Part shown: positions 1 through 59,191 of the stretch, piece after piece | Numbering within the stretch: the stretch's first letter is position 1 | Layout: the number at the start of each line of letters is the position of its first letter | Source: a virus | Lineage: Duplodnaviria; Caudoviricetes | Reading direction: 5' to 3' (one strand) | Length of the DNA: 59,191 bases | IMG/VR virus record: IMGVR_UViG_3300034026_000014 | Coordinates: 1-59,191 of that record | Notes under the pieces: generated by a model | Told to the model about the DNA's origin: nothing | Databases searched by the model: none | Seen by the model: only the letters and a program-made list of their open reading frames with translations | Position numbers and translations under genes: made by a program

Positions 1-1047
1 CTAAATTTTCCGCAGATAAAAGACTGCCTGGTCGCCCTCGCCCGCCCTGTTCAGCTCCGCGGCGCGAGCCTCGAAGGCCGCGATCTCTTCGGCGGTGAAG
101 ACCGAGTTCGTCGGGTTGATAAAGTGCGAGCGCACGTCCGTAGTAAGTGGTATGTCTCGCAAATATTGTTCACTTCCCCAAAATTGGAAGCCCGTCGAGT
201 CGTAAACGACCGCGTCTACGGCGAAGCCGCCCTCCTCAGCCAGCGCCTTGAAGGTTTCGGCGGTGAAAAGAAAGAGGTGGCGGGGCGCGTCCATCTGGAC
301 CCAGTTCACCCCGTACTCGCGCCACGCTCGCGCCAGAAGGGGGATGCGGACGACCGCGTAGTGCCCGGGCTCCAGGAGTCGATGGATGTCGCGGAGCGCT
401 TGGCGCGTGTCCGGTAAGTGTTCGAGCGAATGGCTCGCCAGCACGAGCCCGAACAGCCGGCTCAAGTCCGACAGCTCCGCCTTCAGCAATCGCACGCCGT
501 TCTCGAATTCGACGTCCTTTTCAAGGAAGGGGTCTATCCCCACCAGGTCGCGGAAGCCGAAGTAGCGGAGCCACAGGAGTGTGTCGCCTGTCCCCGACCC
601 TACGTCGAGGACCCCGTCGGCGGCGCTGAACCCCAGGTCGACGGGAGCGTCCCGCAGGAATTCGGGTAAGCCCGACACGGCGCGCCACCCGCGGCCGGCC
701 AGGAGCCTGCCCAGCGGGTGACGTAGCTCCCCGAAACGACGGCGGCGGCCGCCGTAGTAGCTCACCACCCGCCGCCTGAGGAACGTGCCCGCACTGCGCA
801 AGAGTTTTCTCTTCAGCCCGCCGCCCGCCGTCGAGTCCACCCCTGACGTCCGCATGGAGTAATAAGCCGCCCCTCCGGCTCCCGCGTAATACGGCCCCAA
901 CTCGGGCACCTCTCGGATCTGCAAGGTGCCGCAGGAGGCGCACTCGATGTAGTCGAATTCGTCACGGGTGCCCTGGAGCATCTCGCGGGCGCGGTGGAGC
1001 TTGTTGCTGGTGCCGTTGTCGCAGACGCGGCAGACATCCTCACTCAT
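1..1047 (-). CDS. Class I SAM-dependent methyltransferase with N-terminal Zn-ribbon (host-like)
   Basis: CxxC...CxxC N-terminus, VLDVGSGTG motif I, SHSLEHL and DAPRHL motifs; ATG at 1047 chosen as start. Confidence 0.85.
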   Translation of the reverse strand: MSEDVCRVCDNGTSNKLHRAREMLQGTRDEFDYIECASCGTLQIREVPELGPYYAGAGGAAYYSMRTSGVDSTAGGGLKRKLLRSAGTFLRRRVVSYYGGRRRRFGELRHPLGRLLAGRGWRAVSGLPEFLRDAPVDLGFSAADGVLDVGSGTGDTLLWLRYFGFRDLVGIDPFLEKDVEFENGVRLLKAELSDLSRLFGLVLASHSLEHLPDTRQALRDIHRLLEPGHYAVVRIPLLARAWREYGVNWVQMDAPRHLFLFTAETFKALAEEGGFAVDAVVYDSTGFQFWGSEQYLRDIPLTTDVRSHFINPTNSVFTAEEIAAFEARAAELNRAGEGDQAVFYLRKI

Positions 1048-1302
1048 CTTCTTCTCCGGGGCGTAAGGTCTCGAACTGTGAGTAGCGGTGACCAGTCTTA
1101 AATCACTCCACACGTTGCTGAGGGCGCAAAGTATATCAGCAACGAGGCGCGGGAGCCGACGTCGTCCACCCGAACAACTCAGGGAACGTCAGATATTTTA
1201 TCTGGGTGAACTCGTTCTTCAGAAGTTTAGTGAGGGTGAGCACGCCCCAGCCCGGGCGAGAAGCTTCCACCGGCACGGCCTCGTCTGTTAGCATCCCGCG
1301 GC

Positions 1303-1797
1303 ATGACACGTCAGGCCGGACTCGTCCCGTCGCCCGTCTTACTAATCTTAATTTTCTTCGGCCTCCTCAGCGGCCAGGTGCAGCTTCAGCGCCGTAACCC
1401 GACCGGCCGTATCGCCGTCATAAAGGGGGAATTGTCTTACCCAAGTGAGGGCATCCCCCCGGAACTGGTAGTTTGCGCAGAAGACCTGAGAACCGCGAGT
1501 GTGACGTGTCAACGGACGAACGACAGGGATAGACGGTATGATCTCACCTTCGAGCTGAGGGTGCCGCCGGGTAGTTACTTTATATTCACCACCCTCCCCT
1601 ATGATGCAGAAGATAACAAGGGGTCGTCACCCTCACAGCGCAGGTATCGAGCATATTATTCCGAGTATGTCAGGTGTGTCCGCAGGGAGGAGGGGCGGGG
1701 CGCCGAAATATGTTCTTCGCATGAGCCCGTGAGAGTGTCGGTGCGTGCCGGGCAGGTGGTCTCCGGCGTCGATCCCGGGGACTGGTACAATCACTAA
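1303..1797 (+). CDS. Hypothetical exported protein
   Basis: Hydrophobic N-terminal segment, 4 Cys, beta-rich 164-aa ORF. Confidence 0.6.
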   Translation: MTRQAGLVPSPVLLILIFFGLLSGQVQLQRRNPTGRIAVIKGELSYPSEGIPPELVVCAEDLRTASVTCQRTNDRDRRYDLTFELRVPPGSYFIFTTLPYDAEDNKGSSPSQRRYRAYYSEYVRCVRREEGRGAEICSSHEPVRVSVRAGQVVSGVDPGDWYNH

Positions 1798-1882
1798 CAA
1801 AGATCACCCGGGATTACAACGAGACTTGGCGACGGGGCCTTCCATTGAGGATGTTGGGGCGCTCGCGGCCTGGCGGAAATGA

Positions 1883-2131
1883 TTACGTCCCTTTGCGTGA
1901 CCTGGGGCGCGCGGGCTTACCGCCATTGGCGACCGGCTTGATGAAGTCGTTCGGCGTACAGCCGTAGGCGTCGCAGAGAAGGGCGATGGTGTCTAACTGC
2001 ATTCTCGTCACGCCGCCCCAGAGCTGCCTGGCACGTGAATCGGTTATCTTCAGCCGCCTAGCCAGACGGTAAAATGTGGTATCGCCGTGTGCTGCGGCCA
2101 ACTCGCGCACGGCAAAAGTGTATACCGACAT
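1883..2131 (-). CDS. XRE/Cro-C1 family HTH regulator
   Basis: YRLARRLKITDSRARQLW HTH and LDTIALLCDAYGCTPNDFI, typical of the XRE C-terminus; extended -10 (TGnTAGAGT) 7 nt before ATG suggests a leaderless mRNA. Confidence 0.8.
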   Translation of the reverse strand: MSVYTFAVRELAAAHGDTTFYRLARRLKITDSRARQLWGGVTRMQLDTIALLCDAYGCTPNDFIKPVANGGKPARPRSRKGT

Positions 2132-2173
2132 GCCGCGCACTCTACCATAGGGATGGTTCCGTGAGATACTGCC

Positions 2174-2202
2174 TTGACAGGTAGTGTGCCAGAGAATAGT
2201 AT
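2174..2202 (+). promoter_or_regulatory. Sigma70-type promoter, rightward
   Basis: TTGACA (2174-2179), 17 bp, TAGTAT (2197-2202). Confidence 0.65.
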
Positions 2203-2316
2203 TTCGCCCGTGCAAGGCCGAGGGCCTTAGTGCTTGAGGTTTTAAATTGGGGCGTGTTAGATTCGCCGCGCTTCCGCCGGGTCTTACTAGCTGCCAAATA
2301 GTCTCGGAGGAGCATC

Positions 2317-2361
2317 TTGTTCAGTACGCACGCACACATCTCCCTTGCCACCAACACGTAA
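2317..2361 (+). CDS. Possible 14-aa micro-ORF (MFSTHAHISLATNT)
   Basis: GGAGG six nt before TTG, downstream of the 2174 promoter; too short for the ORF track. Confidence 0.3.
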   Translation: MFSTHAHISLATNT

Positions 2362-2410
2362 TGTGAACTGGCAGCCAAACTTCAGAACTCCCCGAAAAAT
2401 GCGGCGTGTA

Positions 2411-2644
2411 TTACAGAGCCGCGAGCAGATTGGTGATGACCGAGCCTATGATCTCCACGAGGTCCGCAGGAAGTGTGGCCTCGGCGAGCGTCTGGGCGGG
2501 CGGTTCCGGTACCGGCTCGATGACGGACGGCTGTGTCACAGGCGTCGGCTCCGGCATCGGTGGCATAATTGGGTCGCCAGCTCGAACCGTCCCCGCGAAC
2601 AGACACATCAGCAGTACCAGGGTGGTTAGTCTCTTGATCGTCAT
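2411..2644 (-). CDS. Small secreted pro-peptide (candidate signalling peptide)
   Basis: RBS AAGGAG; Sec signal peptide MTIKRLTTLVLLMCLFAGTVRA, then GDPIMPPMP, a Pro/Glu/Thr linker and a hydrophobic C-terminal helix. Confidence 0.75.
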   Translation of the reverse strand: MTIKRLTTLVLLMCLFAGTVRAGDPIMPPMPEPTPVTQPSVIEPVPEPPAQTLAEATLPADLVEIIGSVITNLLAAL

Positions 2645-2682
2645 TTCTGACTCCTTACTGTTCGGTTATGAGTTGGTAGGAC

Positions 2683-2700
2683 TTAGAAGTTTTTTTCTAA
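2683..2700. promoter_or_regulatory. Palindromic operator TTAGAA-N6-TTCTAA (copy 1)
   Basis: Between the divergent peptide and TPR-HTH genes; its reverse complement matches 28640-28657 at 17/18 positions. Confidence 0.65.
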
Positions 2701-2728
2701 CGGCCGTAACGCGAGCCACATAATAGAG

Positions 2729-4078
2729 ATGCGGGGAGAGAAGCGTCAACAAACAGCCGGATTGGGGGACGTCTCTGGATGCTGCGATAGGGCGCGAGCT
2801 CTGGAGCAGGCCGGGCGTTACGAGGAGGCGCGCGAGCTTCTGTCCGACTGGTGGCCGGAAGTCGGCGAGAGGCCGATACTTGAAGGGTTGAATGAGCGCG
2901 AGGCGGTAGAGGTCAAGCTACGCGTCGGATGTCTGACGAGCTGGCTCGGGAGCGCCCGGCCGGTCGAGGGCGCGCAGGACTTGGCCCTCGACCTTCTATC
3001 GGAGTGCGCGCGGACGTTTGAAGACTTGGGACTGACTGAGCGTCAAGCCGAGGCAGAAATAGGCATGTCCCACGCCTATTTACGGAAGGCGTCATACGAC
3101 GAGGCGAGGGTCATTCTGAATTGCGTGCTCGGGAATCTTTCTCCTGGTGGGGAGCTGGCGTTGAGCGCCATCGCCATGTTGACTACCGTCGAGCGCGCCG
3201 CGGGCGCGCTGGATGAGGCGCTGCGGTTGCACGAGAGTTCAGCGCCGCTATTTGAAGGGGATGATGTGCCGCTGCGTCTCAAGGGTGTGTTCCATTACAA
3301 CTGGGCGGTCACACTTCGGAAACTCGGCCACATCGATGTAGCACTCTCACAGTACGACGCAGCCAAAGAATGCTTGGAGAAGGCGCGCGACACCTCTCGG
3401 CTGGCAATCGTTGAGACCAGTCTCGGCGTCATGTTCTATGAGCTTGGGGCATTCCCCGAAGCGGTAGAGCACACCCGTCAGGCAATCTCACTTTTCGAAG
3501 CGGAATCAAATCAGCGTGGCGTCGCAGAGGCCAATGAAACGCTCTCGCGCGTGCTGGTCGAGGTGGGTGATTACGGCGGGGCAGAGAGCGCGGCTCGCGC
3601 GGCGGTGAACACGCTGCGGGCAGGGGACGAGAAGGCTCTGCTGGTGGAAGCGCTAACGTGCCTGGGCACGGCACTGGCCCGCCAGGGACGCCGCCGCGAA
3701 GCGCACGTAGCCTTTGGAGAGGCAGAGGAGGAGGCGTCGAATTACGTCGGCCGCTCGGCGGCGGCAGTCGTCGTTATGAAGGTGCTGGAGGAGCTATGCG
3801 CACCCGCCTGCCTTGACACTGGCCTCAATCTGGAAGACCCCGTAAATTTGCTGGAGAAGGAAATAATCAGGTGTGCACTCCGAGACTCTAACAAGCAGAT
3901 AAAGGAGGCCGCGATAAGGCTCGGCGTCGAATATGACACGCTGCGATACATCGTCAACAACAGGCACTCTGAACTGCGCGAAGAACGCACAAGAGTATAC
4001 GCCCGCCCACATCGGGGAATCGTCAAGCAAGCTTCATCGAAGGTGAAGAGGATTCGCGACAGGCGGGGTAAGAGCTAA
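2729..4078 (+). CDS. TPR-repeat protein with C-terminal Fis-type HTH (transcriptional regulator)
   Basis: Multiple TPR-like helical repeats; C-terminal LEKEIIRCALRDSNKQIKEAAIRLGVEYDTL resembles the NtrC/Fis HTH; no AAA+ domain seen. Confidence 0.8.
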   Translation: MRGEKRQQTAGLGDVSGCCDRARALEQAGRYEEARELLSDWWPEVGERPILEGLNEREAVEVKLRVGCLTSWLGSARPVEGAQDLALDLLSECARTFEDLGLTERQAEAEIGMSHAYLRKASYDEARVILNCVLGNLSPGGELALSAIAMLTTVERAAGALDEALRLHESSAPLFEGDDVPLRLKGVFHYNWAVTLRKLGHIDVALSQYDAAKECLEKARDTSRLAIVETSLGVMFYELGAFPEAVEHTRQAISLFEAESNQRGVAEANETLSRVLVEVGDYGGAESAARAAVNTLRAGDEKALLVEALTCLGTALARQGRRREAHVAFGEAEEEASNYVGRSAAAVVVMKVLEELCAPACLDTGLNLEDPVNLLEKEIIRCALRDSNKQIKEAAIRLGVEYDTLRYIVNNRHSELREERTRVYARPHRGIVKQASSKVKRIRDRRGKS

Positions 4079-4578
4079 CCAGAGCTCCGTTTTTTAGTGA
4101 CTGGCGGCGCCTCGGCTATAACATCTACTGCCACCAGCTTCAACAAAGCCTTTAACTTTCGGATCTCCGTCGGACGTAGTTCGCGACGCATGCTTATCAT
4201 GTGAGCGGCAAGCGCCTCAAGCGCATTACTCACTAGGCCCGCAATCAATTCTTGAGGCTCTTTCCCCTCAATGCCTGCGATCACCTCAATCGTCTCTCGA
4301 ACTGTAGGGTCGAGGAACTTGAGGATGTTGACGGGTTCCTCACCCTTCTCTTTCAATAACCAATCTGTCGAACATCCTGTATTTTCCGAAATGGAAATTA
4401 TTAACTGAGCGCTGTCCTCGAAGCCCTTTACCCTACCTCCTAGCACCTTAGACAGGCGCGCGTCTTTAATCTTCAAATTTTCGGCTATTTCCTTCTGCTG
4501 ACGGCCTCCATAAGCCTTCTTCACCCGCCGGGTAAATGCTTTCATGAATTCCGAGGCTTCTTCTTCCGATTTTCCCAA
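4075..4578 (-). CDS. CI-like phage repressor (XRE HTH)
   Basis: QQKEIAENLKIKDARLSKVL HTH and CSTDWLL motif; AGGAG RBS before TTG 4578 (alternative ATG 4545); divergent from a cro-like gene. Confidence 0.75.
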   Translation of the reverse strand: MGKSEEEASEFMKAFTRRVKKAYGGRQQKEIAENLKIKDARLSKVLGGRVKGFEDSAQLIISISENTGCSTDWLLKEKGEEPVNILKFLDPTVRETIEVIAGIEGKEPQELIAGLVSNALEALAAHMISMRRELRPTEIRKLKALLKLVAVDVIAEAPPVTKKRSSG

Positions 4579-4593
4579 ATCGAAATTCTCCTC

Positions 4594-4622
4594 TTGACAG
4601 GATTTTCCGGAATGGATATTTT
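4594..4622 (+). promoter_or_regulatory. pR-like early lytic promoter
   Basis: TTGACA (4594-4599), 17 bp, TATTTT (4617-4622); the spacer contains TTCCGGAA. Confidence 0.65.
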
Positions 4623-4657
4623 GGCGTCTACCAACTTGTTGGAGTGGCTTAGAGTAC

Positions 4658-4879
4658 ATGATAAGCGAAAAAGAGACAAAGATTATTTTAGAGATCCTCG
4701 GCATCAAGCCCGCGAGGGTGGCACCGGCCATAAATTGCGACAAGAGTGATCTCTCGAACGTCATCAACCGGCGCAAGCGTCTCCCGGCAGTGAATAAGGC
4801 GTTCGCTGAGTACGTCGGCCGTGAACTCACTACTCAACTCATCGAGGCCGGCGAGTCCGCCCCGCTTACTACCCCTTGA
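4658..4879 (+). CDS. Cro-like small HTH protein
   Basis: PARVAPAINCDKSDLSNVIN HTH-like, 73 aa, divergent from the repressor. Confidence 0.7.
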   Translation: MISEKETKIILEILGIKPARVAPAINCDKSDLSNVINRRKRLPAVNKAFAEYVGRELTTQLIEAGESAPLTTP

Positions 4880-5215
4880 AATACTACTCTCTGAGGTAGG
4901 TGCGGGATGATAGCACCCGCGCCCGGGTCGGGCAATCAATTTCAGATTCGCGCCGAGATTTGAAAATTTATCGATATCGCGGCGGCTCGTCGAAGGGGCG
5001 ACCCGCCGCGGTGGGCGGCGAAGGCATGATTCTCCCCGGCCTTTCGCACGCTGTCGTGGGGCGGCGGCCGGGGGGCGGCCGCCGCCCGGGGGAGGGAAGT
5101 CTTTACGAAACAGTGAAGCCGCCCGGATGTAGCAAGCATCCGCGCGGCCTCTATTCGGTCTCGGGTTAAGGGGTGGTGAGAGTGGCTGCTCTCACCGGAG
5201 AAAAGGAAATCAACC

Positions 5216-5644
5216 ATGCCAATGATACCAGTCGGAGACGTGACGGGCAATCAATTCTCTAAGGCCCGCCAGCTGCTCGACGTTCAAGTCGTAGCCTGCG
5301 ACTCCTGCACCTACCGCGTCCCGTCACACACCCGCGGCGAGAAGGATCACAAGGTTCAGCTCGACGACCCCGAGTTGCCGGGCATGCTCTCGTGCACGTG
5401 TGAGGCGGGCCTGATGGGGAAGCCTTGCTGGGCGATGGCGCGGGTGCTGATTGCGAGGGAAGTGATGCGGGCGGCTAACGTTTGGGTCTCCCGCGGCGCC
5501 GCTTCGGCCCAGGCCGGGTTGGAGATGGCGGGCGGCGCCCTTGTGCCTGTCGCCACGGCGACTTTCGACGCAGAGGGTAATCCGGTCCTGCTCTGGGGCG
5601 GTGAACCTCCGGTGGCCGGGCTGCTTTATTCGATTCCTAATTAA
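5216..5644 (+). CDS. SWIM zinc-finger protein
   Basis: YRVPS...SCTCEAGLMGKPCW motif; good RBS. Confidence 0.65.
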   Translation: MPMIPVGDVTGNQFSKARQLLDVQVVACDSCTYRVPSHTRGEKDHKVQLDDPELPGMLSCTCEAGLMGKPCWAMARVLIAREVMRAANVWVSRGAASAQAGLEMAGGALVPVATATFDAEGNPVLLWGGEPPVAGLLYSIPN

Positions 5645-5679
5645 CGACTTTCTATTCCCAGGGGACCAGGAGACCACGC

Positions 5680-6504
5680 TTGGCGCCAGCCTACGCGGCC
5701 GTACCGGATGAGGCGTTCCGCCGTCGGGCGGAACTGTCGAGTGGGGCGTTCGATCTCTATGAGCTTTACTGCAAGCACCGCAACCGCGCGACCGGCCGTT
5801 GCGATCCTTCGGTCGGGTATCTCGCCGCCAAGCTGCACCGCACTTATAAGCACGTCTCCGACCTCAAATGCGAGCTGGTCGAGAAGGGTTGGATCGAACG
5901 GCTGGGGAGGCGCGCCGTTGACCTCCTCGTCGGATTCAAGCCTCCGAAGGTGGTGGAGATCGGGCGCGCGAATTCCGGAAAAAATCCGGAATTGGGCGGG
6001 GGCGGGGGCGGGCGAATTCCGGAAAAAATCCGGAATTCAATTCCGGAAAAATCCGGAATTCAGTCGGCGAGTCCTTATAGTGAACATCTTAGTCAACCTG
6101 ATGATGATGAGGATACTTCATCATCAGCGGCGATTCTCGACTTCTACGTCGAGGTCATCGGCAACGATGTTCGTGACTCCGACCGGAGGGTTGCCGCCGC
6201 ACTCTCACACCACCCACTGCATCACGTCCAGCTCGGCATCGTGGTCTCGGCATACCGCGCGAAAACCCGCGCGAGCGGCAGGACCCGCATCAACTCGCTG
6301 GCCTACTGCGTCGGCGCCGTCGATGAGATGGTCGAGGGGAACGCGAGCGAGGACTACCTGACTTACGTCCTCGGCAAATGGGAGGAGCTAAGGCGGCAGG
6401 CGCAGCCGGCCCTGCCCGGAGTCGGGGCGGATGTGACGGAGGGGAACTTCGAGGCGGAAGAAGACGCGGCCGGGTCGCGGCGCGCGAACGGGGAGGGGCG
6501 TTGA
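5680..6504 (+). CDS. Phage replication initiator (N-terminal wHTH, internal iterons)
   Basis: RNRATGRCDPSVGYLAAKL...LVEKGWI wHTH; position after cro; internal repeats as in lambda O. Confidence 0.75.
   Translation: MAPAYAAVPDEAFRRRAELSSGAFDLYELYCKHRNRATGRCDPSVGYLAAKLHRTYKHVSDLKCELVEKGWIERLGRRAVDLLVGFKPPKVVEIGRANSGKNPELGGGGGGRIPEKIRNSIPEKSGIQSASPYSEHLSQPDDDEDTSSSAAILDFYVEVIGNDVRDSDRRVAAALSHHPLHHVQLGIVVSAYRAKTRASGRTRINSLAYCVGAVDEMVEGNASEDYLTYVLGKWEELRRQAQPALPGVGADVTEGNFEAEEDAAGSRRANGEGR
5971..6060. repeat. Iterons of origin 1: 3 x AATTCCGGAAAAA(A)TCCGGAATT
   Basis: Copies at 5971-5993, 6015-6037 and 6039-6060, each self-palindromic at its ends. Confidence 0.8.
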
Positions 6505-6683
6505 TGGCGATTCTCGTGAGTGACAGTGACGTTAGGCCGGCGCGTGATTACGTCACCCTCTGGCTCCGGCTCTGTGGCTTCGGAGGCCCACAGCCGTCGA
6601 GGGACAACCAGCGCGCCGACGAGCACGCGAATGACCGCCGGTACCGCGTCGAGGTCGAGGGCGATGTTGACAAGCTACCGTGA
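6504..6683 (+). CDS. Hypothetical early phage protein
   Basis: TGATG coupling to the rep stop; RBS GGAGG. Confidence 0.5.
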   Translation: MAILVSDSDVRPARDYVTLWLRLCGFGGPQPSRDNQRADEHANDRRYRVEVEGDVDKLP

Positions 6684-6984
6684 GGCGGTTTGTTGGCTGG
6701 CCCGAAACGAAGGCGGCCTCCTCGTCGTGACCGAGGAGCGGGCGCGCCTGGTGGATGTGCTGCACCACCGCAACGAGGGCCTGAGCCTCCAGGCCGCGCA
6801 CGCCCTGACGAACGATTCTCACCGTGCGCTCTGGTTCGACACGCAGGCCGACGGAGGGCGAAGTCGGTTGAGTCTGAACGCCGAGGGGGCGAGGTATCAC
6901 CGTCGGCTGGTCGAACGGAAACAATGCCGCTGTCCGAAGAAAATGGAGGGGAGAAGTCATGCCGATGAAGGTCGTGAGGGGTGA
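6664..6984 (+). CDS. Hypothetical early phage protein
   Basis: RBS GAGG + ATG; overlapping operon. Confidence 0.55.
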   Translation: MLTSYREAVCWLARNEGGLLVVTEERARLVDVLHHRNEGLSLQAAHALTNDSHRALWFDTQADGGRSRLSLNAEGARYHRRLVERKQCRCPKKMEGRSHADEGREG

Positions 6985-7174
6985 CCGGTTGTTGATGGTC
7001 GTGCCGCCGGGCGAAGCGATCCAAGCTTCCACCTTCCCGGCCGAGGTTATCCGAGTGGACGAGAGCATGGTTACGTGCTCCGTATCCGTTGACCTTCCAA
7101 GAACGATGAGGTTCGACCGCCGAACGGGCTGGCGCGATGACCGTGAAGCTTTCCTGATCCGGGTGCCCGGATGA
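6959..7174 (+). CDS. Hypothetical phage protein
   Basis: RBS GGAG; coupled operon. Confidence 0.55.
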   Translation: MPMKVVRGDRLLMVVPPGEAIQASTFPAEVIRVDESMVTCSVSVDLPRTMRFDRRTGWRDDREAFLIRVPG

Positions 7175-7407
7175 ACGACTGGCTGCTGAGCAGATTCGAA
7201 AAGTTGAGGAGGGACCTCGCGGCGGCGGGGCAGATCAAGCCGTTCTGCGACGAGCTGCGGGCGCTGGTCTCTCCCGACGGCACGCTCTCGACCTACGAGG
7301 CGATTGACACTTCCACGCCTGACCAGTGGCGGGAGGCCGTCGAGAGGGTGAACTGGCGGCGGGACGCTCAGCTCGTTCTGCCCGCCGAGACCGGAGGTGC
7401 TCGATGA
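7171..7407 (+). CDS. Hypothetical phage protein
   Basis: ATGA overlap with the previous gene. Confidence 0.55.
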   Translation: MNDWLLSRFEKLRRDLAAAGQIKPFCDELRALVSPDGTLSTYEAIDTSTPDQWREAVERVNWRRDAQLVLPAETGGAR

Positions 7408-7736
7408 GCGAGGTAAGAGGGCCGGCCGGACGGTGCGAGCCTGAAGCCACACCGGGGCTTCGCATCTTCGCGCCCCCGGGGGCGAAAGTTTGTAAGTACC
7501 TCTGCTACTGGTGCGAACGCCTGTTGGTGTGCGATTGCGAGGGCGACACCGGCTGCGGGTACGACACGGTGGGACTACTCGACCGTCGCTGTCTGGCCGA
7601 AGGGGCACACTGCCATTATCCGAAGTTCTGTGTTGATTGCTACGAAGCTATCTATGCTCCGTACGAAACGCGGAAAACCATATTCAGTGCCCACGGCTCG
7701 CCCTTGGCGGAAGTCGAGCCGGCACTGACAGCTTGA
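7404..7736 (+). CDS. Cys-rich hypothetical protein
   Basis: RBS GGAGG, ATGA overlap, several CxxC. Confidence 0.55.
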   Translation: MSEVRGPAGRCEPEATPGLRIFAPPGAKVCKYLCYWCERLLVCDCEGDTGCGYDTVGLLDRRCLAEGAHCHYPKFCVDCYEAIYAPYETRKTIFSAHGSPLAEVEPALTA

Positions 7737-7833
7737 GGGCCGGAGAATCAAAAAGCGGCGGGCGCGTCCCGGCCCTCAAGTAAATAGGGAGGCGCGCCCG
7801 CTTATCTTTATCGTTCCGACGCGGGGGAGATGA

Positions 7834-8292
7834 ATGGAAGGCGGGAAGAAATTCGACTGCGCGGACTGCGTGGCGTTCTGCTGCTCGAACGTCTACGAGG
7901 TGTTGTTGACGGCCGTCGAGGTGGCGCGCCTCTCGCTCCGGCTGAACGTGGGGCCGGCCGAGTTCAAGCGGCGCTACACCACCGACGGCTCGACGCTCGC
8001 CAAGAAGCCCGACCCCATCTTCGGCAAGGCGTGCGTCTTCCTCGACCTGGACGCGCGCCACTGCACGATCTACTCGTCGAGGCCGGGGGTCTGTAAGGTG
8101 TGGCCGCGCCCCGAGCACGCCGCACCCGGCGCCGAGGGCCGCTGCGGCTTCTACGACGTCTACACGCACCTGCGCAACGAGCTGGAGCCGACCGCCATGC
8201 CGCTCTTCCAGCTCGTGAGGGTGCAGGAGTCGGAGCACCCGGCGACGCGGCCGAATCCGGCGCGGGCCGCCGGCGCCGCAGGGGGTGAGTGA
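7834..8292 (+). CDS. YkgJ-family (CxxCxxCC) Zn/Fe-chelating protein
   Basis: CADCVAFCC ... CVFLD ... CTIYSSRPGVCKVWP signature. Confidence 0.8.
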   Translation: MEGGKKFDCADCVAFCCSNVYEVLLTAVEVARLSLRLNVGPAEFKRRYTTDGSTLAKKPDPIFGKACVFLDLDARHCTIYSSRPGVCKVWPRPEHAAPGAEGRCGFYDVYTHLRNELEPTAMPLFQLVRVQESEHPATRPNPARAAGAAGGE

Positions 8293-8780
8293 TGGGCGAA
8301 GAAGAGTTCGACCGGGGGAGGGCGGCGGAAGCGCTGGAGGAGTTGAGCGGACGCGTGATGGCTGCCTGCGCGCTCGTCGTCGGGCTGGGGTTCCGCCGGA
8401 GTCGCTGTCACGACTGCGCCTTCCGGCCCGGGAGCCCCGAGATGAAGGAGTTCCACGAGACCTACCCGTCGAAGATGGCGACGATCCACGAGGAACTCGA
8501 CTACTACCTCTCGGGCGAGGGCGGGCGCGTCCCCGTCTTCTTCTGTCACCAGGGCATGCCGACAGGGCCGAAGGGGCCGCCGGACTACCGGCCGCCGCGG
8601 GACGAGCGCGGCGTGCCCCTGGGGTTCCCGGTCTGCGCGGGCTTCCGCAAGCTCGTCGATTCGTGCGTCAGTGACCTTAACAACCGCCTCGACGATTTGG
8701 GCGGCGAACCCGGATGCTCGCCTCCGCCGCCGACGGTCGAGCCGGAGGTCTGCGACTCGCACGAGCCGGGGGCGGCCTGA
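8289..8780 (+). CDS. Hypothetical Cys/His zinc-binding phage protein
   Basis: CHDCAFRPGSPE, FFCHQG, CAGF motifs. Confidence 0.6.
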   Translation: MMGEEEFDRGRAAEALEELSGRVMAACALVVGLGFRRSRCHDCAFRPGSPEMKEFHETYPSKMATIHEELDYYLSGEGGRVPVFFCHQGMPTGPKGPPDYRPPRDERGVPLGFPVCAGFRKLVDSCVSDLNNRLDDLGGEPGCSPPPPTVEPEVCDSHEPGAA

Positions 8781-8792
8781 AGGGGGTCGGGG

Positions 8793-9008
8793 ATGCACGT
8801 CAAGCGGTCCACTGCCGGGCGCAAAGAGGACGTGAGGGAGAAGTGCTCGCGGATGACGGCCACGGCCATGAACGACTGCGAGAGGGTCTTCCTGGCCGCG
8901 CTCGCCGAGGGGCTCGCCGCCGGGCTCCCGATCCGGATCGGGAATGAGGAGTGGGTCGTCGAGCGAGACACGGCGCCCCAACCGACTGAGGTGAAGAATG
9001 CACTTTGA
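8793..9008 (+). CDS. Hypothetical phage protein
   Basis: Operon position, coding-like composition. Confidence 0.5.
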   Translation: MHVKRSTAGRKEDVREKCSRMTATAMNDCERVFLAALAEGLAAGLPIRIGNEEWVVERDTAPQPTEVKNAL

Positions 9009-9267
9009 TGAGTACCGGGCCGCGCCGAACGACAAGGAGCCCGACGGCCGCTGCGACCAGCTCTGGCGGCGGTGGGGCCGCGAAGACCCCTGCAAGAGTG
9101 CGGCGGAGAAGATCGTCGTCCTCGACCCCGGCCCGGGCTTCGCGGTGATGTGCGGGGAGCACTTCCGGCGTTTCCACCAGACGCAGGGCGGCCGCGGCTA
9201 CACGCACGAGCCTTACACGGCCGCGCGCGCCCGCCACCTGAAGGCGACAACGCCTGTAGGGGGTTGA
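8998..9267 (+). CDS. Hypothetical phage protein
   Basis: RBS GAGG; CxxH motif. Confidence 0.5.
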   Translation: MHFDEYRAAPNDKEPDGRCDQLWRRWGREDPCKSAAEKIVVLDPGPGFAVMCGEHFRRFHQTQGGRGYTHEPYTAARARHLKATTPVGG

Positions 9268-9309
9268 GATGGCCGTACTCGACCGCCACGCGAAGAGGAG
9301 CAAAGACAG

Positions 9310-9525
9310 ATGAAAAACGAGACGGTAGTCGGCGCCCTCCGCGTCTCTGACGCGCGCCCCGGCGTAGTCGTCGGCGGTTCGACCAGGGGGGCGTGCGCCG
9401 ACTGCGGCGCCGCGGTCTGGGTCGCGCCGTCCTCGCGCAAAATCCTCCGCCTGAAGGGGGCCGTCTTGTCCCCTGTCAGCCGCGAGCAGGCGCGGGAGAT
9501 AGCGGGGCACCTCCGGAGGAACTGA
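9310..9525 (+). CDS. Hypothetical phage protein
   Basis: RBS GAGGAG; CADC motif. Confidence 0.5.
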   Translation: MKNETVVGALRVSDARPGVVVGGSTRGACADCGAAVWVAPSSRKILRLKGAVLSPVSREQAREIAGHLRRN

Positions 9526-9530
9526 CGGCG

Positions 9531-9830
9531 ATGGTCTACGTCGTGAGCCTCCTCGTCGAGGGCGACAACAAAGAGCGGCTGCGCGCGTTCTTCGGCGAAG
9601 GGCCGGCGCGGCTCTACGTCGAGAGGTTAGGCGAGCGGCTGGGGCGGCTGACAGACGCCGGGCGGACGAACCTGTACCTCGCGCACGCCACGCTCTACAT
9701 CGTCGTCCGCACCGGCAGGCTCTCACGGCTCGATTCTTTCGACGGTCACGACCGCGGCGACGGCCTCTGGCACGGGTGGGAATCTGGGCTCCCGGCCGAG
9801 TTGTTTAGGTCTCATTTTCGGGTCCCTTAA
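9531..9830 (+). CDS. Hypothetical phage protein
   Basis: RBS GGAGG before ATG 9531. Confidence 0.5.
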   Translation: MVYVVSLLVEGDNKERLRAFFGEGPARLYVERLGERLGRLTDAGRTNLYLAHATLYIVVRTGRLSRLDSFDGHDRGDGLWHGWESGLPAELFRSHFRVP

Positions 9831-9846
9831 TCGACTTGGACTATTA

Positions 9847-11127
9847 GTGAGAAAGGGTAAACACAATAGTATTCCGGGGGGCGGTCGGGGCGGCCCTAAA
9901 TCAGCCGCGGCGCTCAAATTAGCGCCCGCGGCCCCGCCCGCGGCCGCCCCCGGGCTCCTGCCGGAATTCGCCCCGCAAAAAGTAGCCCTTTTTCCGCCCT
10001 CGGCGCTCGGCAATTCCGCGCGCCTTTTCCTCTCAGGATTGTCCGCCTCGGCCCGGCGCTCGACGGCCGCGCGCCTCACAAAATTCACCTCGTTCTTCGG
10101 GCACACGGTGGACTCCTTCCCCTGGGCCGAGCTCAGCCCGGCCCACGTGCTCGCGGCCCGCGGGCTGCTGATAGAGACCGGGGCGGCGCCCCCGTCGGTC
10201 AACCTGCTTCTCTCACACCTGCGGGGCGTGGCGCGCACGCAGCGCCGCGTCCGGCCCGACCTGATGTCGGCCGAGACCTGCGCCGCCATCTGTGAGGTGG
10301 AGGGCGTGCGGGGGAAGTCGGCGCCGGCGGGCCGGGCCCTCCGCGAGGAGGAGATCGCGGAGCTCTCCCGCGTCTGCGCGCGCGACCGCAGCCCCGCGGG
10401 CGCGCGCGACCTGGCGCTGCTGTCTCTCCTCTATTACGTCGGCCTGCGGCGTGACGAGGTCTGCCGGCTGGAGCCCGACGACTGGCGCCAGCGAGACAAC
10501 CGCCTCCGCGTCATGGGTAAAGGCGCCAAGGAGGAGTTCGTCTACGTGGAGGCGAAGCAGGCGCGCCTGGCGCTCGGGCGATGGCTGAGGCGGCGGGGTC
10601 GGCGTCCGGGCTCGCTCTTCTGCTCGGTGTGGCGCGGCGGCCGCATCCGGGACGGCGCCGGCGCCGTCCGAAAGCTCTCGGGCGATGCCGTCTACAAACT
10701 CGTCGAGCGCCGCGCTCGTGAGGCGGGGCTGCGTCCGTGCACGCCGCACGACCTGCGCCGCTCGGCCGTCACGCACCTGCTGGAGCGCGGCGCCGACGCG
10801 CTGAAGGTGCAGGCGTTCGCCCGCCACGAGCAGCTCTCGACGACGACCCGCTACGACCGGCGGCGCGAGGAGGCCAAGCGCGAGGCCGCCCGCCGGCTCG
10901 CCGAACTCAAGCGCGTCCCGCCGGCGCCGCTCAAGCCCAGGCCGCGACGCGCGCGCCGAAAGGGTAAGAAGGGCCGCGGCGGGCGGCCGCGGCTCGCCCC
11001 GCTGGAGGCGCGGCCGCGCGCGGAGCTGCTGGCGCTCGCCCTCGCGCACGGGGCCGCGGCCCCGGAACGTGCGACGCGGGCGGAACTGGCCGCGGCGATC
11101 AGGGCGGCAGTCGGGGGCGGGGATTGA
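9847..11127 (+). CDS. Tyrosine recombinase (XerC/Cre-like integrase or resolvase)
   Basis: GLRRDEV (R), GKG (K), HDLRR (H-x-x-R), HEQLSTTTRY (H, Y): catalytic set complete; extra C-terminal helical extension; start uncertain. Confidence 0.9.
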   Translation: MRKGKHNSIPGGGRGGPKSAAALKLAPAAPPAAAPGLLPEFAPQKVALFPPSALGNSARLFLSGLSASARRSTAARLTKFTSFFGHTVDSFPWAELSPAHVLAARGLLIETGAAPPSVNLLLSHLRGVARTQRRVRPDLMSAETCAAICEVEGVRGKSAPAGRALREEEIAELSRVCARDRSPAGARDLALLSLLYYVGLRRDEVCRLEPDDWRQRDNRLRVMGKGAKEEFVYVEAKQARLALGRWLRRRGRRPGSLFCSVWRGGRIRDGAGAVRKLSGDAVYKLVERRAREAGLRPCTPHDLRRSAVTHLLERGADALKVQAFARHEQLSTTTRYDRRREEAKREAARRLAELKRVPPAPLKPRPRRARRKGKKGRGGRPRLAPLEARPRAELLALALAHGAAAPERATRAELAAAIRAAVGGGD

Positions 11128-11147
11128 TTAATCAATTTTTTTTCAAT
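11124..11147. repeat. 24-bp direct repeat, copy 1 (TTGATTAATCAATTTTTTTTCAAT)
   Basis: Identical to 28593-28616; overlaps the recombinase stop codon. Confidence 0.85.
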
Positions 11148-11161
11148 TCGGGGGGTGGCTG

Positions 11162-11461
11162 ATGCGGATGACCGATGACGAATACCGGCAGACCCAGCGC
11201 AAATTGATGCGCCTCGCAGTCGAGGTGCAGGGGCTCGACTTCCAGGGCTTCCTGGAAAGGATCGCCGAGGCCGAATCGGCGGGCCCCGTCCTCGACCCGA
11301 CGCTCTACCGCCGCGGCGCCGCGGCGCTGGCCGCCGTGAAGGAGGTGGCGTTGGCGGGGCGCGGGATGAAGAAGGCTTACGAGGCACACCCGCGTGAGCT
11401 GATGCCGGCCGTGCTGGACGCCTTCACGGCGGAGGAACTCGCCCGCGCGGGAATCGTGTGA
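11162..11461 (+). CDS. Hypothetical phage protein
   Basis: Helical 99-aa ORF with coding-like composition. Confidence 0.6.
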   Translation: MRMTDDEYRQTQRKLMRLAVEVQGLDFQGFLERIAEAESAGPVLDPTLYRRGAAALAAVKEVALAGRGMKKAYEAHPRELMPAVLDAFTAEELARAGIV

Positions 11462-11507
11462 CGGGCGGCGGCTTTGGCTAAACGGGACGCCGGGGAGGGC
11501 GTGACGC

Positions 11508-11717
11508 ATGGCGAGGAGAAACTTTGGCTGGCCCGACGGCGGTCGGACTGACGCGCGGCCGGCGCGGAAGAGGCTGAGGGATTACAACCAGGTCGAGGCG
11601 ACGCGCGCGGGGTCGGGCTGTCTGGAGACGTTCGCCGTCTGGATAGTCATCGGGGGCCTAGCCCTGGTCGCCCTGGCCGTCGCCGGCGCCGTCAGCGCCT
11701 TCAGGGCGCTCAGGTGA
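11508..11717 (+). CDS. Small membrane protein
   Basis: RBS GGAGG; one C-terminal TM helix. Confidence 0.55.
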   Translation: MARRNFGWPDGGRTDARPARKRLRDYNQVEATRAGSGCLETFAVWIVIGGLALVALAVAGAVSAFRALR

Positions 11718-11774
11718 TTCGGGCGGCGGGGGAAGGCGCTCTGCCGCGGATGCGCGAAAATCCAGTTGTTAGAA

Positions 11775-11987
11775 ATGGCGGGGATGCGGGATATACGCGC
11801 GCTGAAGGGGATGTGTGCCCGGTGCGGCAAGCGTCCACCTGTTGACGGTCTGCGCCACTGTCAGCCGTGCCTTGATTATCTCAGGGCGCAGGGCCAAGCG
11901 TGGAGGGAGCGGCAGCGTGCTGAAAGGAGCGAATCATGCAGGAGGGCAATACATTCAGGCTGCGCGGCGCTACCCACACCATCGTAA
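11775..11987 (+). CDS. Small Zn-finger protein (paralog of 12810-13193)
   Basis: CARC...HCQPCLDYLRAQ, shared with 12810-13193. Confidence 0.5.
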   Translation: MAGMRDIRALKGMCARCGKRPPVDGLRHCQPCLDYLRAQGQAWRERQRAERSESCRRAIHSGCAALPTPS

Positions 11988-12307
11988 AGGTCTGGGACGA
12001 CGGGACGGTGTCGGCGCGCGTCGGGCGCGGCAGGGGGAAAGTAGTCACCTTGACGGCGGAAGAGTTGGCCGCCGTCAAGTCGGGCTCGATGGCCGACGCG
12101 CTGGCTTCCGCCGACCGGCTCATTAGCGAGCACGGCCTGTGCCTCTCCCTTGTCGGCCCGGAGGGCGGTTACTGGTACGCCGACCTCCACGTACCGGGAG
12201 GCGACGCCAACTTAGGCGAGGGGTATATACGAGCCCGCGACCGTACCGAGGCTCTGCGCTTGGCCGTCGAGCGGGCTGAGCGGGTGTTAGGCGCCTGCGA
12301 GCCTTGA
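11936..12307 (+). CDS. Hypothetical phage protein
   Basis: RBS AAGGAG. Confidence 0.55.
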   Translation: MQEGNTFRLRGATHTIVKVWDDGTVSARVGRGRGKVVTLTAEELAAVKSGSMADALASADRLISEHGLCLSLVGPEGGYWYADLHVPGGDANLGEGYIRARDRTEALRLAVERAERVLGACEP

Positions 12308-12321
12308 CACCTATCGGCGGT

Positions 12322-12417
12322 GGGCGCTCCTCACCGCCTTAAAAGGCGGCGTCTCCGCGCCGCTATAACGTGAGGTAGTTTGGTGAACACTCCCCGCGTT
12401 GAAACGCGGGAGGCTTC
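12322..12417. mobile_element. Adjacent IS200/IS605-like right-end (12322-12362) and left-end (12383-12417) hairpins
   Basis: CTCCTCACCGCCTTAAAAGGCGGCGTCTCCGCGCCG and GTGAACACTCCCCGCGTTGAAACGCGGGAGGCTTC resemble IS605/IscB-type subterminal hairpins; no transposase in the window. Confidence 0.55.
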
Positions 12418-12441
12418 TCAAGTCTGTTACGGAGGTGAGAG

Positions 12442-12633
12442 ATGGGTGCGGAAATTTCGGTCGAAATCAAAGCCCGGTGCCCCCGGTGTGGCGTCCCGTG
12501 GGTATTTTCCGACGAAGACTTGCTCGCCCTGAGTGGTGACTTGCTTGTCTCCGTAGAGGCGCAGGCTTTCCTCTGCTCCGACTGCTCGACGGAGTTCGTG
12601 CGGCAGATGGGGAGTCCTAATTGTGAACATTAA
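12442..12633 (+). CDS. Small Zn-ribbon protein
   Basis: CPRC...CSDC; RBS GGAGG. Confidence 0.55.
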   Translation: MGAEISVEIKARCPRCGVPWVFSDEDLLALSGDLLVSVEAQAFLCSDCSTEFVRQMGSPNCEH

Positions 12634-12817
12634 AGAGGTAGCGCGGCTCGCGGCCGAGTTCGTCAGGGCGTACGAGAACGCTCTCGCCGCCGAGCACTCA
12701 GCGAACGTCTTCCCGAAGGACGTGCTTATTGAGGAGATGCGCCGCCGTGAGGCCGTGGCCCGACAAAAGTACGCGGAGCTAAGGGCGGCAGTTATCGAGA
12801 GGGTAGAACGTGCCTAG
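12623..12817 (+). CDS. Hypothetical helical protein
   Basis: RBS GGAG; coupled operon. Confidence 0.5.
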   Translation: MNIKEVARLAAEFVRAYENALAAEHSANVFPKDVLIEEMRRREAVARQKYAELRAAVIERVERA

Positions 12818-13193
12818 CAAAAACGGGTACCGCAGGCGTAGGGCTAAAGGTCTGTGCGTCGGCGGAAATTGCAAGCAACCGGCGCGGCCGGGGCGCGTCC
12901 TCTGCGACTCGTGCGCGGAAGACGAATCGCTCGCGCACAAGCGCGCGAGGTTAGAGCGCGCGGAGAGTAATAGTTGCGCGCGATGCGGCGGGCGTCCCAT
13001 CTGCCGCGAGCGGCGTTTCTCGACTAGCCGCCGCTTTCCGGCTCGCCACTGTCGGGCCTGTCTGGATTATCTCAGGGCGCAGAGTCAGGCGTGGAGAGAA
13101 CGGCAGCGGAACTTGGGGGCTACCGGCGCGGGGCGCTTCCTCCCCGGCCTAAAGGCCGAGGTCTCCGCGCCGGTAAAGGGAGGTTTGGGATGA
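12810..13193 (+). CDS. Zn-finger repeat protein; 3' end runs through an IS605-like hairpin
   Basis: Repeated CxxC units; ends in FLPGLKAEVSA, which is the translation of the hairpin. Confidence 0.55.
   Translation: MPSKNGYRRRRAKGLCVGGNCKQPARPGRVLCDSCAEDESLAHKRARLERAESNSCARCGGRPICRERRFSTSRRFPARHCRACLDYLRAQSQAWRERQRNLGATGAGRFLPGLKAEVSAPVKGGLG
13131..13172. mobile_element. IS200/IS605-like right-end hairpin, copy 2
   Basis: GGGCGCTTCCTCCCCGGCCTAAAGGCCGAGGTCTCCGCGCCG, homologous to 12322-12362. Confidence 0.6.
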
Positions 13194-13348
13194 AATTAAA
13201 TGAGGCCATCGGCGAGTTTCTAACCGGCTACTGCACTACGTACGGGCGCCGGCGGAAGACTGAAACGGCTTACCGCTCAGACCTGGCCCAGTTCCTGGCG
13301 TTCGCCGTCCTCGGGATTCCGCCGTCCCCGTATGCCGACAGGGCATAA
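13190..13348 (+). pseudogene. N-terminal fragment of a tyrosine recombinase (SAM-like domain)
   Basis: AIGEFL...KTETAYRSDLAQFLAF resembles XerC/D N-termini; breaks off where the low-GC segment starts. Confidence 0.55.
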
Positions 13349-13373
13349 GGAAATCTTGTTAATTCGCAGGTAT

Positions 13374-13628
13374 TCACAACGTCCGATAATATATATTACG
13401 TCTGTTGGGAGCTTTGTTGCAAAAGTCAGCGACTAGCTCAAATGTGACTCTCGCTTGGTGTATCTGACAGAGGTATATCTTTATCTTGGCGTGTCTTTTG
13501 TGGACGAACTTCTCAGTCAGAGGAGAGCCACACTTCCACTGCGAATGGTATCCATTCTGCTGTCTTAATTCTTCTAGTTCGGCTTCTTCGTCTACCGTTA
13601 ACCAGATTTCGGGGTCGGGGATACTCAA
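13374..13628 (-). CDS. Hypothetical protein (low-GC moron; start uncertain)
   Basis: 84-aa ORF in an AT-richer segment. Confidence 0.35.
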   Translation of the reverse strand: MSIPDPEIWLTVDEEAELEELRQQNGYHSQWKCGSPLTEKFVHKRHAKIKIYLCQIHQARVTFELVADFCNKAPNRRNIYYRTL

Positions 13629-13702
13629 TTTTGTGAGGGGATTTGGTTTGTACTTTTAGTATGACAGATTCCAGGGATTGCTCAACTCCTTATATCCACA
13701 GG

Positions 13703-14179
13703 TTAATACCACATACTGACGTGGTAAGTAACCGGAGAGTACACTTCGCCCGCACTTGTGCTAGCAACTACCTGTAAAGCTGCGTCACTGACATCAGAAG
13801 AATGCCAAGAGACAATGATGGTGCCGTCACCACTAAGCGCGCTCACGGTATCAATTGAAGATGAAATAAGTCTTACATAGCCAGTCACAGAATCCTTTAC
13901 GACTGTTCCAGAAAATAACATTGTCGGCTGCACTTGCCCATTAATCGTAAATCCGGTGACAGTTCCGTTGATATGTACTGGCCTATCAACCACAGGTAGG
14001 TTCGGTGTCCACAACCCTTCTGAGGGGACACTAATACTAAAGTCCTTATGGTGACTACCTAAATTCCCGCTGCCAATTGGGTTTTGAGCTAACGCCCCAC
14101 CTCTGCCAGTTGCAATCAATATCCCGATAACTAAACCGACCAGTGCCGCGATAGTGATGCTGGAAGCTGTCTTCTTCAT
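13703..14179 (-). CDS. Exported beta-rich protein (moron)
   Basis: RBS AGGAGG; signal peptide ending in ALA-Q. Confidence 0.7.
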   Translation of the reverse strand: MKKTASSITIAALVGLVIGILIATGRGGALAQNPIGSGNLGSHHKDFSISVPSEGLWTPNLPVVDRPVHINGTVTGFTINGQVQPTMLFSGTVVKDSVTGYVRLISSSIDTVSALSGDGTIIVSWHSSDVSDAALQVVASTSAGEVYSPVTYHVSMWY

Positions 14180-14283
14180 TGGGTCCTCCTAAGGAAAGAT
14201 CACATCTGCCAATTTGTACCCCGTGTAAGTGACGCTGGTAGTGAACCTCTCGCACATACGCGCGCAATCTACACGCCTACAAG

Positions 14284-15873
14284 TTATGCAAGAAGTGAGT
14301 TTGCTGTGTCCGCGAGCAGTTGCGCACGCTCCTTGATGAAATCCCCGTACTTCACCAAAAGGCCCCCCTTTGGGATTAAGGCTGAGCGAAGTATGTCATC
14401 AACGCTTGCGGGAGGCATCATCTTCACGTAATCGGAGGGCGCCTTGTCTTGGATACTTCGATTGTCTTTCTGAGAAAGGAAGGCGAAATTCGCAAGCATA
14501 AATTGCTCGGCTTTGTCCGTAACCCCTTCCTTCGTTGCTAAATAGTTTTTCGGGAAGACGTGATGAAACTCGGTTCGATTACACGTCATGAGAACCTCAT
14601 CAAGGTCGACGTCGGCCGCTGAAAGGAATGATTTTGGTTTCGCCTGAGCCAAGAGCAGGATAAACACCTTAGTATTCACAGAGGTCAGCGCGAATACGTT
14701 GTCGGTAAAGTATTCTGGCGTCACTGTGAAATGACGCTTCTCAAGCTCTGTTGTGTTGCCGGCAAGTAGTTGCAGGATCGCTGCCATATCCTGTGCGATA
14801 GCGTTATCAACGCTGTTCGAGTATCGCCGCGAGAAGCTGCTATGCCAGAACCAATGCCGAAGGGCCGCGCGCTGCTTTGCGTCTGGGTGGAACCCCGCCG
14901 CCTTATCCGTTGCAAAGCATCGAGATAGCGGGATAATCATTGACTTATACGGAAGGATTTTAAGCGACGCCACGCCACAGTCCCGACGTAAGAACTCGAT
15001 AGCACCCAAGAGCCCGCGCCGAAAGACGGGGAAAGAATCGCGCACTTCCGAGCCCTTCAGGTCAACAATTGCGCGGGCTGAGGCATCGTTTCTTACAACA
15101 GCCGCACAGCACTTGAGTAGCAAGTCGGGGTCATCACGCAGGTCGTTGAAGCCTACCTCATCTAGCTCAGTGGCGAGCTCATCAAATTTCGTTCTGAGGT
15201 CGAAGTCGCCGCTCCACGTCCAAGCAGAGAGGAGTTGATAGGTATCTAACGGCACACCGCCCCGATTGATGCGCTCAAAAATGATCGCGATTTTCGAGTG
15301 CTCCTCCGTCTCGACGGTTTCGACAGGAATTACCGCCTCCTTGAACAGCGCTTGCAACTGATCAATTGCCCTCAATTGATCTTCGTCCTTAACTGTCCGC
15401 GTAAATTTGCCGAACTCGGTGACGTCGAAAAGTATTCTGAGCGGGACATGGTTTGGTTTTACGTCGGCGGGTTCGAGGGCAACGAACTGTGAGTCCTGCG
15501 CGCTGGCAGACGCCGAAAGGTCAAAGTAGATGTTAACCCATTTGACATGAGTCGCCGGATTCTGTTTTAGGTCTATCTGAAATGTAGAGAAGATCGAGGT
15601 TAGACGCTGCTGGCCGTCCAAGACGTAATCAATCGGGTACTCTTTCTTGGGCTCCGGCAGCGTAAAAGGACCAAGATCACGATCATAAGATAACTTTTCT
15701 TTGGTTCGCCAGAAAAGAACAGTCCCTATCGGATAGCCTTTGAAGATACTATCCATGAGGAATTGAACGCGGTCTGGTTCCCAAACGAACTCGCGTTGGA
15801 AAGCGGGGATACGGATTTCACCATCCGTAATTCTTTGTAGCAACTGCCGAATCGTGATAGTTGCGATTGCCAT
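14284..15873 (-). CDS. DUF262 + HNH-like (DUF1524) protein, GmrSD/SspE-related defence nuclease
   Basis: IPAFQREFVW, LDGQQRLT and FERINRGG DUF262 motifs; C-terminal EFHHVFPK...ANFAFL...N. Confidence 0.85.
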   Translation of the reverse strand: MAIATITIRQLLQRITDGEIRIPAFQREFVWEPDRVQFLMDSIFKGYPIGTVLFWRTKEKLSYDRDLGPFTLPEPKKEYPIDYVLDGQQRLTSIFSTFQIDLKQNPATHVKWVNIYFDLSASASAQDSQFVALEPADVKPNHVPLRILFDVTEFGKFTRTVKDEDQLRAIDQLQALFKEAVIPVETVETEEHSKIAIIFERINRGGVPLDTYQLLSAWTWSGDFDLRTKFDELATELDEVGFNDLRDDPDLLLKCCAAVVRNDASARAIVDLKGSEVRDSFPVFRRGLLGAIEFLRRDCGVASLKILPYKSMIIPLSRCFATDKAAGFHPDAKQRAALRHWFWHSSFSRRYSNSVDNAIAQDMAAILQLLAGNTTELEKRHFTVTPEYFTDNVFALTSVNTKVFILLLAQAKPKSFLSAADVDLDEVLMTCNRTEFHHVFPKNYLATKEGVTDKAEQFMLANFAFLSQKDNRSIQDKAPSDYVKMMPPASVDDILRSALIPKGGLLVKYGDFIKERAQLLADTANSLLA

Positions 15874-16295
15874 ATGCTCTTCAACCCTTTCGCGAGAAAT
15901 TAGAACCCTGTGCGCACGTTCGCACTCTGCTTTTCTTTAACTGTAGAAGTAAGGAACAGTAATAGCGGAGACTGCTTGAATCGAAGCAGCTTATATCACG
16001 TCACTCGGCACAGCCGATAGGAAAAAAACCAAGATCACATAAAAGACATTATCCGGCCTGATAATGAAAACGGGGCCCGATTCGAGACCCCTCATACAAG
16101 ATGTTGTGGCGGCCCTTTTCCCGCCGATGTCACCGGGGGTAACAAGCCGTCACCGAACGTAGCAGCTATTTCAAGATCGTCGAAAATTGCGTCCCAACAC
16201 AATTAGTGGTGGTGCCAATACGGATCACGCTAAGACAAGGAGGGACTACAGAAAGCATGTGACCTGGTGCTGAAGCCGCCGACGACGGTGACGAG

Positions 16296-16496
16296 ATGAA
16301 CGAGCGACAGCAGGCCAACATCGCCTATTACCTTGAGCGCCTCGAATACTGGAAAGGGCGTAGGCCTGTCCAGTCGACCGCGAGGCTGCTCGCCGCTAGG
16401 GACGCCGACGAGGCGCATCCGCTACGGACGGAGAAGGAGGCAACGGAAGTCGTAGAGTACCTGCCGCGGCTGGAGCGAGAGCGGACGGCCACATAG
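16296..16496 (+). CDS. Hypothetical protein, paralog of 22548-22799
   Basis: MNERQQA..Y.LER..YW.G...ARDAD.AHPLR present in both. Confidence 0.6.
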   Translation: MNERQQANIAYYLERLEYWKGRRPVQSTARLLAARDADEAHPLRTEKEATEVVEYLPRLERERTAT

Positions 16497-16803
16497 TCTC
16501 TTACGTCTTAGCTCATTGCATCCCGGCTGGGGGGGCATCGCCCCCCCCGGCGTCGCCTTCGCCCTTCAGCGGCGGCGCTGGGGCGGACACATCCAGCGCC
16601 CGCCCCCGTGTAGCCGGGTTTATATCACGGGTTGGCGGCATCCTCAACAGTGAACTTCTCTCCCCCGGGCCTCCGCTGTTGGACTTAGCCGCCCTTGCCT
16701 CAAATGCGGCGCGGAAACACGTCACCCTGCGCCCAGTTCATGCCAGTGAACGATGGCACTTAGAATGGGTGCAGCGTCGCATATTTCAGGATGTGCCGCT
16801 TTG

Positions 16804-17637
16804 TCAACGTCGAGACGGTCGAGGTAATCGGGAGAAACTGTGAGTTGCAGGGCGACACGGGGGAGATGTCAGCAGAACGTCCGCGAAATTCGTCGCGACC
16901 CGCAACGCCTGGTTCCGGCCCAGAATGAGAACGTTCTGGGTGCTCAAGGTGTTCTTGCCCACCGCGCCCATCTCCGCTAAGTACTCCCGGGCACGTAATA
17001 GGTCATTCATCCTGACCCAGTCCCAGGCCACGACGACGCCCACCCTGCCCAAGGTGGCGGCGTTAGTCATACTCCCAATCAAGTACTTGAGTTTCGCGTT
17101 GGCCCTCTCGATCTCCACCGCCATAAAGCAGCGAGCGTTCAGGTTATGCGAGCACAGGCTTTCCAAGTCGGGCGACGAGAAACTGCTTCCGAAACTGCGC
17201 AGGTTTCTCTGGAAGGCCCGCAGCATCGCCTCGAGCATTTCCGCATGCCTGTCGGCCATCCGGTCGTACGCGGTCACGTAGCCCCGGAGGGTGGCGAAGG
17301 GGCCTATCGCGAGATCGACCTCCGGCGCGTACATGATCCGGCGCCGAGTCCCGGGAGCCCATATCTCATCCCTGCGCATCGCCCCCCACTCTACGACGAC
17401 CTGGCGACGTCCCACGAAAATACGGCGGAGGGCAGTCGCGAGCTGTGCGGTGTAGGCCGGCACAGGCGACGAGCAAGCACCAGCAAACTGGTTCATGAGG
17501 GCGCGCGCGCCCTTCTCCTGCATTAGCATATAGGGGTGTGAGGTGAACTGCCCCCGGCGGAGCGGGGCTTGGCAGCGCATGAACTCCTCCGCCGTCGGCG
17601 CCGTGAGCTCAGGCTTTCTTTCCTTCCTCTTTCCCAC
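16804..17637 (-). CDS. Putative PD-(D/E)XK-like nuclease
   Basis: PEVDLAIGP...MAVEIE catalytic-like pattern; last gene of the methyltransferase operon. Confidence 0.55.
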   Translation of the reverse strand: MGKRKERKPELTAPTAEEFMRCQAPLRRGQFTSHPYMLMQEKGARALMNQFAGACSSPVPAYTAQLATALRRIFVGRRQVVVEWGAMRRDEIWAPGTRRRIMYAPEVDLAIGPFATLRGYVTAYDRMADRHAEMLEAMLRAFQRNLRSFGSSFSSPDLESLCSHNLNARCFMAVEIERANAKLKYLIGSMTNAATLGRVGVVVAWDWVRMNDLLRAREYLAEMGAVGKNTLSTQNVLILGRNQALRVATNFADVLLTSPPCRPATHSFSRLPRPSRR

Positions 17638-17676
17638 TTTTAGATCCTTCTAATAGACTTTAAGTGATAGAACCTA

Positions 17677-18180
17677 TTATCGAATCTCCTTCCAAATCTC
17701 AAGCGCGAATTTCCTGACTTCACGATAAGCTGCAAGGGCGTCCGACGTTGTTACCCTATTTTGGGGTAGGAGGTTCAATGTTTCGTTGTAGTACAAGGCA
17801 TCATTCCTGGCGACAACAGTTATGAAACGGCTTAACGTAGAGTGAATCGAGAAGTAGGGTTTAGTTCTGTCCGCCAGATCATTGAATAGTAAGATTTTGG
17901 CCTTATGAGAGGAGAGTTCAGTAATTTGTCTGGTTGGTGACGGGTAGTAATGAACTTTTTTACCGCTCGCGTTTATATAATGAGCCCTTCCCTCGGGCGG
18001 TACAGGATAGCCGCGGGCGGCGATGAGAGCACTCACGGCGCATTCATAAGCGTGATAGCAGTGGAAGAAGGCACCGTCGGGGTAAGAAGTCAGTAGAAGC
18101 GAAGCCATGCGCAGGTGACGCAAGGCTAGGCCGTACCACTTTCGCTCTGGGTGAAGGGGGCCTGCGGGAGGTGTCGTCAT
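17677..18180 (-). CDS. HEPN-domain protein
   Basis: ALRHLRMA...AFFHCYHAYECAVSALI...SHKA...RNDALY matches the MNT-associated HEPN pattern; ATGA overlap with the MTase. Confidence 0.75.
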   Translation of the reverse strand: MTTPPAGPLHPERKWYGLALRHLRMASLLLTSYPDGAFFHCYHAYECAVSALIAARGYPVPPEGRAHYINASGKKVHYYPSPTRQITELSSHKAKILLFNDLADRTKPYFSIHSTLSRFITVVARNDALYYNETLNLLPQNRVTTSDALAAYREVRKFALEIWKEIR

Positions 18181-20531
18181 ATACGGTCTAACAACAGAAC
18201 GCCAAGGTCCTCCTCCCGCTGGCTTTTTTTTGCGGAGGCTACTGCCCGCCGCCATTCTGAGGGTGTGAGCAGAGTGAACTGGAGAAGTATCTCTTCGTCT
18301 GCCAGCTGACTGAAGACCTTCTCGGCGATCTCCCGGTAGAGTGCGAAAGAGCGTTCCTCCGAACGCAGGACGATCTGTATTACTACTTCCTCGAACGGCA
18401 GGTTACGTAAATCTAGCCCGTGCCGCGCCCACTCTCCGACGGCGAGAACCTTTTCTATCTTATCCTCAAAAAAATCGGTCAGACTCTGTAGGGCGGTTTT
18501 GAGCACCTCCAGAAGCCCGCCTGACTGCCTCTCAAACTCATCATTCGCGGCGTTAACCTGGCGCAGACGATCAAGGAGGAGGGTAATCCCCTCGTAATCA
18601 GGAAGCAGGAGACCGCTCTTCGCGGCCTCCTTATCCTCTACCTTGTCGCGGATCTCGTCAGCCCTTGAGCGCTGGAAGAAGAGTCTAAGCTGCTTGTAGA
18701 GAGTTACCTTCTTAGGCTCGAATCGCCAGCGGCGCGGCGCCACCACCGTCCCGACGTGACGGAGGAGCGCCGACACGTCGACCGCCCCCATCTGCACGTC
18801 CGGCGCTTCAGAAAACCTTGTCAGGAGGTGCCTGTGGACATCGCCCTCCTTCGCCTCACCCTGCTCTCTCAAAAACTCGAAGACGTAATAACGGGCGCGG
18901 TCGATGGTCGGCAAACTGGGATCGAGCGTGCTCCCGGGATTCATGACCCAGGAGCTGGCGTCTTTATCGAGCTGCCAGATAGCGAAGCGCGGCGTTTCCA
19001 AAAGTTTTTGAATATCTTCTGTTAACTCCGCGGGGTTCTCGCGGTAATTCCTGAAGGCCCGGCTGTCGAGAATCTGCTGGATCACCCCGGAAACAATTAT
19101 TTTGATGTCCGCCCCCAGATAAGAGACTATCAGGCGCTCGATTTCCTTCTCAACGTAGTTGGGTTGAGTCGGCATGTCGAGCACGACGGCACGCGGGTAG
19201 AGGCGGTCGAATTTACGCTGGGACATCTTGCGGAAGTTAAGATACATGTCCCCGCTCGGGTTGATATTCGGATTCTCCCGCTGCCTGGTCGAAGTGATTT
19301 TAAGGTCCTGCCAGACGGCGTTGACATAGCGCAGCCCGCTCCGCTCACAGGCCGCCACGATGCTCTGCCACAGGCTCAAGTCGCGATGTTTGTAGACGAG
19401 GGTGAACCAGCGGTCGGGTTTTAGCGCCCGCGCAATGGCTTCCATCGACGCGGCGAACTCCTGCTCAAACTGCTGCCGTGTTTTAGACTCCGACCCGCCG
19501 ATCAGCAACTCGTCGCGCCGGGTCTCCGTAGTAATGTCAAGCCTCAGCCACGCGGCCCACAGCGCCGATAAATCAACGAAGTGGATGCGGTTGGAGTACG
19601 GCGGGTCGGTGAAGCAGTAATCTACAGTCCCCTCCCCCGTGACCTCGTGGATGCGTCTTGCCGGCACGTCCGCGAATGTGATGTTTCGTTCACTGTAACG
19701 CTCACCTATTAGCTTATTGGTCTCCTGTTTCGCCTCCAACACGTTCTTAAACATGCGGTCGAAGGTCGGCCAAACCAGCAGCTCATAAAATAGGGCCTCG
19801 GAAGCTGGTGAGTAACTGAACCGGCGGAAGACGCCTGCGTCACCCCGGTAAGGGGAGCGGCGCTTACCCTTATCGAAGGGGAGTATGTACGTCCTGTTGC
19901 AGTAACGGACCGTGTTCGCCAGCGCCATCATGAGCAGTTCGCGCAGCAGATGATCTTTCGTCTGCTCGATTGCTCCCCGAAGAATGCTCAGGCCCGCCAG
20001 CTGCCGCGGTGTATGAAGCTCATTAATCGTCTCGGCGCCGCCGGCACCACGCACGGACTGTGGGATTGGATCGCGCGGGTAGTCCAGCCTGAGGAGCAGG
20101 CCGGCCACCTCCGCGTCCGACATGTGATCCAAAGCTTCGATGGGTGCCAGGGCGGCGGCACGCACCTCATCGAAAGAGGCGCGCAAGGCGGCTACATCGA
20201 CCGGCGCCACGGCGGTCATGCGCGTTATGAACCTTGCAAACGGATTTATGTCGCTCGCGACCGTACGCCTACCGAGTACGAGCGCCTCGACGGGCGTCAC
20301 GCCGCTGCCCGAGAAGGGGTCGCACACGAGTTCGCCCGGGGAGGTGTAATGCTTGATGTACTCTTGTATGACGGGCCACGGCTTCTTAGCAAAGAACGGG
20401 GAAAATCCGAAGTGCCTTGAGGCGCCCTTGATGCGGGACCTGTAAGGGACGCTGTAGTCTATCGGCGTGTCGGTGACGTGAGGACGGTCGCCGGGCGAGG
20501 ATGCGTCTAAGTTGCGAGCGAGATTCGGCAT
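18177..20531 (-). CDS. Adenine-specific DNA methyltransferase with C-terminal degenerate MNT-like domain
   Basis: DPFSGSG (motif I), TDPPY (motif IV); C-terminal KIEKVLAVGEWARHG...EEVVIQIVL resembles the MNT GS-x-ARG...D-x-D region. Confidence 0.8.
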   Translation of the reverse strand: MPNLARNLDASSPGDRPHVTDTPIDYSVPYRSRIKGASRHFGFSPFFAKKPWPVIQEYIKHYTSPGELVCDPFSGSGVTPVEALVLGRRTVASDINPFARFITRMTAVAPVDVAALRASFDEVRAAALAPIEALDHMSDAEVAGLLLRLDYPRDPIPQSVRGAGGAETINELHTPRQLAGLSILRGAIEQTKDHLLRELLMMALANTVRYCNRTYILPFDKGKRRSPYRGDAGVFRRFSYSPASEALFYELLVWPTFDRMFKNVLEAKQETNKLIGERYSERNITFADVPARRIHEVTGEGTVDYCFTDPPYSNRIHFVDLSALWAAWLRLDITTETRRDELLIGGSESKTRQQFEQEFAASMEAIARALKPDRWFTLVYKHRDLSLWQSIVAACERSGLRYVNAVWQDLKITSTRQRENPNINPSGDMYLNFRKMSQRKFDRLYPRAVVLDMPTQPNYVEKEIERLIVSYLGADIKIIVSGVIQQILDSRAFRNYRENPAELTEDIQKLLETPRFAIWQLDKDASSWVMNPGSTLDPSLPTIDRARYYVFEFLREQGEAKEGDVHRHLLTRFSEAPDVQMGAVDVSALLRHVGTVVAPRRWRFEPKKVTLYKQLRLFFQRSRADEIRDKVEDKEAAKSGLLLPDYEGITLLLDRLRQVNAANDEFERQSGGLLEVLKTALQSLTDFFEDKIEKVLAVGEWARHGLDLRNLPFEEVVIQIVLRSEERSFALYREIAEKVFSQLADEEILLQFTLLTPSEWRRAVASAKKSQREEDLGVLLLDRI

Positions 20532-20534
20532 GCT

Positions 20535-21017
20535 TTAGGCCGCCTTTCGGAGCTTCTCGACCTGCTCATGAATCGGGACTAAAAGCAGCATCTGCCCGTT
20601 GTGCTTGTGGATGTCAACCACCTCATTATTACTATTCGCATAGTAGACCGAGTATCCGTCGGTCAGGAGGTAGGTTTCGGGGGCGTCCAACCGGATCTTG
20701 TGCTCCTCCAGATTACGCGCTACCTTCTGCACCTGGCTGGGTGTGAAACCCGACCGCCGCAGGTGACACACGATTAAGGCTTTGATCACGTCCACGGCAG
20801 AGTAGAAGGAGGACGGCTTACCGGTCGGCGCATCCGAACGCCGCAACGTGGGGTTAAGGAGGCCGGTTTTATCCCAGTACGAGGCTTGCCTTCTGGTCAT
20901 ACCAGTCAGCCTAAGAAGCTCCGGCACAGTATATAGCCGCTTGCCGAATGGCTTCTTCTTCGGCAATGTAGTGTTCAGCCTGCTGAGACCTCTCGACGCA
21001 TCGCCTTTCTTTCTCAT
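20535..21017 (-). CDS. MerR-family HTH regulator
   Basis: YTVPELLRLTGMTRRQASYWDKTGLLNP...YSAVDV...LRRSG; start uncertain. Confidence 0.8.
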   Translation of the reverse strand: MRKKGDASRGLSRLNTTLPKKKPFGKRLYTVPELLRLTGMTRRQASYWDKTGLLNPTLRRSDAPTGKPSSFYSAVDVIKALIVCHLRRSGFTPSQVQKVARNLEEHKIRLDAPETYLLTDGYSVYYANSNNEVVDIHKHNGQMLLLVPIHEQVEKLRKAA

Positions 21018-21154
21018 AGCACTTATCCATGAACAAATGTGCTTACATTTGTTCATGGTAACGAACTTAGACCGTACTAGCAATATTTTTCTTTTCCAAA
21101 CCTCTCAATTTCCAGCGTCGGATAACGTTTTATTATGACCGAAGGAGAGTGGGT

Positions 21155-21883
21155 ATGAGAGAGGCAGAAAAGATAGTCCGTGCGCTCGTCGAGAGCGTCG
21201 GCGGTGAGAGTAATGCTCAGCGCGTGGAAGACGGAAGCGCAGCCTACTCGCTCGGCGTCGAGCAGGCACAGACCGCGCTGGCGGAAGCCCTGACGCTGGC
21301 ACCCCGGCCGGGCTTCCTGATTTTCGTCGCCCTGGACTACGACCCGGTGACGTCCCAGTTTATCGCCGAGTTCGATGGCTTCCAGGACCTGACTTTATTA
21401 CAGGTGGTCATGAACCCTGACCTGTTCACCGACGACTTAAAGAAGGGGCGGAGGGGCAACGAGAGCTTCTGGCTCGTGGGACAGCCGGACGTCGAGTTGC
21501 GTGAGGCCGGGGAGAACGGCAAGGGCGAGAAACAGTTTCAGGTCGAGGTTCTCGGGTTCGATTATTACAACGTCAAGGAGGGTGCTATCGAATCCGGCGG
21601 CACCAACCGCATCGCCGTCTGGATGCTCGACACGAACTACGACGGCCGCAGCCTCTTCCCTCATCAGGTCTTCTTCCCGATGGCAGGCGAAAAGGACGGA
21701 TGGTCCCGCCTGGCTAAAAATCTGAAGGCTGAGATTGACGAGGAGAAAATCGAAGCCTATCGAGGCACCGTGTCTCTCCCCTTCACCGTCGGCAGCCACG
21801 GGCGCGTCGCCGTCAAAATCGTGGACGACCGCGGCATCGAGAGCGTGAGGTTGATTGAGTTCCCCTCCCATGTCTCAGGCTGA
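21155..21883 (+). pseudogene. C-terminal part of a type III-like site-specific DNA methyltransferase (Mod)
   Basis: GQPDV, WMLDTNYDG, SLPF and AVKIVDDRGIES are typical of Mod C-termini; no catalytic motifs present. Confidence 0.65.
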
Positions 21884-22085
21884 AATCCAGTACATCTACG
21901 AGGTCGGCTACATCACTCTCCGGAGGGTGCGCGGCGACTACTGGCCCGACAAGCTCGCCGACCGCGCGGCGCTGGTGGGCTTATGGGGCTGCGGCAGCTT
22001 CACCGAGGAGGAGTATGACCAAGTCCTGTTCGCCGCCGGCGCGCCGCCGTGGGGGCTCGGCCTGGCCGTGATAGAAGATGACTGA
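21870..22085 (+). CDS. Hypothetical phage protein
   Basis: Coupled ORF. Confidence 0.45.
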   Translation: MSQAEIQYIYEVGYITLRRVRGDYWPDKLADRAALVGLWGCGSFTEEEYDQVLFAAGAPPWGLGLAVIEDD

Positions 22086-22551
22086 CAGGAGCAGGCTCGG
22101 CGAGAAATACGCCATCGTCCACACCTCGATTTACCGCGGCGTCCACTGGGACCGCCGCAAGGGCAGGTACCGCGCCGAGATTGAGGTGCGCACCAAACGA
22201 TATAAGCTCGGGTGGTGGAACGACGACCGCGACGCGGCGCTGGCCTACGACGTGGCCTGTGAGCGCCTGGGCGTCCCGGAGCGGCGCAACTTCGGCGCGC
22301 ACCCCGTCTACGACGAGCTGACGCTGCTGCGGTCGCGGATGGGCGTCTGCCCGACCTGCCGCGGGGCGTGCCAGACCGGGGGCGAATTCCACCCGCCGGG
22401 CGTGGCGGGCTCTCACGGCAGGTTCGTGCGGCTGGGGCGGTGGCGCGAGTGTGAGACCTGCGCCGGCGCGGGATACCTCGTGGACGGGAGGTCAGTCCCC
22501 TGTTCACCGAACCAGGATGCGCTATCCTTAGGAGTCGGGGGATGGGCATGA
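22078..22551 (+). CDS. AP2-domain DNA-binding protein with CxxCxGxG-type zinc finger
   Basis: SIYRGVHW...YRAEI...LG...AALAYD AP2 signature; CPTCRG and CETCAGAG. Confidence 0.8.
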   Translation: MTDRSRLGEKYAIVHTSIYRGVHWDRRKGRYRAEIEVRTKRYKLGWWNDDRDAALAYDVACERLGVPERRNFGAHPVYDELTLLRSRMGVCPTCRGACQTGGEFHPPGVAGSHGRFVRLGRWRECETCAGAGYLVDGRSVPCSPNQDALSLGVGGWA

Positions 22552-22799
22552 ACGAGAGGCAGCAGGCGCACATCAATTACTTCCTGGAGCGCGTCGCCTA
22601 CTGGCGGGGTCTGAAGCGCGACTACTGGGCGGCGCGAATGCTGGGGGCACGGGACGCCGACCAGGCGCACCCGCTGCGCAGTGAAGAGGAAGGCGCGGAG
22701 GTCTTCGAGTATCTCAGCCGGCTGGAGCGGGAGGAAGGCGTCGGGACCGCCGACCGCGACGGGCCTGCTCCTGCTGACGCTGTGCCGCCGCGGCCTTGA
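22548..22799 (+). CDS. Hypothetical protein, paralog of 16296-16496
   Basis: ATGA overlap; sequence similarity to 16296-16496. Confidence 0.6.
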   Translation: MNERQQAHINYFLERVAYWRGLKRDYWAARMLGARDADQAHPLRSEEEGAEVFEYLSRLEREEGVGTADRDGPAPADAVPPRP

Positions 22800-22959
22800 T
22801 CTCGCTCGGGGTCGGCGGCGGCGGCGCGCCCAGCGCCTCGTGGAGGAGCACGTGGACGGCGTACGCGGCGCCGTGCTCCAGCAGCTCCGGGCGGCGGCGC
22901 GCGACGAGGCCCTCGGTCTCAGGCCGCAGCCGCATCTGTTTCCCCTGATGTTGACTCAT
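22714..22959 (-). CDS. Small hypothetical protein, possibly DNA-binding
   Basis: RBS GAGG; directly follows 22960-23562. Confidence 0.45.
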   Translation of the reverse strand: MSQHQGKQMRLRPETEGLVARRRPELLEHGAAYAVHVLLHEALGAPPPPTPSEIKAAAAQRQQEQARRGRRSRRLPPAPAG

Positions 22960-23562
22960 CTATTTATCCTCGGTTCGCTGCACCAATTTTTTCAGCGCGG
23001 AAATCGTCCCCGGACTCACCCTGTATTTCCTGGCCAGGTCCGCCCCTGACTTACCCTGACGCAGCTCGAGCAGGATGGCCGATTTGACGCCCGCCTCTAT
23101 CCCCCGGTGCCGGCCGGTCTGCTTGCCGAGGTGGAGGTGCTCGGCCGCTACGCAGTCCGCATTCCCGCACGTCGTCAGCACATCCCTGTCGGGGACCTCG
23201 CCGCGGGCGAAAAACCACGCCGCCTTACGCGGGCGGACGTTCTCGCCGCGCAGCTTGAAGCGCCCGCCGGCAGTCCACAGCAGACAGCCGCCCTCCCCCG
23301 CGGCCACTTTCTCGCGGAAGCGGGCCTCGTCGTCGCCGGGCGCGCGCGGCGCGGCTTTGGGGACGTCGGCGCCGGGCCGTGCCTCCAGATAGGCCAGGAG
23401 GAAGTGCACGAACGCGGGCGCGGAATCCACACGCTCCCACCGCTTCCACGTGGCCTCCGAGACGCGCACCGCGCGGCAGATGCCTTTGACCGACAGACCT
23501 AATTTCTCCCGCCGCAGGACGACCTCCGCGGCGGGCAGCTTCGGGTAATCCATCGGACTCAC
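22960..23562 (-). CDS. XRE-HTH + degenerate HNH-like + HTH protein
   Basis: RREKLGLS...SEATWKRWE; CLLW...VLTTCGNADCVAAEHL; GADLARKYRVSPGTIS. Confidence 0.7.
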   Translation of the reverse strand: MSPMDYPKLPAAEVVLRREKLGLSVKGICRAVRVSEATWKRWERVDSAPAFVHFLLAYLEARPGADVPKAAPRAPGDDEARFREKVAAGEGGCLLWTAGGRFKLRGENVRPRKAAWFFARGEVPDRDVLTTCGNADCVAAEHLHLGKQTGRHRGIEAGVKSAILLELRQGKSGADLARKYRVSPGTISALKKLVQRTEDK

Positions 23563-23843
23563 CTTGAGCGCCGCCGCCGCGGCGTGAAAGTCTGGTCATG
23601 ACCGAAATAATCGAGGATGGGGTGGTACGTGCCGGCGCAAGCGAGGAGCCTGGTCAGGTCCAGCGGCTCCCACCGTGCGGGCGGGTCGTAGTCGCCTGAC
23701 GCCGGCAGCGTGCGGCGGCTCGGCACACCACGGATGCGCGCGTATTGGTATCGGTGACGCGCGTTGTCGTGGGGGTCGCGCATCTGGAGGACGCCGTCGG
23801 GCAGGAGGCAGCCGCCGTACTCCGCGAGCCTGCGTGCGTTCAT
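23559..23843 (-). CDS. Hypothetical phage protein
   Basis: RBS GGAGG; coupled operon. Confidence 0.5.
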   Translation of the reverse strand: MNARRLAEYGGCLLPDGVLQMRDPHDNARHRYQYARIRGVPSRRTLPASGDYDPPARWEPLDLTRLLACAGTYHPILDYFGHDQTFTPRRRRSR

Positions 23844-24145
23844 GACCGCCTCCTGCCGACGCGCACCAGCGTCGGCGCCTCTTTTGTCCCGCGGGCGAGG
23901 AAGTGCTTGCCGCACACGTCGCAGATGCGGTAGCCGGGGACGTAGCCGGCCTCGGCCCAGCGGACGGTGCCGCCGCACGCCGACGGGCAAGGCACGTCCG
24001 TCACGGCTGTCCAGTAGTCTTTCGCGGTCGGGTGTGGCGCGCCGTCCGGGTACATCTTCAGCGCGGCGGGAGGCATCGGGTAGACGCGGGCGCCCTTCCA
24101 CCCGCGCCCGTCCAGGTTGTGCTGCTCGACTCTGTATGCGCTCAT
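23840..24145 (-). CDS. Zn-ribbon hypothetical protein
   Basis: CPSAC...CDVC. Confidence 0.55.
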   Translation of the reverse strand: MSAYRVEQHNLDGRGWKGARVYPMPPAALKMYPDGAPHPTAKDYWTAVTDVPCPSACGGTVRWAEAGYVPGYRICDVCGKHFLARGTKEAPTLVRVGRRRS

Positions 24146-24159
24146 CGTGCCAACCCCCC

Positions 24160-24726
24160 TTAATTCTCGCAGCCGCAGGAGTCGCAGCCGTCGTGGTGGA
24201 AGGAGCAGAAGCCGCTGCCGCAGGTGCAGTGGTGAGAGCGGTGGCACCAGCACTCGCACGGGCCGCCCGCCGCCTCGCGCTTCATGCGCTCGGCGTACTC
24301 ACGCAGGCCGTCGAGCGTCTGCGGCTTGCCGTAGCGCTTCGTGACGCGCGCCTCGGAGGCGGGTTTGAAAAAAGTCTTGGAGCCGTCGCGGAACATGAGG
24401 CGGACCCACGCGCCGCGGTCATTTGAGCCCTCGCCGACGAGGTAGTAGCTGTGGCCGTCGTACTCGGCGCGGCCGATGATGTTCTCGCGGTCACGCTCCA
24501 GGCGTTCGGCTGCCACGTCCTGAGAGGCGGGCATCGGCTTGGCGATCAGGCTCTCGATCCGGGAGCGCTTCGCCGCGCCGATCCACCACTGGCGGCGCTC
24601 GCCGTCCCAGTGGCACCCGGCCGCCTTGAGCGCGTCCTTGACCGCGTAGGTGTTGCCCGTCACGTAGAGGCGCTGCCCGACCTGCTCGACGCTGATGCCC
24701 GACGTGGTATGATTCGTGGTGGCCAT
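24160..24726 (-). CDS. Hypothetical phage protein (TY.VKD.LKA.G..WD...W domain plus Cys/His tail)
   Basis: RBS AAGGAG; recurrent small phage domain motif. Confidence 0.65.
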   Translation of the reverse strand: MATTNHTTSGISVEQVGQRLYVTGNTYAVKDALKAAGCHWDGERRQWWIGAAKRSRIESLIAKPMPASQDVAAERLERDRENIIGRAEYDGHSYYLVGEGSNDRGAWVRLMFRDGSKTFFKPASEARVTKRYGKPQTLDGLREYAERMKREAAGGPCECWCHRSHHCTCGSGFCSFHHDGCDSCGCEN

Positions 24727-24814
24727 GACTCAATCTCCTTAACCGGTGTGAGTTGTGGTCGAGAGCCCGGCGGGGTCGCCGCCCCGGCGGGCTCATTTCG
24801 TTGTCAACGGGGAT

Positions 24815-24843
24815 AAGATACAGGATGGATGCCATCCTGTCAA
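24815..24843 (-). promoter_or_regulatory. Leftward sigma70 promoter with a 9-bp-arm palindromic operator
   Basis: TTGACA-17-TATCTT on the minus strand; ACAGGATGG-atg-CCATCCTGT at 24820-24840 fills the spacer. Confidence 0.75.
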
Positions 24844-25019
24844 GAACTATTTTCGCTCCTCTCTTCCCCGCCTTCCGCCTTCGGCCGCGACTCGTCGGCC
24901 GTCTCCTCCTGTAGCAACTCCCGGTCACACCGCAGGCAAATAGGCTCGCCCCGGTAATCGAGACGGCCCCGGTCGGCGTAGCCGATCTCCTCCCCGCATT
25001 GGGCGCATACAGCAGCCAT
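24840..25019 (-). CDS. Small Zn-finger protein
   Basis: CAQC...CLRC. Confidence 0.4.
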   Translation of the reverse strand: MAAVCAQCGEEIGYADRGRLDYRGEPICLRCDRELLQEETADESRPKAEGGEERSENSS

Positions 25020-25101
25020 ACGACAGTGACTAACCAAACCTAAAGGACTTTGTGTTGTTTAACTACTTGAGTATGTCAAGGACTTTATCAGACGTGGCAG
25101 G

Positions 25102-25428
25102 TCAGGCCGCGGCGAACCACCTCGCTTCGAGCTCCGCCGCGTGGCGCGGGCTGCGCCTCCGCACCTCCTCGATGTGAGCCCGGCGGTCGCGCGTGAGTCT
25201 CTCCAGCCGCTTCCGCCCGCGAGCTTCCCTCCCCACGGCGCGCCGCTCGGCCGCGGTCTGAAGGTGATGAGGATCCTCCGTCGGCAAAGCCTCGAACGCT
25301 TCCCTGCCCGCGCCGTCGGCGACGAGGCGGCGGCCGTGACAGCGTCCGCCACACCTGCACCTGCACTGTGAGGCCGGGGTCGTGGCCGCCTCGCACCGCT
25401 CGACGTGTTCCTGGCTGTTGGCGCGCAT
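25102..25428 (-). CDS. Cys-rich hypothetical protein
   Basis: CEAA...CRCRCGGRCHG motif; own promoter. Confidence 0.6.
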   Translation of the reverse strand: MRANSQEHVERCEAATTPASQCRCRCGGRCHGRRLVADGAGREAFEALPTEDPHHLQTAAERRAVGREARGRKRLERLTRDRRAHIEEVRRRSPRHAAELEARWFAAA

Positions 25429-25468
25429 CTCGATCCCCTTCCCTGCTGTTAATTCCCGAAGACGAGTA

Positions 25469-25539
25469 ATTATCTCGCTTGCGCGCTAGTTTGTCAACGA
25501 AATATTTTACTTGCGGAATAATTTCCCGTGAGGTATAAA
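25469..25539. promoter_or_regulatory. Divergent sigma70 promoters
   Basis: Minus strand: TTGACA-17-GATAAT (25497-25469); plus strand: TTGCGG-17-TATAAA (25511-25539), 7 nt before ATG 25547 (leaderless). Confidence 0.65.
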
Positions 25540-25546
25540 GTCCGGC

Positions 25547-25753
25547 ATGGAACTGCTAACTACCGAGCAGGCCGCCGAACGCTTGCACGTCACGCCGTCA
25601 CGCGTCCGGGTGCTGATCCGCGCAGGCCGCCTGCCCGCCGAACCGTTCGGACGCGCGTACATGATCCGTGCCGAGGACCTGAAACTGGTCGAGAATCGCA
25701 CCGTCGGCAGACCCTCGGACAAATCCAAGGCTGGTAAAAACGGCGCGAAGTGA
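25547..25753 (+). CDS. Excisionase-like HTH DNA-binding protein
   Basis: [29 protein letters not shown]...GRAYMI. Confidence 0.8.
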
Positions 25754-25778
25754 GCGCCCCCGGAAGGAGGGTGTCCCC

Positions 25779-26573
<795 letters not shown>

Positions 26574-26699
26574 TATCGAACCCGTCCGGGTGAGCGAACA
26601 TGACCAGGAGTCCGTGAGGCGCGTGCTCGGGAGACTCTCGGGCCGAGTTCCCTTCTCCGAGGAGGCCGACGATTCTGAAACGAATGCGGCCGAAGCAGA

Positions 26700-26907
26700 C
26701 CCCCCCCGCAACTCGCCTGCCCCCGGCAGTCAACCTGCCCCCGGCAATGCATCTGCGGGGGGCGACACATCTGCCCCCCGCAACAACATTGCCCCCCGCA
26801 GCTCATCTACCCCCCGCAGTGCATTTGCCGGGGGCACACCACCTGCTCCCGGCAAAACTGCCGCCCCCCGCAGGCAGACTGCCCCCCGCAGTGCAAGTGC
26901 AGGGGGT
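26700..26907. repeat. 18-bp-period repeat array with a GCCCCC(C/G)GCA core, some units inverted (candidate iterons or parS)
   Basis: About a dozen units at 18-nt spacing; further copies at about 27263-27365. Confidence 0.7.
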
Positions 26908-27821
26908 AAGCAGACGCCCGTGGCCGGAGACGTATCTCCCCAACGTGACTTCACGAAGACGCCGAACTCCATCCTGCGTGATGTCCTCAGGCACGGTCTC
27001 TTCCGGGGCAAGTCGCGCGACATCTACGACTACCTCTACTCGCGGACCCGGGGCGCCATCACGCCGCGCAGGTCGGCGCTGCTGACCTCGGCCGAGATTA
27101 TGCGCGGGGCCAACGTAGGCTCAGACAACACGCTGCGCGTCAACCTGCGCCACCTGATGCACGTCGGCCTCGTCGACCGCAAGGTGAATTCCGGCGCGCA
27201 GGAAGGCAACGAGTATTTTGTCTACCTTCCTGAGGAGGTGAATCTTCCGTTTGACCGTGAAGGCACCCCCCTGCAACTGACCAGCCCCCCGCAGGCCGAC
27301 TGCCCCGGGCACCCGGTGCAGAAACTGCCGGGGGCACCGGGGGCAGAAATTGCGGGGGGTGCCCCAGGTTCATCGGCAGACGGCTCAACGACTTACGACG
27401 GGTCTAAGACTTCTTTTAAGACAAATACTGAGCATGATGATGATGAGGCTTACGCCCGATTTCTCGCGCGCCTGAAGCAGGCCGTGAGGGAAGTGACCGG
27501 CAGGGACTCGTCCGCGGCCGAGGCCGAGCGCTGGGAACAGCTCGCGGAGCTGCTCGTCACCGAGCTGAAGATCGCGGCCGGGCGTACGACCGTCTCCAGC
27601 GTGCCGGCGTTCCTGACCGAGCACCTGCGCCGTAGGCTGTGGAAGAAGGATAAGCGCCAGGTCGAGGCGGAAAGCGCCTCCGAGGGGCGCCTGGCGCCCG
27701 CAAAGGCCGTTACGGGGGACTTCTCGAAGTGCCCGGACTGCTTCGGCACGGGGATGTGGTACCCGGAGGGCTTCGACAAGGGCGTCGCCAGGTGTGCGCA
27801 TGAAAAGTTGGAGCGTGAAAT

Positions 27822-28013
27822 TTGAGTGAGTCGCGGGAGGCAGCTGGGCCAAGCGCGATGGGGATTTTCTTAAGGCGGTTTGTTGTCCCCATCGCGGCTT
27901 GGATATTGACGTTCGCCGTCGCCGGTGCCTGTGGCCTTACGGTTGACTTGCGGTTGATGCTCGTCGTGTTCACTTACTACACAATCAACGCCGTATTTTC
28001 CGGCAAACAATGA
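27822..28013 (+). CDS. Small membrane protein
   Basis: Two hydrophobic segments. Confidence 0.45.
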   Translation: MSESREAAGPSAMGIFLRRFVVPIAAWILTFAVAGACGLTVDLRLMLVVFTYYTINAVFSGKQ

Positions 28014-28028
28014 AATCGGGGGACAGCG

Positions 28029-28541
28029 ATGAGTCGGGAAGGTGAGCAGGAAGAATACGAACGTGGCTACATTGAGGGCGAACGCCGCGCCTACCTGTCA
28101 GTGCTCAGACATGTCCGCTCGCATTTCGATCATGAGGGCGAGACGAAGGAACTCAACTGGCTCATCGAGCGGCAGGAGGCCGTCGGCGTGCTGCGCGGCC
28201 TGTGCGCCCAATTCGGCGACAACGACTGGCCGGATAACCTGTACCTCTACGACGTACTTACCAAACACCTCGGGGATCACCTCGAAGAGGACCTCGAAGG
28301 GTGGAGCCGGGACGAACCTGCCGAGGGGGGGTTCTACTGGGTGAAGGATTACATCCTCGCCGACGGCGCCATCCGACGTTTCCCGGTCGTCTGTCATGTC
28401 CGAGTCGAGTCAGGGGACGACAGCGTCGTCCTCTTCACGGGCGACGAGATGCCACACCGGCTTTCTGAAGTCGTGGGAGGCACTTGGTGGGGGCCGCTCA
28501 CGGCGCCCGCGGAAGTGGCAGCCGACGGGGCTAACTACTGA
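28029..28541 (+). CDS. Hypothetical phage protein
   Basis: 170-aa ORF, coding-like. Confidence 0.6.
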   Translation: MSREGEQEEYERGYIEGERRAYLSVLRHVRSHFDHEGETKELNWLIERQEAVGVLRGLCAQFGDNDWPDNLYLYDVLTKHLGDHLEEDLEGWSRDEPAEGGFYWVKDYILADGAIRRFPVVCHVRVESGDDSVVLFTGDEMPHRLSEVVGGTWWGPLTAPAEVAADGANY

Positions 28542-28575
28542 CTACTGACTACTGACTACTGACTACTGACTACTG
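28534..28575. repeat. Heptanucleotide tandem repeat (ACTACTG)x6
   Basis: Six perfect copies. Confidence 0.95.
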
Positions 28576-28592
28576 TTGACCGACCGTCGTAT

Positions 28593-28616
28593 TTGATTAA
28601 TCAATTTTTTTTCAAT
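28593..28616. repeat. 24-bp direct repeat, copy 2
   Basis: Identical to 11124-11147. Confidence 0.85.
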
Positions 28617-28639
28617 CCCGGACTCCGCTCCCGACGGGC

Positions 28640-28716
28640 TTAGAAAAAACCTTCTAACTTTACCCGCCCTCCCTCTTCCTATTTTGGAAGTAATTCCGAA
28701 CGATTGACCGTATAAT
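28640..28716 (+). promoter_or_regulatory. Operator TTAGAA-N6-TTCTAA (copy 2, 28640-28657) upstream of TATAAT (28711-28716)
   Basis: Perfect -10 with no good -35, consistent with an activator-dependent promoter. Confidence 0.6.
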
Positions 28717-28746
28717 CCGGGCAGACGTCTCCCGCAGCTGCCCGTC

Positions 28747-29139
28747 ATGAGAGCGTCCTACCTCGCCAGCAACCCGCTCACCGCCCTCGTCCTCTGCACT
28801 ACGTGCGCCCGCCGCAACCTCTTCGACAAGAAAACTTGGGAAGAGGCCGGCTTTCTCCGTTGTGACAACTGCCGCTCGAAAATCTGCTACAAAACAATGC
28901 GGGTAATTCCGGCCGCGTGGGAGGGAGGCATGGCAGAGGGCGAACTGGAGGAGTTGCGGGCGGTCGAGGCGGAGGTGCGTGCCTTCGTGAAATACTTCGA
29001 TCACCACGTCAAGGCGGCCGAGGACAGGGGGAGCAAGCTGCACCCGTTCGCGCCCCGCACCGTCGAGATGGTCGAGAGCTTCAGACCGGCTCTGGAACGC
29101 CTTGACCGGCTGCGCCAAGGCGGGCCGCAGGCCGGCTGA
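28747..29139 (+). CDS. Zn-ribbon hypothetical protein
   Basis: CTTC...CDNC; possible internal start at 28930 (GGAGG). Confidence 0.55.
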   Translation: MRASYLASNPLTALVLCTTCARRNLFDKKTWEEAGFLRCDNCRSKICYKTMRVIPAAWEGGMAEGELEELRAVEAEVRAFVKYFDHHVKAAEDRGSKLHPFAPRTVEMVESFRPALERLDRLRQGGPQAG

Positions 29140-29150
29140 GGGCTCCGCGC

Positions 29151-29173
29151 GTCGCACCCCCTCACGGAATCAA
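29151..29173 (+). promoter_or_regulatory. Late-promoter motif, copy 1 (GTCGCaCCCCCTCACGGAATCAA)
   Basis: Near-identical to the copies at 30280 and 37616; intergenic. Confidence 0.65.
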
Positions 29174-29201
29174 CCATATCCCCGATGTTATACAAACGCT
29201 C

Positions 29202-29762
29202 GTGAGAGGGCGTGTGGACAAGCGGGGCGGGCTTTTCCCGAATGACCGACGGCGCAAGAAGCCCGTGCCGTCGGAGTTCCTCCCGCCGAAGGTGGCCGAG
29301 AACGGCCGCGGCGGCGTGCGGTCGCAGATCCTCAAGCTGCTCCAAGACGCACACTTCCAGGTCGCTGTCACCGACTGTAGTACCGTCCAGACCGTGAACG
29401 GCGAACGCCAGCTCGTCTACCCGGCCGGCTGGCCCGACGTCACGGCCGTGATCCCGGTCACGGGCCGCATCTGGGTCGTCGAGGCGAAGACCGAGGACGG
29501 CGGCGTCAGGCCCGCTCAGGAGGACAGGCTGCTGGAGCTGACCGCCTCCGGGGCACTGGTCACGCTCGCGCGCTCGGCCGACGACGTGGCCGACGAGCTG
29601 AAGAAGCAGGTCGAGTACCTGTGGCAGCACCACAGGCGCGCGTACCAGAACTACCTGACGGCGATCACCCTGCAACGCGAAGCGGCAAGGAAGCGGGCGG
29701 CCGAGCGCAGGGAACGTCAGTCATCCACCCGACAGGGAGTCTCCCGCTCCCGCAAGAGTTAA
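29202..29762 (+). CDS. VRR-NUC-like PD-(D/E)XK nuclease
   Basis: AGWPDV...VVEAKTEDG.VRPAQ...ARSADDV. Confidence 0.75.
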   Translation: MRGRVDKRGGLFPNDRRRKKPVPSEFLPPKVAENGRGGVRSQILKLLQDAHFQVAVTDCSTVQTVNGERQLVYPAGWPDVTAVIPVTGRIWVVEAKTEDGGVRPAQEDRLLELTASGALVTLARSADDVADELKKQVEYLWQHHRRAYQNYLTAITLQREAARKRAAERRERQSSTRQGVSRSRKS

Positions 29763-29776
29763 AGGGGACTCACCGG

Positions 29777-30274
29777 ATGTCCGTAGCAGTCAGAGAGGTC
29801 TCGCCCACGCCGGAATCGTCGCGCAGCGAGTACAAGCGCAACTGGCGGCATAAAAAGAAAGAGGCGAAGCGCGAGGCCGCGCGCGCCGGCCTCACGGCGC
29901 AGCAGGCGGAGGCCGCGGGCCTCGCCGACCTCATCCGCTCCCACTCCTCACAATTCCCGACGCTCAAAATCGAGATCAACGACTTCCTGGCGATGCTGCA
30001 CAAGCGGTCGCACCAGAGCCCCGACGTCGTCGGGGCCGGCGTCTGGAAGGCACTGGAGTGGCCCGGGTCGCTCGAAGACATCTGCGAGGCGACGGGGTTC
30101 GCCGAGTGGGCCGTGCTCCAGGTCCTCGAAGGCATGCGCAGCCTCGGCACGGCCGAGGAGGTGGAGTGCGGCTACAAGGCCGAGGAGACGGACGGGCCTA
30201 AAGGCTGCCGCGCGAAGCGCACCCTGTGGCGCCGCACCGGTAAGGCCCCGCGCACGCTCCACGTCCTCCCCTAG
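29777..30274 (+). CDS. wHTH protein, candidate late-gene activator
   Basis: SLEDICEATGFAEWAVLQVLEGM HTH; sits just before the late operon. Confidence 0.5.
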   Translation: MSVAVREVSPTPESSRSEYKRNWRHKKKEAKREAARAGLTAQQAEAAGLADLIRSHSSQFPTLKIEINDFLAMLHKRSHQSPDVVGAGVWKALEWPGSLEDICEATGFAEWAVLQVLEGMRSLGTAEEVECGYKAEETDGPKGCRAKRTLWRRTGKAPRTLHVLP

Positions 30275-30279
30275 TCCCG

Positions 30280-30330
30280 CCGCCTGTCGCCCCCCCTCAC
30301 GGAATCAAAACTCTATCCGGTCTAGTCTCG
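30280..30330 (+). promoter_or_regulatory. Late-promoter motif, copy 2
   Basis: CCGCCTGTCGCCCCCCCTCACGGAATCAAAA-N12-TAGTCTCG. Confidence 0.75.
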
Positions 30331-30433
30331 CGCGCGTGGCGGGAGCGGCCGCCGAGCACTCATAGCGAGGCGAAGCCGACCAACCTACGTGACCTGTCGC
30401 CCTGTGCCTTGGCCGCGACCGCCCGGAATACTT

Positions 30434-30682
30434 ATGGTCAAAGAGAAACTCGACGAACTCTTCTGCGCCGCCCTGGACCAACTCATGCGCGCGCTCTTCG
30501 CGCTGCGCGAGATGGCGTGGCTCAACCGCCGGATGACGGCCCGGGGCCTCGTCCTCGCCGTGGCCTTCGTCGCCGCGCGCCTCGGTTTCGAAATCTCCCC
30601 GGCCACCCAGGCGACTCTCGGCACCCTTTTTATCCTCTATCTCGGCGTCGTCGGCAGGGACAGGCACCGGAAGAGTCTCTAG
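30434..30682 (+). CDS. Small 2-TM membrane protein (holin-like)
   Basis: Two TM segments, basic C-terminus, first late gene. Confidence 0.5.
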   Translation: MVKEKLDELFCAALDQLMRALFALREMAWLNRRMTARGLVLAVAFVAARLGFEISPATQATLGTLFILYLGVVGRDRHRKSL

Positions 30683-30714
30683 GAAAGTAACCAGTGGACG
30701 GAAGGGAACACCCG

Positions 30715-31026
30715 ATGACAGGCGGCGGCCTCCTCGCAACGGCTTTCATGATGGCCGTCACTTACGCGTCGGGCTGGCTGCTCGACGTCTCCGGCAGGCT
30801 GGGCGACGCCTGGGCGCACATCACGCCCGGACAGGCGGCGTTCATCATCGGCCTGCTGACCTACTGCACCCACCACGGGAAAGAGCCGGCGCGCAGGGTG
30901 ACCGCGTGGGCCGCGGGGCACGCCGTCGGCGCCTTGAGGAGGGCGCCCCTGGCGTGGCTGAGCGCCGTGACGGTCGTGGCCCTCGTCGCCATCGTGTTGC
31001 TCGCGCGCGCGGCGTTCGGCGGGTAA
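30715..31026 (+). CDS. Membrane protein (holin-like)
   Basis: 2-3 hydrophobic segments. Confidence 0.5.
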   Translation: MTGGGLLATAFMMAVTYASGWLLDVSGRLGDAWAHITPGQAAFIIGLLTYCTHHGKEPARRVTAWAAGHAVGALRRAPLAWLSAVTVVALVAIVLLARAAFGG

Positions 31027-31035
31027 CCCGTGCGG

Positions 31036-31218
31036 ATGAATCACCTTGCCGTCGAGTGCCCCGGCTGCCGCGAGTGGATGTCGCTCTCGCAGTTCGACCT
31101 GACCTGGACGGCGCGCGAGGGGTTGACGGTCGCGGGCGAGATCGAGTGCCCGAACCCGGACTGCGAACTCGTCTTCGCCGTGGAGCGGGGCGAGGCGGTC
31201 TACGAGGCCAAGGGATGA
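31036..31218 (+). CDS. Small Zn-ribbon protein
   Basis: CPGC...CPNPDC. Confidence 0.55.
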   Translation: MNHLAVECPGCREWMSLSQFDLTWTAREGLTVAGEIECPNPDCELVFAVERGEAVYEAKG

Positions 31219-31805
31219 GAGAGGCCCTCGAAGCGATGACCCGCGCCCTCCTCGCCGCGCAGACGACGCGCGACCTGGAGACCGGCGGGCATACGCCGCG
31301 CGTGCGGCGCCTCGCGCTGCGCCTGGCGCGCGAGTTGTCCCTCACGGGCGACGACCTGCGCGCCGTCGAGTACGGCGCCCTCCTGCACGACATCGGTAAG
31401 ATCGGCACCCCCGACCGCGTGCTGCGAAAGCCCGGGCCCCACACGCCCGCTGAGAAGTCCGTCATGCGCGGTCACGTCGCCGCCGGCGCCCTCCTGCTCC
31501 GCTCCCTCGGCTTCCCCGAATCAATCGTCACGGTCGTCGAGCAGCACCACGAGCGCTGGGACGGCGCGGGCTACCCCCGGAGCCTCCGGCGGTACGAGAT
31601 CGCGCCGGCGGCGCGCTGCTTCCAGGTGGCCGACGCGCTAGACGCGATCCTGAGCGACCGCGTCTACCGGCGCGCCCGCTCGTTCGACGCCGCGCGCGCC
31701 CAGATCGAGCACGGCGGGGGCAAGCAGTTCGACCCGGAGGCGGTCGCCGCGTTCCTGCGCGTCCCGCAGGCCGAGTGGCTCGAGCTATTCCACGGCGGGG
31801 GGTGA
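31215..31805 (+). CDS. Stand-alone HD-GYP phosphodiesterase
   Basis: TGGHT.RV, LLHDIGKIG, HHERWDGAGYP, VADALDAI.SDRVYR, QFDP. Confidence 0.9.
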   Translation: MREALEAMTRALLAAQTTRDLETGGHTPRVRRLALRLARELSLTGDDLRAVEYGALLHDIGKIGTPDRVLRKPGPHTPAEKSVMRGHVAAGALLLRSLGFPESIVTVVEQHHERWDGAGYPRSLRRYEIAPAARCFQVADALDAILSDRVYRRARSFDAARAQIEHGGGKQFDPEAVAAFLRVPQAEWLELFHGGG

Positions 31806-32455
31806 GGGCGGTGTTAGAAATCGTCGAAGAATACCCGCTGCCGCCGGAAGAATTGCGCGTGCCCGGCTACGAGATGGAAAACGCGCCGGAGGTCATCGAG
31901 TGGCTGCGCCGAATGTTCATCAACGAAGACGCCCCGATGATGAACCCGGAGCACGCGCACCTGCGCAAGGCCGACCTGGTCGCGGTCTGGACGAACAAGG
32001 TCTACGTCGAGGGCGGCGTCCCGGTGGTCGGGCAGGCGGAGATAATCAAGCCTTCGGGGAAGCCCTGGGCCGTGGTGGACAAGGTGGATCGCCTCTGCAT
32101 CCTCCACGGGAAGATACCGCAGGCGCGCATCTGGATTTACGGCCCGGCGTGGTTCGAGCGCGGGTTCTGGCGCGCCTGCGCCGTCGGCGAGCACGAGCTC
32201 GGACACTTAGAGCAGAAGGTAGACGGCGAGGGCGAAAAGGTCTACGACGACGAAAAGAACGGCCGGCCGGTGCTGTGCATGCAGGCCCACGACGTCGAGG
32301 AGAACGTCTACATCATGCAGCGGTACGGCCCCGACTACTGCGCGGGGAAGAGCAGGGAGTTCGTCGAGGCGGCGCTGCGGCCGCCCCTCTTCGCCCCGCC
32401 GTCCCCCCCCTTCGAGTCGCGGCCTTACGCGTGCGGCTGCGGAAAGAAGGTGTGA
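31802..32455 (+). CDS. Phage putative metallopeptidase
   Basis: NPEHAHL, HELGH (HExxH), HDVEE. Confidence 0.75.
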   Translation: MRAVLEIVEEYPLPPEELRVPGYEMENAPEVIEWLRRMFINEDAPMMNPEHAHLRKADLVAVWTNKVYVEGGVPVVGQAEIIKPSGKPWAVVDKVDRLCILHGKIPQARIWIYGPAWFERGFWRACAVGEHELGHLEQKVDGEGEKVYDDEKNGRPVLCMQAHDVEENVYIMQRYGPDYCAGKSREFVEAALRPPLFAPPSPPFESRPYACGCGKKV

Positions 32456-32456
32456 C

Positions 32457-32738
32457 GTGGACGTTGACGGCGAGAGGCTGGGCAGGGTCGCGCAGGCCGC
32501 CTTCGACCGCGTCGCCGGCGACCGGCGCTGGGAGCTGGCCATCGCCAGGGCCAAGGCCCAGATCGAGGAGAACCCCTACATGTACTTCGAAGGGGGCGCG
32601 CTCCTGGTGCTGAGCCCGTCGGGCAATCTCTACAGCGCGGGGCGGGCGTGCCAGTGCAGGGCATACCTCAACCGCCGGCCGTGCTGGCACAGGGCGGCCG
32701 CGCGACTGCTGGAGCGGTATTTCGAGCGCGGCACCTGA
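32457..32738 (+). CDS. SWIM zinc-finger protein
   Basis: CQCRAYLNRRPCWHRAAA. Confidence 0.7.
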   Translation: MDVDGERLGRVAQAAFDRVAGDRRWELAIARAKAQIEENPYMYFEGGALLVLSPSGNLYSAGRACQCRAYLNRRPCWHRAAARLLERYFERGT

Positions 32739-32760
32739 CCGCAGGCGAAACGTTGAAGTC

Positions 32761-33144
32761 ATGGCAGACGGGAGGAGAACAAACGGCGGCGCGCGCCCCG
32801 GCGCCGGCCGCAAGGCCAAGGCGACCGAGGCCGACCTTCAGAAGCGGCTGAAGAAGGCCCTTCAGGCGGACGGGAAGGACCGCCTCGACCGCATGTTCCA
32901 GCTGTGGGTCGAGGACACTGAGGCCGAATCGTTCAGGATACGCCACGCGGCTCGCACGTCGCTCGCCGCCTACCTCTACGGTAAGCCCGTGCAGCGGGTC
33001 CTCGTCGAGGAAGACCCGCCCGACGAGGGCCGCGGCCCGGTCGATCTTTCACAACTGAATAATGAGGAGTTAGACGTCCTTGAGCGCGCCGGCGAAATCA
33101 TTACCAGGGCTCGACGAAGTAAGGGCCGAAAAGGCAAGGCGTAG
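32761..33144 (+). CDS. Terminase small subunit (putative)
   Basis: GGARPGAGRK N-terminus, YGKPVQ, DLSQL..EEL; precedes terL. Confidence 0.7.
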   Translation: MADGRRTNGGARPGAGRKAKATEADLQKRLKKALQADGKDRLDRMFQLWVEDTEAESFRIRHAARTSLAAYLYGKPVQRVLVEEDPPDEGRGPVDLSQLNNEELDVLERAGEIITRARRSKGRKGKA

Positions 33145-34783
33145 CCTCGCCTCCTTCGTCCGTTACAGCTGGCACGTCCTGGAGCCCTCGACGCCTCTGG
33201 TCTGGAACTGGCACATGGACGGCGTTGCGCTCCACACTCAGGCCGCGCTAGAGGACTGGATGGAGGCGCAGCGCTGGCTGGCGCGCGAGCAGGAGCGAAC
33301 AGAGGAGAGACCAGACGAAGAGCCCGAGCCGCCCTTCGTCCAGCGCATCAAGGACCTCCTCTTCAACGTCCCGCCGGGCTCGGCGAAGTCGCGCATCATC
33401 AGCGTCTGCACGCCGGCGTGGATGTGGCTGAAGTGGCCCGAGTGGCGCGCCATCTTCCTCTCGTCCAACCCGCGCGTCGCGCTGCGCGACAGCGGCTACT
33501 GCCGCGACCTCATCGAGTCCGAGTGGTACCAGACTTCGTTCAGACCCGACTGGCAGATTCGGCCGGACCAGAACGCGGTCGGGCTGTACCGGAACACGCG
33601 CGGCGGCTTTCGCCAGGCGCTCGGCTTCCTGGCGAAGATCACCGGCGACCGCGGCGACGCGCTCTTCATTGACGACCCGAACGACCCGGAAGAGGTGCAT
33701 TCTGAGACGATACGCACCTCGGTGAACGACCGGTTCACCTCGACGATCTACAACCGCGTCAACGATCTCCGCACCTCACTGCGCATCGGCATCCAACAGC
33801 GGCTGCACGAGGACGACTTCAGTGGCCACTGGCTGAAAAAGAAGCGCAACGTCGTTCACGTCTGCATCCCGATGCTGTTTGAACCCGCGCGCTACGAGTC
33901 CGAAGCGGACCACATCCCCCGCGAGACTCCGATCGGCTGGAGTGACCCTCGTACCGAAGAGGGAGAGCTGCTCGATCCGAAGCGCTTCCCCACGGAGGTA
34001 GTCGAGGAGGAGAGGGAGCGGCTCGGGAGTTTCGGCTTCGCCGGCCAGCACCAACAGCGCCCGTCGCCCGCCGGCGGGGGCATGCTGAAAGACCACTGGT
34101 GGCGTTACTGGGTACCCAGAGGGGCGACCCTGCCGGGCGGCAAGCCGTACCCGCCCGTCGAGGCCAAACTCGAAGACGGCACGCCCTTTCACTGCCCTGT
34201 CGTCGAGCTGCCCGACGACTTGGAGGAGCTGCTCCAGTCTTGGGACATGACATTCAAGGACACGAAGGCTTCGGCCTACGTCGTCGGCCAGGTGTGGGGC
34301 CGCAAGCTCGCCGACCGGTTTCTCCTCGACGAGGTCCGCGAGAAGATGGACTTCCCCAAGACGCTCAAGGCCGTCTTGGATGTAACGGAAAAGTGGCCCG
34401 GGGCCGTCCTCAAACTCGTCGAGGAGAAGGCCAACGGCGCCGCCGTCATCCAGACGCTCCGGAGCCACGTGTCGGGACTGGTGGCCATCGAGCCGGATGG
34501 CTCGAAGGAGGCGCGCTGCGCGGCCGTCTCGCCCGTGATCGAGTCGGGCAACGTCTACCTGCCGCACCCGATGCTCTACCACTGGGTGTACGGATTCACA
34601 GGAGAGTGCGGCGTCTTCCCTAACGGCACCTACAAAGACCGGGTGGACGCGATGACGCAGGCGCTCAACCGCTGGGGCGGGCCCCGCCCCTCGATCTCGG
34701 TCGGCTCGACGACGGGCGGGCCGCCGGCCCAGCAGGCGTCGCCGCTCGCGTCCATCCTCGGGCGGCTGAGAGGACAGTCATGA
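33080..34783 (+). CDS. terL: Terminase large subunit
   Basis: NVPPGSAKS Walker A, FIDDP Walker B, QRLHEDD, SWD, EEKANG and DRVDA nuclease motifs. Confidence 0.95.
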   Translation: MSAPAKSLPGLDEVRAEKARRSLASFVRYSWHVLEPSTPLVWNWHMDGVALHTQAALEDWMEAQRWLAREQERTEERPDEEPEPPFVQRIKDLLFNVPPGSAKSRIISVCTPAWMWLKWPEWRAIFLSSNPRVALRDSGYCRDLIESEWYQTSFRPDWQIRPDQNAVGLYRNTRGGFRQALGFLAKITGDRGDALFIDDPNDPEEVHSETIRTSVNDRFTSTIYNRVNDLRTSLRIGIQQRLHEDDFSGHWLKKKRNVVHVCIPMLFEPARYESEADHIPRETPIGWSDPRTEEGELLDPKRFPTEVVEEERERLGSFGFAGQHQQRPSPAGGGMLKDHWWRYWVPRGATLPGGKPYPPVEAKLEDGTPFHCPVVELPDDLEELLQSWDMTFKDTKASAYVVGQVWGRKLADRFLLDEVREKMDFPKTLKAVLDVTEKWPGAVLKLVEEKANGAAVIQTLRSHVSGLVAIEPDGSKEARCAAVSPVIESGNVYLPHPMLYHWVYGFTGECGVFPNGTYKDRVDAMTQALNRWGGPRPSISVGSTTGGPPAQQASPLASILGRLRGQS

Positions 34784-35052
34784 GCGAACAGAAACACGCG
34801 CCGGAGTTCAGCGTCGCGGGCTGCGTCCCAGAGCCGGTCGCCGTCGAATTCGCCGACGGCGTCAGGCAGGTGCCCGGCGCCGTCGTCCGCGAGCTGGGCG
34901 GCGGCGAGGCCCTGAAGAAGATGTCGGCGCAGCTCGGCCGGCTCACGTACGCGGACTTCATGCGCGCCTACGGCGACGACCGGGCCGGCCGGGCAGTCTC
35001 CGCGGCGCTCAACTCAATGGTCGGTCAGCACTTAAGGATGTTCACGCGATGA
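34780..35052 (+). CDS. Hypothetical protein
   Basis: ATGA-coupled between terL and portal. Confidence 0.6.
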   Translation: MSEQKHAPEFSVAGCVPEPVAVEFADGVRQVPGAVVRELGGGEALKKMSAQLGRLTYADFMRAYGDDRAGRAVSAALNSMVGQHLRMFTR

Positions 35053-37076
35053 GCATAGTGGGCAGGGTGATTACGGGAGCGCGGTCGCTCGCGGCGGGGG
35101 CGCTGGCCCTCACGGGCTGGCCGGGGGAAGAGAAGTCCCTCGACGACCAGATGATGGGCGGCGTGACGGCCAACCAGGGCGGCGCCGCGATGGTCGTGCT
35201 GCGGAACGCCCCCGCCGACTTGTCGCGCCTCTTCGCCAAGCGCAGGGTGCTGCTGCTCAGGCAGTACGCCGAGCACTCCGAGACCGTGCGCGCTGCCATC
35301 GACATCTACCGCGACCTGATCGAGCAGGCCGAGTGGCAGGTCACGCCCTACGACCGCACGCGCCCGATGGACGAGGGGGTCCGCGCCGAGATCGAGGAGC
35401 TGCTCTCTAGCCCGAACGGCTTCGAGCCCTACAGCACGACCAAGGCGAAGTGCCTCGTCGAGGACTTCCTCGTCGTCGGGCACGGCGGCGTCGAGCTGGG
35501 CATCCGCCGGGACACCACGCCCTGGGGACTCTTCCCCCTCGACGCCGAGCGCCTGGCCTTCGTGCCCGGCTGGGACGGCACCGACCCGACGCTCCCGCGC
35601 TACGCGGAGCTCGACTTCGACGGGCGGGTCCGCCGCTGGCTCCCCGACCAGATGTGCATGACGCTGGTCAACCGCCCCCGCTCCTACGACCCCCTCGGGC
35701 TCTCGCACGTCGAGGTCCTCGACACGGCCATCCGCGCGCTCCTCCAGGGCAGCGACCAGTTCCTCCAGCAGATGATAGACCGCACCCCGGGCGGCGCCCT
35801 CGACCTGGGCGAGGGGTACACCAAGGAGCAGCTCGACGCGTTCCGGCAGGAGATTCAGCAGATCAGGAATTTCTTCGCCGTCGTCTCGAGCGGCAAGGCC
35901 AAGTTCGTCCCCTTCAACGCCAGCGAGCGCGACCTGAGAGCGCTCGACAAGATGCTCTTCTTCAAGCGCATGGTGGCGGCCATCTTCCAGCTCCCGCTGG
36001 CCATGCTCGGCGAGCTGGTGGACTCCTCGCGCGCCAACACCGAGGCGCTGCTGGAGAACGCCGACCGCGGCCCGGGCGCGCTGCTGTGGCGCATCCGGGG
36101 TGCGGAGAACCGTCACCTGGTGCTGAGGTGGGGGCCGTACGCGAAACATAACTGCATGGTGGATTACCCCATCATGTCGCGGCGGGACGAGAAGCAGCAG
36201 GCGGAAATCTCTTCCACCCAGACGGGGAAGAGCGCCTGGGCCTCGACCAACGACGCGCGGCGCGCCTCCGGCCTCGAGCCCCTGGACCTCCCCATCGCCG
36301 ACGAGGTCCTCGTGCCGACGAAGGCGGGCCGCGTCCCGCTCGCCGCGTTGAACGCGCAGTATTTCGATGGCAAAAAGCTCAGGGAGCCGGCGGACGAGGC
36401 AGGCGGCGAAGGGGATGAAACGGGCGAGGCTGACGAGGACGACCGCGGGCCGGAGGGCAAGCGCCTGGCGGTGCGCGCCGGCCGGGCGAAGAACCTCAAG
36501 GCCCCGGTGCGCGTCGTCTCCGGCGGCGGGCGTTTGTTGCCGCGCGCGGGGCTCCCGCTCGAGCACGCCGTCGGGAAGTCCCTGCACAAGTATTCGACGA
36601 CGCAGGTTGACCTGCCCGAAGACGTCGCCGACGAGATCACGGCCTTCGGCGAGGACATCCCCGACGAGGACTTGGCCGACGGCGGCCGCGAAGGCTTCCC
36701 GCACGTCACGGTCAAGTACGGGCTGCACGCCGACGGGGCGGGCGAACTGAAGGAGCTGCTGAAGGGCGTCAAACCCTTCCAGATCACGATGGGGAAGACG
36801 GCCATCTTCGAATGCGAGGACTTCGACGTCGTCATGGTCGAGGTCAAGGGCGCCGCGCTCCGGAGGCTGAATAAGAAAATCGCCGGCGCGCTGGAGCACA
36901 CCGACACGCACCCCGAGTACAAGCCGCACGCGACCGTCGCCTACGTGAAATCCGGAAAAGGGGAGTTATACTCCGGAGACAATTTCCTCCAGGGGACAAA
37001 GGTGAAGGTAGAGGCCGTAACGTTCTGCAACAAAGCGGGGAAGAGGACGATCATTATGCTCGACGGAGGTGAGTAA
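35049..37076 (+). CDS. Portal protein fused to a C-terminal 2H phosphoesterase (Acb1-like)
   Basis: HK97-type portal motifs (GLSHVE, AAIFQLP..MLG, TNDARRASGLEPL), acidic linker, then HVT and HAT 2H motifs. Confidence 0.85.
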   Translation: MSIVGRVITGARSLAAGALALTGWPGEEKSLDDQMMGGVTANQGGAAMVVLRNAPADLSRLFAKRRVLLLRQYAEHSETVRAAIDIYRDLIEQAEWQVTPYDRTRPMDEGVRAEIEELLSSPNGFEPYSTTKAKCLVEDFLVVGHGGVELGIRRDTTPWGLFPLDAERLAFVPGWDGTDPTLPRYAELDFDGRVRRWLPDQMCMTLVNRPRSYDPLGLSHVEVLDTAIRALLQGSDQFLQQMIDRTPGGALDLGEGYTKEQLDAFRQEIQQIRNFFAVVSSGKAKFVPFNASERDLRALDKMLFFKRMVAAIFQLPLAMLGELVDSSRANTEALLENADRGPGALLWRIRGAENRHLVLRWGPYAKHNCMVDYPIMSRRDEKQQAEISSTQTGKSAWASTNDARRASGLEPLDLPIADEVLVPTKAGRVPLAALNAQYFDGKKLREPADEAGGEGDETGEADEDDRGPEGKRLAVRAGRAKNLKAPVRVVSGGGRLLPRAGLPLEHAVGKSLHKYSTTQVDLPEDVADEITAFGEDIPDEDLADGGREGFPHVTVKYGLHADGAGELKELLKGVKPFQITMGKTAIFECEDFDVVMVEVKGAALRRLNKKIAGALEHTDTHPEYKPHATVAYVKSGKGELYSGDNFLQGTKVKVEAVTFCNKAGKRTIIMLDGGE

Positions 37077-37287
37077 ATTGCAAGTTGCAGAAGTCAAGGC
37101 GTTAGAGCCACTGGCGGAGGTCGTCGAACTCACACCGCAGGCGCGGTACGTCATCGTCCTGCCCGATAATGTGACCCAGCAATCGGTCGAGGCGCTGCGC
37201 AATGCGATACTGAAGCAAGGAGTCGAAAACATAATCGTAGCCGGTGTCGGTGACGTGCATATTTATGAAATCCGCAGTGACTCCTGA
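37069..37287 (+). CDS. Hypothetical protein
   Basis: Coupled ORF. Confidence 0.5.
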   Translation: MSKLQVAEVKALEPLAEVVELTPQARYVIVLPDNVTQQSVEALRNAILKQGVENIIVAGVGDVHIYEIRSDS

Positions 37288-37582
37288 CGCCTTCACGATA
37301 GGTAATAAAGCCGCATACGACCGCGCGGCCGCGGAAGGCGCCACCAAAGTAGGGCGCACCGACGGCTACGACGGCGGGGCTGTCTGGCCGACCCGGGAGG
37401 AAGCCCGGAGGTGGCTCGACGAGCGGGGCGGCTGCATCTCCTTCGAGGGGCGCCCGCCCGTCCCGTGTGCCGTCTACGGCCTCATCCTGCCCCACGGATG
37501 GGACTCGGACGTGGACAGCTCTCACTACCGCGAGGAGGGCTTTCACCGGCTCATAAACGACGCGCCCATCGTCGCACTCTGA
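37265..37582 (+). CDS. Hypothetical protein
   Basis: Coding-like 105-aa ORF. Confidence 0.5.
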   Translation: MKSAVTPDAFTIGNKAAYDRAAAEGATKVGRTDGYDGGAVWPTREEARRWLDERGGCISFEGRPPVPCAVYGLILPHGWDSDVDSSHYREEGFHRLINDAPIVAL

Positions 37583-37615
37583 ACCCCTGACGCCGCGCAC
37601 ATTTATCCCCCCGCT

Positions 37616-37666
37616 CCGCCTGTCGCCCCCCCTCACGGAATCAAAATTTAACATGCTTTAGTCTCG
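37616..37666 (+). promoter_or_regulatory. Late-promoter motif, copy 3
   Basis: 31 bp identical to 30280-30310, with TAGTCTCG at the same distance; upstream of the protease/capsid genes. Confidence 0.75.
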
Positions 37667-37751
37667 GCCCCGCACGCGCAGGGGGAGGCGACCCTGCACT
37701 CCGCACCGCCAAACGAGCGGAGAAGCGCCTCCCGCCTGCGCACCCGAGACG

Positions 37752-39188
37752 ATGAGCGAGAACGAGCAGCAGCAGCAGAACTGTGGCATCCCGCGCTGGA
37801 CGCCCGACCTCGACCTGGCGGGGTTCGACGTGCAGGCCGTGCTGCGTCAGGCGATGACGCAGAAGAAGAGCGCCTTCAAGGTGCTCAAGGCCGCCGGCTA
37901 CCCAGTCCAGAAGTTCATTTCTAACGAGACACTCTCGTTCAAGGCCGCCGGCACGGGCGACGAAGAAGTCGCCTGCGTCACCCTCACGGCCTCGTCCACG
38001 GCCGACGACCTCGCCGACGACGACTTCGCCGAGAGCGCCATCGAGCAGATGCGCGCCCAGGCGAAGGGCATGTGCGTTTTCCTCAACCACAGCTACGTGC
38101 TGCCCGAGGACCTCTTCGGCACGGTCGAGGACGTCATCGTCGAGCGGCGCAAAACTCACAACCGCATCAGCGGCGCCGAAGAGCAGCACCTCTGCCTCGA
38201 CCTCCGCATCCGCCCCGTCTCCGAGGAGGAGAACCCGCGGGGCTTCAGGGTCTACAAGATGATCCGTGACGGGCGCCGCAAGCTCGGCAGCTCGGTCACC
38301 GTGCTCGTGCTGCGCTCGAAGAAGAAGGCGAGCGGGGGGAAGCACATCACGGACGTCTTCCTCGTCGAGGACTCTATCGTCGGCATCCCCTGCAACCAGA
38401 CAGCCTGGACGCACGACACCGAAGGCAAGTCCGCCGGCCTGACGGGAGGCGGTGAAGAACAGACGGAAGGGACAGTCATGAGTGAAGAGACGACGGCCGT
38501 TCAGGCGGCCACGGACCAGACCCCCGCCCCGGCGGGCGCGCAGAAGGCCGCCGCGCCGGCGGAGCGGAAGCAGTTCGAGCGCGGCCTCTTCAAGGGCCTC
38601 TTCCAGGACGAGGTTGACGAGCGCGTCAACTCCGTCAGCTTCATCGTGGACCGCCTCATCGGCGCGCTCTACGAGTGGAAGCAGCGGGAGGCCGACGACG
38701 CCGCGCTCGACGAGCTGCTCGCCGAGTTCACCGCCGCGATGAAGGTGGCGATGGCGCGCGACGAGAACGCCGAGCCCTACATGGTCTTCTACTCGCTGAA
38801 CCGCGCCGCCTTCGAGCAGGTGTCGAAGGCTGGCGCTCGCAACGGCGAGGCCAACCTGGCCCTACTGGAGAAGATGCACGACACGCTCGCCGGGCTGGGC
38901 GTCGAGTGCGAGAGAGTTCACGGCGGGGAAGGCGACGCAGCCGCGAAGTCGGCGTCAGCCGCCTCCCTGGCCGAGGCGACGAGCAAGGCGGCCGAGCTCG
39001 AAGTCAGGGTGACGGCCCTGACCGCCGAGAAGGCCGCGCTGGACGAAGGACTCCGGAAGGCGCTCGACACGGTCGAGTCGCTGGAGGAGCAACTTGGGGT
39101 TGAGAAAGCCACCAGCCTGGCCGCTGTGACGGCGCTCGAACGGTACGGCCGCGAGCCTCTGCCACGCGCGGGCGTGAGCGTCAGCTGA
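37752..39188 (+). CDS. Prohead protease with scaffold-like C-terminus
   Basis: FLNH, GSSV and EDSIVGIPCN match HK97-type protease patterns; coiled-coil tail. Confidence 0.8.
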   Translation: MSENEQQQQNCGIPRWTPDLDLAGFDVQAVLRQAMTQKKSAFKVLKAAGYPVQKFISNETLSFKAAGTGDEEVACVTLTASSTADDLADDDFAESAIEQMRAQAKGMCVFLNHSYVLPEDLFGTVEDVIVERRKTHNRISGAEEQHLCLDLRIRPVSEEENPRGFRVYKMIRDGRRKLGSSVTVLVLRSKKKASGGKHITDVFLVEDSIVGIPCNQTAWTHDTEGKSAGLTGGGEEQTEGTVMSEETTAVQAATDQTPAPAGAQKAAAPAERKQFERGLFKGLFQDEVDERVNSVSFIVDRLIGALYEWKQREADDAALDELLAEFTAAMKVAMARDENAEPYMVFYSLNRAAFEQVSKAGARNGEANLALLEKMHDTLAGLGVECERVHGGEGDAAAKSASAASLAEATSKAAELEVRVTALTAEKAALDEGLRKALDTVESLEEQLGVEKATSLAAVTALERYGREPLPRAGVSVS

Positions 39189-39240
39189 CCCTTAAGGACT
39201 GACTAACCACAAATTCTTTCAGAGGAGACTGACGCACATC

Positions 39241-40698
39241 ATGAGTGAAGTGAACCGTAACGAGCCGAGTCCGCTGGAGCGGCTCGATGTCATCACGAAG
39301 CGGCTGGCCGGCGGCGACGCCGCCGCGGCCGCCGCCAACCCGACCGAGCAGCCCGCGCCCGAGAGCAAGGACGCCTCGGCGGCGGCCGACGCCCGCCTTG
39401 AGCAGACCTCGCGCGTGGGCCTTGCCAGGGGCCTGGAGCGCCTCGCGCGCGCGTCGAAGAACTTCCGCCACCTCGGCGCCGACCGCGTCCTGGACGACCC
39501 GCGCGCCTTCCTGCGGCAGAAGAACGCCGCCGGCGCCTTCGTCGTGCAGGACCACGAGCTGGAGGTGATGATGCAGACCCTGCTCGCGCAGAAGGCGAGC
39601 GACGACGTCACGCCGGTCTCCGACGAGGTGCGCACCGGCTTCCTCTCGGCGGCCTCCAAGGGCGCCTTCGGCGCGCGCAGCGAGGTGCTCAGCCGCGCGC
39701 TCGACACGGGCGGCTCGGGCGCGACGCTCATCCGCACCGACCTCGACCCCTTCCTCTGGGAGTCGTACCTGCGCACGTTCCCCGTCGCCGAGCGCTTCGC
39801 GCGCGTCCCGGCCAACGGCCTGAAGCACACCTACGAGGTGCGCACGGCCATCCCCGACGGCTCGACGACGAACGACATCGGCGACTTCTCGGGCAACTTC
39901 TCGAACTCGACCTTCGTGCGCGAGGAGTCCACCCGGATCGCCATCATCGTCTCGCCCGTCGCCATCGGCCTCAAGCTGGCGCTCGCCGTCCAGCAGTCCG
40001 GCATGGGCTTCAACCTCCAGGGCTCGGACAACCTGGAAGTCATGGGCGCGATGCGCGGCATCGCGCGCAAGAAGCAGACGCTGCTCTGCCAGGGCAACAG
40101 CTCCACCGCCGCGCAGACGCTCGACGACGAGGACGGGCTGTACGTGGCGACCGACCACGACGGCCTGCGCACGCTCCTGAAGGGCGGCTCCACGTCGCTC
40201 ACGAAGGACGACGCCCAGTCGTACCGCCGCACGCTGCGGCGCGTCTCGGCGCAGATCCGCAACGCCGGCGGCGAGGCGCGCAACATCATCGTCCTCGTCT
40301 CGGAGGGCGTCGCCATCGTCATCGACGAGGAGCTGGAGGAGTTCTACCGCATCACGAACGGCCGCCCCGGCGGCGGCGTGGACACGAACCTCTCCGCCAA
40401 CGGCATCCGCCTCGGCAGTGACGTGCTCTCCGAGATCGTGCCCGTCCCGGCCGACGCCCAGAACCGCGGCCTCGGCCACTACACCTTCGGCGGCAACCCC
40501 ACCGAGGACATGTACGTGCTCGACGCCACCGGCGTCCGCATCCCGTACCTCGGGAGCCCGACCCCGTCCATCCTCGAGCTGCCGATGGGCTTTGACCTGA
40601 AGCTGGCGCGCACCTTCGTCCCCTTCGAGATGTCGGGGCTGATGGTTCACGTCAAGGGCTTCCACCGCAAGGTGCGCGTGCCGAAGCAGACGGTCTAA
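39241..40698 (+). CDS. Major capsid protein
   Basis: Position after the protease, strong RBS, high codon bias, DHDGL motif, hairpin after the stop. Confidence 0.8.
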   Translation: MSEVNRNEPSPLERLDVITKRLAGGDAAAAAANPTEQPAPESKDASAAADARLEQTSRVGLARGLERLARASKNFRHLGADRVLDDPRAFLRQKNAAGAFVVQDHELEVMMQTLLAQKASDDVTPVSDEVRTGFLSAASKGAFGARSEVLSRALDTGGSGATLIRTDLDPFLWESYLRTFPVAERFARVPANGLKHTYEVRTAIPDGSTTNDIGDFSGNFSNSTFVREESTRIAIIVSPVAIGLKLALAVQQSGMGFNLQGSDNLEVMGAMRGIARKKQTLLCQGNSSTAAQTLDDEDGLYVATDHDGLRTLLKGGSTSLTKDDAQSYRRTLRRVSAQIRNAGGEARNIIVLVSEGVAIVIDEELEEFYRITNGRPGGGVDTNLSANGIRLGSDVLSEIVPVPADAQNRGLGHYTFGGNPTEDMYVLDATGVRIPYLGSPTPSILELPMGFDLKLARTFVPFEMSGLMVHVKGFHRKVRVPKQTV

Positions 40699-40810
40699 CC
40701 CCGGGGCCGAACCCGGCGGGTGTTCAACGGGGGACGCCCGGCGCGCGACTGCGGGGAGCGCGCCGGGCACGTCCCGGAAGTCAACAGTTCTAACGGCAGG
40801 AGAAACGGTC

Positions 40811-41089
40811 ATGGGCAGAGTGGGCGAGAAGAACGTGGGCGCCAGCCATGGCGGCCAGCCCGGGCGGGACGGCGGGCAGGGCCAGGCGGCCGAGGTGAAG
40901 AAGGGTGTCCTCGACGGGGCGCAGCTCACCTCCGGCGCCAGGCTGCGGGTCGGCGGCGGCTTCAGAGGTTACTACCGCGACGCCCAGTTCGGCGACGACG
41001 GCGTGAGCGTGGGGGCGGTCTCGGCCGAGACCGAGGCGGCTCTGCGCTCGCAGTTCCCCAACGCAGAGATTGCGGCCGTCGAAGGCTAA
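40811..41089 (+). CDS. Small head-associated hypothetical protein
   Basis: RBS AGGAG; follows the capsid gene. Confidence 0.6.
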   Translation: MGRVGEKNVGASHGGQPGRDGGQGQAAEVKKGVLDGAQLTSGARLRVGGGFRGYYRDAQFGDDGVSVGAVSAETEAALRSQFPNAEIAAVEG

Positions 41090-41149
41090 GCCCGCCCCCG
41101 CGCGGGGGCGTCACCGTAGGACAAAACTTGCATTCACGAGGATTCGAGC

Positions 41150-41707
41150 ATGAAGCACAGATTGAGCCCGGCGGCGCCTTTGCTGGCCGCCGCCCTCTTC
41201 GTCATCACGGCGCTGAGCACGTTAACCGGCTTCGAGCCGCGCGCGGGCGCCCAGTCCGCCGGCGACCCGCAGCACGTCGTCGCGGTCGCCTCCGGGCCGA
41301 AGCTGCCCTCCAGCTGTAGCCCGACCTCGGGCAAGGTCTACTTCAACCTGACAGTCGCCGCCTCGGGGCGCGCCGTCGGCCTTTACCGCTGTAGCGCAAA
41401 GGACACCTGGACCGGCCCCGGCGTCTTCGCCAACGTCTACAAGGGAAGCGCCGCGCTCGATTTCGGGGCGACGGCCGCGGGCTCCTGCGACGCGCTGACC
41501 ATCACTGTCACCGGCGCCGCGTCGGGCGACGTAGTCTCCCTGGGCATCCCGGCGGCGCTCGCGGGGGCGGACTCCTACCAGGAATTCTGGGGCTATGTCT
41601 CCGCGAGCAACACCGTCACCGTCAAGCGCTGCAACCCGACGAACTCGACCACGGCACTCTCGAACCCGGCCGCCGCGACCGTGACGGCCGTCGCCACGCG
41701 CCCGTAA
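41150..41707 (+). CDS. Signal-peptide-bearing decoration-like protein
   Basis: Signal peptide to AGA-Q; LPSSCSP..G.VY...YRC...TWT module; ITVTGAASGDVV...YVSASNTVTV beta domain. Confidence 0.65.
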   Translation: MKHRLSPAAPLLAAALFVITALSTLTGFEPRAGAQSAGDPQHVVAVASGPKLPSSCSPTSGKVYFNLTVAASGRAVGLYRCSAKDTWTGPGVFANVYKGSAALDFGATAAGSCDALTITVTGAASGDVVSLGIPAALAGADSYQEFWGYVSASNTVTVKRCNPTNSTTALSNPAAATVTAVATRP

Positions 41708-41711
41708 CCGG

Positions 41712-42377
41712 ATGCCGCTCGAACTCGACAACATCCTCGGAGCGCTCTACCTGAGCCCGGAAGACTTCAGGAAGCGCGCGAGCGCCTTCGGCGCTCGCGT
41801 GGCCCTGCCCGAGGACGAGGACGAACTGAAGGCGCACCTGGCCGGCGCCTCGCGCGCCATCGACGCCTTCTGCGGCCGCCCCTTCTCCCCCGAGGCGGTC
41901 ACCGAGACACACCGCCTCGACGCCGAGACGCGCCGCGTCTCGGTGAACCGCCCGCCGGTGTTGGAACTGACGGGCTTCACGATCCTCTCGGGGCCAGACC
42001 GCTCCTTCGCGGTCGAGACCTCCCAGGTCTTTGTCAACCGACAGGAGAACTACCTGGAGGTGGTGAGTTGGGGCGCGCTCATCGGCCTGGCCGCCGGCGC
42101 CGGCTCGCTCGGCATCATCGAGCCGCAGGCCGAGGTCACCTACAAGAGCTACCAGGACGTGCCGCAGGCCGTGGCCGCCGCCTGCGGTTATGCCGCGGCG
42201 AAGTTCATGAACCAGGCTTACGCCAGCGGGCAGCTGCCCGACGGCATCCAGCGCGTGAGGCTGGGCAACAGTTTCGAGATCACGCGCGGCGCCGTCGGCT
42301 TCGGCGCGGGCGAGATCGAACTGCCGGCCATCGCCCAGTCACTGCTCGCGCAGTACAGGCGCATCGCCGTCGGATGA
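41712..42377 (+). CDS. Head-tail connector/adaptor
   Basis: ASRAIDAFCGR, VPQAV..AC, LLAQYRR pattern; position. Confidence 0.75.
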   Translation: MPLELDNILGALYLSPEDFRKRASAFGARVALPEDEDELKAHLAGASRAIDAFCGRPFSPEAVTETHRLDAETRRVSVNRPPVLELTGFTILSGPDRSFAVETSQVFVNRQENYLEVVSWGALIGLAAGAGSLGIIEPQAEVTYKSYQDVPQAVAAACGYAAAKFMNQAYASGQLPDGIQRVRLGNSFEITRGAVGFGAGEIELPAIAQSLLAQYRRIAVG

Positions 42378-42381
42378 AGTC

Positions 42382-42765
42382 ATGAGTACCTTGGGGGCGC
42401 TATTTACGGGGATGGCAAGGCTGGCGGGCGACCTCATCAACTCGATGCCGTTCCGCTGCTTCGTCGAGGAGAAGCAGCTCGTCTCGGACGGGCACGCCGG
42501 GAAGCAGGGCGAGTGGGCGGCGACGACTCAGGAGGCGCTTCCGTGCAACTACCTGCCAGAGTCGGGCTCGGCCCACGTCGAGGGCGACGTGCCGAAGTCG
42601 AAGACGGTTGTCACCGTCATCCTCAAGGCGGGGGCCGGGGTCACCGGCTCCATGCGCATCCGGCTGCTCGCGCACGCCGGCGAACCGGAAAGGCTGATCG
42701 AGGTCAAGAACGTCCTGCCCGCCGACGGGGTACTCGTCCAGGTCGTGGGACTGACGAACATCTGA
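42382..42765 (+). CDS. Head closure / head-tail joining protein
   Basis: SDGHAG...W beta-rich pattern; position. Confidence 0.65.
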   Translation: MSTLGALFTGMARLAGDLINSMPFRCFVEEKQLVSDGHAGKQGEWAATTQEALPCNYLPESGSAHVEGDVPKSKTVVTVILKAGAGVTGSMRIRLLAHAGEPERLIEVKNVLPADGVLVQVVGLTNI

Positions 42766-43166
42766 TGCCTTCAAAGCTAGTCAGTAACATCCCCGGGATC
42801 GTCGCGCGGATGCGCGCGGGCGCCGCGCGCGTGGCGCGCAAGTCGGCCTCGAACATCGCCGCCGACGTCAGGACCAGCATGGGTGGCCACAAGCACGGCC
42901 GGGAGTACACGCGGCGCGGGAAGAAACATCGGGCTTCCGCCCCGGGCGAAGCCCCCGCCATCGAGACGCCGGAGGGCGGGTACGCTCAGACGGTCCGCAC
43001 CGCGAAGGTGGACGAGTTGACGTTCGCGGCCGGGACGGACGACCCGCGCGGCCCCGCGCTGGAGCTGGGGGGCGGCCGCGTCGCGGCCCGCCCGCACTTC
43101 GGCCCCGCCTTCGAGCGGGAGGCCGAGAATTTCGGCGAAGGTTTGAAAGGGCTCTTTGAGGGGTGA
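42765..43166 (+). CDS. HK97 gp10-like neck/tail protein
   Basis: ASAPGEAPA, LELGG..VAARPHFGPAFE; TGATG coupling. Confidence 0.75.
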   Translation: MPSKLVSNIPGIVARMRAGAARVARKSASNIAADVRTSMGGHKHGREYTRRGKKHRASAPGEAPAIETPEGGYAQTVRTAKVDELTFAAGTDDPRGPALELGGGRVAARPHFGPAFEREAENFGEGLKGLFEG

Positions 43167-43597
43167 GCAACGTACGCGAGGCGCTGTGCAAGGCGATCCA
43201 GGGTGACACGGGCGTCGGCCGCGTCATGGAGCTGGCGAAGGACGTCTACCCGAAGTCCCCTCCGGAGGGCGTCAACGAGTATCCCTTCGTCGTCGTCGCC
43301 GCGCACCGCGCACCGCGCGGTGAATTCACCTTCGGCGGGCTCGACCACGAGGAGTCCATGTACCTGGTCAAGGCCGTGGACGAGAGCGACTCGCCGGCGC
43401 GCGCGGCCGAGTTGAAGAAACGCATCCGCGCGCTCCTCGACCCCGACGGCACCGGCGATGCCGAGCTGGAGGTCGAAGGTCACGGCACACTCTTCGTCTC
43501 GTGGGTGCAGGACGTCGAGTACGACGAGACGGCGGAGGGCGGCACCAAGTACCAGCACGAGGGTTGCATTTTCGAAATCTGGGTGGAGCCTAATTAA
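43163..43597 (+). CDS. Tail completion/terminator protein
   Basis: VYP..P....YPFVVV pattern; position. Confidence 0.7.
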   Translation: MSNVREALCKAIQGDTGVGRVMELAKDVYPKSPPEGVNEYPFVVVAAHRAPRGEFTFGGLDHEESMYLVKAVDESDSPARAAELKKRIRALLDPDGTGDAELEVEGHGTLFVSWVQDVEYDETAEGGTKYQHEGCIFEIWVEPN

Positions 43598-43599
43598 TC

Positions 43600-43788
43600 A
43601 TGGCGAGCCGAACAAACAAAACGAAAGAGCAGCAGCCGGCCGAGGTCTTCGTCGTGGTGAATCCCATCACGTTCGGCGACCCCGAGGTCCGGCACGAGGC
43701 GGGCGCGGAAGTGACGGACGTCCCTGCCGCGTCCGCCGTGTGGCTGCTGGAGCAGGGGCACATCAAGCGGAAGGGCGGTGAGCGGTAA
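43600..43788 (+). CDS. Small virion-module protein
   Basis: WLLEQGHI motif; position. Confidence 0.6.
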   Translation: MASRTNKTKEQQPAEVFVVVNPITFGDPEVRHEAGAEVTDVPAASAVWLLEQGHIKRKGGER

Positions 43789-44525
43789 TGGCCAAGCACG
43801 GGCGCCACGTCAGAATCTTCTTCGAACAGTTCCGCCTCTCCGCGCACATGCACTCGTTCTCGCTCACGCACGAGGCGCCGGCGGAGGAGTGCACGGTCTT
43901 CGAGTCGGTCACCAAACAGTTCACGCCCGACGCCGCCGGCGGCAACGCGAGCTGCGAGGGCTACTACCGCGGCACGGAGGAGGACGCCGACGCTTACCTC
44001 GGCGAGGCCCTCGGCTCCGACACGCAGGCGAACCTGATGATCGCGCCCGAAGGCTGGTCGGCCGTCGGCAAGCGCGTCTTCATGATGCTCTGCGACGTGA
44101 CGAAGAAGTCGGCGAAAACGATAGCGACCGCGCTGGTCTCCATCTCGGCCGACTTCCTCTCCTCGTCGGGCGTCAACACGGGCGTCATCCTGCACCCGCG
44201 CGAGGCAGAGGCGGCGACCGGGGCGGAAGGGACCTATCACGACCACGGCGCGGCCACGGCCAACGGCGCGGTGGCGCAGCTCCACGTCGAGGAGGCCAGC
44301 GAGGTCGGCGACGAGTCCCTGGTCTCCGTCGTGCAGCACTCGGCCGACCACGCGGTCTGGGTCGACCTCATCACCTTCGACGCGGCCTCCGCCCCGGGGA
44401 CGCAGCGCAAGAGCGTCGCGGGCGCGGTGAACCGCTACACGCGCGAGCGCCACGCGGTGGCAGGCTCCGCGCCGTCGTTCACGTACGCGGTCGGCTTCAG
44501 CCGGCTGAAGCCTTCACAGGTCTGA
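43788..44525 (+). CDS. Tail-tube-like protein with an extra C-terminal domain
   Basis: Starts MAKHGR and aligns by eye with 44590-45024. Confidence 0.6.
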   Translation: MAKHGRHVRIFFEQFRLSAHMHSFSLTHEAPAEECTVFESVTKQFTPDAAGGNASCEGYYRGTEEDADAYLGEALGSDTQANLMIAPEGWSAVGKRVFMMLCDVTKKSAKTIATALVSISADFLSSSGVNTGVILHPREAEAATGAEGTYHDHGAATANGAVAQLHVEEASEVGDESLVSVVQHSADHAVWVDLITFDAASAPGTQRKSVAGAVNRYTRERHAVAGSAPSFTYAVGFSRLKPSQV

Positions 44526-44589
44526 GGCGCCGCCCGCCGCTGCCGGCGGCGAGTTCTGCGGCTAGTTCAATTTAAGGAGTAGAGACGAC

Positions 44590-45024
44590 ATGGCGAAACA
44601 CGGCCGCAAGGCCCACATCGAGCTGGACAACCTGGCCGGCGTCCTGACCAACATCACGCGCAAGTCCACGTCCATCAACCTCGACCGCGACGTCGAGAGC
44701 GAAGAGACGACCGCCTTCGAGGCCACGAACAAGGAGTGGACGCTCGGCTTCAAGGACGCCAAGGCGACCCTCGAGGGCAACTCCGACGCCGCCATCGCGC
44801 AGCAGCTCAACGAAATCCTCGGCGAGACCGAGCCGACCGGCGGCGCCGCCGAGGAGGGCTTCGACATCGTGTGGGGCCCCGAGGGCAACGCCGCCGGCAA
44901 GCGCAAGTACTCGGGCAAGGTCTACGTGACCAAGTTCACCGAGAACGTCGGGGCCAAGAGCAGCAACAAGTTCACCGCCGAGGTGCAGTTCGTCTCCGAC
45001 CTCACGGTCGGCGTCTACGCCTAA
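44590..45024 (+). CDS. Major tail tube protein
   Basis: EETTAF...GFKD...GPEGN..G..KYSG siphovirus tube pattern; strong RBS. Confidence 0.8.
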   Translation: MAKHGRKAHIELDNLAGVLTNITRKSTSINLDRDVESEETTAFEATNKEWTLGFKDAKATLEGNSDAAIAQQLNEILGETEPTGGAAEEGFDIVWGPEGNAAGKRKYSGKVYVTKFTENVGAKSSNKFTAEVQFVSDLTVGVYA

Positions 45025-45144
45025 CGGGACCGTCGGCCGGCGGCCCCCTGTTAAAGGGCCGCCGGTCCCGGCGGGCGGGCGGCGCGGGGCGAAGTGCTCC
45101 GCGCCCGCGCCGCCCCTCATTTAAGTAAGCAGACAGGAGCACAC

Positions 45145-45528
45145 ATGCTGGACTTAGAGATCATCAAGGAGAAGCCGGAGGAGCTCACATTCGAGTTCGC
45201 CGGCGAGAAGGTGACGGGGACGTGTTACCCGTTCAAGGTGACCCCCACTTACCTGGCCGAGCTTCGTAAGTTGTCGGGCAGGGCCGCGCCGGCCGCGGAA
45301 CAGGCAGCCGAGGGCGAAGGTCAGCAGGCTGAGACGCCGGTCAAGAGCTCCGACGCTCAGATGATCCACGAGATCGTCGGCGGCTGGGACGTGGTCGCCG
45401 GTGGCAAGCCGTTCCCGCCGACGATCGGGAACCTGCTAGGTGCGCCCATCTCGTTCCTGGCGGCGACGGCGCTGGCCATCCTTGAACTGGTGGGAAAGCT
45501 CTCGACGACGAGCGAGTCGAAGAGTTAG
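45145..45528 (+). CDS. Tail assembly chaperone (gpG-like)
   Basis: Between tube and tape measure; ends shortly after the slippery site. Confidence 0.8.
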   Translation: MLDLEIIKEKPEELTFEFAGEKVTGTCYPFKVTPTYLAELRKLSGRAAPAAEQAAEGEGQQAETPVKSSDAQMIHEIVGGWDVVAGGKPFPPTIGNLLGAPISFLAATALAILELVGKLSTTSESKS

Positions 45529-45758
45529 CCATCTACCTGGCTACCTCGGGAGAAGAGGGGACTCTCCACCCCCTCTACCCGCTCGTCAGGGCCGCCAAGT
45601 ACTTCGGCGTCGGGCCCTGGGAGCTCTACGCGCAGGGCGACCACTGGATCAGCCTCGGCCTGGCCTTCGAGAAAGCGGACGCGCGCGCCGCCGAGATAGC
45701 CCGCGAAGAAGAGGAGGCGGGCAAAAAGAAGGACGAGGACGACGAGGACGACGAATGA
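45492..45758 (+). CDS. -1 frameshift extension (gpGT-like) from slippery G GGA AAG
   Basis: GGGAAAG at 45492-45498 is the lambda G-T heptamer; the -1 frame is open for 88 codons (…AAKYFGVGPWEL…). Confidence 0.8.
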   Translation, partial: GKALDDERVEELAIYLATSGEEGTLHPLYPLVRAAKYFGVGPWELYAQGDHWISLGLAFEKADARAAEIAREEEEAGKKKDEDDEDDE

Positions 45759-45823
45759 GTGAGACGCCGGAGGATGAAGGATGAGGCTTCACCCTCCGGC
45801 GTTCGGCCTTCCGGCCTGAATGT

Positions 45824-48800
45824 ATGGCGCTCGACCTGTTCAAGCTCTACGGCGAAGTGAGCATCACCGGCCTCGACTCGGCCGAGCGGGGACTCGTGCG
45901 CCTGGAGGGCAGGGCCAAGGGGACGGCCAAAGGCTTAGACCAGGCGGGCGGCTCCGCGCGCAGGCTGACGAAAGACCTCGCCGCCGCCGGGGCCCAAGGG
46001 TCCATCGTCGGCCGGGCGCTGGAAGACCGGCTGGGCGGCGTCGCCTCGCGCGTCCCGCTCATCGGTCAGCCGCTGGCAGAGGCGACGCGCGAGATGTTCA
46101 ACCTCGGCACGGCCTCCGAGAAACACCTGGGCGGCATCGTCAGGGACGCGGAGCGCGCGGCCCAGAAGCTCGCCCTCGCCCAGGCCCAGGCCGCCAAGGT
46201 CAGGGACACCCTCGCAACGCGCCGGTCTGATTTCGGGGAGAACCTGAAGATCAATTACGGGGGGAAGCTCGACCCCGACTTCCTCCTCCAGTTCAGGCAG
46301 GCCGAGGACGCCGCCCGCCGCCTCCAGCTGCTGACCGAGAAGGGCATTGACCCGTCCTTCATGACGAGGGTGGAGCGGTCGGCGTTCCAGTTCTCGAAGC
46401 TGGAGCGCGACGGCGTCAAGGCCGTCACCGCCGTCGAAGACAAAGTGGGTCAGGCGGCGACGGCCCTGGCCGGCTACGAGGCGGCGGCCGAAGGGGCGGC
46501 CGCCGGGACGGGCGCGCTGGCCGGCGCGAGCGCCGGCGTCGTGGTCGGCGTCGGGCTGGTGGCCGCCGCCGCCATCGCGTCCGGCGCGCTGGTCCTCAAG
46601 AGCGCCAAGGACTACAGCGATTACGCGGGCGCGATTAAAGACGTCGCCCAGGAGAGCGGTCTCGCCGCGCCGACGGTCTCCACCGTCGGCGCCTACGCGC
46701 GCCTCGCCGGCACCGAGGTCGGCCGGGCGGCCTCCGCCGTGGAGGTCTACTTCAAGAACATCTCCTCGGCGGCACACGGCAACCGGGAGATGTCGAAGAC
46801 TTTCGAGCGCTTCGGCATAGACGCGAAGAAGGCGCTCACTGACCCGGACCAGGCGGCGCGCGATCTGTTCGACCACCTGGCGAAAATCCGGAACCCGGCA
46901 GAGCGCCTCGAAGTCGCGTTCGGCCTCGCGGGTAAGAGCGGAAAGGTGCTCGCCAACATAGCCCAGGAGATGGGCGGGAGCTTCGCCGACGCCGAGCGCG
47001 CTGCGCACGAGTGGGGCGTCGTGCTCTCGGACGAGGACGTCGAGGCGGCCGACAAGTTCGGCGACGGCCTTGAGGTCCTGAAGATGAGGGCCGAGGGCGC
47101 CCTCTACCGCATCGGGAAAGTCGCCATCCCGGAGTTGCAGCACGACATCGAGAGCCTCTCGGCGACATTTATTTCGAACAGGGGTGTGGTCGAGGGGTGG
47201 GGCGTCGGGGTGGTGGACGTGATGCGCGGCGCCCGCCTGGCGGTCGAGTCGGACGTCGGCGCGATGATCGCCAAGGTCCTGTATTTCTCCAGCATCCTCG
47301 GACAACTCGGCCAGCTCAAGGCGGCGGCGCCAGAGTGGGCCTCCGAGGGGGGCATCGCCCTACTCAACCCCGCGTGGGCGCTCGCGCGCAACCTCGGGCG
47401 GGCCGGCGCAGCGGACCGCGCCCTCGATCAGGACTTGGCGAACGAGACCGCCCGCCTGCAATCAAAGAACTCCGGAGCGGTCGCGCCGCCGGCGGGCATC
47501 CCCCACGTCGGCGGCGGCGGGGGCGGCCGGAAAGGGGGCGGCGGCAAAAAGTCGAAAGACCTCACCTCCCTCTACGAGGCGCTGAGCGACGCCGAGGCGG
47601 GGCGCCTCATGGCGGGCCTCACGTCCGACGTGACGAAGCTCAAGGCCGGGCTCGACGCGCAGCAGTCGGTGCTGGACGCCGGCCTGCGCGCGCAAACCGT
47701 CAGCGTGCGCGACTACTGGGAGGAGCGCGAGCGCATCACCCTGGCCGGGCTCGACGCCGAGATCACCTTACTCCGCAGTCAGAAGCGCTCCGCGGCCGAA
47801 GGGTATCAAGAGAAGTTCGCGGCCATCGGCGCCGACAAGAAGCTCTCGGCCGAGGAGCGCACGCTGAAGCAGCAGCAGGAGTCGGCGCGCTGGGCGGAGA
47901 AGAACTACCAGCTCGAAGGGCAGATCGCCGAGGCGGTCGAGCGCCGCTCGGCGGCGATGAAGACCATCCCGCTCGAGGCGGCCGCGGCCGCGCGCGAACT
48001 CGAGAAGACGATGTCGGGCGTGCGGGCCGACTTCCTGGAGGCCGGCGGCGACACGGTCGGGGCCGCCTACGCGCGCATCGCCGACAAGTTCCGGGAGATG
48101 CACGAAGTGGCGCGCGCCAACGGCCAGCTCTTCCCCGACGCCGACAAGTGGGTCACGGCCCTGGAGCGCTCTGAGAAGCTGGCCGCCAACCTCGCCCGCC
48201 TGGGCGAGCGCGCCGACTTGGGGCGCGGCCACCTGAGCCTGGAGACCGCCCGCATCCAGGACAGGATTACCGACGGCGTCGTGAGCGAGCGCGAGGGGCG
48301 CCGGCAGATTTACGAGCTGGAGCTGAAGTACCGCGACTTGCTGCGCGGCGTTCTGGCCGAGTCCCTGGCGGTGGCGAAGGTCAAGGGGGACGAGAAGGCG
48401 ATCCTCTCCATCGAGGAGCAGATCCGTGAGACCGAACGCCTCGGGCACGTCATAGATTCCACCAAGGCGAAGGCCCGGGGCATCTTCGAGGGGGCCTTCT
48501 CACACGGACTGGATGAGTTAAAGGGCGGGCTCGGGCACGCCGCCGCGACATTCGGCATAGACCTCGTGGACGCCGTGAAGCGGGAGATGGACGCCCGGCT
48601 GACGAAGGTCATCAGCGAGGCGCTCTTCGGCAAGAACGATGAGTTCGGGTCGGATTCGGGGCTGATCGGGAAGGCGCTTGAAAAGATCGGGCTCGGCGGC
48701 ATCTTCGGCGGTAAGGGAAAAGGGAAGACCGAAGACCCGAGCGCGAAGGTCAGCGCGACGCTGGAGAAGACCGCGCAGGAGACGCAGGGCGCCTTCGAGC

Positions 48801-49453
48801 GCACGTCCGGCGACCAGATTTCAAACAGGGACTGGAACACCGACCGCATCCTCGACGCGCTGCGCCAGCTCGACGAGACGATGGAGAGCATGCGGCCGCA
48901 GCAGCAGGGCTTTTTGAGCGGGCTCGCCGGCGCCGCGCTGGGCGGCTTCGTCGGCAGCCTCGGCTCGGGACTGGCGTCGCGGGTCGGCGGCGGCCGCCGT
49001 GAGTCCACGCAGGGTTACGAGGTGGACGAGGACACGGGCACCTACACGCGCCCGCGGCGGGTGAATCCCCCCCCGGGCCACGCCCTGGGCGCGATGGTCT
49101 CGGCGACGGCCGGCGGCAAGCTGATCCGGGTCGCCGAGGGCGGCTACGACGAGCTGGTTTTGACCACGGACCCCCGCCACCGCGCGCGCAGCGAGGCGCT
49201 GCTGGCCTCCTACATGGCGAGGACGGGCATCATCCCGCACTTCGCCGCCGGCGGCTACGCCGGCGCCGGCGCGGGTTACGTCCCGCCTCCGGTACGCGTC
49301 GGTGACTCGCGCCGCCCGGGCGGCGGCGGGCGCGCCCCGGTCTACGTGGACGTCAGACTTAACCGCGACTCGCAGGGCCGAATAAGGTCGAAAGATCAAG
49401 TCCAGGTAGAGATATACCAGGGCTCGGCGGATAGCGCCCGGAGGAACGGGTAA
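45824..49453 (+). CDS. Tape measure protein
   Basis: 1209 aa, Ala/Gly-rich and helical; C-terminal RVAEGG.DELV and HFAAGG motifs. Confidence 0.9.
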   Translation: MALDLFKLYGEVSITGLDSAERGLVRLEGRAKGTAKGLDQAGGSARRLTKDLAAAGAQGSIVGRALEDRLGGVASRVPLIGQPLAEATREMFNLGTASEKHLGGIVRDAERAAQKLALAQAQAAKVRDTLATRRSDFGENLKINYGGKLDPDFLLQFRQAEDAARRLQLLTEKGIDPSFMTRVERSAFQFSKLERDGVKAVTAVEDKVGQAATALAGYEAAAEGAAAGTGALAGASAGVVVGVGLVAAAAIASGALVLKSAKDYSDYAGAIKDVAQESGLAAPTVSTVGAYARLAGTEVGRAASAVEVYFKNISSAAHGNREMSKTFERFGIDAKKALTDPDQAARDLFDHLAKIRNPAERLEVAFGLAGKSGKVLANIAQEMGGSFADAERAAHEWGVVLSDEDVEAADKFGDGLEVLKMRAEGALYRIGKVAIPELQHDIESLSATFISNRGVVEGWGVGVVDVMRGARLAVESDVGAMIAKVLYFSSILGQLGQLKAAAPEWASEGGIALLNPAWALARNLGRAGAADRALDQDLANETARLQSKNSGAVAPPAGIPHVGGGGGGRKGGGGKKSKDLTSLYEALSDAEAGRLMAGLTSDVTKLKAGLDAQQSVLDAGLRAQTVSVRDYWEERERITLAGLDAEITLLRSQKRSAAEGYQEKFAAIGADKKLSAEERTLKQQQESARWAEKNYQLEGQIAEAVERRSAAMKTIPLEAAAAARELEKTMSGVRADFLEAGGDTVGAAYARIADKFREMHEVARANGQLFPDADKWVTALERSEKLAANLARLGERADLGRGHLSLETARIQDRITDGVVSEREGRRQIYELELKYRDLLRGVLAESLAVAKVKGDEKAILSIEEQIRETERLGHVIDSTKAKARGIFEGAFSHGLDELKGGLGHAAATFGIDLVDAVKREMDARLTKVISEALFGKNDEFGSDSGLIGKALEKIGLGGIFGGKGKGKTEDPSAKVSATLEKTAQETQGAFERTSGDQISNRDWNTDRILDALRQLDETMESMRPQQQGFLSGLAGAALGGFVGSLGSGLASRVGGGRRESTQGYEVDEDTGTYTRPRRVNPPPGHALGAMVSATAGGKLIRVAEGGYDELVLTTDPRHRARSEALLASYMARTGIIPHFAAGGYAGAGAGYVPPPVRVGDSRRPGGGGRAPVYVDVRLNRDSQGRIRSKDQVQVEIYQGSADSARRNG

Positions 49454-50145
49454 TGTCCGCGCCCTTCTACGAGATCAGCTTCCCTCACCGCATCTGCCGC
49501 GGCAGCGAGGTGACCATCCGCCACAAGACCGGCGTCATCACGGCGGGCGGCGGCCAGGAGCGGAGGAACAAGAAATGGTCGGGGCCGCTGCGGTGGGCGG
49601 ACGTCACCCGCGGCATCCGCAACAACGAGGACCTGGAGGAGGTGCGCGCCTTCAACCTGGTCGTGGGCGGGATGCACGCCGGGTTCCGCTTCAAAGACTT
49701 CTCCGACTTCAAGGTCGTCGGCCAGCAACTCGACACCTCGGCCGGCGGCTCCGTCTTCCAGCTCCGGAATGGCTACCGGGCCGGAGACGTCACCACGTGG
49801 CGGAAGATCACCAAGCCGGTCAAAGGAACGGCGCGGCTCACGCTCAACGGCGCCCCGCTGATAGTCCTCGAAGACGGACAGGGGCTGGAGGGCTACCTGC
49901 CGCTCTACGGGGAGCTGCTCTACGGCGAGAGCCCGGAGGCGGCGCCGCGCGTCAGGCTCGACACGACGACGGGGCTGGTCACGGTCGAGCAGCCGGCGGA
50001 GCTGACGGGCGCAGACTCACTCGTCGCCTGGTGCGAGTTCGACATGCCGGCGCGCTTCGCCTCCGACGACTTCAAGGTCCGGGCCCACTCGCGCGGTAAG
50101 AACTGGGAGTACCCGACCATCATGGTCAAGGAGCTGAGGCCGTAG
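49453..50145 (+). CDS. Distal tail protein (DUF2460-like)
   Basis: GGQERRN..W, GFRFKDFSD, RKITKPV.GT, EFDMPARF.SD. Confidence 0.85.
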   Translation: MSAPFYEISFPHRICRGSEVTIRHKTGVITAGGGQERRNKKWSGPLRWADVTRGIRNNEDLEEVRAFNLVVGGMHAGFRFKDFSDFKVVGQQLDTSAGGSVFQLRNGYRAGDVTTWRKITKPVKGTARLTLNGAPLIVLEDGQGLEGYLPLYGELLYGESPEAAPRVRLDTTTGLVTVEQPAELTGADSLVAWCEFDMPARFASDDFKVRAHSRGKNWEYPTIMVKELRP

Positions 50146-50146
50146 G

Positions 50147-51046
50147 ATGCCGGTCACGAACCCCACCAGGTCGGTCAGCCCCGAGCTGCTCGCCGCACTC
50201 GCCGCCGAGTCGTCGACGCTGACGGCCTGCATCCTCATCGAGCCGGAGACGGCCGACGCCGTCGGCTTCACCGCGCACGACAAGGACGTCACCTTCGGGG
50301 GGCACACCTACCACACGGACCCGGGGCTCTCGGCGACCGAGCTGGCGGCCGCCATCGAGTACTCCGTCGATAACCTGGAGATCACCGGCGCCCTCAAGGA
50401 GGGCCTCGTGACCCGCGGGGACGTGGACGGCGGAGTCTTCGACGAGGCCCCGTACTCCATCATCGTCTTCGACTACGAGAGCCCGGGCTACGGCTCGATG
50501 ACGGTGCAGCGGGGGACTCTCGGCAACGTGGGGAGGGAAGACGAGCGGTTCACCTTCGAGCTGCGCTCTCAGTCGCAGAAGCTCCAGCAGACGCGCGGCG
50601 AGCTGACACAGCCACTCTGCCGCGCCGACATCTTCGACGGGAGGTGCACGCTCGACCCGGCCGACAACCACCCGACGCTCGGCATCCCGTACCGCTACGC
50701 GGACGTCGAGGTGACGGAGGTTCTCTCGCGCTTCGCGTTCAGGGCCGTCATCTCCGGCGTCCTCATCCCCGCCGGCTACTTCCGGGCCGGCCTGCTCGTC
50801 TGGGGCGCGGGCGCCAACGAGGCCCAGGCGTCGGAGGTGAAGACGCACACGGTCGCCGGAGACGTCCACACCATTACGCTCCAGGAGCCGGCTTACCGCG
50901 CCTTCGAGGAGGGCGACCTGTTCACCGTGCGCAAGGGCTGTCTGAAGACGATGGACGCGTGCGCGGACGTCGGGAACGCGGCCAACAAGAGGTCCGAGGA
51001 TTACCTGCCGGGATTGAACGAGATGATGAGGAGGGCGGGGCAGTAG
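50147..51046 (+). CDS. Baseplate hub (DUF2163/BR0599-like)
   Basis: GFTAHDKD, CRADIFDGRC, GCLKTMDAC Cys cluster. Confidence 0.85.
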   Translation: MPVTNPTRSVSPELLAALAAESSTLTACILIEPETADAVGFTAHDKDVTFGGHTYHTDPGLSATELAAAIEYSVDNLEITGALKEGLVTRGDVDGGVFDEAPYSIIVFDYESPGYGSMTVQRGTLGNVGREDERFTFELRSQSQKLQQTRGELTQPLCRADIFDGRCTLDPADNHPTLGIPYRYADVEVTEVLSRFAFRAVISGVLIPAGYFRAGLLVWGAGANEAQASEVKTHTVAGDVHTITLQEPAYRAFEEGDLFTVRKGCLKTMDACADVGNAANKRSEDYLPGLNEMMRRAGQ

Positions 51047-51093
51047 GGCGCCCGGCCGCGCGGCGGTCCGAACCAGAGTTCTTTTCTCTACCG

Positions 51094-51549
51094 ATGACCG
51101 AAGAGTTCACACCGAGGGAGATCACGGGCGCGGACGTCGTCGCGCAGGCGCTGCTGTGGCGCGGCGTGCCCTACAAGCAGGCCGGCGCGACGCGCGAGGG
51201 CGTCTGCTGCGCGGGGCTGCCGTTCGGCGTCGGCAAGGAGCTCGGGCAGATACCTCCCGGCGCCAGGCTCCCCGCCCACAACCCGCTCAGGCCCAACCCG
51301 CGCGTGCTCGTCGAGACCGTCCGCTCCTTCGGGGTAGAGGTCGCGCTCTCGGAGGCGCGCCCCGGCGACGTCGTCGTGCTCAGCTTCGAGGGGCGCAGGC
51401 TCCCGCGCCACCTCGCCATCCTGACGGACGCGGGGATGATTCAACTGTTCCCGGCCCAGTCCATCAGCCGCGTCTGCGAGCACGGCGTGGACGCGGCGTG
51501 GGCCGCCATGATGCTTACGGCCTACCGTTTCAAGGGGGTGAAAGACTGA
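51094..51549 (+). CDS. NlpC/P60 tail-tip protein
   Basis: W.GVPY..AG...GVCCAGL, PGDVV, RHLAI. Confidence 0.85.
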   Translation: MTEEFTPREITGADVVAQALLWRGVPYKQAGATREGVCCAGLPFGVGKELGQIPPGARLPAHNPLRPNPRVLVETVRSFGVEVALSEARPGDVVVLSFEGRRLPRHLAILTDAGMIQLFPAQSISRVCEHGVDAAWAAMMLTAYRFKGVKD

Positions 51550-53745
51550 ATGCCCCCGGCCATCCTCATCCCCGCAGCCATCAGCGCCGCCTTCTCGGCC
51601 GGCCAGTACGCCATCTCCTACGCGCTCGCCGGGTCGCAGAAGCAGCCGACGCAGGACAACGCGCGGACTGTAGACAACCGGGTGCAGGGGAGCCGCTACG
51701 GGCAGATGATCCAGCGGCTCTACGGGACGGTCGAGACGGCGGGAGTCGTCATCTGGGCGACGGACTTCCGCGACGACCCGACGCTTATCCGCGGCCAGCG
51801 CTCGAAGCGTGGCTCCACGCCCGACCAGCTCCACCACACCTACCGGCGCTCCTTCGGCATCCAGGTCTGCGCCGTGCCCGAGGGCGGCGCGGTCCTCGGA
51901 GTGCGCCGGATCAAGTTCGACGATAAGACCTTCGCCGACGCCGGCCCGGGGCTGCTCGCCACGTCCGGCGCCAATTACGAGATCAAGCTCGGCGCCGAGG
52001 ACCAACTCCCGAACACCTGGTACGAGGCCGACAAGGGCGTCGGGCGCGTCAGCGCCCACCGCGGCTACGTCACCCTCTGGTTCCACGACGTAGACCTCGA
52101 ACCCTTTGGCGACCGCATCCCCAACGTGCGCGCCGAGGTGGTGCAGGCCGTTGACCCTGCGCTCTCCGACGTCGTCGCGGCCGAGTGCCGGGTGGCGAAA
52201 CTCTCCGCCGCGGACATCGACGTTACCGAGTTGGCGGGGCTGGCCGTCTCGGGCTACTTCGTCAACACCCAGGGCCCGGTACGCGCCTCCCTCGAACAGC
52301 TCTCGTCTGCCTTCCTCTTCGACGGACCCGAGTACGACGGGAAGATTCACTTCCGCACGCGCCCGCGCGCGGCCGTCGCCACCGTCGCCTGGGACGAACT
52401 GGGCACGGCCGAGGGAGAGGAGTCGGCCGGCGGTGATGAGCCCGCGCCGCGGCTTTCGGTGAAGAGAATTCAGGGGGCGGAGATCGCCTCGGAAGTCTCC
52501 GTCTCTTACTTCGCGCGCTCGCGCGATTACGAGGAGGGCACGCAGACCTTCCGCCGCCAGAACCTCACCTCCGGCGCGCCCGTGACCGTCACCTACAACC
52601 TCGTCCTCGAAGACTCGGAGGCGCTGCGCCTGGCGAAGATTCGGGCCGTCGTGGGCTGGGCCGAGCGGCTGCCGGGGGAACTCGCCCTCCCGCCCGAGTT
52701 CTTCGCCTACGTCCCAGGCGACGTGCTGCGCGTGCCCCTGGACGAGTCCGGAGAGGAGTTCATCGACTTCCGCATCGAGAAGATGAACTTCTCCACGCCC
52801 GGCGTCGTCCGGGTCGCGGGGCGGCGACAGTTCCAGGAATCTTACGACCAGAACGGCGACGAGGCCGGGCCGGGCGAGGCGCCGCCGGAGCCCGACCCCG
52901 TCACGACCCCCTGCCCGACGCGCCTCTGGGTCAACGACCGGCCGCCCTTCAGGGCCGGCGAGATGGGCCGCCCCGGCCACTACGTCGCGGCCTCGCCCGA
53001 GGAGGGCTGCGACCCGACCGCCGGCGGCTCCTGGTCCGGCACGGGCGTCGTGCGCGACGTGGACGGCGCCGGCGACATGCGCCACCACGCTGTCATCACC
53101 GAGGCGGCGACGATGGGCTACGCGCTCACCGCGCTCGCCGGCGGCGCGGGCCTCGACACCACGCACCACGTGGACGTGCACCTGACCTCGGGCCAGGCCG
53201 CCTCGATCACGGACGACGCCTTCGAGGCCGACCGGACGTTGATGCTGTGGGCCATCGGCGGCGAGACCTGCCAGGTGCGCGACGTCGAGGACCTGGGCGG
53301 CGGCGACTACCGCCTCTCGCACATCCGGCGCGAGCTGTTCGACACGGACTCGGCCGGCCACGTCATAGGCGAGGACGTCGTGCTCTTAGACGCCAGGGTC
53401 GTCCGCGTCGAGCACAACCTGGAGGAGGTCGGCCAGAGCTTCGACCTCTACCCGGTCACCTTCGGCGACACGGTCGATAACACGACGCCGACGAACTTCA
53501 CCTACGGGGCGCGCGGCGTCGAGCCCGGCGGCGACGTGCCGGGCGAGGTGCAGAACGACGCGGTCGTCGCCTTGAACGGCACGAACGTCCTCCAGTGGGA
53601 GCCGCCGCTGGAGAACACGAACACGCTCTCGGGCTACCGCGTCACGGTCTTCTCCGACCCGGGGATGACGACGCCCGTGGCCGGCTTCGAGGACGTCCTG
53701 GTCTCAGGCAACCAGTGCCTGCTGCCCGGCGTGGAGGCCCTCTGA
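51550..53745 (+). CDS. Tail tip / central fibre protein (GTA-like host-specificity protein)
   Basis: YGQMIQRLYGT...VIWA, AHRG, FGDRIPN, RRELFDT; ends in a partial FN3 domain. Confidence 0.85.
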   Translation: MPPAILIPAAISAAFSAGQYAISYALAGSQKQPTQDNARTVDNRVQGSRYGQMIQRLYGTVETAGVVIWATDFRDDPTLIRGQRSKRGSTPDQLHHTYRRSFGIQVCAVPEGGAVLGVRRIKFDDKTFADAGPGLLATSGANYEIKLGAEDQLPNTWYEADKGVGRVSAHRGYVTLWFHDVDLEPFGDRIPNVRAEVVQAVDPALSDVVAAECRVAKLSAADIDVTELAGLAVSGYFVNTQGPVRASLEQLSSAFLFDGPEYDGKIHFRTRPRAAVATVAWDELGTAEGEESAGGDEPAPRLSVKRIQGAEIASEVSVSYFARSRDYEEGTQTFRRQNLTSGAPVTVTYNLVLEDSEALRLAKIRAVVGWAERLPGELALPPEFFAYVPGDVLRVPLDESGEEFIDFRIEKMNFSTPGVVRVAGRRQFQESYDQNGDEAGPGEAPPEPDPVTTPCPTRLWVNDRPPFRAGEMGRPGHYVAASPEEGCDPTAGGSWSGTGVVRDVDGAGDMRHHAVITEAATMGYALTALAGGAGLDTTHHVDVHLTSGQAASITDDAFEADRTLMLWAIGGETCQVRDVEDLGGGDYRLSHIRRELFDTDSAGHVIGEDVVLLDARVVRVEHNLEEVGQSFDLYPVTFGDTVDNTTPTNFTYGARGVEPGGDVPGEVQNDAVVALNGTNVLQWEPPLENTNTLSGYRVTVFSDPGMTTPVAGFEDVLVSGNQCLLPGVEAL

Positions 53746-53746
53746 A

Positions 53747-54226
53747 GTGCCGACGTTCTACTACAGGATCGTGGCGGTCAACGAGCTCGGCGAGTCGGTC
53801 GAGAGGACGGGGTCGTACGACCCCGAGGCCCCGACGAGCGGCAGCTTCACCGAGTCGGGCGGGGCGACGCTCACCTACGGCAGCATCCCGGACGGCTCCA
53901 CGCTCAGGCGCAGCGGCACGGCCGTCGTGGGCTACACGCCGGGCGCGGTCGCGCGCACGGTCACCCACGTCAGCGCCGGCGCGACGCTGCTCTCCTCGGC
54001 GCAGGTAGTCCTCGTGGACACGACGGCGGGGGACGTGACGCTGACGCTGCCCTCGGCGGCCTCCGCGGCCGAGATCACGGTCAAGAACTACGCGGGCGCG
54101 CACAAGGTCATCCTCGACGGCAACGGCGCGCAGACAGTAGACGGCTCCGCGACGGTCGAGCTGGCCGCCGGCGACAAGGCGACCTGCCTGGCCGACACGG
54201 TCAATTCCAACTGGCAGACGGTGTGA
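53747..54226 (+). CDS. Short tail fibre-like protein
   Basis: N-terminal [13 protein letters not shown] (FN3 end); [14 protein letters not shown]...QTVDG...W beta domain. Confidence 0.7.
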
Positions 54227-54228
54227 GC

Positions 54229-55545
54229 ATGAGAAGATTTTTACTTTTACCACTACTTTTACTTATGGCTTCGGCGCAGGCGGAGGCGCAGAACCCCTCC
54301 GCGGCTAAGCGCATCGCGTACAACACGACGCTGCCGGCGACCTGCGACCCGTCCACGGGTGACGTCTACATCAAGATCGGGGTTACGCCGACGGAGGAGT
54401 ACCTGTGCACGGCCACTAATACGTGGACGAAGCTCACGACGAAGACGGAGTTGGACGCGCACACCGGCAACACGTCGAACCCGCACTCGGTGACGAAGGC
54501 GCAGGTGGGCTTAGGCTCCGTCACGAACGACGCGCAGCTCAAGATCGCCTCGAACCTCTCCGACCTGAGCAGCGCGGCGACGGCGCGCAACAACCTCGGT
54601 TTGGGGACGGCGGCCGTGAAGAACGCTGCGGCCGCCGGCGTCGCCGGGGGCGTGCTCAATTCAGACGACCCGACGACGACGAACTCGCGCGCGCCGACCG
54701 CGCACGCCTCGACGCACGCCTCGGCCGGCTCCGACGCCGTCACGATCTCCGAGTCTCAGGTGACGAACCTGACGACGGACCTGGCCGGCAAGCAGCCGGT
54801 TGACCCGACGCTGACCGCGCTCGCCGCCCATAACGCGAACGGGCTACTGACGCAGACGGCCGCCGACACGTTCGCCGCGCGCAGCGTCGCCGCCGGCACC
54901 GGCATCAGTGTTGCGAACGGCGACGGCGTCGGCGGCAACCCGACGGTGACGAACACGGGCGTCACCTCGATCACGGGTACGGCCAACCAGGTCACCGCCT
55001 CGGCCTCGACCGGGGCGGTCACGCTCTCCCTCCCTCAGTCCATCGCCACCTCGAGCAGCCCCACGTTCGGCGGCCTCTCCGTCAGCGCCGCGACGCCCAC
55101 CTTCAACTTCATCACGACGGGCACCACGGGGCGGGGCCGGCTCTTCAGCGTCGCCGGCAACTGGTTCGGCATGTCGGCCAACGCGACGTTCAACGGCACG
55201 AACTGGGTCGCCGACGACGCCGCGGTCCCGAGCTGGGTCTTCAAGCTCGACGCGCGCAACAACACTGCCTTCGACCGCTTCGAGGTCGGCCGCATCGCCG
55301 CCGGCGGCACGCCCGCGGCGGGCTACACCTCCCACCTCGCCGTGACGGGCGCGGGCAGCGTCGTGCTGACGTCGGGCTCCGTCTCGACCGGGGCGACCGA
55401 CGGCTTCGTCTACATCCCCACCGTGCCGGGGCTGCCCACGGGGACGCCTACGAGTCAGACCGGGCGCGTGCCCCTCGTCTACGACACGACCAACTTAAAG
55501 CTGTGCATCTACGCGGGCGGCGGCTGGCGCTGCGTCGCGTTCTGA
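54229..55545 (+). CDS. Tail-fibre-like protein with a Sec signal peptide
   Basis: [21 protein letters not shown]; fibre motifs [18 protein letters not shown]...[13 protein letters not shown]. Confidence 0.75.
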
Positions 55546-55570
55546 ACTTCAGCCACGAGGATAAGAGACC

Positions 55571-58048
55571 ATGTGTAAATTAATCACCCGCCTCCTTTTG
55601 CTTCTGGTCCTGGCCGCCGCGGCCGCCCCCCGGGCCGCCGCGCAGGACACGCCCGGGACGGTCAAGTTCCCCCCGGCACTCGACACCGCGGACTCCCTCT
55701 TCCGCGCAGCCGACGGGGCCTCCTCGACCCTCTCCGCCCCCATCGGCAACTCCGACACCTCGATGACTCTAGCGAGCGGGGCCAAGTTCCCGACGTCCGG
55801 CGCCGTCGTCGTCGGCACGGAGATCATCTACTACACGGGCAAGTCCACGAACACGCTGACGGGGCTGCTGCGCGGGCGCGAGGGCACGGCCGCCGCCTCC
55901 CACCTCGCCGCCGCGGCGGTCAGGCTCCCCATCCTCTCGTCGCACCACAACACGGTCGTCCAGTCCGTGATCGCCACACAGGCGAAGCTCGGCTACGGGG
56001 CCTCGACGCCTTCCCTGGGGACGGTCCTGCGCGGTGTGGGCGCGGGCCAGAGCTTGTGGGGCACGCTCACGGCCTCAGAAATCCCTAACCTCGACGCGTC
56101 GAAGATCACGACCGGCGCGCTGGGGAGCGCGCAGATACCCTCGCTCGACGCCGCGAAGATCACGACCGGCACCTTCACCAACGCGCGCACGACCGCGACC
56201 ACGTCGGCCACGGCCGCCACCATCGTCGAGCGCGACTCCGGCGGCGCCGTCAACGCGACGGCCTTAAAGGTCAACGGCACGCAGGTCGTCGGCGCCCAGG
56301 GTTACAAGATTGCCGACCCGGAGGCGACGGTCGAGTCGAACACGGAGGCGATCAAGGAGCTGCTTACGCTCCTGCGGAACTGGGGCGCGGTTGGGACGCT
56401 CTCACGCTCGACGCTCAACGACTCCTTGATCTCCCTCTGGATGATGAACAACGTCAACGACTCGCACGGGTCGAATCATCTGACGAATAACGGCGCGGTC
56501 ACCTTCGACTCGGCCGGGGCCAACTTCAGCGGGTTGAATCACCTCTCCGTCGCGAACAACTCGACCCTCGATCCGACGACCTACCAGAGCTTCACCTACG
56601 CCGCGCGCTTCCGGCTCAACAGCAAGGCGACGACGCAGTCGATCCTGTCGAAGACCGACGGGGCGAGCGCCAACGAGTACGCGCTCAACTACGTCTCGGC
56701 CGCGGACGGGTTCGACAGGTTCAGGTGGAATGTCTATCCCGGAGGGAACACGCAGGTCGGCGTCACGGCCTCCTCGGCCGGCGCCCCCTCGGCCGGCGTG
56801 GACTACCTGGTCGTCGCTTGGTACGACGCTCAGACCGTGCAAGCCTGCATCCAGGTCAACGGCGGGACGGCGGACTGCACCTCCGTCGCACTCATTCCCC
56901 ACCCCTACACCTCGACGCTCGCCATCGGCGCCACCCTCGCGCCGGGGGCGGCCCTGCGCCTGAACGGCTCCGTCAGGTTCGTGGGCTTCTGGGGGAAGGC
57001 GCTCACCTCCGAGGAGCGGGCCGAGCTTTACGAGAATCAGGCGGTGCTCTCCTACCCCCTGAAGGACGAGACGACGGCCCGCCTGGAGCACGTCATCCAG
57101 CCCTACAGCCTTTTCGACTCTCGCGCGCCCGCGCACGCCAGCGCGCAGCCCGGCGGGTTCACCTACGCCCTGCCCTACAGCCGGGCGATCTTCACCACGG
57201 CGGCGACCTCGATGGACGTCCAGGTCTACACCTCCAACAACGAGGCGCTGGCGCGGGGGCGCTCGTTCAACGTCCGCGTCAACGGGGCGGACTACGCCCT
57301 GGTCGAAGCGCCGCAGAGCAGCAGCGCCGTCGCCACCCTCACGGTCGCGCTGCCCGCGGGTCAGAAGACGGTGGAGGTGTGGTCGGGGACTCAATTCCTG
57401 CAAGTGACCACGCTCGTCGGGACGTGGCTCCGCAAGGTGACCTTCAACGCCCCGGCGCAGATCAAGGCGGTGAGTAACAGGCAGCCGCATCTCGTCGCGT
57501 ACGGCGACTCGATCACGGTGGGCGACACGCGGGAGGGGTGGACGATGCTGCTGCGTGACGTCTACCCCGGCTCGGTGGCGCTGGAGGCATGGGGCGGGCG
57601 CTCGCTGGTGCAGGACGCGCCGAACGCGCCGGCCCGGGCCACGCTTGTCAACCAGATAGCGACGCAGAGCCCGGACGTGATCTGGCTCGGCATCGGGACG
57701 AATGACTACGGCGGCGTTGGTTTTGGGGAGCAAAGTGCGGCCAGCTTCGGCACGGCCTACGCCGCGCTCCTCGACGAGTTGCACGTCGCGCGCCCGACCG
57801 CCGCGATCTACGCGCAGTCGATGACGCCGCGGGCGAACGAGGCGGCGAACAACTACGGCAACACCCTGCCGCAGTATCGCTCACAGGTTCAAACGGCGTG
57901 CGCCGCCCGCCCGTGGTGTAATTTTGTGGATGGCACCGCGATACCAGGATGGAGCAACGCCACCGACCTCACGTTTGACGGGGTGCATCTGAGCACGGCC
58001 GGGAACCAGAAAGCCTTCAACTACTTCAGGACCTTCTTGGGGCTGTGA
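55571..58048 (+). CDS. Fibre/spike protein: signal peptide, fibre repeats, LamG-like domain, SGNH esterase
   Basis: Signal peptide to AAA-Q; RGREGT motif; IP.LDA.KITTG repeats; GDSIT, GTND and DGVH SGNH blocks. Confidence 0.8.
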   Translation: MCKLITRLLLLLVLAAAAAPRAAAQDTPGTVKFPPALDTADSLFRAADGASSTLSAPIGNSDTSMTLASGAKFPTSGAVVVGTEIIYYTGKSTNTLTGLLRGREGTAAASHLAAAAVRLPILSSHHNTVVQSVIATQAKLGYGASTPSLGTVLRGVGAGQSLWGTLTASEIPNLDASKITTGALGSAQIPSLDAAKITTGTFTNARTTATTSATAATIVERDSGGAVNATALKVNGTQVVGAQGYKIADPEATVESNTEAIKELLTLLRNWGAVGTLSRSTLNDSLISLWMMNNVNDSHGSNHLTNNGAVTFDSAGANFSGLNHLSVANNSTLDPTTYQSFTYAARFRLNSKATTQSILSKTDGASANEYALNYVSAADGFDRFRWNVYPGGNTQVGVTASSAGAPSAGVDYLVVAWYDAQTVQACIQVNGGTADCTSVALIPHPYTSTLAIGATLAPGAALRLNGSVRFVGFWGKALTSEERAELYENQAVLSYPLKDETTARLEHVIQPYSLFDSRAPAHASAQPGGFTYALPYSRAIFTTAATSMDVQVYTSNNEALARGRSFNVRVNGADYALVEAPQSSSAVATLTVALPAGQKTVEVWSGTQFLQVTTLVGTWLRKVTFNAPAQIKAVSNRQPHLVAYGDSITVGDTREGWTMLLRDVYPGSVALEAWGGRSLVQDAPNAPARATLVNQIATQSPDVIWLGIGTNDYGGVGFGEQSAASFGTAYAALLDELHVARPTAAIYAQSMTPRANEAANNYGNTLPQYRSQVQTACAARPWCNFVDGTAIPGWSNATDLTFDGVHLSTAGNQKAFNYFRTFLGL

Positions 58049-58079
58049 TGGGGGATTGACCTCACACATTGCTCAGGAT

Positions 58080-58119
58080 AGAGAGGGAGGGAGCCGCGGG
58101 GCTCCCTCCCTCTCTGTTT
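58080..58119 (+). terminator. Intrinsic terminator closing the late operon
   Basis: 16-bp stem AGAGAGGGAGGGAGCC/GGCTCCCTCCCTCTCT followed by GTTT. Confidence 0.7.
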
Positions 58120-58199
58120 AGCGGCTTTGAGTTTTGACTCTGTCAATATGAAATTCTGGCCGTTATCGTGAATCAAGCCTCGCGATTATCGTTTTTGCG

Positions 58200-58425
58200 C
58201 GCAGAGTTCCGCCTCGCGGGCCACGCGCGCCTGCGCCCCGCCGTCGAGGTGGACAACGTGCTCAACCAGACTGTCTTCACCTTCGGCGCCGAGTTCGTCA
58301 ACTTCAACGCGCTCCGCCCCGGCGCGACCGACGCGCAGCGCCGAGCCTTCGACGACACCTTCCTCGTCCCGACGCGCACGCTCCGCCCGCGGACGGTGCG
58401 CGTCGGGCTGCGCGTGGACTTTTAG
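58200..58425 (+). pseudogene. 3' fragment of a TonB-dependent receptor-like outer-membrane gene
   Basis: EVDNVLNQ...PRTVRVGLRVDF*: alternating beta-strand ending in Phe; no credible 5' part. Confidence 0.6.
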
Positions 58426-58459
58426 ACGGGGCTGGATATGTTCGGCCTGAGGCCCGCGT

Positions 58460-58504
58460 AAAAAAGAAGAGCACGCCCCCGCCAGCGGGAGGCGTGCTCT
58501 TCTT
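58460..58504. terminator. Bidirectional terminator
   Basis: AAGAAGAGCACGCC...GGCGTGCTCTTCTT hairpin between convergent genes. Confidence 0.75.
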
Positions 58505-58525
58505 GAGTAGGGAAGTCGCCCGCGG

Positions 58526-59131
58526 TTACGGGACGACGTCGAACGACACCGTGTTGGAGTCGGCCGGCTTGCCCTTCCACTGCGAGTAACGCCGGAGCGT
58601 TAACTCGTAGTGCCCCGGCTCCAGCCTCTCGAACCAGCGTTCGAGGTCAAACGACTCCACCTCCGTCGGATTGTTCGGGGTGAGCGTCGTCGTGAACCGC
58701 GGGCCGCCGAGGCTGGAGCCGGCCTGGTCTTTGGCGCGCATCAGTTCGACCACCCCTTTGCGGTAGTGCTGCGGCTGCCCGTCCTTCAGCAGCCGCAGGC
58801 GGTGGCGCAGGTAGCCGTCGCCGGTCTCAACTTCCAGAGACGCGTCGCCCGTGTTGAGCATGGTGAGCCTGACGATGACCTTCTCCCCGGCCTTGAAGGT
58901 GGCCGCCGCTTCGTACCCGTAAGACTTGCGGCTGTAGGCGACGGGGGTGATCGTCAGTCGAACGTCCCGCACCTGCTTCTCCTCCCTCTGCGCCGCCTCG
59001 GCGCTTTTCGCCGGCCGGGCGGCCTGCGTCCCCGCGTCCCCCGGACGCACTCCGTTCGGCGTGGCAAGGACGGTGGTCAGGAGCACCGAAAGTGCCAGCA
59101 GCGACAGCACAGGTAGCGTGCGTAAGAACAT
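58526..59131 (-). CDS. Exported Ig-like hypothetical protein (host-like)
   Basis: RBS GGAGG before ATG 59131; signal peptide; LEPGHYEL...SNTVSF. Confidence 0.7.
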   Translation of the reverse strand: MFLRTLPVLSLLALSVLLTTVLATPNGVRPGDAGTQAARPAKSAEAAQREEKQVRDVRLTITPVAYSRKSYGYEAAATFKAGEKVIVRLTMLNTGDASLEVETGDGYLRHRLRLLKDGQPQHYRKGVVELMRAKDQAGSSLGGPRFTTTLTPNNPTEVESFDLERWFERLEPGHYELTLRRYSQWKGKPADSNTVSFDVVP

Positions 59132-59191
59132 GCTTTTTCCTCCCCTGCGGGGGCGCGCGGCCCCCCTCGATTTCTCCATCATGACTTTCAT

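Follow-up and report, generated by a model that had tools for sequence, protein, structure and literature searches.

A prophage carries, within the window analysed here (the whole stretch of DNA, 59,191 nucleotides long), what we read as a three-gene module composed of a MerR-type regulator, an active-looking DNA methyltransferase (MTase) whose tail resembles a minimal nucleotidyltransferase (MNT) devoid of its catalytic motif (psi-MNT), and a HEPN protein, apparently PF05168-type, whose translation is coupled to that of the MTase. We would put the probability at roughly one half that the genes form such a module and that the MTase holds the HEPN protein by binding it. The regulator, the fused MTase and the HEPN gene constitute a conserved unit, and a rare one, whereas the neighbouring gene for a PD-(D/E)XK nuclease-fold protein is a separately mobile defence-island gene that stands outside it.

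Organization of the locus

Positions 16804-21017 hold four genes, all on the minus strand in the list of open reading frames, and the features of the region are as follows.

21027..21058, minus strand: candidate operator, an inverted repeat of two perfect 14-bp arms around a 4-nt loop, situated 9-41 nt upstream of the regulator ATG
20535..21017, minus strand: MerR-family HTH regulator, 160 aa (Pfam MerR_1)
18600..20531, minus strand: catalytic part and conserved middle region of the MTase (aa 1-644), with SAM-binding motif I (aa 71-77) and DPPY (aa 309-312)
18180..18599, minus strand: C-terminal part of the MTase (aa ~645-784), predicted to be a dead-MNT domain with a nucleotidyltransferase (NTase) fold and no GSX10DXD
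17677..18180, minus strand: HEPN protein, 167 aa, apparently PF05168-type, with Arg125 kept and Tyr130 at the position of the Rx4-6H His
16804..17637, minus strand: PD-(D/E)XK-fold protein, 277 aa, identified by fold match and conserved residues

The preliminary description of four co-oriented, closely spaced genes is accurate, with MerR and MTase 3 nt apart, MTase and HEPN overlapping by 4 nt, and the nuclease gene following HEPN after 39 nt; its four domain assignments (MerR, MTase with an MNT-like tail, HEPN and PD-(D/E)XK) likewise stand. Two gene starts were revised. The regulator gene, listed as 20535-21083, likely begins at ATG 21017, giving a protein of 160 aa whose length equals that of its orthologues (159-160 aa), while the real start of the HEPN gene is ATG 18180, which overlaps the TGA of the MTase gene as ATGA. 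The module shares a prophage defence island with the PD-(D/E)XK gene and a GmrSD gene, and an integrase adjoins; the nuclease-fold and GmrSD genes are separate cargo of this island.

The methyltransferase and its C-terminal tail

The MTase (18177-20531, 784 aa) matches the N6_N4_Mtase profile (E 4e-13), and the 22 aligned homologues all share motif I (D71xFxGxG77) and motif IV (D309-P-P-Y312) without variation, in an order (I...IV) that is permuted relative to RsrI, CcrM and MboIIA. Judged by these motifs the protein is an active-looking, putative DNA N6A/N4C methyltransferase, and it possesses the intact motifs I and IV by which the MTase of a Type II restriction-modification (RM) system is recognized. 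Its nearest profiles are PADLOC MTase_II (6.7e-31), PADLOC PglXI (1.9e-27) and DUF1156_MTase (1.5e-11), with a further match to NCBIfam DUF1156_antiphage (2.8e-13) whose 48.9 bits lie far under the cutoff of 1000. A full-length orthologue was found in two of 401 sampled genomes of one phylum (762-861 bits), and since the next best match reached only 76 bits, these genomes showed no close MTase that lacks the tail.

The last ~140 aa of the MTase are predicted to fold as a minimal nucleotidyltransferase in which the GSX10DXD catalytic motif is missing. Structure prediction of the C-terminus, which the preliminary description had proposed as a check on its reading of the tail as MNT-like, returned an MNT fold: the AlphaFold model of aa 600-784 has a mean pLDDT of 88.9 and a pTM of 0.80, and in an exhaustive comparison with 48,161 PDB chains each of its 15 best matches has a nucleotidyltransferase fold. 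Minimal NTases take the first three places, namely 2rff (Z 7.4), 8xeh_E (Z 7.4) and 1no5_B (HI0073, Z 7.3), scores that the fold-search tool's own note places in the middling range, and their alignments with the tail, in which the alpha-beta-alpha-beta NTase core superposes, span 99-101 of 102-111 residues at an rmsd of 3.0-3.3. One of these chains, 8xeh_E, is the MNT of a HEPN-MNT complex, and the MNT chains of 5yep and 6m6w also match. Foldseek gave no match to the tail at E <= 1e-3 (best 1.3e-2), and a Pfam search yielded no NTase match at E <= 1, PF01909 included, for either the tail or its free-standing homologues.

The loss of the catalytic motif, also claimed in the preliminary description, is evident in the residues themselves, GS and DxD both being absent: GEWAR occupies aa 699-703 and EVVIQ aa 716-720, so that G699-E700 is followed by X10 and then by L-P-F, with no DxD on strand 2. 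The consensus of the tail family reads AVG[DE]WAxxGIDLR, and its only invariant residue is D108 (tail-fragment numbering). This family comprises 40 representatives at E <= 1e-3, among which 32 are of at most 224 aa and four are of 761-784 aa. As GSX10DXD is needed for AMPylation (PMC7641770), a tail without it would be unable to AMPylate.

The HEPN protein

The HEPN protein appears, by its family's profile matches, to belong to the PF05168 'Class II' HEPN type: of the 23 family members, 20 match PF05168 at E <= 0.01 (the best of them at 4e-6), the window protein itself lying under the curated cutoff of 22 with 16.4 bits (E 0.011). In addition, atlas feature matches to HEPN clusters scored 0.90. 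Its motif reads R125-N-D-A-L-Y130-Y131, such that Arg125 is invariant and a Tyr replaces the His of Rx4-6H in each of the 23 aligned members. The invariant residues are R125, H40, H43, E46 and H92, and mean column identity is 63%.

The family-wide change of His to Tyr had been overlooked in the preliminary description.

Where that description spoke of a HEPN RNase, the HEPN assignment is sustained by the PF05168 family and the RNase role is weakened by the replaced residue; with the canonical catalytic His missing, the idea that an RNase is released stands on less firm ground than had been assumed.

A conserved three-gene unit

The genomic context of the family, which is small, comes mostly from seven loci in metagenome-assembled genomes. 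A fused MTase::tail of ~780-805 aa lies directly upstream of HEPN in five of the seven loci with a full-length HEPN gene, and in the remaining two (L004 and L007) this place is taken by a free-standing homologue of MTase aa 607-783, 168-179 aa in length. An MNT gene, fused or free, is thus found directly 5' of HEPN at all seven loci as well as in the window, an arrangement in keeping with the report that MNT and HEPN form tight complexes and that MNT is encoded 5' of HEPN (PMC3710099). That the tail also stands free directly upstream of HEPN is good indirect evidence that the two work as a pair. The translational coupling of MTase and HEPN first noticed in the window proves to be conserved, given that the 4-nt ATGA overlap recurs in three of five fused loci and a 3-nt spacer is present in one more (L006 left out). 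Loci with all three genes lie amid housekeeping genes (peptide deformylase, TPP enzyme, ion channel), and the free psi-MNT/HEPN pair of L007 adjoins ORFs that, judged from sequence alone, are putative transposases.

The regulator, which matches Pfam MerR_1 (E 1.6e-8), has an orthologue directly upstream of the MTase in four of five fused loci; at the fifth, L006, a small ORF with weak ribbon-helix-helix matches stands in its place. The inverted repeat of the window is a candidate operator, through which the regulator would probably repress its own operon. At the position that corresponds to the window repeat, loci L001-L003 have a different, mutually conserved imperfect repeat, TTAGCAAA-N10-TTTGCTAA; an upstream repeat was looked for in L005 and none was found.

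Proposed mechanism and a possible inert pair

Being unable to AMPylate, the psi-MNT is proposed to hold and silence the HEPN protein by stoichiometric binding. The MTase and HEPN would be made in 1:1 amounts as a complex, from which loss, degradation or a conformational change of the MTase would free HEPN. The HEPN protein would then be the effector, perhaps a non-canonical RNA-targeting or RNA-binding protein using Arg125 together with the invariant His40, His43, Glu46 and His92.

This effector role may be wrong, since, according to the available part of Yao et al. (2020; PMC7641770), toxicity of PF05168-type 'Class II' HEPN proteins had at that time yet to be demonstrated. The same lack of proof favours a possible though somewhat unlikely alternative, in which the MNT without catalysis and the HEPN without its His pair up as an inert heterodimeric accessory of the MTase, an oligomerization, nucleotide-sensing or nucleic-acid-binding unit with neither toxin nor abortive function. 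Kanamycin nucleotidyltransferase or GlnE, with their HEPN-like substrate-binding domains, and the pseudo-NTase dimer of NF45/NF90 would be precedents. Canonical catalytic motifs are lost in both partners family-wide, as such an accessory would have it, and the structural matches of the tail model include pseudo-NTase domains of NF90/NF45 (Z 5.7-6.2). Furthermore, HEPN domains fused to MNTs are described as typically lacking the RNase residues and as exapted for substrate binding or regulation (Anantharaman et al., 2013; PMC3710099, in the part available). An inert pair is, however, hard to reconcile with the compact free-standing psi-MNT/HEPN cassettes, which have no enzyme to serve, with the polar constellation that HEPN retains (R125, H40, H43, E46, H92), or with an operon that, like toxic modules, has its own tight regulator.

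The adjacent nuclease-fold gene and restriction-based readings

The model of the 277-aa protein has a mean pLDDT of 74.9, with a well predicted core at aa 56-258, and the best matches among the 48,161 chains are restriction-endonuclease-fold nucleases with middling Z scores of 6.6-5.2 (Can2 6.6, R.BspD6I 6.3, EcoT38I 5.8, BglII 5.6). D108, E175 and K184 are invariant and E177 is at least 90% conserved in 21 sequences, a pattern of the D...(D/E)xK type; Foldseek and Pfam searches matched nothing. No terminator-like site was found in the 39-nt spacer that follows HEPN, and here the nuclease gene may be co-transcribed with HEPN.

Such features would suit a classical Type II RM system, in which the MTase protects against the PD-(D/E)XK enzyme, MerR is the controller and HEPN a passenger: the MTase and nuclease genes are co-stranded and close, the nuclease has a restriction-endonuclease fold with conserved acidic and Lys residues, and controlled RM systems typically have a regulator preceded by a palindrome. 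We nevertheless consider this improbable in light of the distribution of the genes. Firstly, the nuclease gene is present at none of eight HEPN loci, and neither this MTase nor the HEPN or MerR gene was detected (E <= 1e-3) at any of 80 loci of the nuclease family. Secondly, no family member was found in the five whole genomes, possibly incomplete, that carry the MTase or the psi-MNT-HEPN module. Thirdly, three contigs with MTase and HEPN at least 90% identical to those of the window (55006, 10920 and 9422 bases) coincide with none of the nuclease-cluster contigs in a crude, size-based comparison. Finally, a Pfam scan of 112 genes immediately next to nuclease homologues shows few that are MTase-related (HsdM_N, Methylase_S and one generic small MTase), most of the others being assorted defence genes. 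Because the nuclease gene is not conserved with the other three, the locus is not a conserved restriction-modification/toxin hybrid, as the preliminary description had suggested, and the failure of joint conservation named there as evidence against its proposal is found for the nuclease only, MerR, MTase and HEPN being kept together.

Ocr and ArdA mimic DNA and block Type I enzymes, and are not known to act on MTases of the present kind. This counts against the guard function put forward earlier, by which attack of such phage anti-restriction proteins on the MTase would set a HEPN RNase free, in the way Stp peptide releases PrrC, and which we regard as very improbable: although the architecture would be compatible (HEPN tethered to the MTase via a binding-only domain), GmrSD adjoins the module in its defence island and backup HEPN effectors beside methylation-based systems are discussed for BREX-related systems (PMC12839542, in the part available), the conserved loci have no restriction activity to be backed up, and the HEPN protein has neither the ATPase domain nor the Rx4-6H His of PrrC and RloC.

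Relation to known systems and origin

Binding of HEPN by the MTase tail, the reading preferred here, has its closest counterparts among MNT-HEPN pairs. As in HepT/MntA (type VII, 'Class I'), whose HEPN toxin is neutralized by AMPylation, an MNT-fold part lies immediately 5' of a small, tightly coupled HEPN gene, and the best structural matches of the tail include MNT chains from solved HEPN-MNT complexes. Unlike in HepT/MntA, the present MNT lacks GSX10DXD and is fused to a 640-aa MTase, and the present HEPN lacks RX4HXY (Tyr for His) and appears to be of PF05168 rather than DUF86 or PF08780. PrrC and RloC are RM-linked HEPN anticodon nucleases, encoded in or beside an R-M locus, that combine an ABC-ATPase N-domain with a HEPN domain bearing Rx4-6H. 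What they share with the module is the concept of tying a HEPN protein functionally to a DNA-modification enzyme, but the present HEPN is a single domain of 167 aa, no Type I hsd genes are present, and the linkage would run through a dead MNT adaptor. The NF45/NF90 DZF heterodimer is similar in that an NTase fold without catalysis serves as a protein-protein interaction domain; as it is eukaryotic, its domain is much larger and a HEPN partner is missing, it offers an analogy only.

Class II HEPN/MNT pairs (PF05168/PF01909) have a PF05168-type HEPN without RX4H and with conserved tyrosines (PMC7641770; HEPN-T, PMC3710099), a description that the HEPN of the module appears to fit, and HEPN-T was described in 2013 as clustering with R-M operons (Anantharaman et al., PMC3710099). 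By the available account, however, the Class II MNT retains GSX10DXD, whereas the present one lacks both this motif and a PF01909 match and is MTase-fused. The MTase core has its nearest profile matches among PglXI/DUF1156-type MTases of Type 3 BREX and BREX-related (Hma) systems, in which HEPN effectors are described as add-ons (PMC12839542), but is half their size.

Identity with BREX or BREX-related (Hma) systems was rejected because only the MTase core resembles PglXI and the window genes scanned yielded no BrxC/DUF499 ATPase, no helicase and no PglZ. MADS was similarly rejected: mad1 (9.7e-6) and mad2 (3.3e-7) gave only weak matches, to the HTH and MTase motif region, and no other gene of mad1-mad8 was found in the seven proteins scanned.

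The module is most likely a variation on the MNT-HEPN theme in which the MNT is catalytically dead and MTase-fused. The psi-MNT/HEPN pair would have begun as a mobile two-gene cassette resembling a toxin-antitoxin system, the first gene of which would then have become fused to the MTase in this family.

Prophage setting and gene organization

The window is recorded in IMG/VR as a complete provirus of 59,191 bases and carries the following features:

9847-11127, integrase
14284-15873 (-), candidate GmrSD-type (DUF262) Type IV restriction enzyme, 529 aa
16804-17637 (-), nuclease-fold open reading frame (ORF), 277 aa, separated from the HEPN gene by 39 nt that include a GAAGGA stretch
17677-18180 (-), HEPN protein, 167 aa, its start overlapping the methyltransferase stop as ATGA
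18177-20531 (-), DNA methyltransferase (MTase), 784 aa, beginning 3 bases past the regulator gene
21017 (-), ATG, best start of the MerR-family regulator, 160 aa (orthologues 159-160 aa)
21027-21058, inverted repeat, perfect over 14 bp and with a loop of 4 nt, lying 9-41 nt ahead of the regulator ATG
33080-34783, terminase
35049-37076 (+), portal protein (Phage_portal, 2.2e-16)
up to 58 kb, phage tail genes

From about 13 to 22 kb the window is poorer in G+C (0.50-0.60, where most of the other 1-kb bins have 0.63-0.72), and this stretch beside the integrase contains the GmrSD-type gene (Pfam GmrSD_N, 9.7e-32; PADLOC PDC-M55C, 1.7e-59; HEC-05, 1.7e-40) and the four genes considered here. All four lie on the minus strand, and a scan for terminator-like sites found none between them. 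Given the ATGA overlap with the MTase stop, the HEPN protein is 167 aa long and not the listed 192-aa ORF; since its family alignment is conserved from the overlap Met onward (M1, R13 and W15 invariant), the 143-aa gene call on the record is too short. A search for DNA repeats flanking the defence island found none. Contigs from four DNA sequencing runs were compared with 13500-22600, and identical short pieces from one further study (X2) fell in 29 of the 30 bins; these are the same element, and so no independent evidence. No contig carried at least 31 letters on both sides of the HEPN/nuclease junction. Among sequencing runs listed as matching 16700-21100, none was of RNA.

Several other ORFs of the window deserve mention in their own right. 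Two small ORFs, 16296-16496 (+) and 22542-22799 (+), show 65% identity over 62 aa (E 3e-28) and lie on either side of the MerR-MTase-HEPN-nuclease block, with no DNA-level repeat detected; they may mark a site of cargo insertion or exchange between related phages. Divergent from the MerR gene is a 244-aa ORF, 21149-21883 (+), whose matches cover just the final ~180 positions in profiles of large MTases (PADLOC MTase_III 795-980 of 983, 6.9e-18; phrog_67 571-739 of 743, 1e-21), which is either a truncated phage MTase remnant or a free-standing C-terminal domain. A 157-aa ORF, 22078-22551 (+), has a sub-threshold AP2-domain match (E 3.6e-5, 24.4 bits with the cutoff at 33.3) and may encode an HNH/AP2-type phage DNA-binding protein. 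Lastly, the portal protein bears a C-terminal 2'-5' RNA ligase/2H phosphoesterase-like domain (aa 548-636, 7.3e-11); such a fusion is unusual and might relate to RNA repair or to the breakdown of cyclic-nucleotide signals.

The methyltransferase and its C-terminal tail

The Pfam N6_N4_Mtase match is confined to aa 44-97 of the MTase, corresponding to profile positions 160-213 of 221, and the best PDB sequence matches, RsrI, CcrM and MboIIA, align at that motif in their C-terminal ends. DPPY stands at aa 309-312, so that the motif order is I...IV, permuted with respect to these β-class enzymes. The nearest MTase profiles are PADLOC MTase_II (6.7e-31), PglXI (1.9e-27) and a DUF1156 MTase; phrog_10183, annotated "DNA methyltransferase", matches at 1.1e-22. 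Across 22 aligned full-length homologues the mean column identity is 65%, and D71, F73, G75, G77 and D309-P-P-Y312 are invariant; judged by its motifs, the enzyme looks active.

The preliminary description had placed a degenerate MNT at the C-terminus of this protein. A search with aa 600-784 against 1.84 billion representative proteins (E <= 1e-3) returned 40 relatives, of which 32 are at most 224 aa long, four are 761-784 aa, and four are intermediate with the match C-terminal; the predominance of small proteins indicates that the tail is a domain family of its own, mostly occurring as a free-standing small protein. An alignment of 32 sequences yields the consensus AVG[DE]WAxxGIDLRxLPYxxVVLxIVLR, in which only the Asp of GIDLR (MTase D707) does not vary, and the window's tail reads GEWARHGLDLRNLPFEEVVIQ at the motif region. 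The MNT signature GSX10DXD, shown by Yao et al. (2020; PMC7641770) to be necessary for AMPylation, is absent from both the window sequence and the alignment.

Structure prediction of this C-terminus, which had been proposed as a check, returned an NTase/MNT fold. Specifically, an AlphaFold2 model built from the 32-sequence alignment (mean pLDDT 88.9, pTM 0.80) was searched exhaustively against 48,161 chains with VIA-align, and the top matches were 2rff (Z 7.4), 8xeh_E, the MNT of a HEPN-MNT complex (Z 7.4), and 1no5_B (HI0073), the MNT partner of the HEPN protein HI0074 (Z 7.3), values that are middling by the tool's own warning, although the ranking is uniform and spans whole target domains. 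These three align over 99-101 of 102-111 residues at an rmsd of 3.0-3.3, NTase folds fill the top 15 rows, and a repeat search gave an equal ranking. Foldseek found nothing in the PDB at E <= 1e-3, its best rows all being NTase-fold proteins, and the tail profile matched nothing meaningful among PDB sequences (best, ferritin/Dps, E 0.07). In the model, Gly-Glu occupies the strand 1/helix turn in place of GS, and strand 2 starts at E116 of the modelled fragment (EVVIQIVL) without DxD. With the fold found by model search and GSX10DXD missing, the degenerate MNT is upheld, and we conclude that the tail is a predicted MNT-fold domain incapable of nucleotidyl transfer (hereafter psi-MNT).

The HEPN protein

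Among 45 homologues a precomputed PF05168 match exists for 13, and direct scanning finds PF05168 at E <= 0.01 in 20 of the 23 aligned members, the window protein itself reaching just 0.011; its language-model features map to HEPN clusters (score 0.90, 185 shared features). The HEPN profile gave no match to PDB sequences at E <= 10, and PADLOC, PHROGs and NCBIfam hold no model of the family.

Within the Rx4-6H motif the Arg is invariant (R125) and the His position is an invariant Tyr (RNDALYY), while H40, H43 and E46 (FHxYHxYEC) and H92 are likewise invariant polar residues. Anantharaman et al. (2013; PMC3710099) describe HEPN-T proteins as often lacking the His and having a conserved His elsewhere, and note their clustering with restriction-modification (R-M) operons; Yao et al. 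(2020; PMC7641770) designate PF05168/PF01909 pairs as "Class II", in which RX4H is missing and a Tyr is conserved, and report that such pairs had by then not been studied biochemically. The window protein fits this published picture. Together, the loss of His and the published picture make RNase activity possible without implying it.

Conservation of the MerR-MTase-HEPN unit

HEPN patterns scanned on the GTDB set, with one genome per species, identified eight loci, one of which (L008) was left out of counts, having a 44-aa HEPN match and an upstream ORF that is weakly tail-like (hhalign probability 41%). In five of the seven full-length loci (L001, L002, L003, L005 and L006) an MTase 58-62% identical to that of the window lies directly upstream of HEPN, and in the other two (L004 and L007) that place is taken by an ORF of 168-179 aa, which is a homologue of MTase aa 607-783 with 41-46% identity. 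Among the fused loci, MerR precedes the MTase in four of five, the MTase and HEPN genes overlap by 4 nt in L001, L002 and L005, and a 3-nt spacer separates them in L003. The trio is flanked by housekeeping genes (peptide deformylase, TPP enzyme, ion channel, DUF6391), and the free pair in L007 adjoins ORFs that, from their sequence, look transposase-like. In L006 a 74-aa ORF, 3316-3540 (+), stands in MerR's place with weak ribbon-helix-helix matches (E 0.005-0.03, below cutoffs), which suggests regulator swapping as in toxin-antitoxin and R-M modules.

The MTase family is rare. Of 401 genomes sampled from the phylum to which L002 belongs, 57 have some MTase match and just two a full-length orthologue, scoring about 862 and 762 bits in frames of 793 and 805 aa; the best match after these reaches 76 bits, and no close relative without a tail was seen among these genomes. 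The window's MTase cluster at >=90% has three other members in the protein database, on contigs of 10920, 55006 and 9422 bases, and a close HEPN cluster is recorded on contigs of these same lengths. IMG/VR scans with the MTase and with the HEPN alignment returned no related viral contig.

As for regulation, L001-L003 have in the corresponding place, just past a TATAAT-like box, an imperfect repeat that is conserved among the three but differs from the window's inverted repeat; L005 shows none, and scanning reported no sigma-70-like promoter upstream of MerR. The regulator may autoregulate through the repeat at 21027-21058.

The nuclease-fold gene

For the 277-aa protein there is no match in Pfam, PADLOC or PHROG and no meaningful one in NCBIfam; its profile found nothing meaningful among PDB sequences (E >= 0.23), and Foldseek with its model nothing in the PDB at E <= 1e-3. 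The PD-(D/E)XK fold initially ascribed to it stands: the model (core pLDDT above 90) best matches nucleases of that fold, namely Can2 (Z 6.6), the R.BspD6I small subunit (6.3), N.BspD6I (5.9), EcoT38I (5.8) and BglII (5.6). Y103, P105, D108, E175 and K184 are invariant and E177 nearly so in a 21-sequence alignment, and Atlas gives a lead-level match to NmeDI_C (score 0.80).

Joint conservation of the four genes had been proposed as a check; it is seen for MTase or tail with HEPN (7/7 full-length loci) and for MerR (4/5 fused loci), but not for the nuclease, a homologue of which occurs in none of the eight HEPN loci. Nor do any of the five module-holding genomes, which are metagenome-assembled and possibly incomplete, contain a family member, and none of the best 80 of 149 metagenomic nuclease loci has the MTase, HEPN or MerR at E <= 1e-3. 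The nuclease gene does not travel with the trio. Most of its homologues are 180-220 aa long and lack the first ~60 residues. Of 119 immediately neighboring ORFs extracted, 112 were scanned, seven from duplicate loci being dropped; they comprise mixed defence genes (Mrr_cat, DpnII, TIR, HSDR_N, SduA_C, BrxL, SIR2, AAA_15/21, GmrSD, Ymh and HNH), with only three methylase-related. The 149 loci, none matching Pfam, PADLOC or PHROG, show a widespread, un-named family of mostly small PD-(D/E)XK-fold proteins of defence islands, and the window's member is best seen as an independent nuclease of this kind, which happens to be located downstream in this prophage.

Proposed function and alternatives

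MNT and HEPN proteins are known to form tight complexes, with the MNT gene first, and the MNT of Class I pairs uses GSX10DXD to AMPylate HEPN and thereby neutralise it (PMC3710099, PMC7641770). What the present analysis shows is the architecture, the folds, the loss of both canonical motifs and a tail that, fused or free, adjoins HEPN. The dead MNT would hold HEPN by binding alone and, if so, HEPN would be carried on the MTase in the fused family. We put the probability that the tail binds HEPN at about 0.7. HEPN would then be an effector restrained within the MTase complex; that it is a harmful, RNA-directed one is a tentative proposal, somewhat short of even odds.

The main rival, that psi-MNT and HEPN form an inert accessory module, appears unlikely though deserving of weight. 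A classical R-M system, present in the window's prophage alone, would draw on the nuclease gene that the HEPN loci lack, and is quite improbable. Release of a HEPN RNase specifically when Ocr or ArdA attacks the MTase, as first imagined, is highly improbable.

Beyond binding of HEPN by the tail, an improbable extension is a restriction-less "R-M" system coupling DNA methylation status to an RNA-level effector. Here the MTase::psi-MNT-HEPN complex would methylate host DNA, HEPN would be freed on unmethylated invader DNA or when the MTase complex is inactivated or degraded during infection, and the freed, non-canonical HEPN would bring RNA function to a halt. On this reading the dead MNT would be an evolved tether, by which a mobile toxin-antitoxin pair came to serve as effector for an epigenetic sensor of self and non-self.

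Significance

Few toxin-antitoxin modules are as common as MNT-HEPN pairs, in whose known mechanism HEPN is AMPylated by the MNT. The family described here departs from such pairs in that its MNT lacks the catalytic motif yet is strictly paired with HEPN and, in one branch, in that the MNT has become the C-terminal part of an intact DNA methyltransferase with its own regulator. In a search of largely open-access literature, HEPN proteins were found linked to R-M as well as to BREX and BREX-related systems, and toxins in which MNT and HEPN are fused are on record (PMC13000451). Neither an MTase with a dead MNT paired to HEPN nor a MerR-MTase-HEPN system or HEPN with an orphan MTase was found described in that literature, and PADLOC has no model for MTase::dead-MNT plus HEPN. 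If the predicted binding is true, the tail would be a natural pseudo-enzyme antitoxin serving as adaptor between an epigenetic enzyme and a HEPN effector, and would provide a handle on the unstudied PF05168 ("Class II") HEPN proteins.

Follow-up and report, generated by a model that had tools for sequence, protein, structure and literature searches.

Tailed-phage assembly is described in textbooks as wholly cytoplasmic. Exported envelope proteins encoded by prophages are familiar, such as Lom and Bor of lambda, Llp of T5, and Cor; we know of no fibre repeats, particle-binding domain, or conserved-N/variable-C build in these proteins. Searching the literature, in which subscription journals were thinly covered, we found no account of a maturation route in which tailed-phage fibres carry Sec leaders. 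A cultured precedent for leader-bearing virion proteins is Cellulophaga phage phi18:3 (NC_021794.1). Its consecutive gp085, gp086, and gp087 have Sec-type leaders ending before Gln and are annotated as virion structural, structural, and tail proteins, respectively, "based on experimental MS/MS proteomics analysis"; such analyses can also register proteins that co-purify with the particles. All nine other MS/MS-annotated phi18:3 proteins that we translated (9/9) were leaderless, and the record makes no comment on the leaders. A comparable build is seen in the MAT fibres of Bdellovibrio bacteriovorus, which have a signal peptide, a conserved ~130-aa N-domain, a trimeric fibre, and swappable tips (PMC10769870). 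Esterase-active tailspikes are reported for the Schitoviridae phages Moo19 and B2 (PMC11654681).

We analysed a 59,191-nt viral stretch (the window; IMG/VR record IMGVR_UViG_3300034026_000014), whose initial annotation had read signal peptides ending AxA-Q in genes 41150, 54229, and 55571. Applying a strict, home-made Sec-leader rule (basic n-region, at least 10 uncharged residues, and an 8-residue Kyte-Doolittle core of at least 2.6), we found that 3 of the 23 ORFs in 33080-58425 passed, precisely these three, which bears the reading out. We call their products SP1, SP2, and SP3. A looser rule flagged 5 of 24 ORFs, the extra two being the portal and the g15-like protein, both weakly. All three leaders have the Sec/signal peptidase I build of a basic n-region, an uncharged h-region, and small residues at -3/-1, with small-x-Ala before the predicted cut and Gln directly after it (3/3). 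The SP1 c-region includes Glu and Arg, which is atypical of leaders, and the GC content of the SP2 leader is just 35% over its first 48 nt.

Table 1. Coordinates of the leader-bearing proteins, their parts, and the neighbouring tail-tip genes in the window
Feature	Position	Strand	Description
SP1	41150..41707	+	185-aa leader-bearing small fibre/knob protein
SP1 leader	41150..41251	+	residues 1-34; basic start, ~24-residue hydrophobic run; predicted cut AGA-Q at 34/35
SP1 N-module	41297..41416	+	hairpin with predicted Cys bridge (Cys 56, 81); common to 54229
SP1 C-terminal beta-sandwich	41432..41704	+	Cys 113, 161; widespread fibre-tip type domain; AF2
Tail-tip protein	51550..53745	+	leaderless, RcGTA g15-like (Phage-tail_3 + Rcc01698_C)
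159-aa protein	53747..54226	+	leaderless; candidate docking piece
SP2	54229..55545	+	438-aa leader-bearing tail fibre; PHROG matches
SP2 leader	54229..54288	+	residues 1-20; MRR, Leu-rich run; predicted cut AEA-Q at 20/21
SP2 N-module	54289..54432	+	Cys 39, 60; BLASTP kinship to SP1
SP3	55571..58048	+	825-aa leader-bearing spike; N-terminal anchor-type domain, C-terminal SGNH esterase
SP3 leader	55571..55642	+	residues 1-24; K3 and R7, Leu/Ala run; predicted cut AAA-Q at 24/25
SP3 mature N-domain	55643..56065	+	residues 25-165; particle-binding type; AF2, Foldseek, profile search
SP3 SGNH/GDSL hydrolase domain	57491..58024	+	PF13472, PF00657; Cys 777, 783 inside

The leaders were kept in homologues. 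Of 14 proteins with the SP3 N-domain, 13 had a leader, as had 8 of 9 records with the SP2 N-module, the ninth being a mis-called start of SP2's own gene. In both sets, the leader sequences were unrelated, while the build was the same and Gln stood at each junction. The SP1 family (n = 79, query counted) passed the strict rule in 68 members, and its close homologues (P0004-P0009) all kept the basic start, the hydrophobic run, and the Ala-Gln-Ser cut-site motif. Since the same build is held while the sequence drifts, the leaders appear, by this comparison, to be real and selected. The initial annotation had allowed that the true starts might lie downstream. We find that Shine-Dalgarno sites (GAGGA, 8-9 nt 5′ of the ATG in both 41150 and 55571) and the homologue leaders favour the upstream starts. 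The ATG of 54229 lies 2 nt past the stop of the preceding ORF. In the database, the start called for 54229 (P0082) is placed 12 codons 3′ of this ATG, so that the SP2 leader is lost. We rejected this call, as the internal Met is not kept in homologues and the leader is; judging from these homologues, the leader-bearing start is correct.

SP1 and SP2 had been noted to share a module. Aligning 41150 and 54229 by BLASTP, we found residues 36-88 on 19-67 with 32% identity (E 5e-7, a single comparison) and both Cys in register, which establishes the kinship. In the AF2 model, this SP1 N-module has strands at 64-66, 77-83, and 86-91. By eye, a similar Gly/Tyr/Trp hairpin motif is also seen close to the start of mature phi18:3 gp085. 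The SP1 C-terminal beta-sandwich was modelled with a pLDDT of ~90. With the SP1 model, the Foldseek matches were all weak (E >0.001) and fell on the C-terminal regions of tailspikes and depolymerases (6tku, 4ru5, 4ru4, 9qrm). A PDB sequence search with the SP1 family profile gave no match. The same C-terminal domain terminates 80 loci in genomes of many phyla. The SP1 gene is flanked by unassigned head-region genes and a head-tail adaptor gene. The head-region genes at 37752-39188 and 39241-40698 had no Pfam, PHROG, or NCBIfam match, and thus the place of SP1 "next to the capsid gene" is a matter of position only; a PDB sequence search with the 485-aa head-region protein likewise gave no match. 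A related phage (G001) has a syntenic 286-aa SP1 homologue with the same leader and N-module and a C-terminus of fibre repeats.

PHROG matches agree with the tail-fibre motifs first read in 54229 and 55571. SP2 had seven matches, five to tail, tail-fibre, or tail-collar-fibre families and two of unknown function. SP3 had five: a virion structural protein, two baseplate wedge families, one tail fibre, and one unknown. Scanning viral contigs with SP2 gave 65 loci; among the 16 inspected, only one (L001) had the leader-bearing form, and the other 15 had only mid-fibre repeats in common with SP2. The SGNH/GDSL family has the catalytic blocks GDS, GxND, and DxxH. SP3 matched PF13472 (E 1.3e-14, 55.5 bits, cut-off 32.9) and PF00657 (E 6.6e-10, 39.9 bits, cut-off 23.6), and we could read GDSIT, GTNDY, and DGVHL directly; NCBIfam gave just one esterase match on SP3, below threshold. 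The Moo19 and B2 spikes are similar in that a receptor-modifying esterase is carried on a tail appendage (PMC11654681).

The SP3 N-domain was modelled with a pLDDT of 76. Its best Foldseek match was 8jov_1 of the phage GP4 portal-tail complex (E 6.6e-5, TM 0.54 on the target), followed by 8rk3_b of the JBD30 baseplate (31% identity over 74 columns) and by 4y9v (AP22 tailspike), 9k4a, and 4ru4; a PDB sequence search with the domain gave no match. As modelled, the domain folds like anchors inside solved virions. Using a profile of the mature domain only, a search hence blind to the leader, we obtained 17165 cluster representatives at E ≤0.001. Among the best 150 of these, the domain formed one N-terminal stretch in 113, of which 79 were leader-bearing, 2 had short leaders, and 32 were leaderless. 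Gln stood just before the domain in 77 of the 79, at a small-x-small-Gln junction. The 32 leaderless proteins, fibres and spikes such as P0228, are long proteins that share the N-domain with SP3, aligned from its first residues, and have varied C-termini. Unlike SP3, they begin M-x-x-PGT, so that the domain starts at residue 3-5, which is the cut point of the leader-bearing form. Their assembly presumably follows the textbook cytoplasmic route. In a tree built from 113 N-domains (the window's own and 112 of these N-terminal matches), the leader state requires 13 changes, at least five of them on well-supported branches; thus, homologous anchors switched state repeatedly.

Counting cysteines, we confirmed that each mature chain has four in two close pairs: 56, 81, 113, and 161 in SP1; 39, 60, 426, and 435 in SP2; and 426, 436, 777, and 783 in SP3, which has a further Cys 2 within its leader. 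The other 15 structural proteins counted had 0, 0, 0, 1, 1, 2, 2, 2, 2, 3, 5, 5, 6, 6, and 6. In these families, the pairs appear to go with the leaders. All 68 leader-bearing SP1 family members had at least two Cys in their last 95 residues, and the five clearly leaderless members had none in the C-terminal part. In the N-domain family, the mature Cys count was even in 55 of 79 leader-bearing vs just 10 of 32 leaderless proteins (Fisher p 0.0003). The pair was absent in 32 of 46 distant leader-bearing proteins with the SP1 C-terminal domain, and the link is therefore clade-bound. In phi18:3, unlike the window, gp085-gp087 have few Cys (0, 1, and 3, respectively).

The fibre genes stand 3′ of the tail-tip gene, whose leaderless product matched PF13550 (E 3.2e-24), PF23666 (E 3.5e-12), and PHROG 4271 (E 1.6e-95). 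The first ~25 residues of the 159-aa protein prolong the last domain of the tail-tip protein. A related phage (L146) has a 70% identical homologue, and in another (L156), the motif of its start lies within the g15-like ORF, which continues through it. From the tip gene to the 159-aa ORF, the frame offset differs between the window (+1) and L146 (+2), and we therefore rejected a programmed frameshift. Assuming a sigma-70 consensus, we found no promoter-like site in 40000-59191 (0.6 expected), and there was no terminator-like match between the fibre genes. The GC content of the SP1, SP2, and SP3 genes (0.68-0.71) is as in their neighbours. With no promoters, neighbour-like GC, and fibre and anchor homology, a reading of the genes as morons or lysogenic-conversion cargo is unsupported. 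Three other phage records extend beyond the tip gene (L146/G001, L156, and L001/G002), and in all of them every fibre-like gene there bears a leader. L146 and L156 keep the leader and the SP3-type N-domain, with different, unrelated C-terminal parts where the window has SGNH; the relatives of SP1 and SP2 likewise keep the N-module and change the remainder. Thus, a conserved N-domain with an exchangeable C-terminal receptor part, the mark of fibres and tailspikes, is found among these related phages.

As for the host, the tip protein had no match at E ≤1e-5 in five acidobacterial genomes (0/5) and, at E ≤1e-10, matches in 2 of 401, both distant (27-33% identity). Among leader-like ORFs, small-Gln occurred in the c-region of 35 of 71 from two Pyrinomonadaceae genomes (400 kb), which may not be the host's group, vs 7 of 37 from E. 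coli K-12 (200 kb; p 0.003).

Comparison among relatives thus brings out the leaders, the cut site, the cysteine pattern, and the modularity of an anchor with a swapped tip. Export of the three proteins is well supported by such comparison because the leaders are kept in kind, the small-x-small-Gln junction is kept, leaderless relatives start at the cut, and the cysteines track the leaders. Because three fibre-like proteins combine secretion signals with paired cysteines, these host-recognition proteins probably fold outside the cytoplasm, the site of the remaining particle assembly. Export itself, the disulfides, pyroglutamate, and the time and place of docking are what we infer, as follows. 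The phage would be a temperate siphovirus (prophage) with an RcGTA-like tail tip, and its appendages a small knob (SP1), a fibre (SP2), and a spike with a predicted sugar-deacetylating SGNH esterase (SP3). Unlike the remaining particle proteins, the three would be made as Sec preproteins and carried by their leaders across the inner membrane. Signal peptidase I would cut after small-x-Ala, exposing a Gln that may turn into pyroglutamate where the host has glutaminyl cyclase, and the paired cysteines would form disulfides in the periplasm. The new N-terminus would be the first residue of the conserved anchor-type domain. Mature trimers may then dock on the tail tip, at the g15-like protein with its 159-aa extension piece, only once cytoplasm and periplasm mix, when a holin opens the inner membrane or after lysis. 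We recognised no lysis genes in the window, and the mixing step therefore cannot be tied to a holin type. On balance, we lean towards this reading, in which the fibres and the SGNH-esterase spike, exported by Sec and disulfide-bonded, are late additions to the particle.

The initial annotation had left two fates for the exported proteins, attachment to the particle or secretion as free receptor-masking or receptor-modifying factors. Comparison supports the export, and the evidence favours attachment without settling the choice. If the proteins never enter the particle, their site of action would be the envelope of the infected cell or lysogen. The esterase would strip acetyl from surface polysaccharide and the fibre-like proteins would bind receptors, so that superinfection is blocked or progeny are kept from sticking to debris. 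The export signals and the active-looking esterase would suit such a role. The phage, moreover, owns a leaderless central tip protein, and infection without side appendages is possible; SP1-SP3 therefore need not be virion parts. Like those of SP1-SP3, the genes of Lom, Bor, Llp, and Cor and certain uncharacterised genes of P. gingivalis phages are phage genes with export signals, some beside tail-fibre genes. The P. gingivalis phage genes have Q-rule leaders and were read by their authors as envelope modifiers (PMC10367356); bacteria also export tailspike-like enzymes, e.g., Pantoea WceF (PMC7949094). However, a free enzyme has no evident need of an anchor-like domain homologous to leaderless virion proteins, and a constant N-terminus with a swapped C-terminus is the pattern of docked appendages. 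The genes also belong to a late operon with no promoter-like site of their own. It is because of this N-domain, its fold like that of in-virion anchors, and the leader-bearing proteins annotated from virion MS/MS in phi18:3 that we favour attachment, even though phi18:3, unlike the phage of the window, is a cultured podovirus of a Bacteroidota host whose likeness lies in leader build and annotation. We thus consider a role solely in the envelope unlikely.

Cell-surface fibres of the Bdellovibrio MAT kind, carried as prophage cargo that alters lysogen adhesion, would have a leader, a conserved N-domain binding a cell-surface element, and a variable tip, which is the architecture seen here. The SP1 C-terminal domain also ends many large bacterial proteins, with a leader in 46 of the 61 genome loci with a complete 5′ end. 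But MAT fibres are cell-encoded and stand on the predator surface, outside any virus particle (PMC10769870), whereas the SP1-SP3 genes lie inside a phage tail operon. The place directly after the tail-tip gene is kept in the three other phage records, G001 has its syntenic SP1-like gene in the head region, the SP3 N-domain matches in-virion chains, and the GC content equals that of neighbouring genes; the likeness to the MAT fibres is one of architecture. This makes MAT-kind cargo improbable. Least probable of all is a hydrophobic N-terminus unused for export, as a membrane tether or plug in cytoplasmic assembly or as a product of misplaced starts, for which the P0082 call and the atypical SP1 c-region speak, and against which stand the unconserved internal Met of 54229 beside its conserved leader, the Gln junction at which leaderless homologues start, the cysteine pairs that track leaders, and the Shine-Dalgarno sites of 41150 and 55571.

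Late attachment of exported appendages may extend to a general route of tailed phages in hosts that follow the Gln rule, a possibility that we put forward tentatively, as somewhat short of an even chance. Such Gln-start exporters would be Bacteroidota and apparently Acidobacteriota. Host-recognition gear would pass through Sec export, signal-peptidase cut, pyroglutamate cap, and disulfides in the periplasm and would snap on late to fibre-less particles made in the cytoplasm, only in the short interval between holin opening and outer-membrane rupture. On a single anchor domain with thousands of members, gain or loss of the leader would have happened five times or more. Gene callers that choose a downstream start, as for 54229, conceal such leaders. 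If the route holds for a large group of soil and water phages, their particles would be non-infectious until lysis begins, and fibre stability, through disulfides and a capped N-terminus, would be supplied by host envelope enzymes. Host range would then be tied to the host Sec, Dsb, and cyclase machinery, and the receptor-binding proteins of such phages would need periplasmic expression for folding in the laboratory.

The three virion-module genes for which the initial annotation had proposed Sec signal peptides encode a 185-aa small fibre/knob (SP1), a 438-aa fibre (SP2) and an 825-aa spike (SP3). The claim of leaders ending in AxA-Q held for all three: a basic n-region, then a long hydrophobic stretch without charged residues, precedes AGA-Q, AEA-Q and AAA-Q. 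Applying a home-made leader rule in a strict and a looser version, we found that SP1, SP2 and SP3 alone pass the strict one among 23 ORFs from 33080 to 58425, while the looser one flagged 5 of 24, the two additions, both weak, being the portal and the tip protein. The proposed four Cys in two near pairs are likewise present in each mature chain; counts run from 0 to 6 in 15 other structural proteins counted. The predicted disulfides would join residues 56-81 and 113-161 in SP1, 39-60 and 426-435 in SP2, and 426-436 and 777-783 in SP3. The Cys-bridged N-module said to be common to SP1 and SP2 also aligned (E 5e-7). Despite the 70% GC genome, the 5′ ends coding for leaders are AT-rich. The first 48 nt have a GC of 0.35 in SP2, 0.52 in SP3 and 0.33-0.56 in 8 relatives (from the related records L146, L148, L156 and L001), compared with 0.58-0.71 in 15 structural genes that lack a leader; SP1, at 0.69, departs from this pattern.

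The comparison among relatives gives the strongest evidence that the predicted leaders are real. Leaders are carried by 13 of 14 SP3-type and 8 of 9 SP2-type relatives sharing the mature N-terminus, quite different in sequence, alike in build and with Gln at every junction. The lone leaderless SP2-type record is the window gene's own database entry (P0082, 426 aa), called 12 codons too short from an internal Met at 54265, so that the leader is lost. The one SP3-type relative without a leader (P0228) opens with Met-Ala-Val right at the domain. In the SP1 family, 68 of 79 members pass the strict rule; the 11 failures consist of five with hydrophobic N-termini resembling, by eye, missed or mis-started leaders, one without such an N-terminus and five that clearly lack a leader.

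A further search used a profile confined to the mature SP3 N-domain (residues 25-165) and made with four sequences, drawn from the window and from three loci. Of 1.84 billion cluster representatives, it matched 17165 at E <=0.001, 4162 at <=1e-10 and 315 at <=1e-30. Among the best 150 matches, 37 were giant multi-repeat proteins or held the domain internally, and 113 had a single N-terminal domain stretch. These 113 comprised 79 with a leader (Gln just ahead of the domain in 77), 32 starting M-x-x-PGT, and two with a 10-residue hydrophobic stub, the same kind of mis-call as P0082. Therefore, the N-domain exists in two clean forms, aligned at the predicted cut. A FastTree phylogeny of 113 N-domains (112 profile matches plus the window's own, one domain-internal match being left out) showed leader state to be clustered, with 13 changes compared to 27.9 in shuffles (0 of 500 as low), and yet to have switched on at least 5 branches with good support. 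The N-domain core (profile positions ~26-94) also occurs as 12-31 tandem copies in giant proteins of 1900-7600 aa.

Cysteines follow the leaders. Both Cys of the SP1 C-terminal domain are present in 68 of 68 leader-bearing family members and in none of five leaderless ones. An even mature Cys count was found in 55/79 leader-bearing N-domain proteins versus 10/32 leaderless ones (p 0.0003). The link is weaker at distant genome loci, where at least two Cys occur in 14/46 leader-bearing proteins versus 2/15 others, both of the latter resembling missed leaders or masked sequence.

The paper on the Gln-first 'Q-rule' deals with Bacteroidetes and certain groups close to them; its text does not contain the word Acidobacteria (PMC5837995). 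Since the named relatives nearest to SP1 and SP2 come from Acidobacteria and Pyrinomonadaceae, we examined 400 kb taken from two Pyrinomonadaceae genomes, with 200 kb of E. coli K-12 for comparison. By a crude rule, a small residue followed by Gln lay in the c-region of 35/71 leader-like ORFs in Pyrinomonadaceae versus 7/37 in E. coli (p 0.003); the remaining 36 were, by eye, mostly membrane proteins. Pyrinomonadaceae exported proteins thus seem, from these predictions, mostly to have Gln first after the leader, and the window leaders look suited to a Gln-exposing host.

The record, a 59-kb virus contig, holds a temperate siphovirus (GC ~0.68 in the phage part versus 0.62-0.65 in the flanks).

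Features of the prophage and its virion module
Feature	Coordinates	Remarks
Integrase	9847-11127
CI-like repressor		in window
GmrSD-type restriction enzyme	14284-15873	PF03235, E 1e-31; in low-GC island
Large DNA methylase	18177-20531	in low-GC island
MerR-type regulator		in low-GC island (12000-22000)
Large terminase	33080-34783
Portal with C-terminal 2H-phosphoesterase / 2'-5' RNA ligase-like domain	35049-37076	PF13563 at residues 548-636, E 7e-11; PHROG 755
Two head-region genes		without assignment; between portal and head-tail adaptor
SP1	41150-41707 (+)	small fibre/knob
Head-tail adaptor	41712-42377
Tape measure	45824-49453	preceded by major tail proteins
DUF2460 protein	49453-50145	part of RcGTA-like tail tip
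phiJL001 gp84-like hub	50147-51046	part of RcGTA-like tail tip
Phage-tail_3/Rcc01698_C tip protein	51550-53745 (+)	part of RcGTA-like tail tip
159-aa protein	53747-54226 (+)
SP2	54229-55545 (+)	fibre
SP3	55571-58048 (+)	spike

The low-GC island (0.50-0.58) within the prophage is probably a defence island. Fusion of a portal with a 2H-phosphoesterase domain is unusual, and its target might be cyclic or 2'-5' nucleotides. The neighbouring genes 43788-44525 and 44590-45024 each begin MAKHGR and hit PHROGs for major tail proteins, so they may represent a duplication, or two forms, of the tail tube protein.

Several lines indicate that SP1, SP2 and SP3 are probably virion parts. SP2 and SP3 lie after the tip gene, and all three have a GC like that of their neighbours. 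Scanning the window, we found no terminator-like match between the fibre-like genes and no promoter-like site in 40000-59191 (assuming a sigma-70 consensus). In L146/G001, the closest relative (69% identity in the tip protein), the gene order is kept: tip gene, 159-aa protein, a leader-bearing fibre that shares the N-module but has another C-terminus, a leader-bearing protein with the SP3 N-domain and an unrelated C-terminus, then a third leader-bearing protein. G001 also has a 286-aa leader-bearing SP1 homologue between capsid-region genes and adaptor, in which fibre repeats replace the knob. L156 is a prophage on a metagenome contig (48% identity in the tip protein); a lone leader-bearing protein of 1112 aa there has the SP3 N-domain, and the genes directly after it are, by eye from their translations, bacterial rather than phage in type. 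In a complete genome with terminal repeats (L001/G002), the J-like gene is followed by three genes for leader-bearing proteins. Modelled with AF2 (pLDDT 76), the mature N-domain best matched a chain of the phage GP4 portal-tail complex (E 6.6e-5); it also matched a JBD30 baseplate chain (31% identity, 74 columns), the AP22 gp54 tailspike and a K64-1 depolymerase. Residues 49-128 were further linked by tblastn to structural proteins from cultured phages of Pelagibacter, Shewanella and Synechococcus.

At its C-terminal end SP3 carries an SGNH esterase whose catalytic blocks are in place, which marks it as a predicted receptor-modifying spike. SP2, a fibre, bears repeats of a generic fibre type. 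The SP1 C-terminal beta-sandwich (AF2 pLDDT ~90) weakly resembles tailspike C-terminal domains, has no Pfam, NCBIfam or PDB sequence match, and also terminates long leader-bearing proteins, including an N-domain relative (P0214) and many bacterial proteins; leaders are present at 46 of 61 of its genome loci with a complete 5′ end. It is an unnamed, very widespread tip domain. In Bacteroidota, Acidobacteriota, Patescibacteria, Planctomycetota and others it ends proteins of up to ~3000 aa.

The last domain of the tip protein is split in the window (53640-53820) and in L146 (10080-10260), and lies in one frame in L156 (8896-11400). In the first two, the tip ORF stops and the 159-aa ORF starts 1-2 nt on with an 11-residue motif, which L156 reads through within its tip protein. 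The frame offset is +1 in the window and +2 in L146, so a shared programmed frameshift is unlikely; strand complementation between the two chains is possible. Since the 159-aa protein continues the domain that L156 reads through, it is likely a tip-bound piece and a candidate docking site.

From these predictions, SP1-SP3 would very probably be exported by Sec, cut before Gln and oxidatively folded after export. Given export, it is fairly probable that the mature proteins are appendages that would dock on the particle when compartments mix. The whole course, from export to late docking, is the reading we favour, with modest confidence. Signal-bearing phage proteins are known among endolysins, spanins and conversion genes. 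A cultured precedent for leader-bearing virion-annotated proteins is Cellulophaga phage phi18:3 (NC_021794.1), in whose record gp085, gp086 and gp087 are annotated from virion MS/MS; their leaders end before Gln, and nine other MS/MS-annotated proteins translated have none.

Exported factors acting on the cell envelope are a possible though doubtful alternative. Q-rule leader genes of unknown function in P. gingivalis phages are interpreted as envelope modifiers (PMC10367356); for SP1-SP3, the gene order and the N-domain fold point to the virion. It is improbable that the proteins are MAT-like cell-surface fibres carried as cargo. Bdellovibrio MAT fibres have the leader/N-domain/tip build in common with the window fibres, but they are cell parts (PMC10769870). 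Least probable is that export is absent or the starts are wrong; Shine-Dalgarno sites, or a stop-start junction of 2 nt, back the upstream starts.

In the literature searched, leaders on the fibres of tailed phages are nowhere described as a route of maturation. The window contributes a siphovirus with an RcGTA-like tip, a leader-blind profile count, a leader-switch tree and the Pyrinomonadaceae Gln check. The Bacteroidetes 'Q-rule' may extend to Acidobacteriota, and short gene calls of the P0082 type would conceal exported phage fibres in protein databases.
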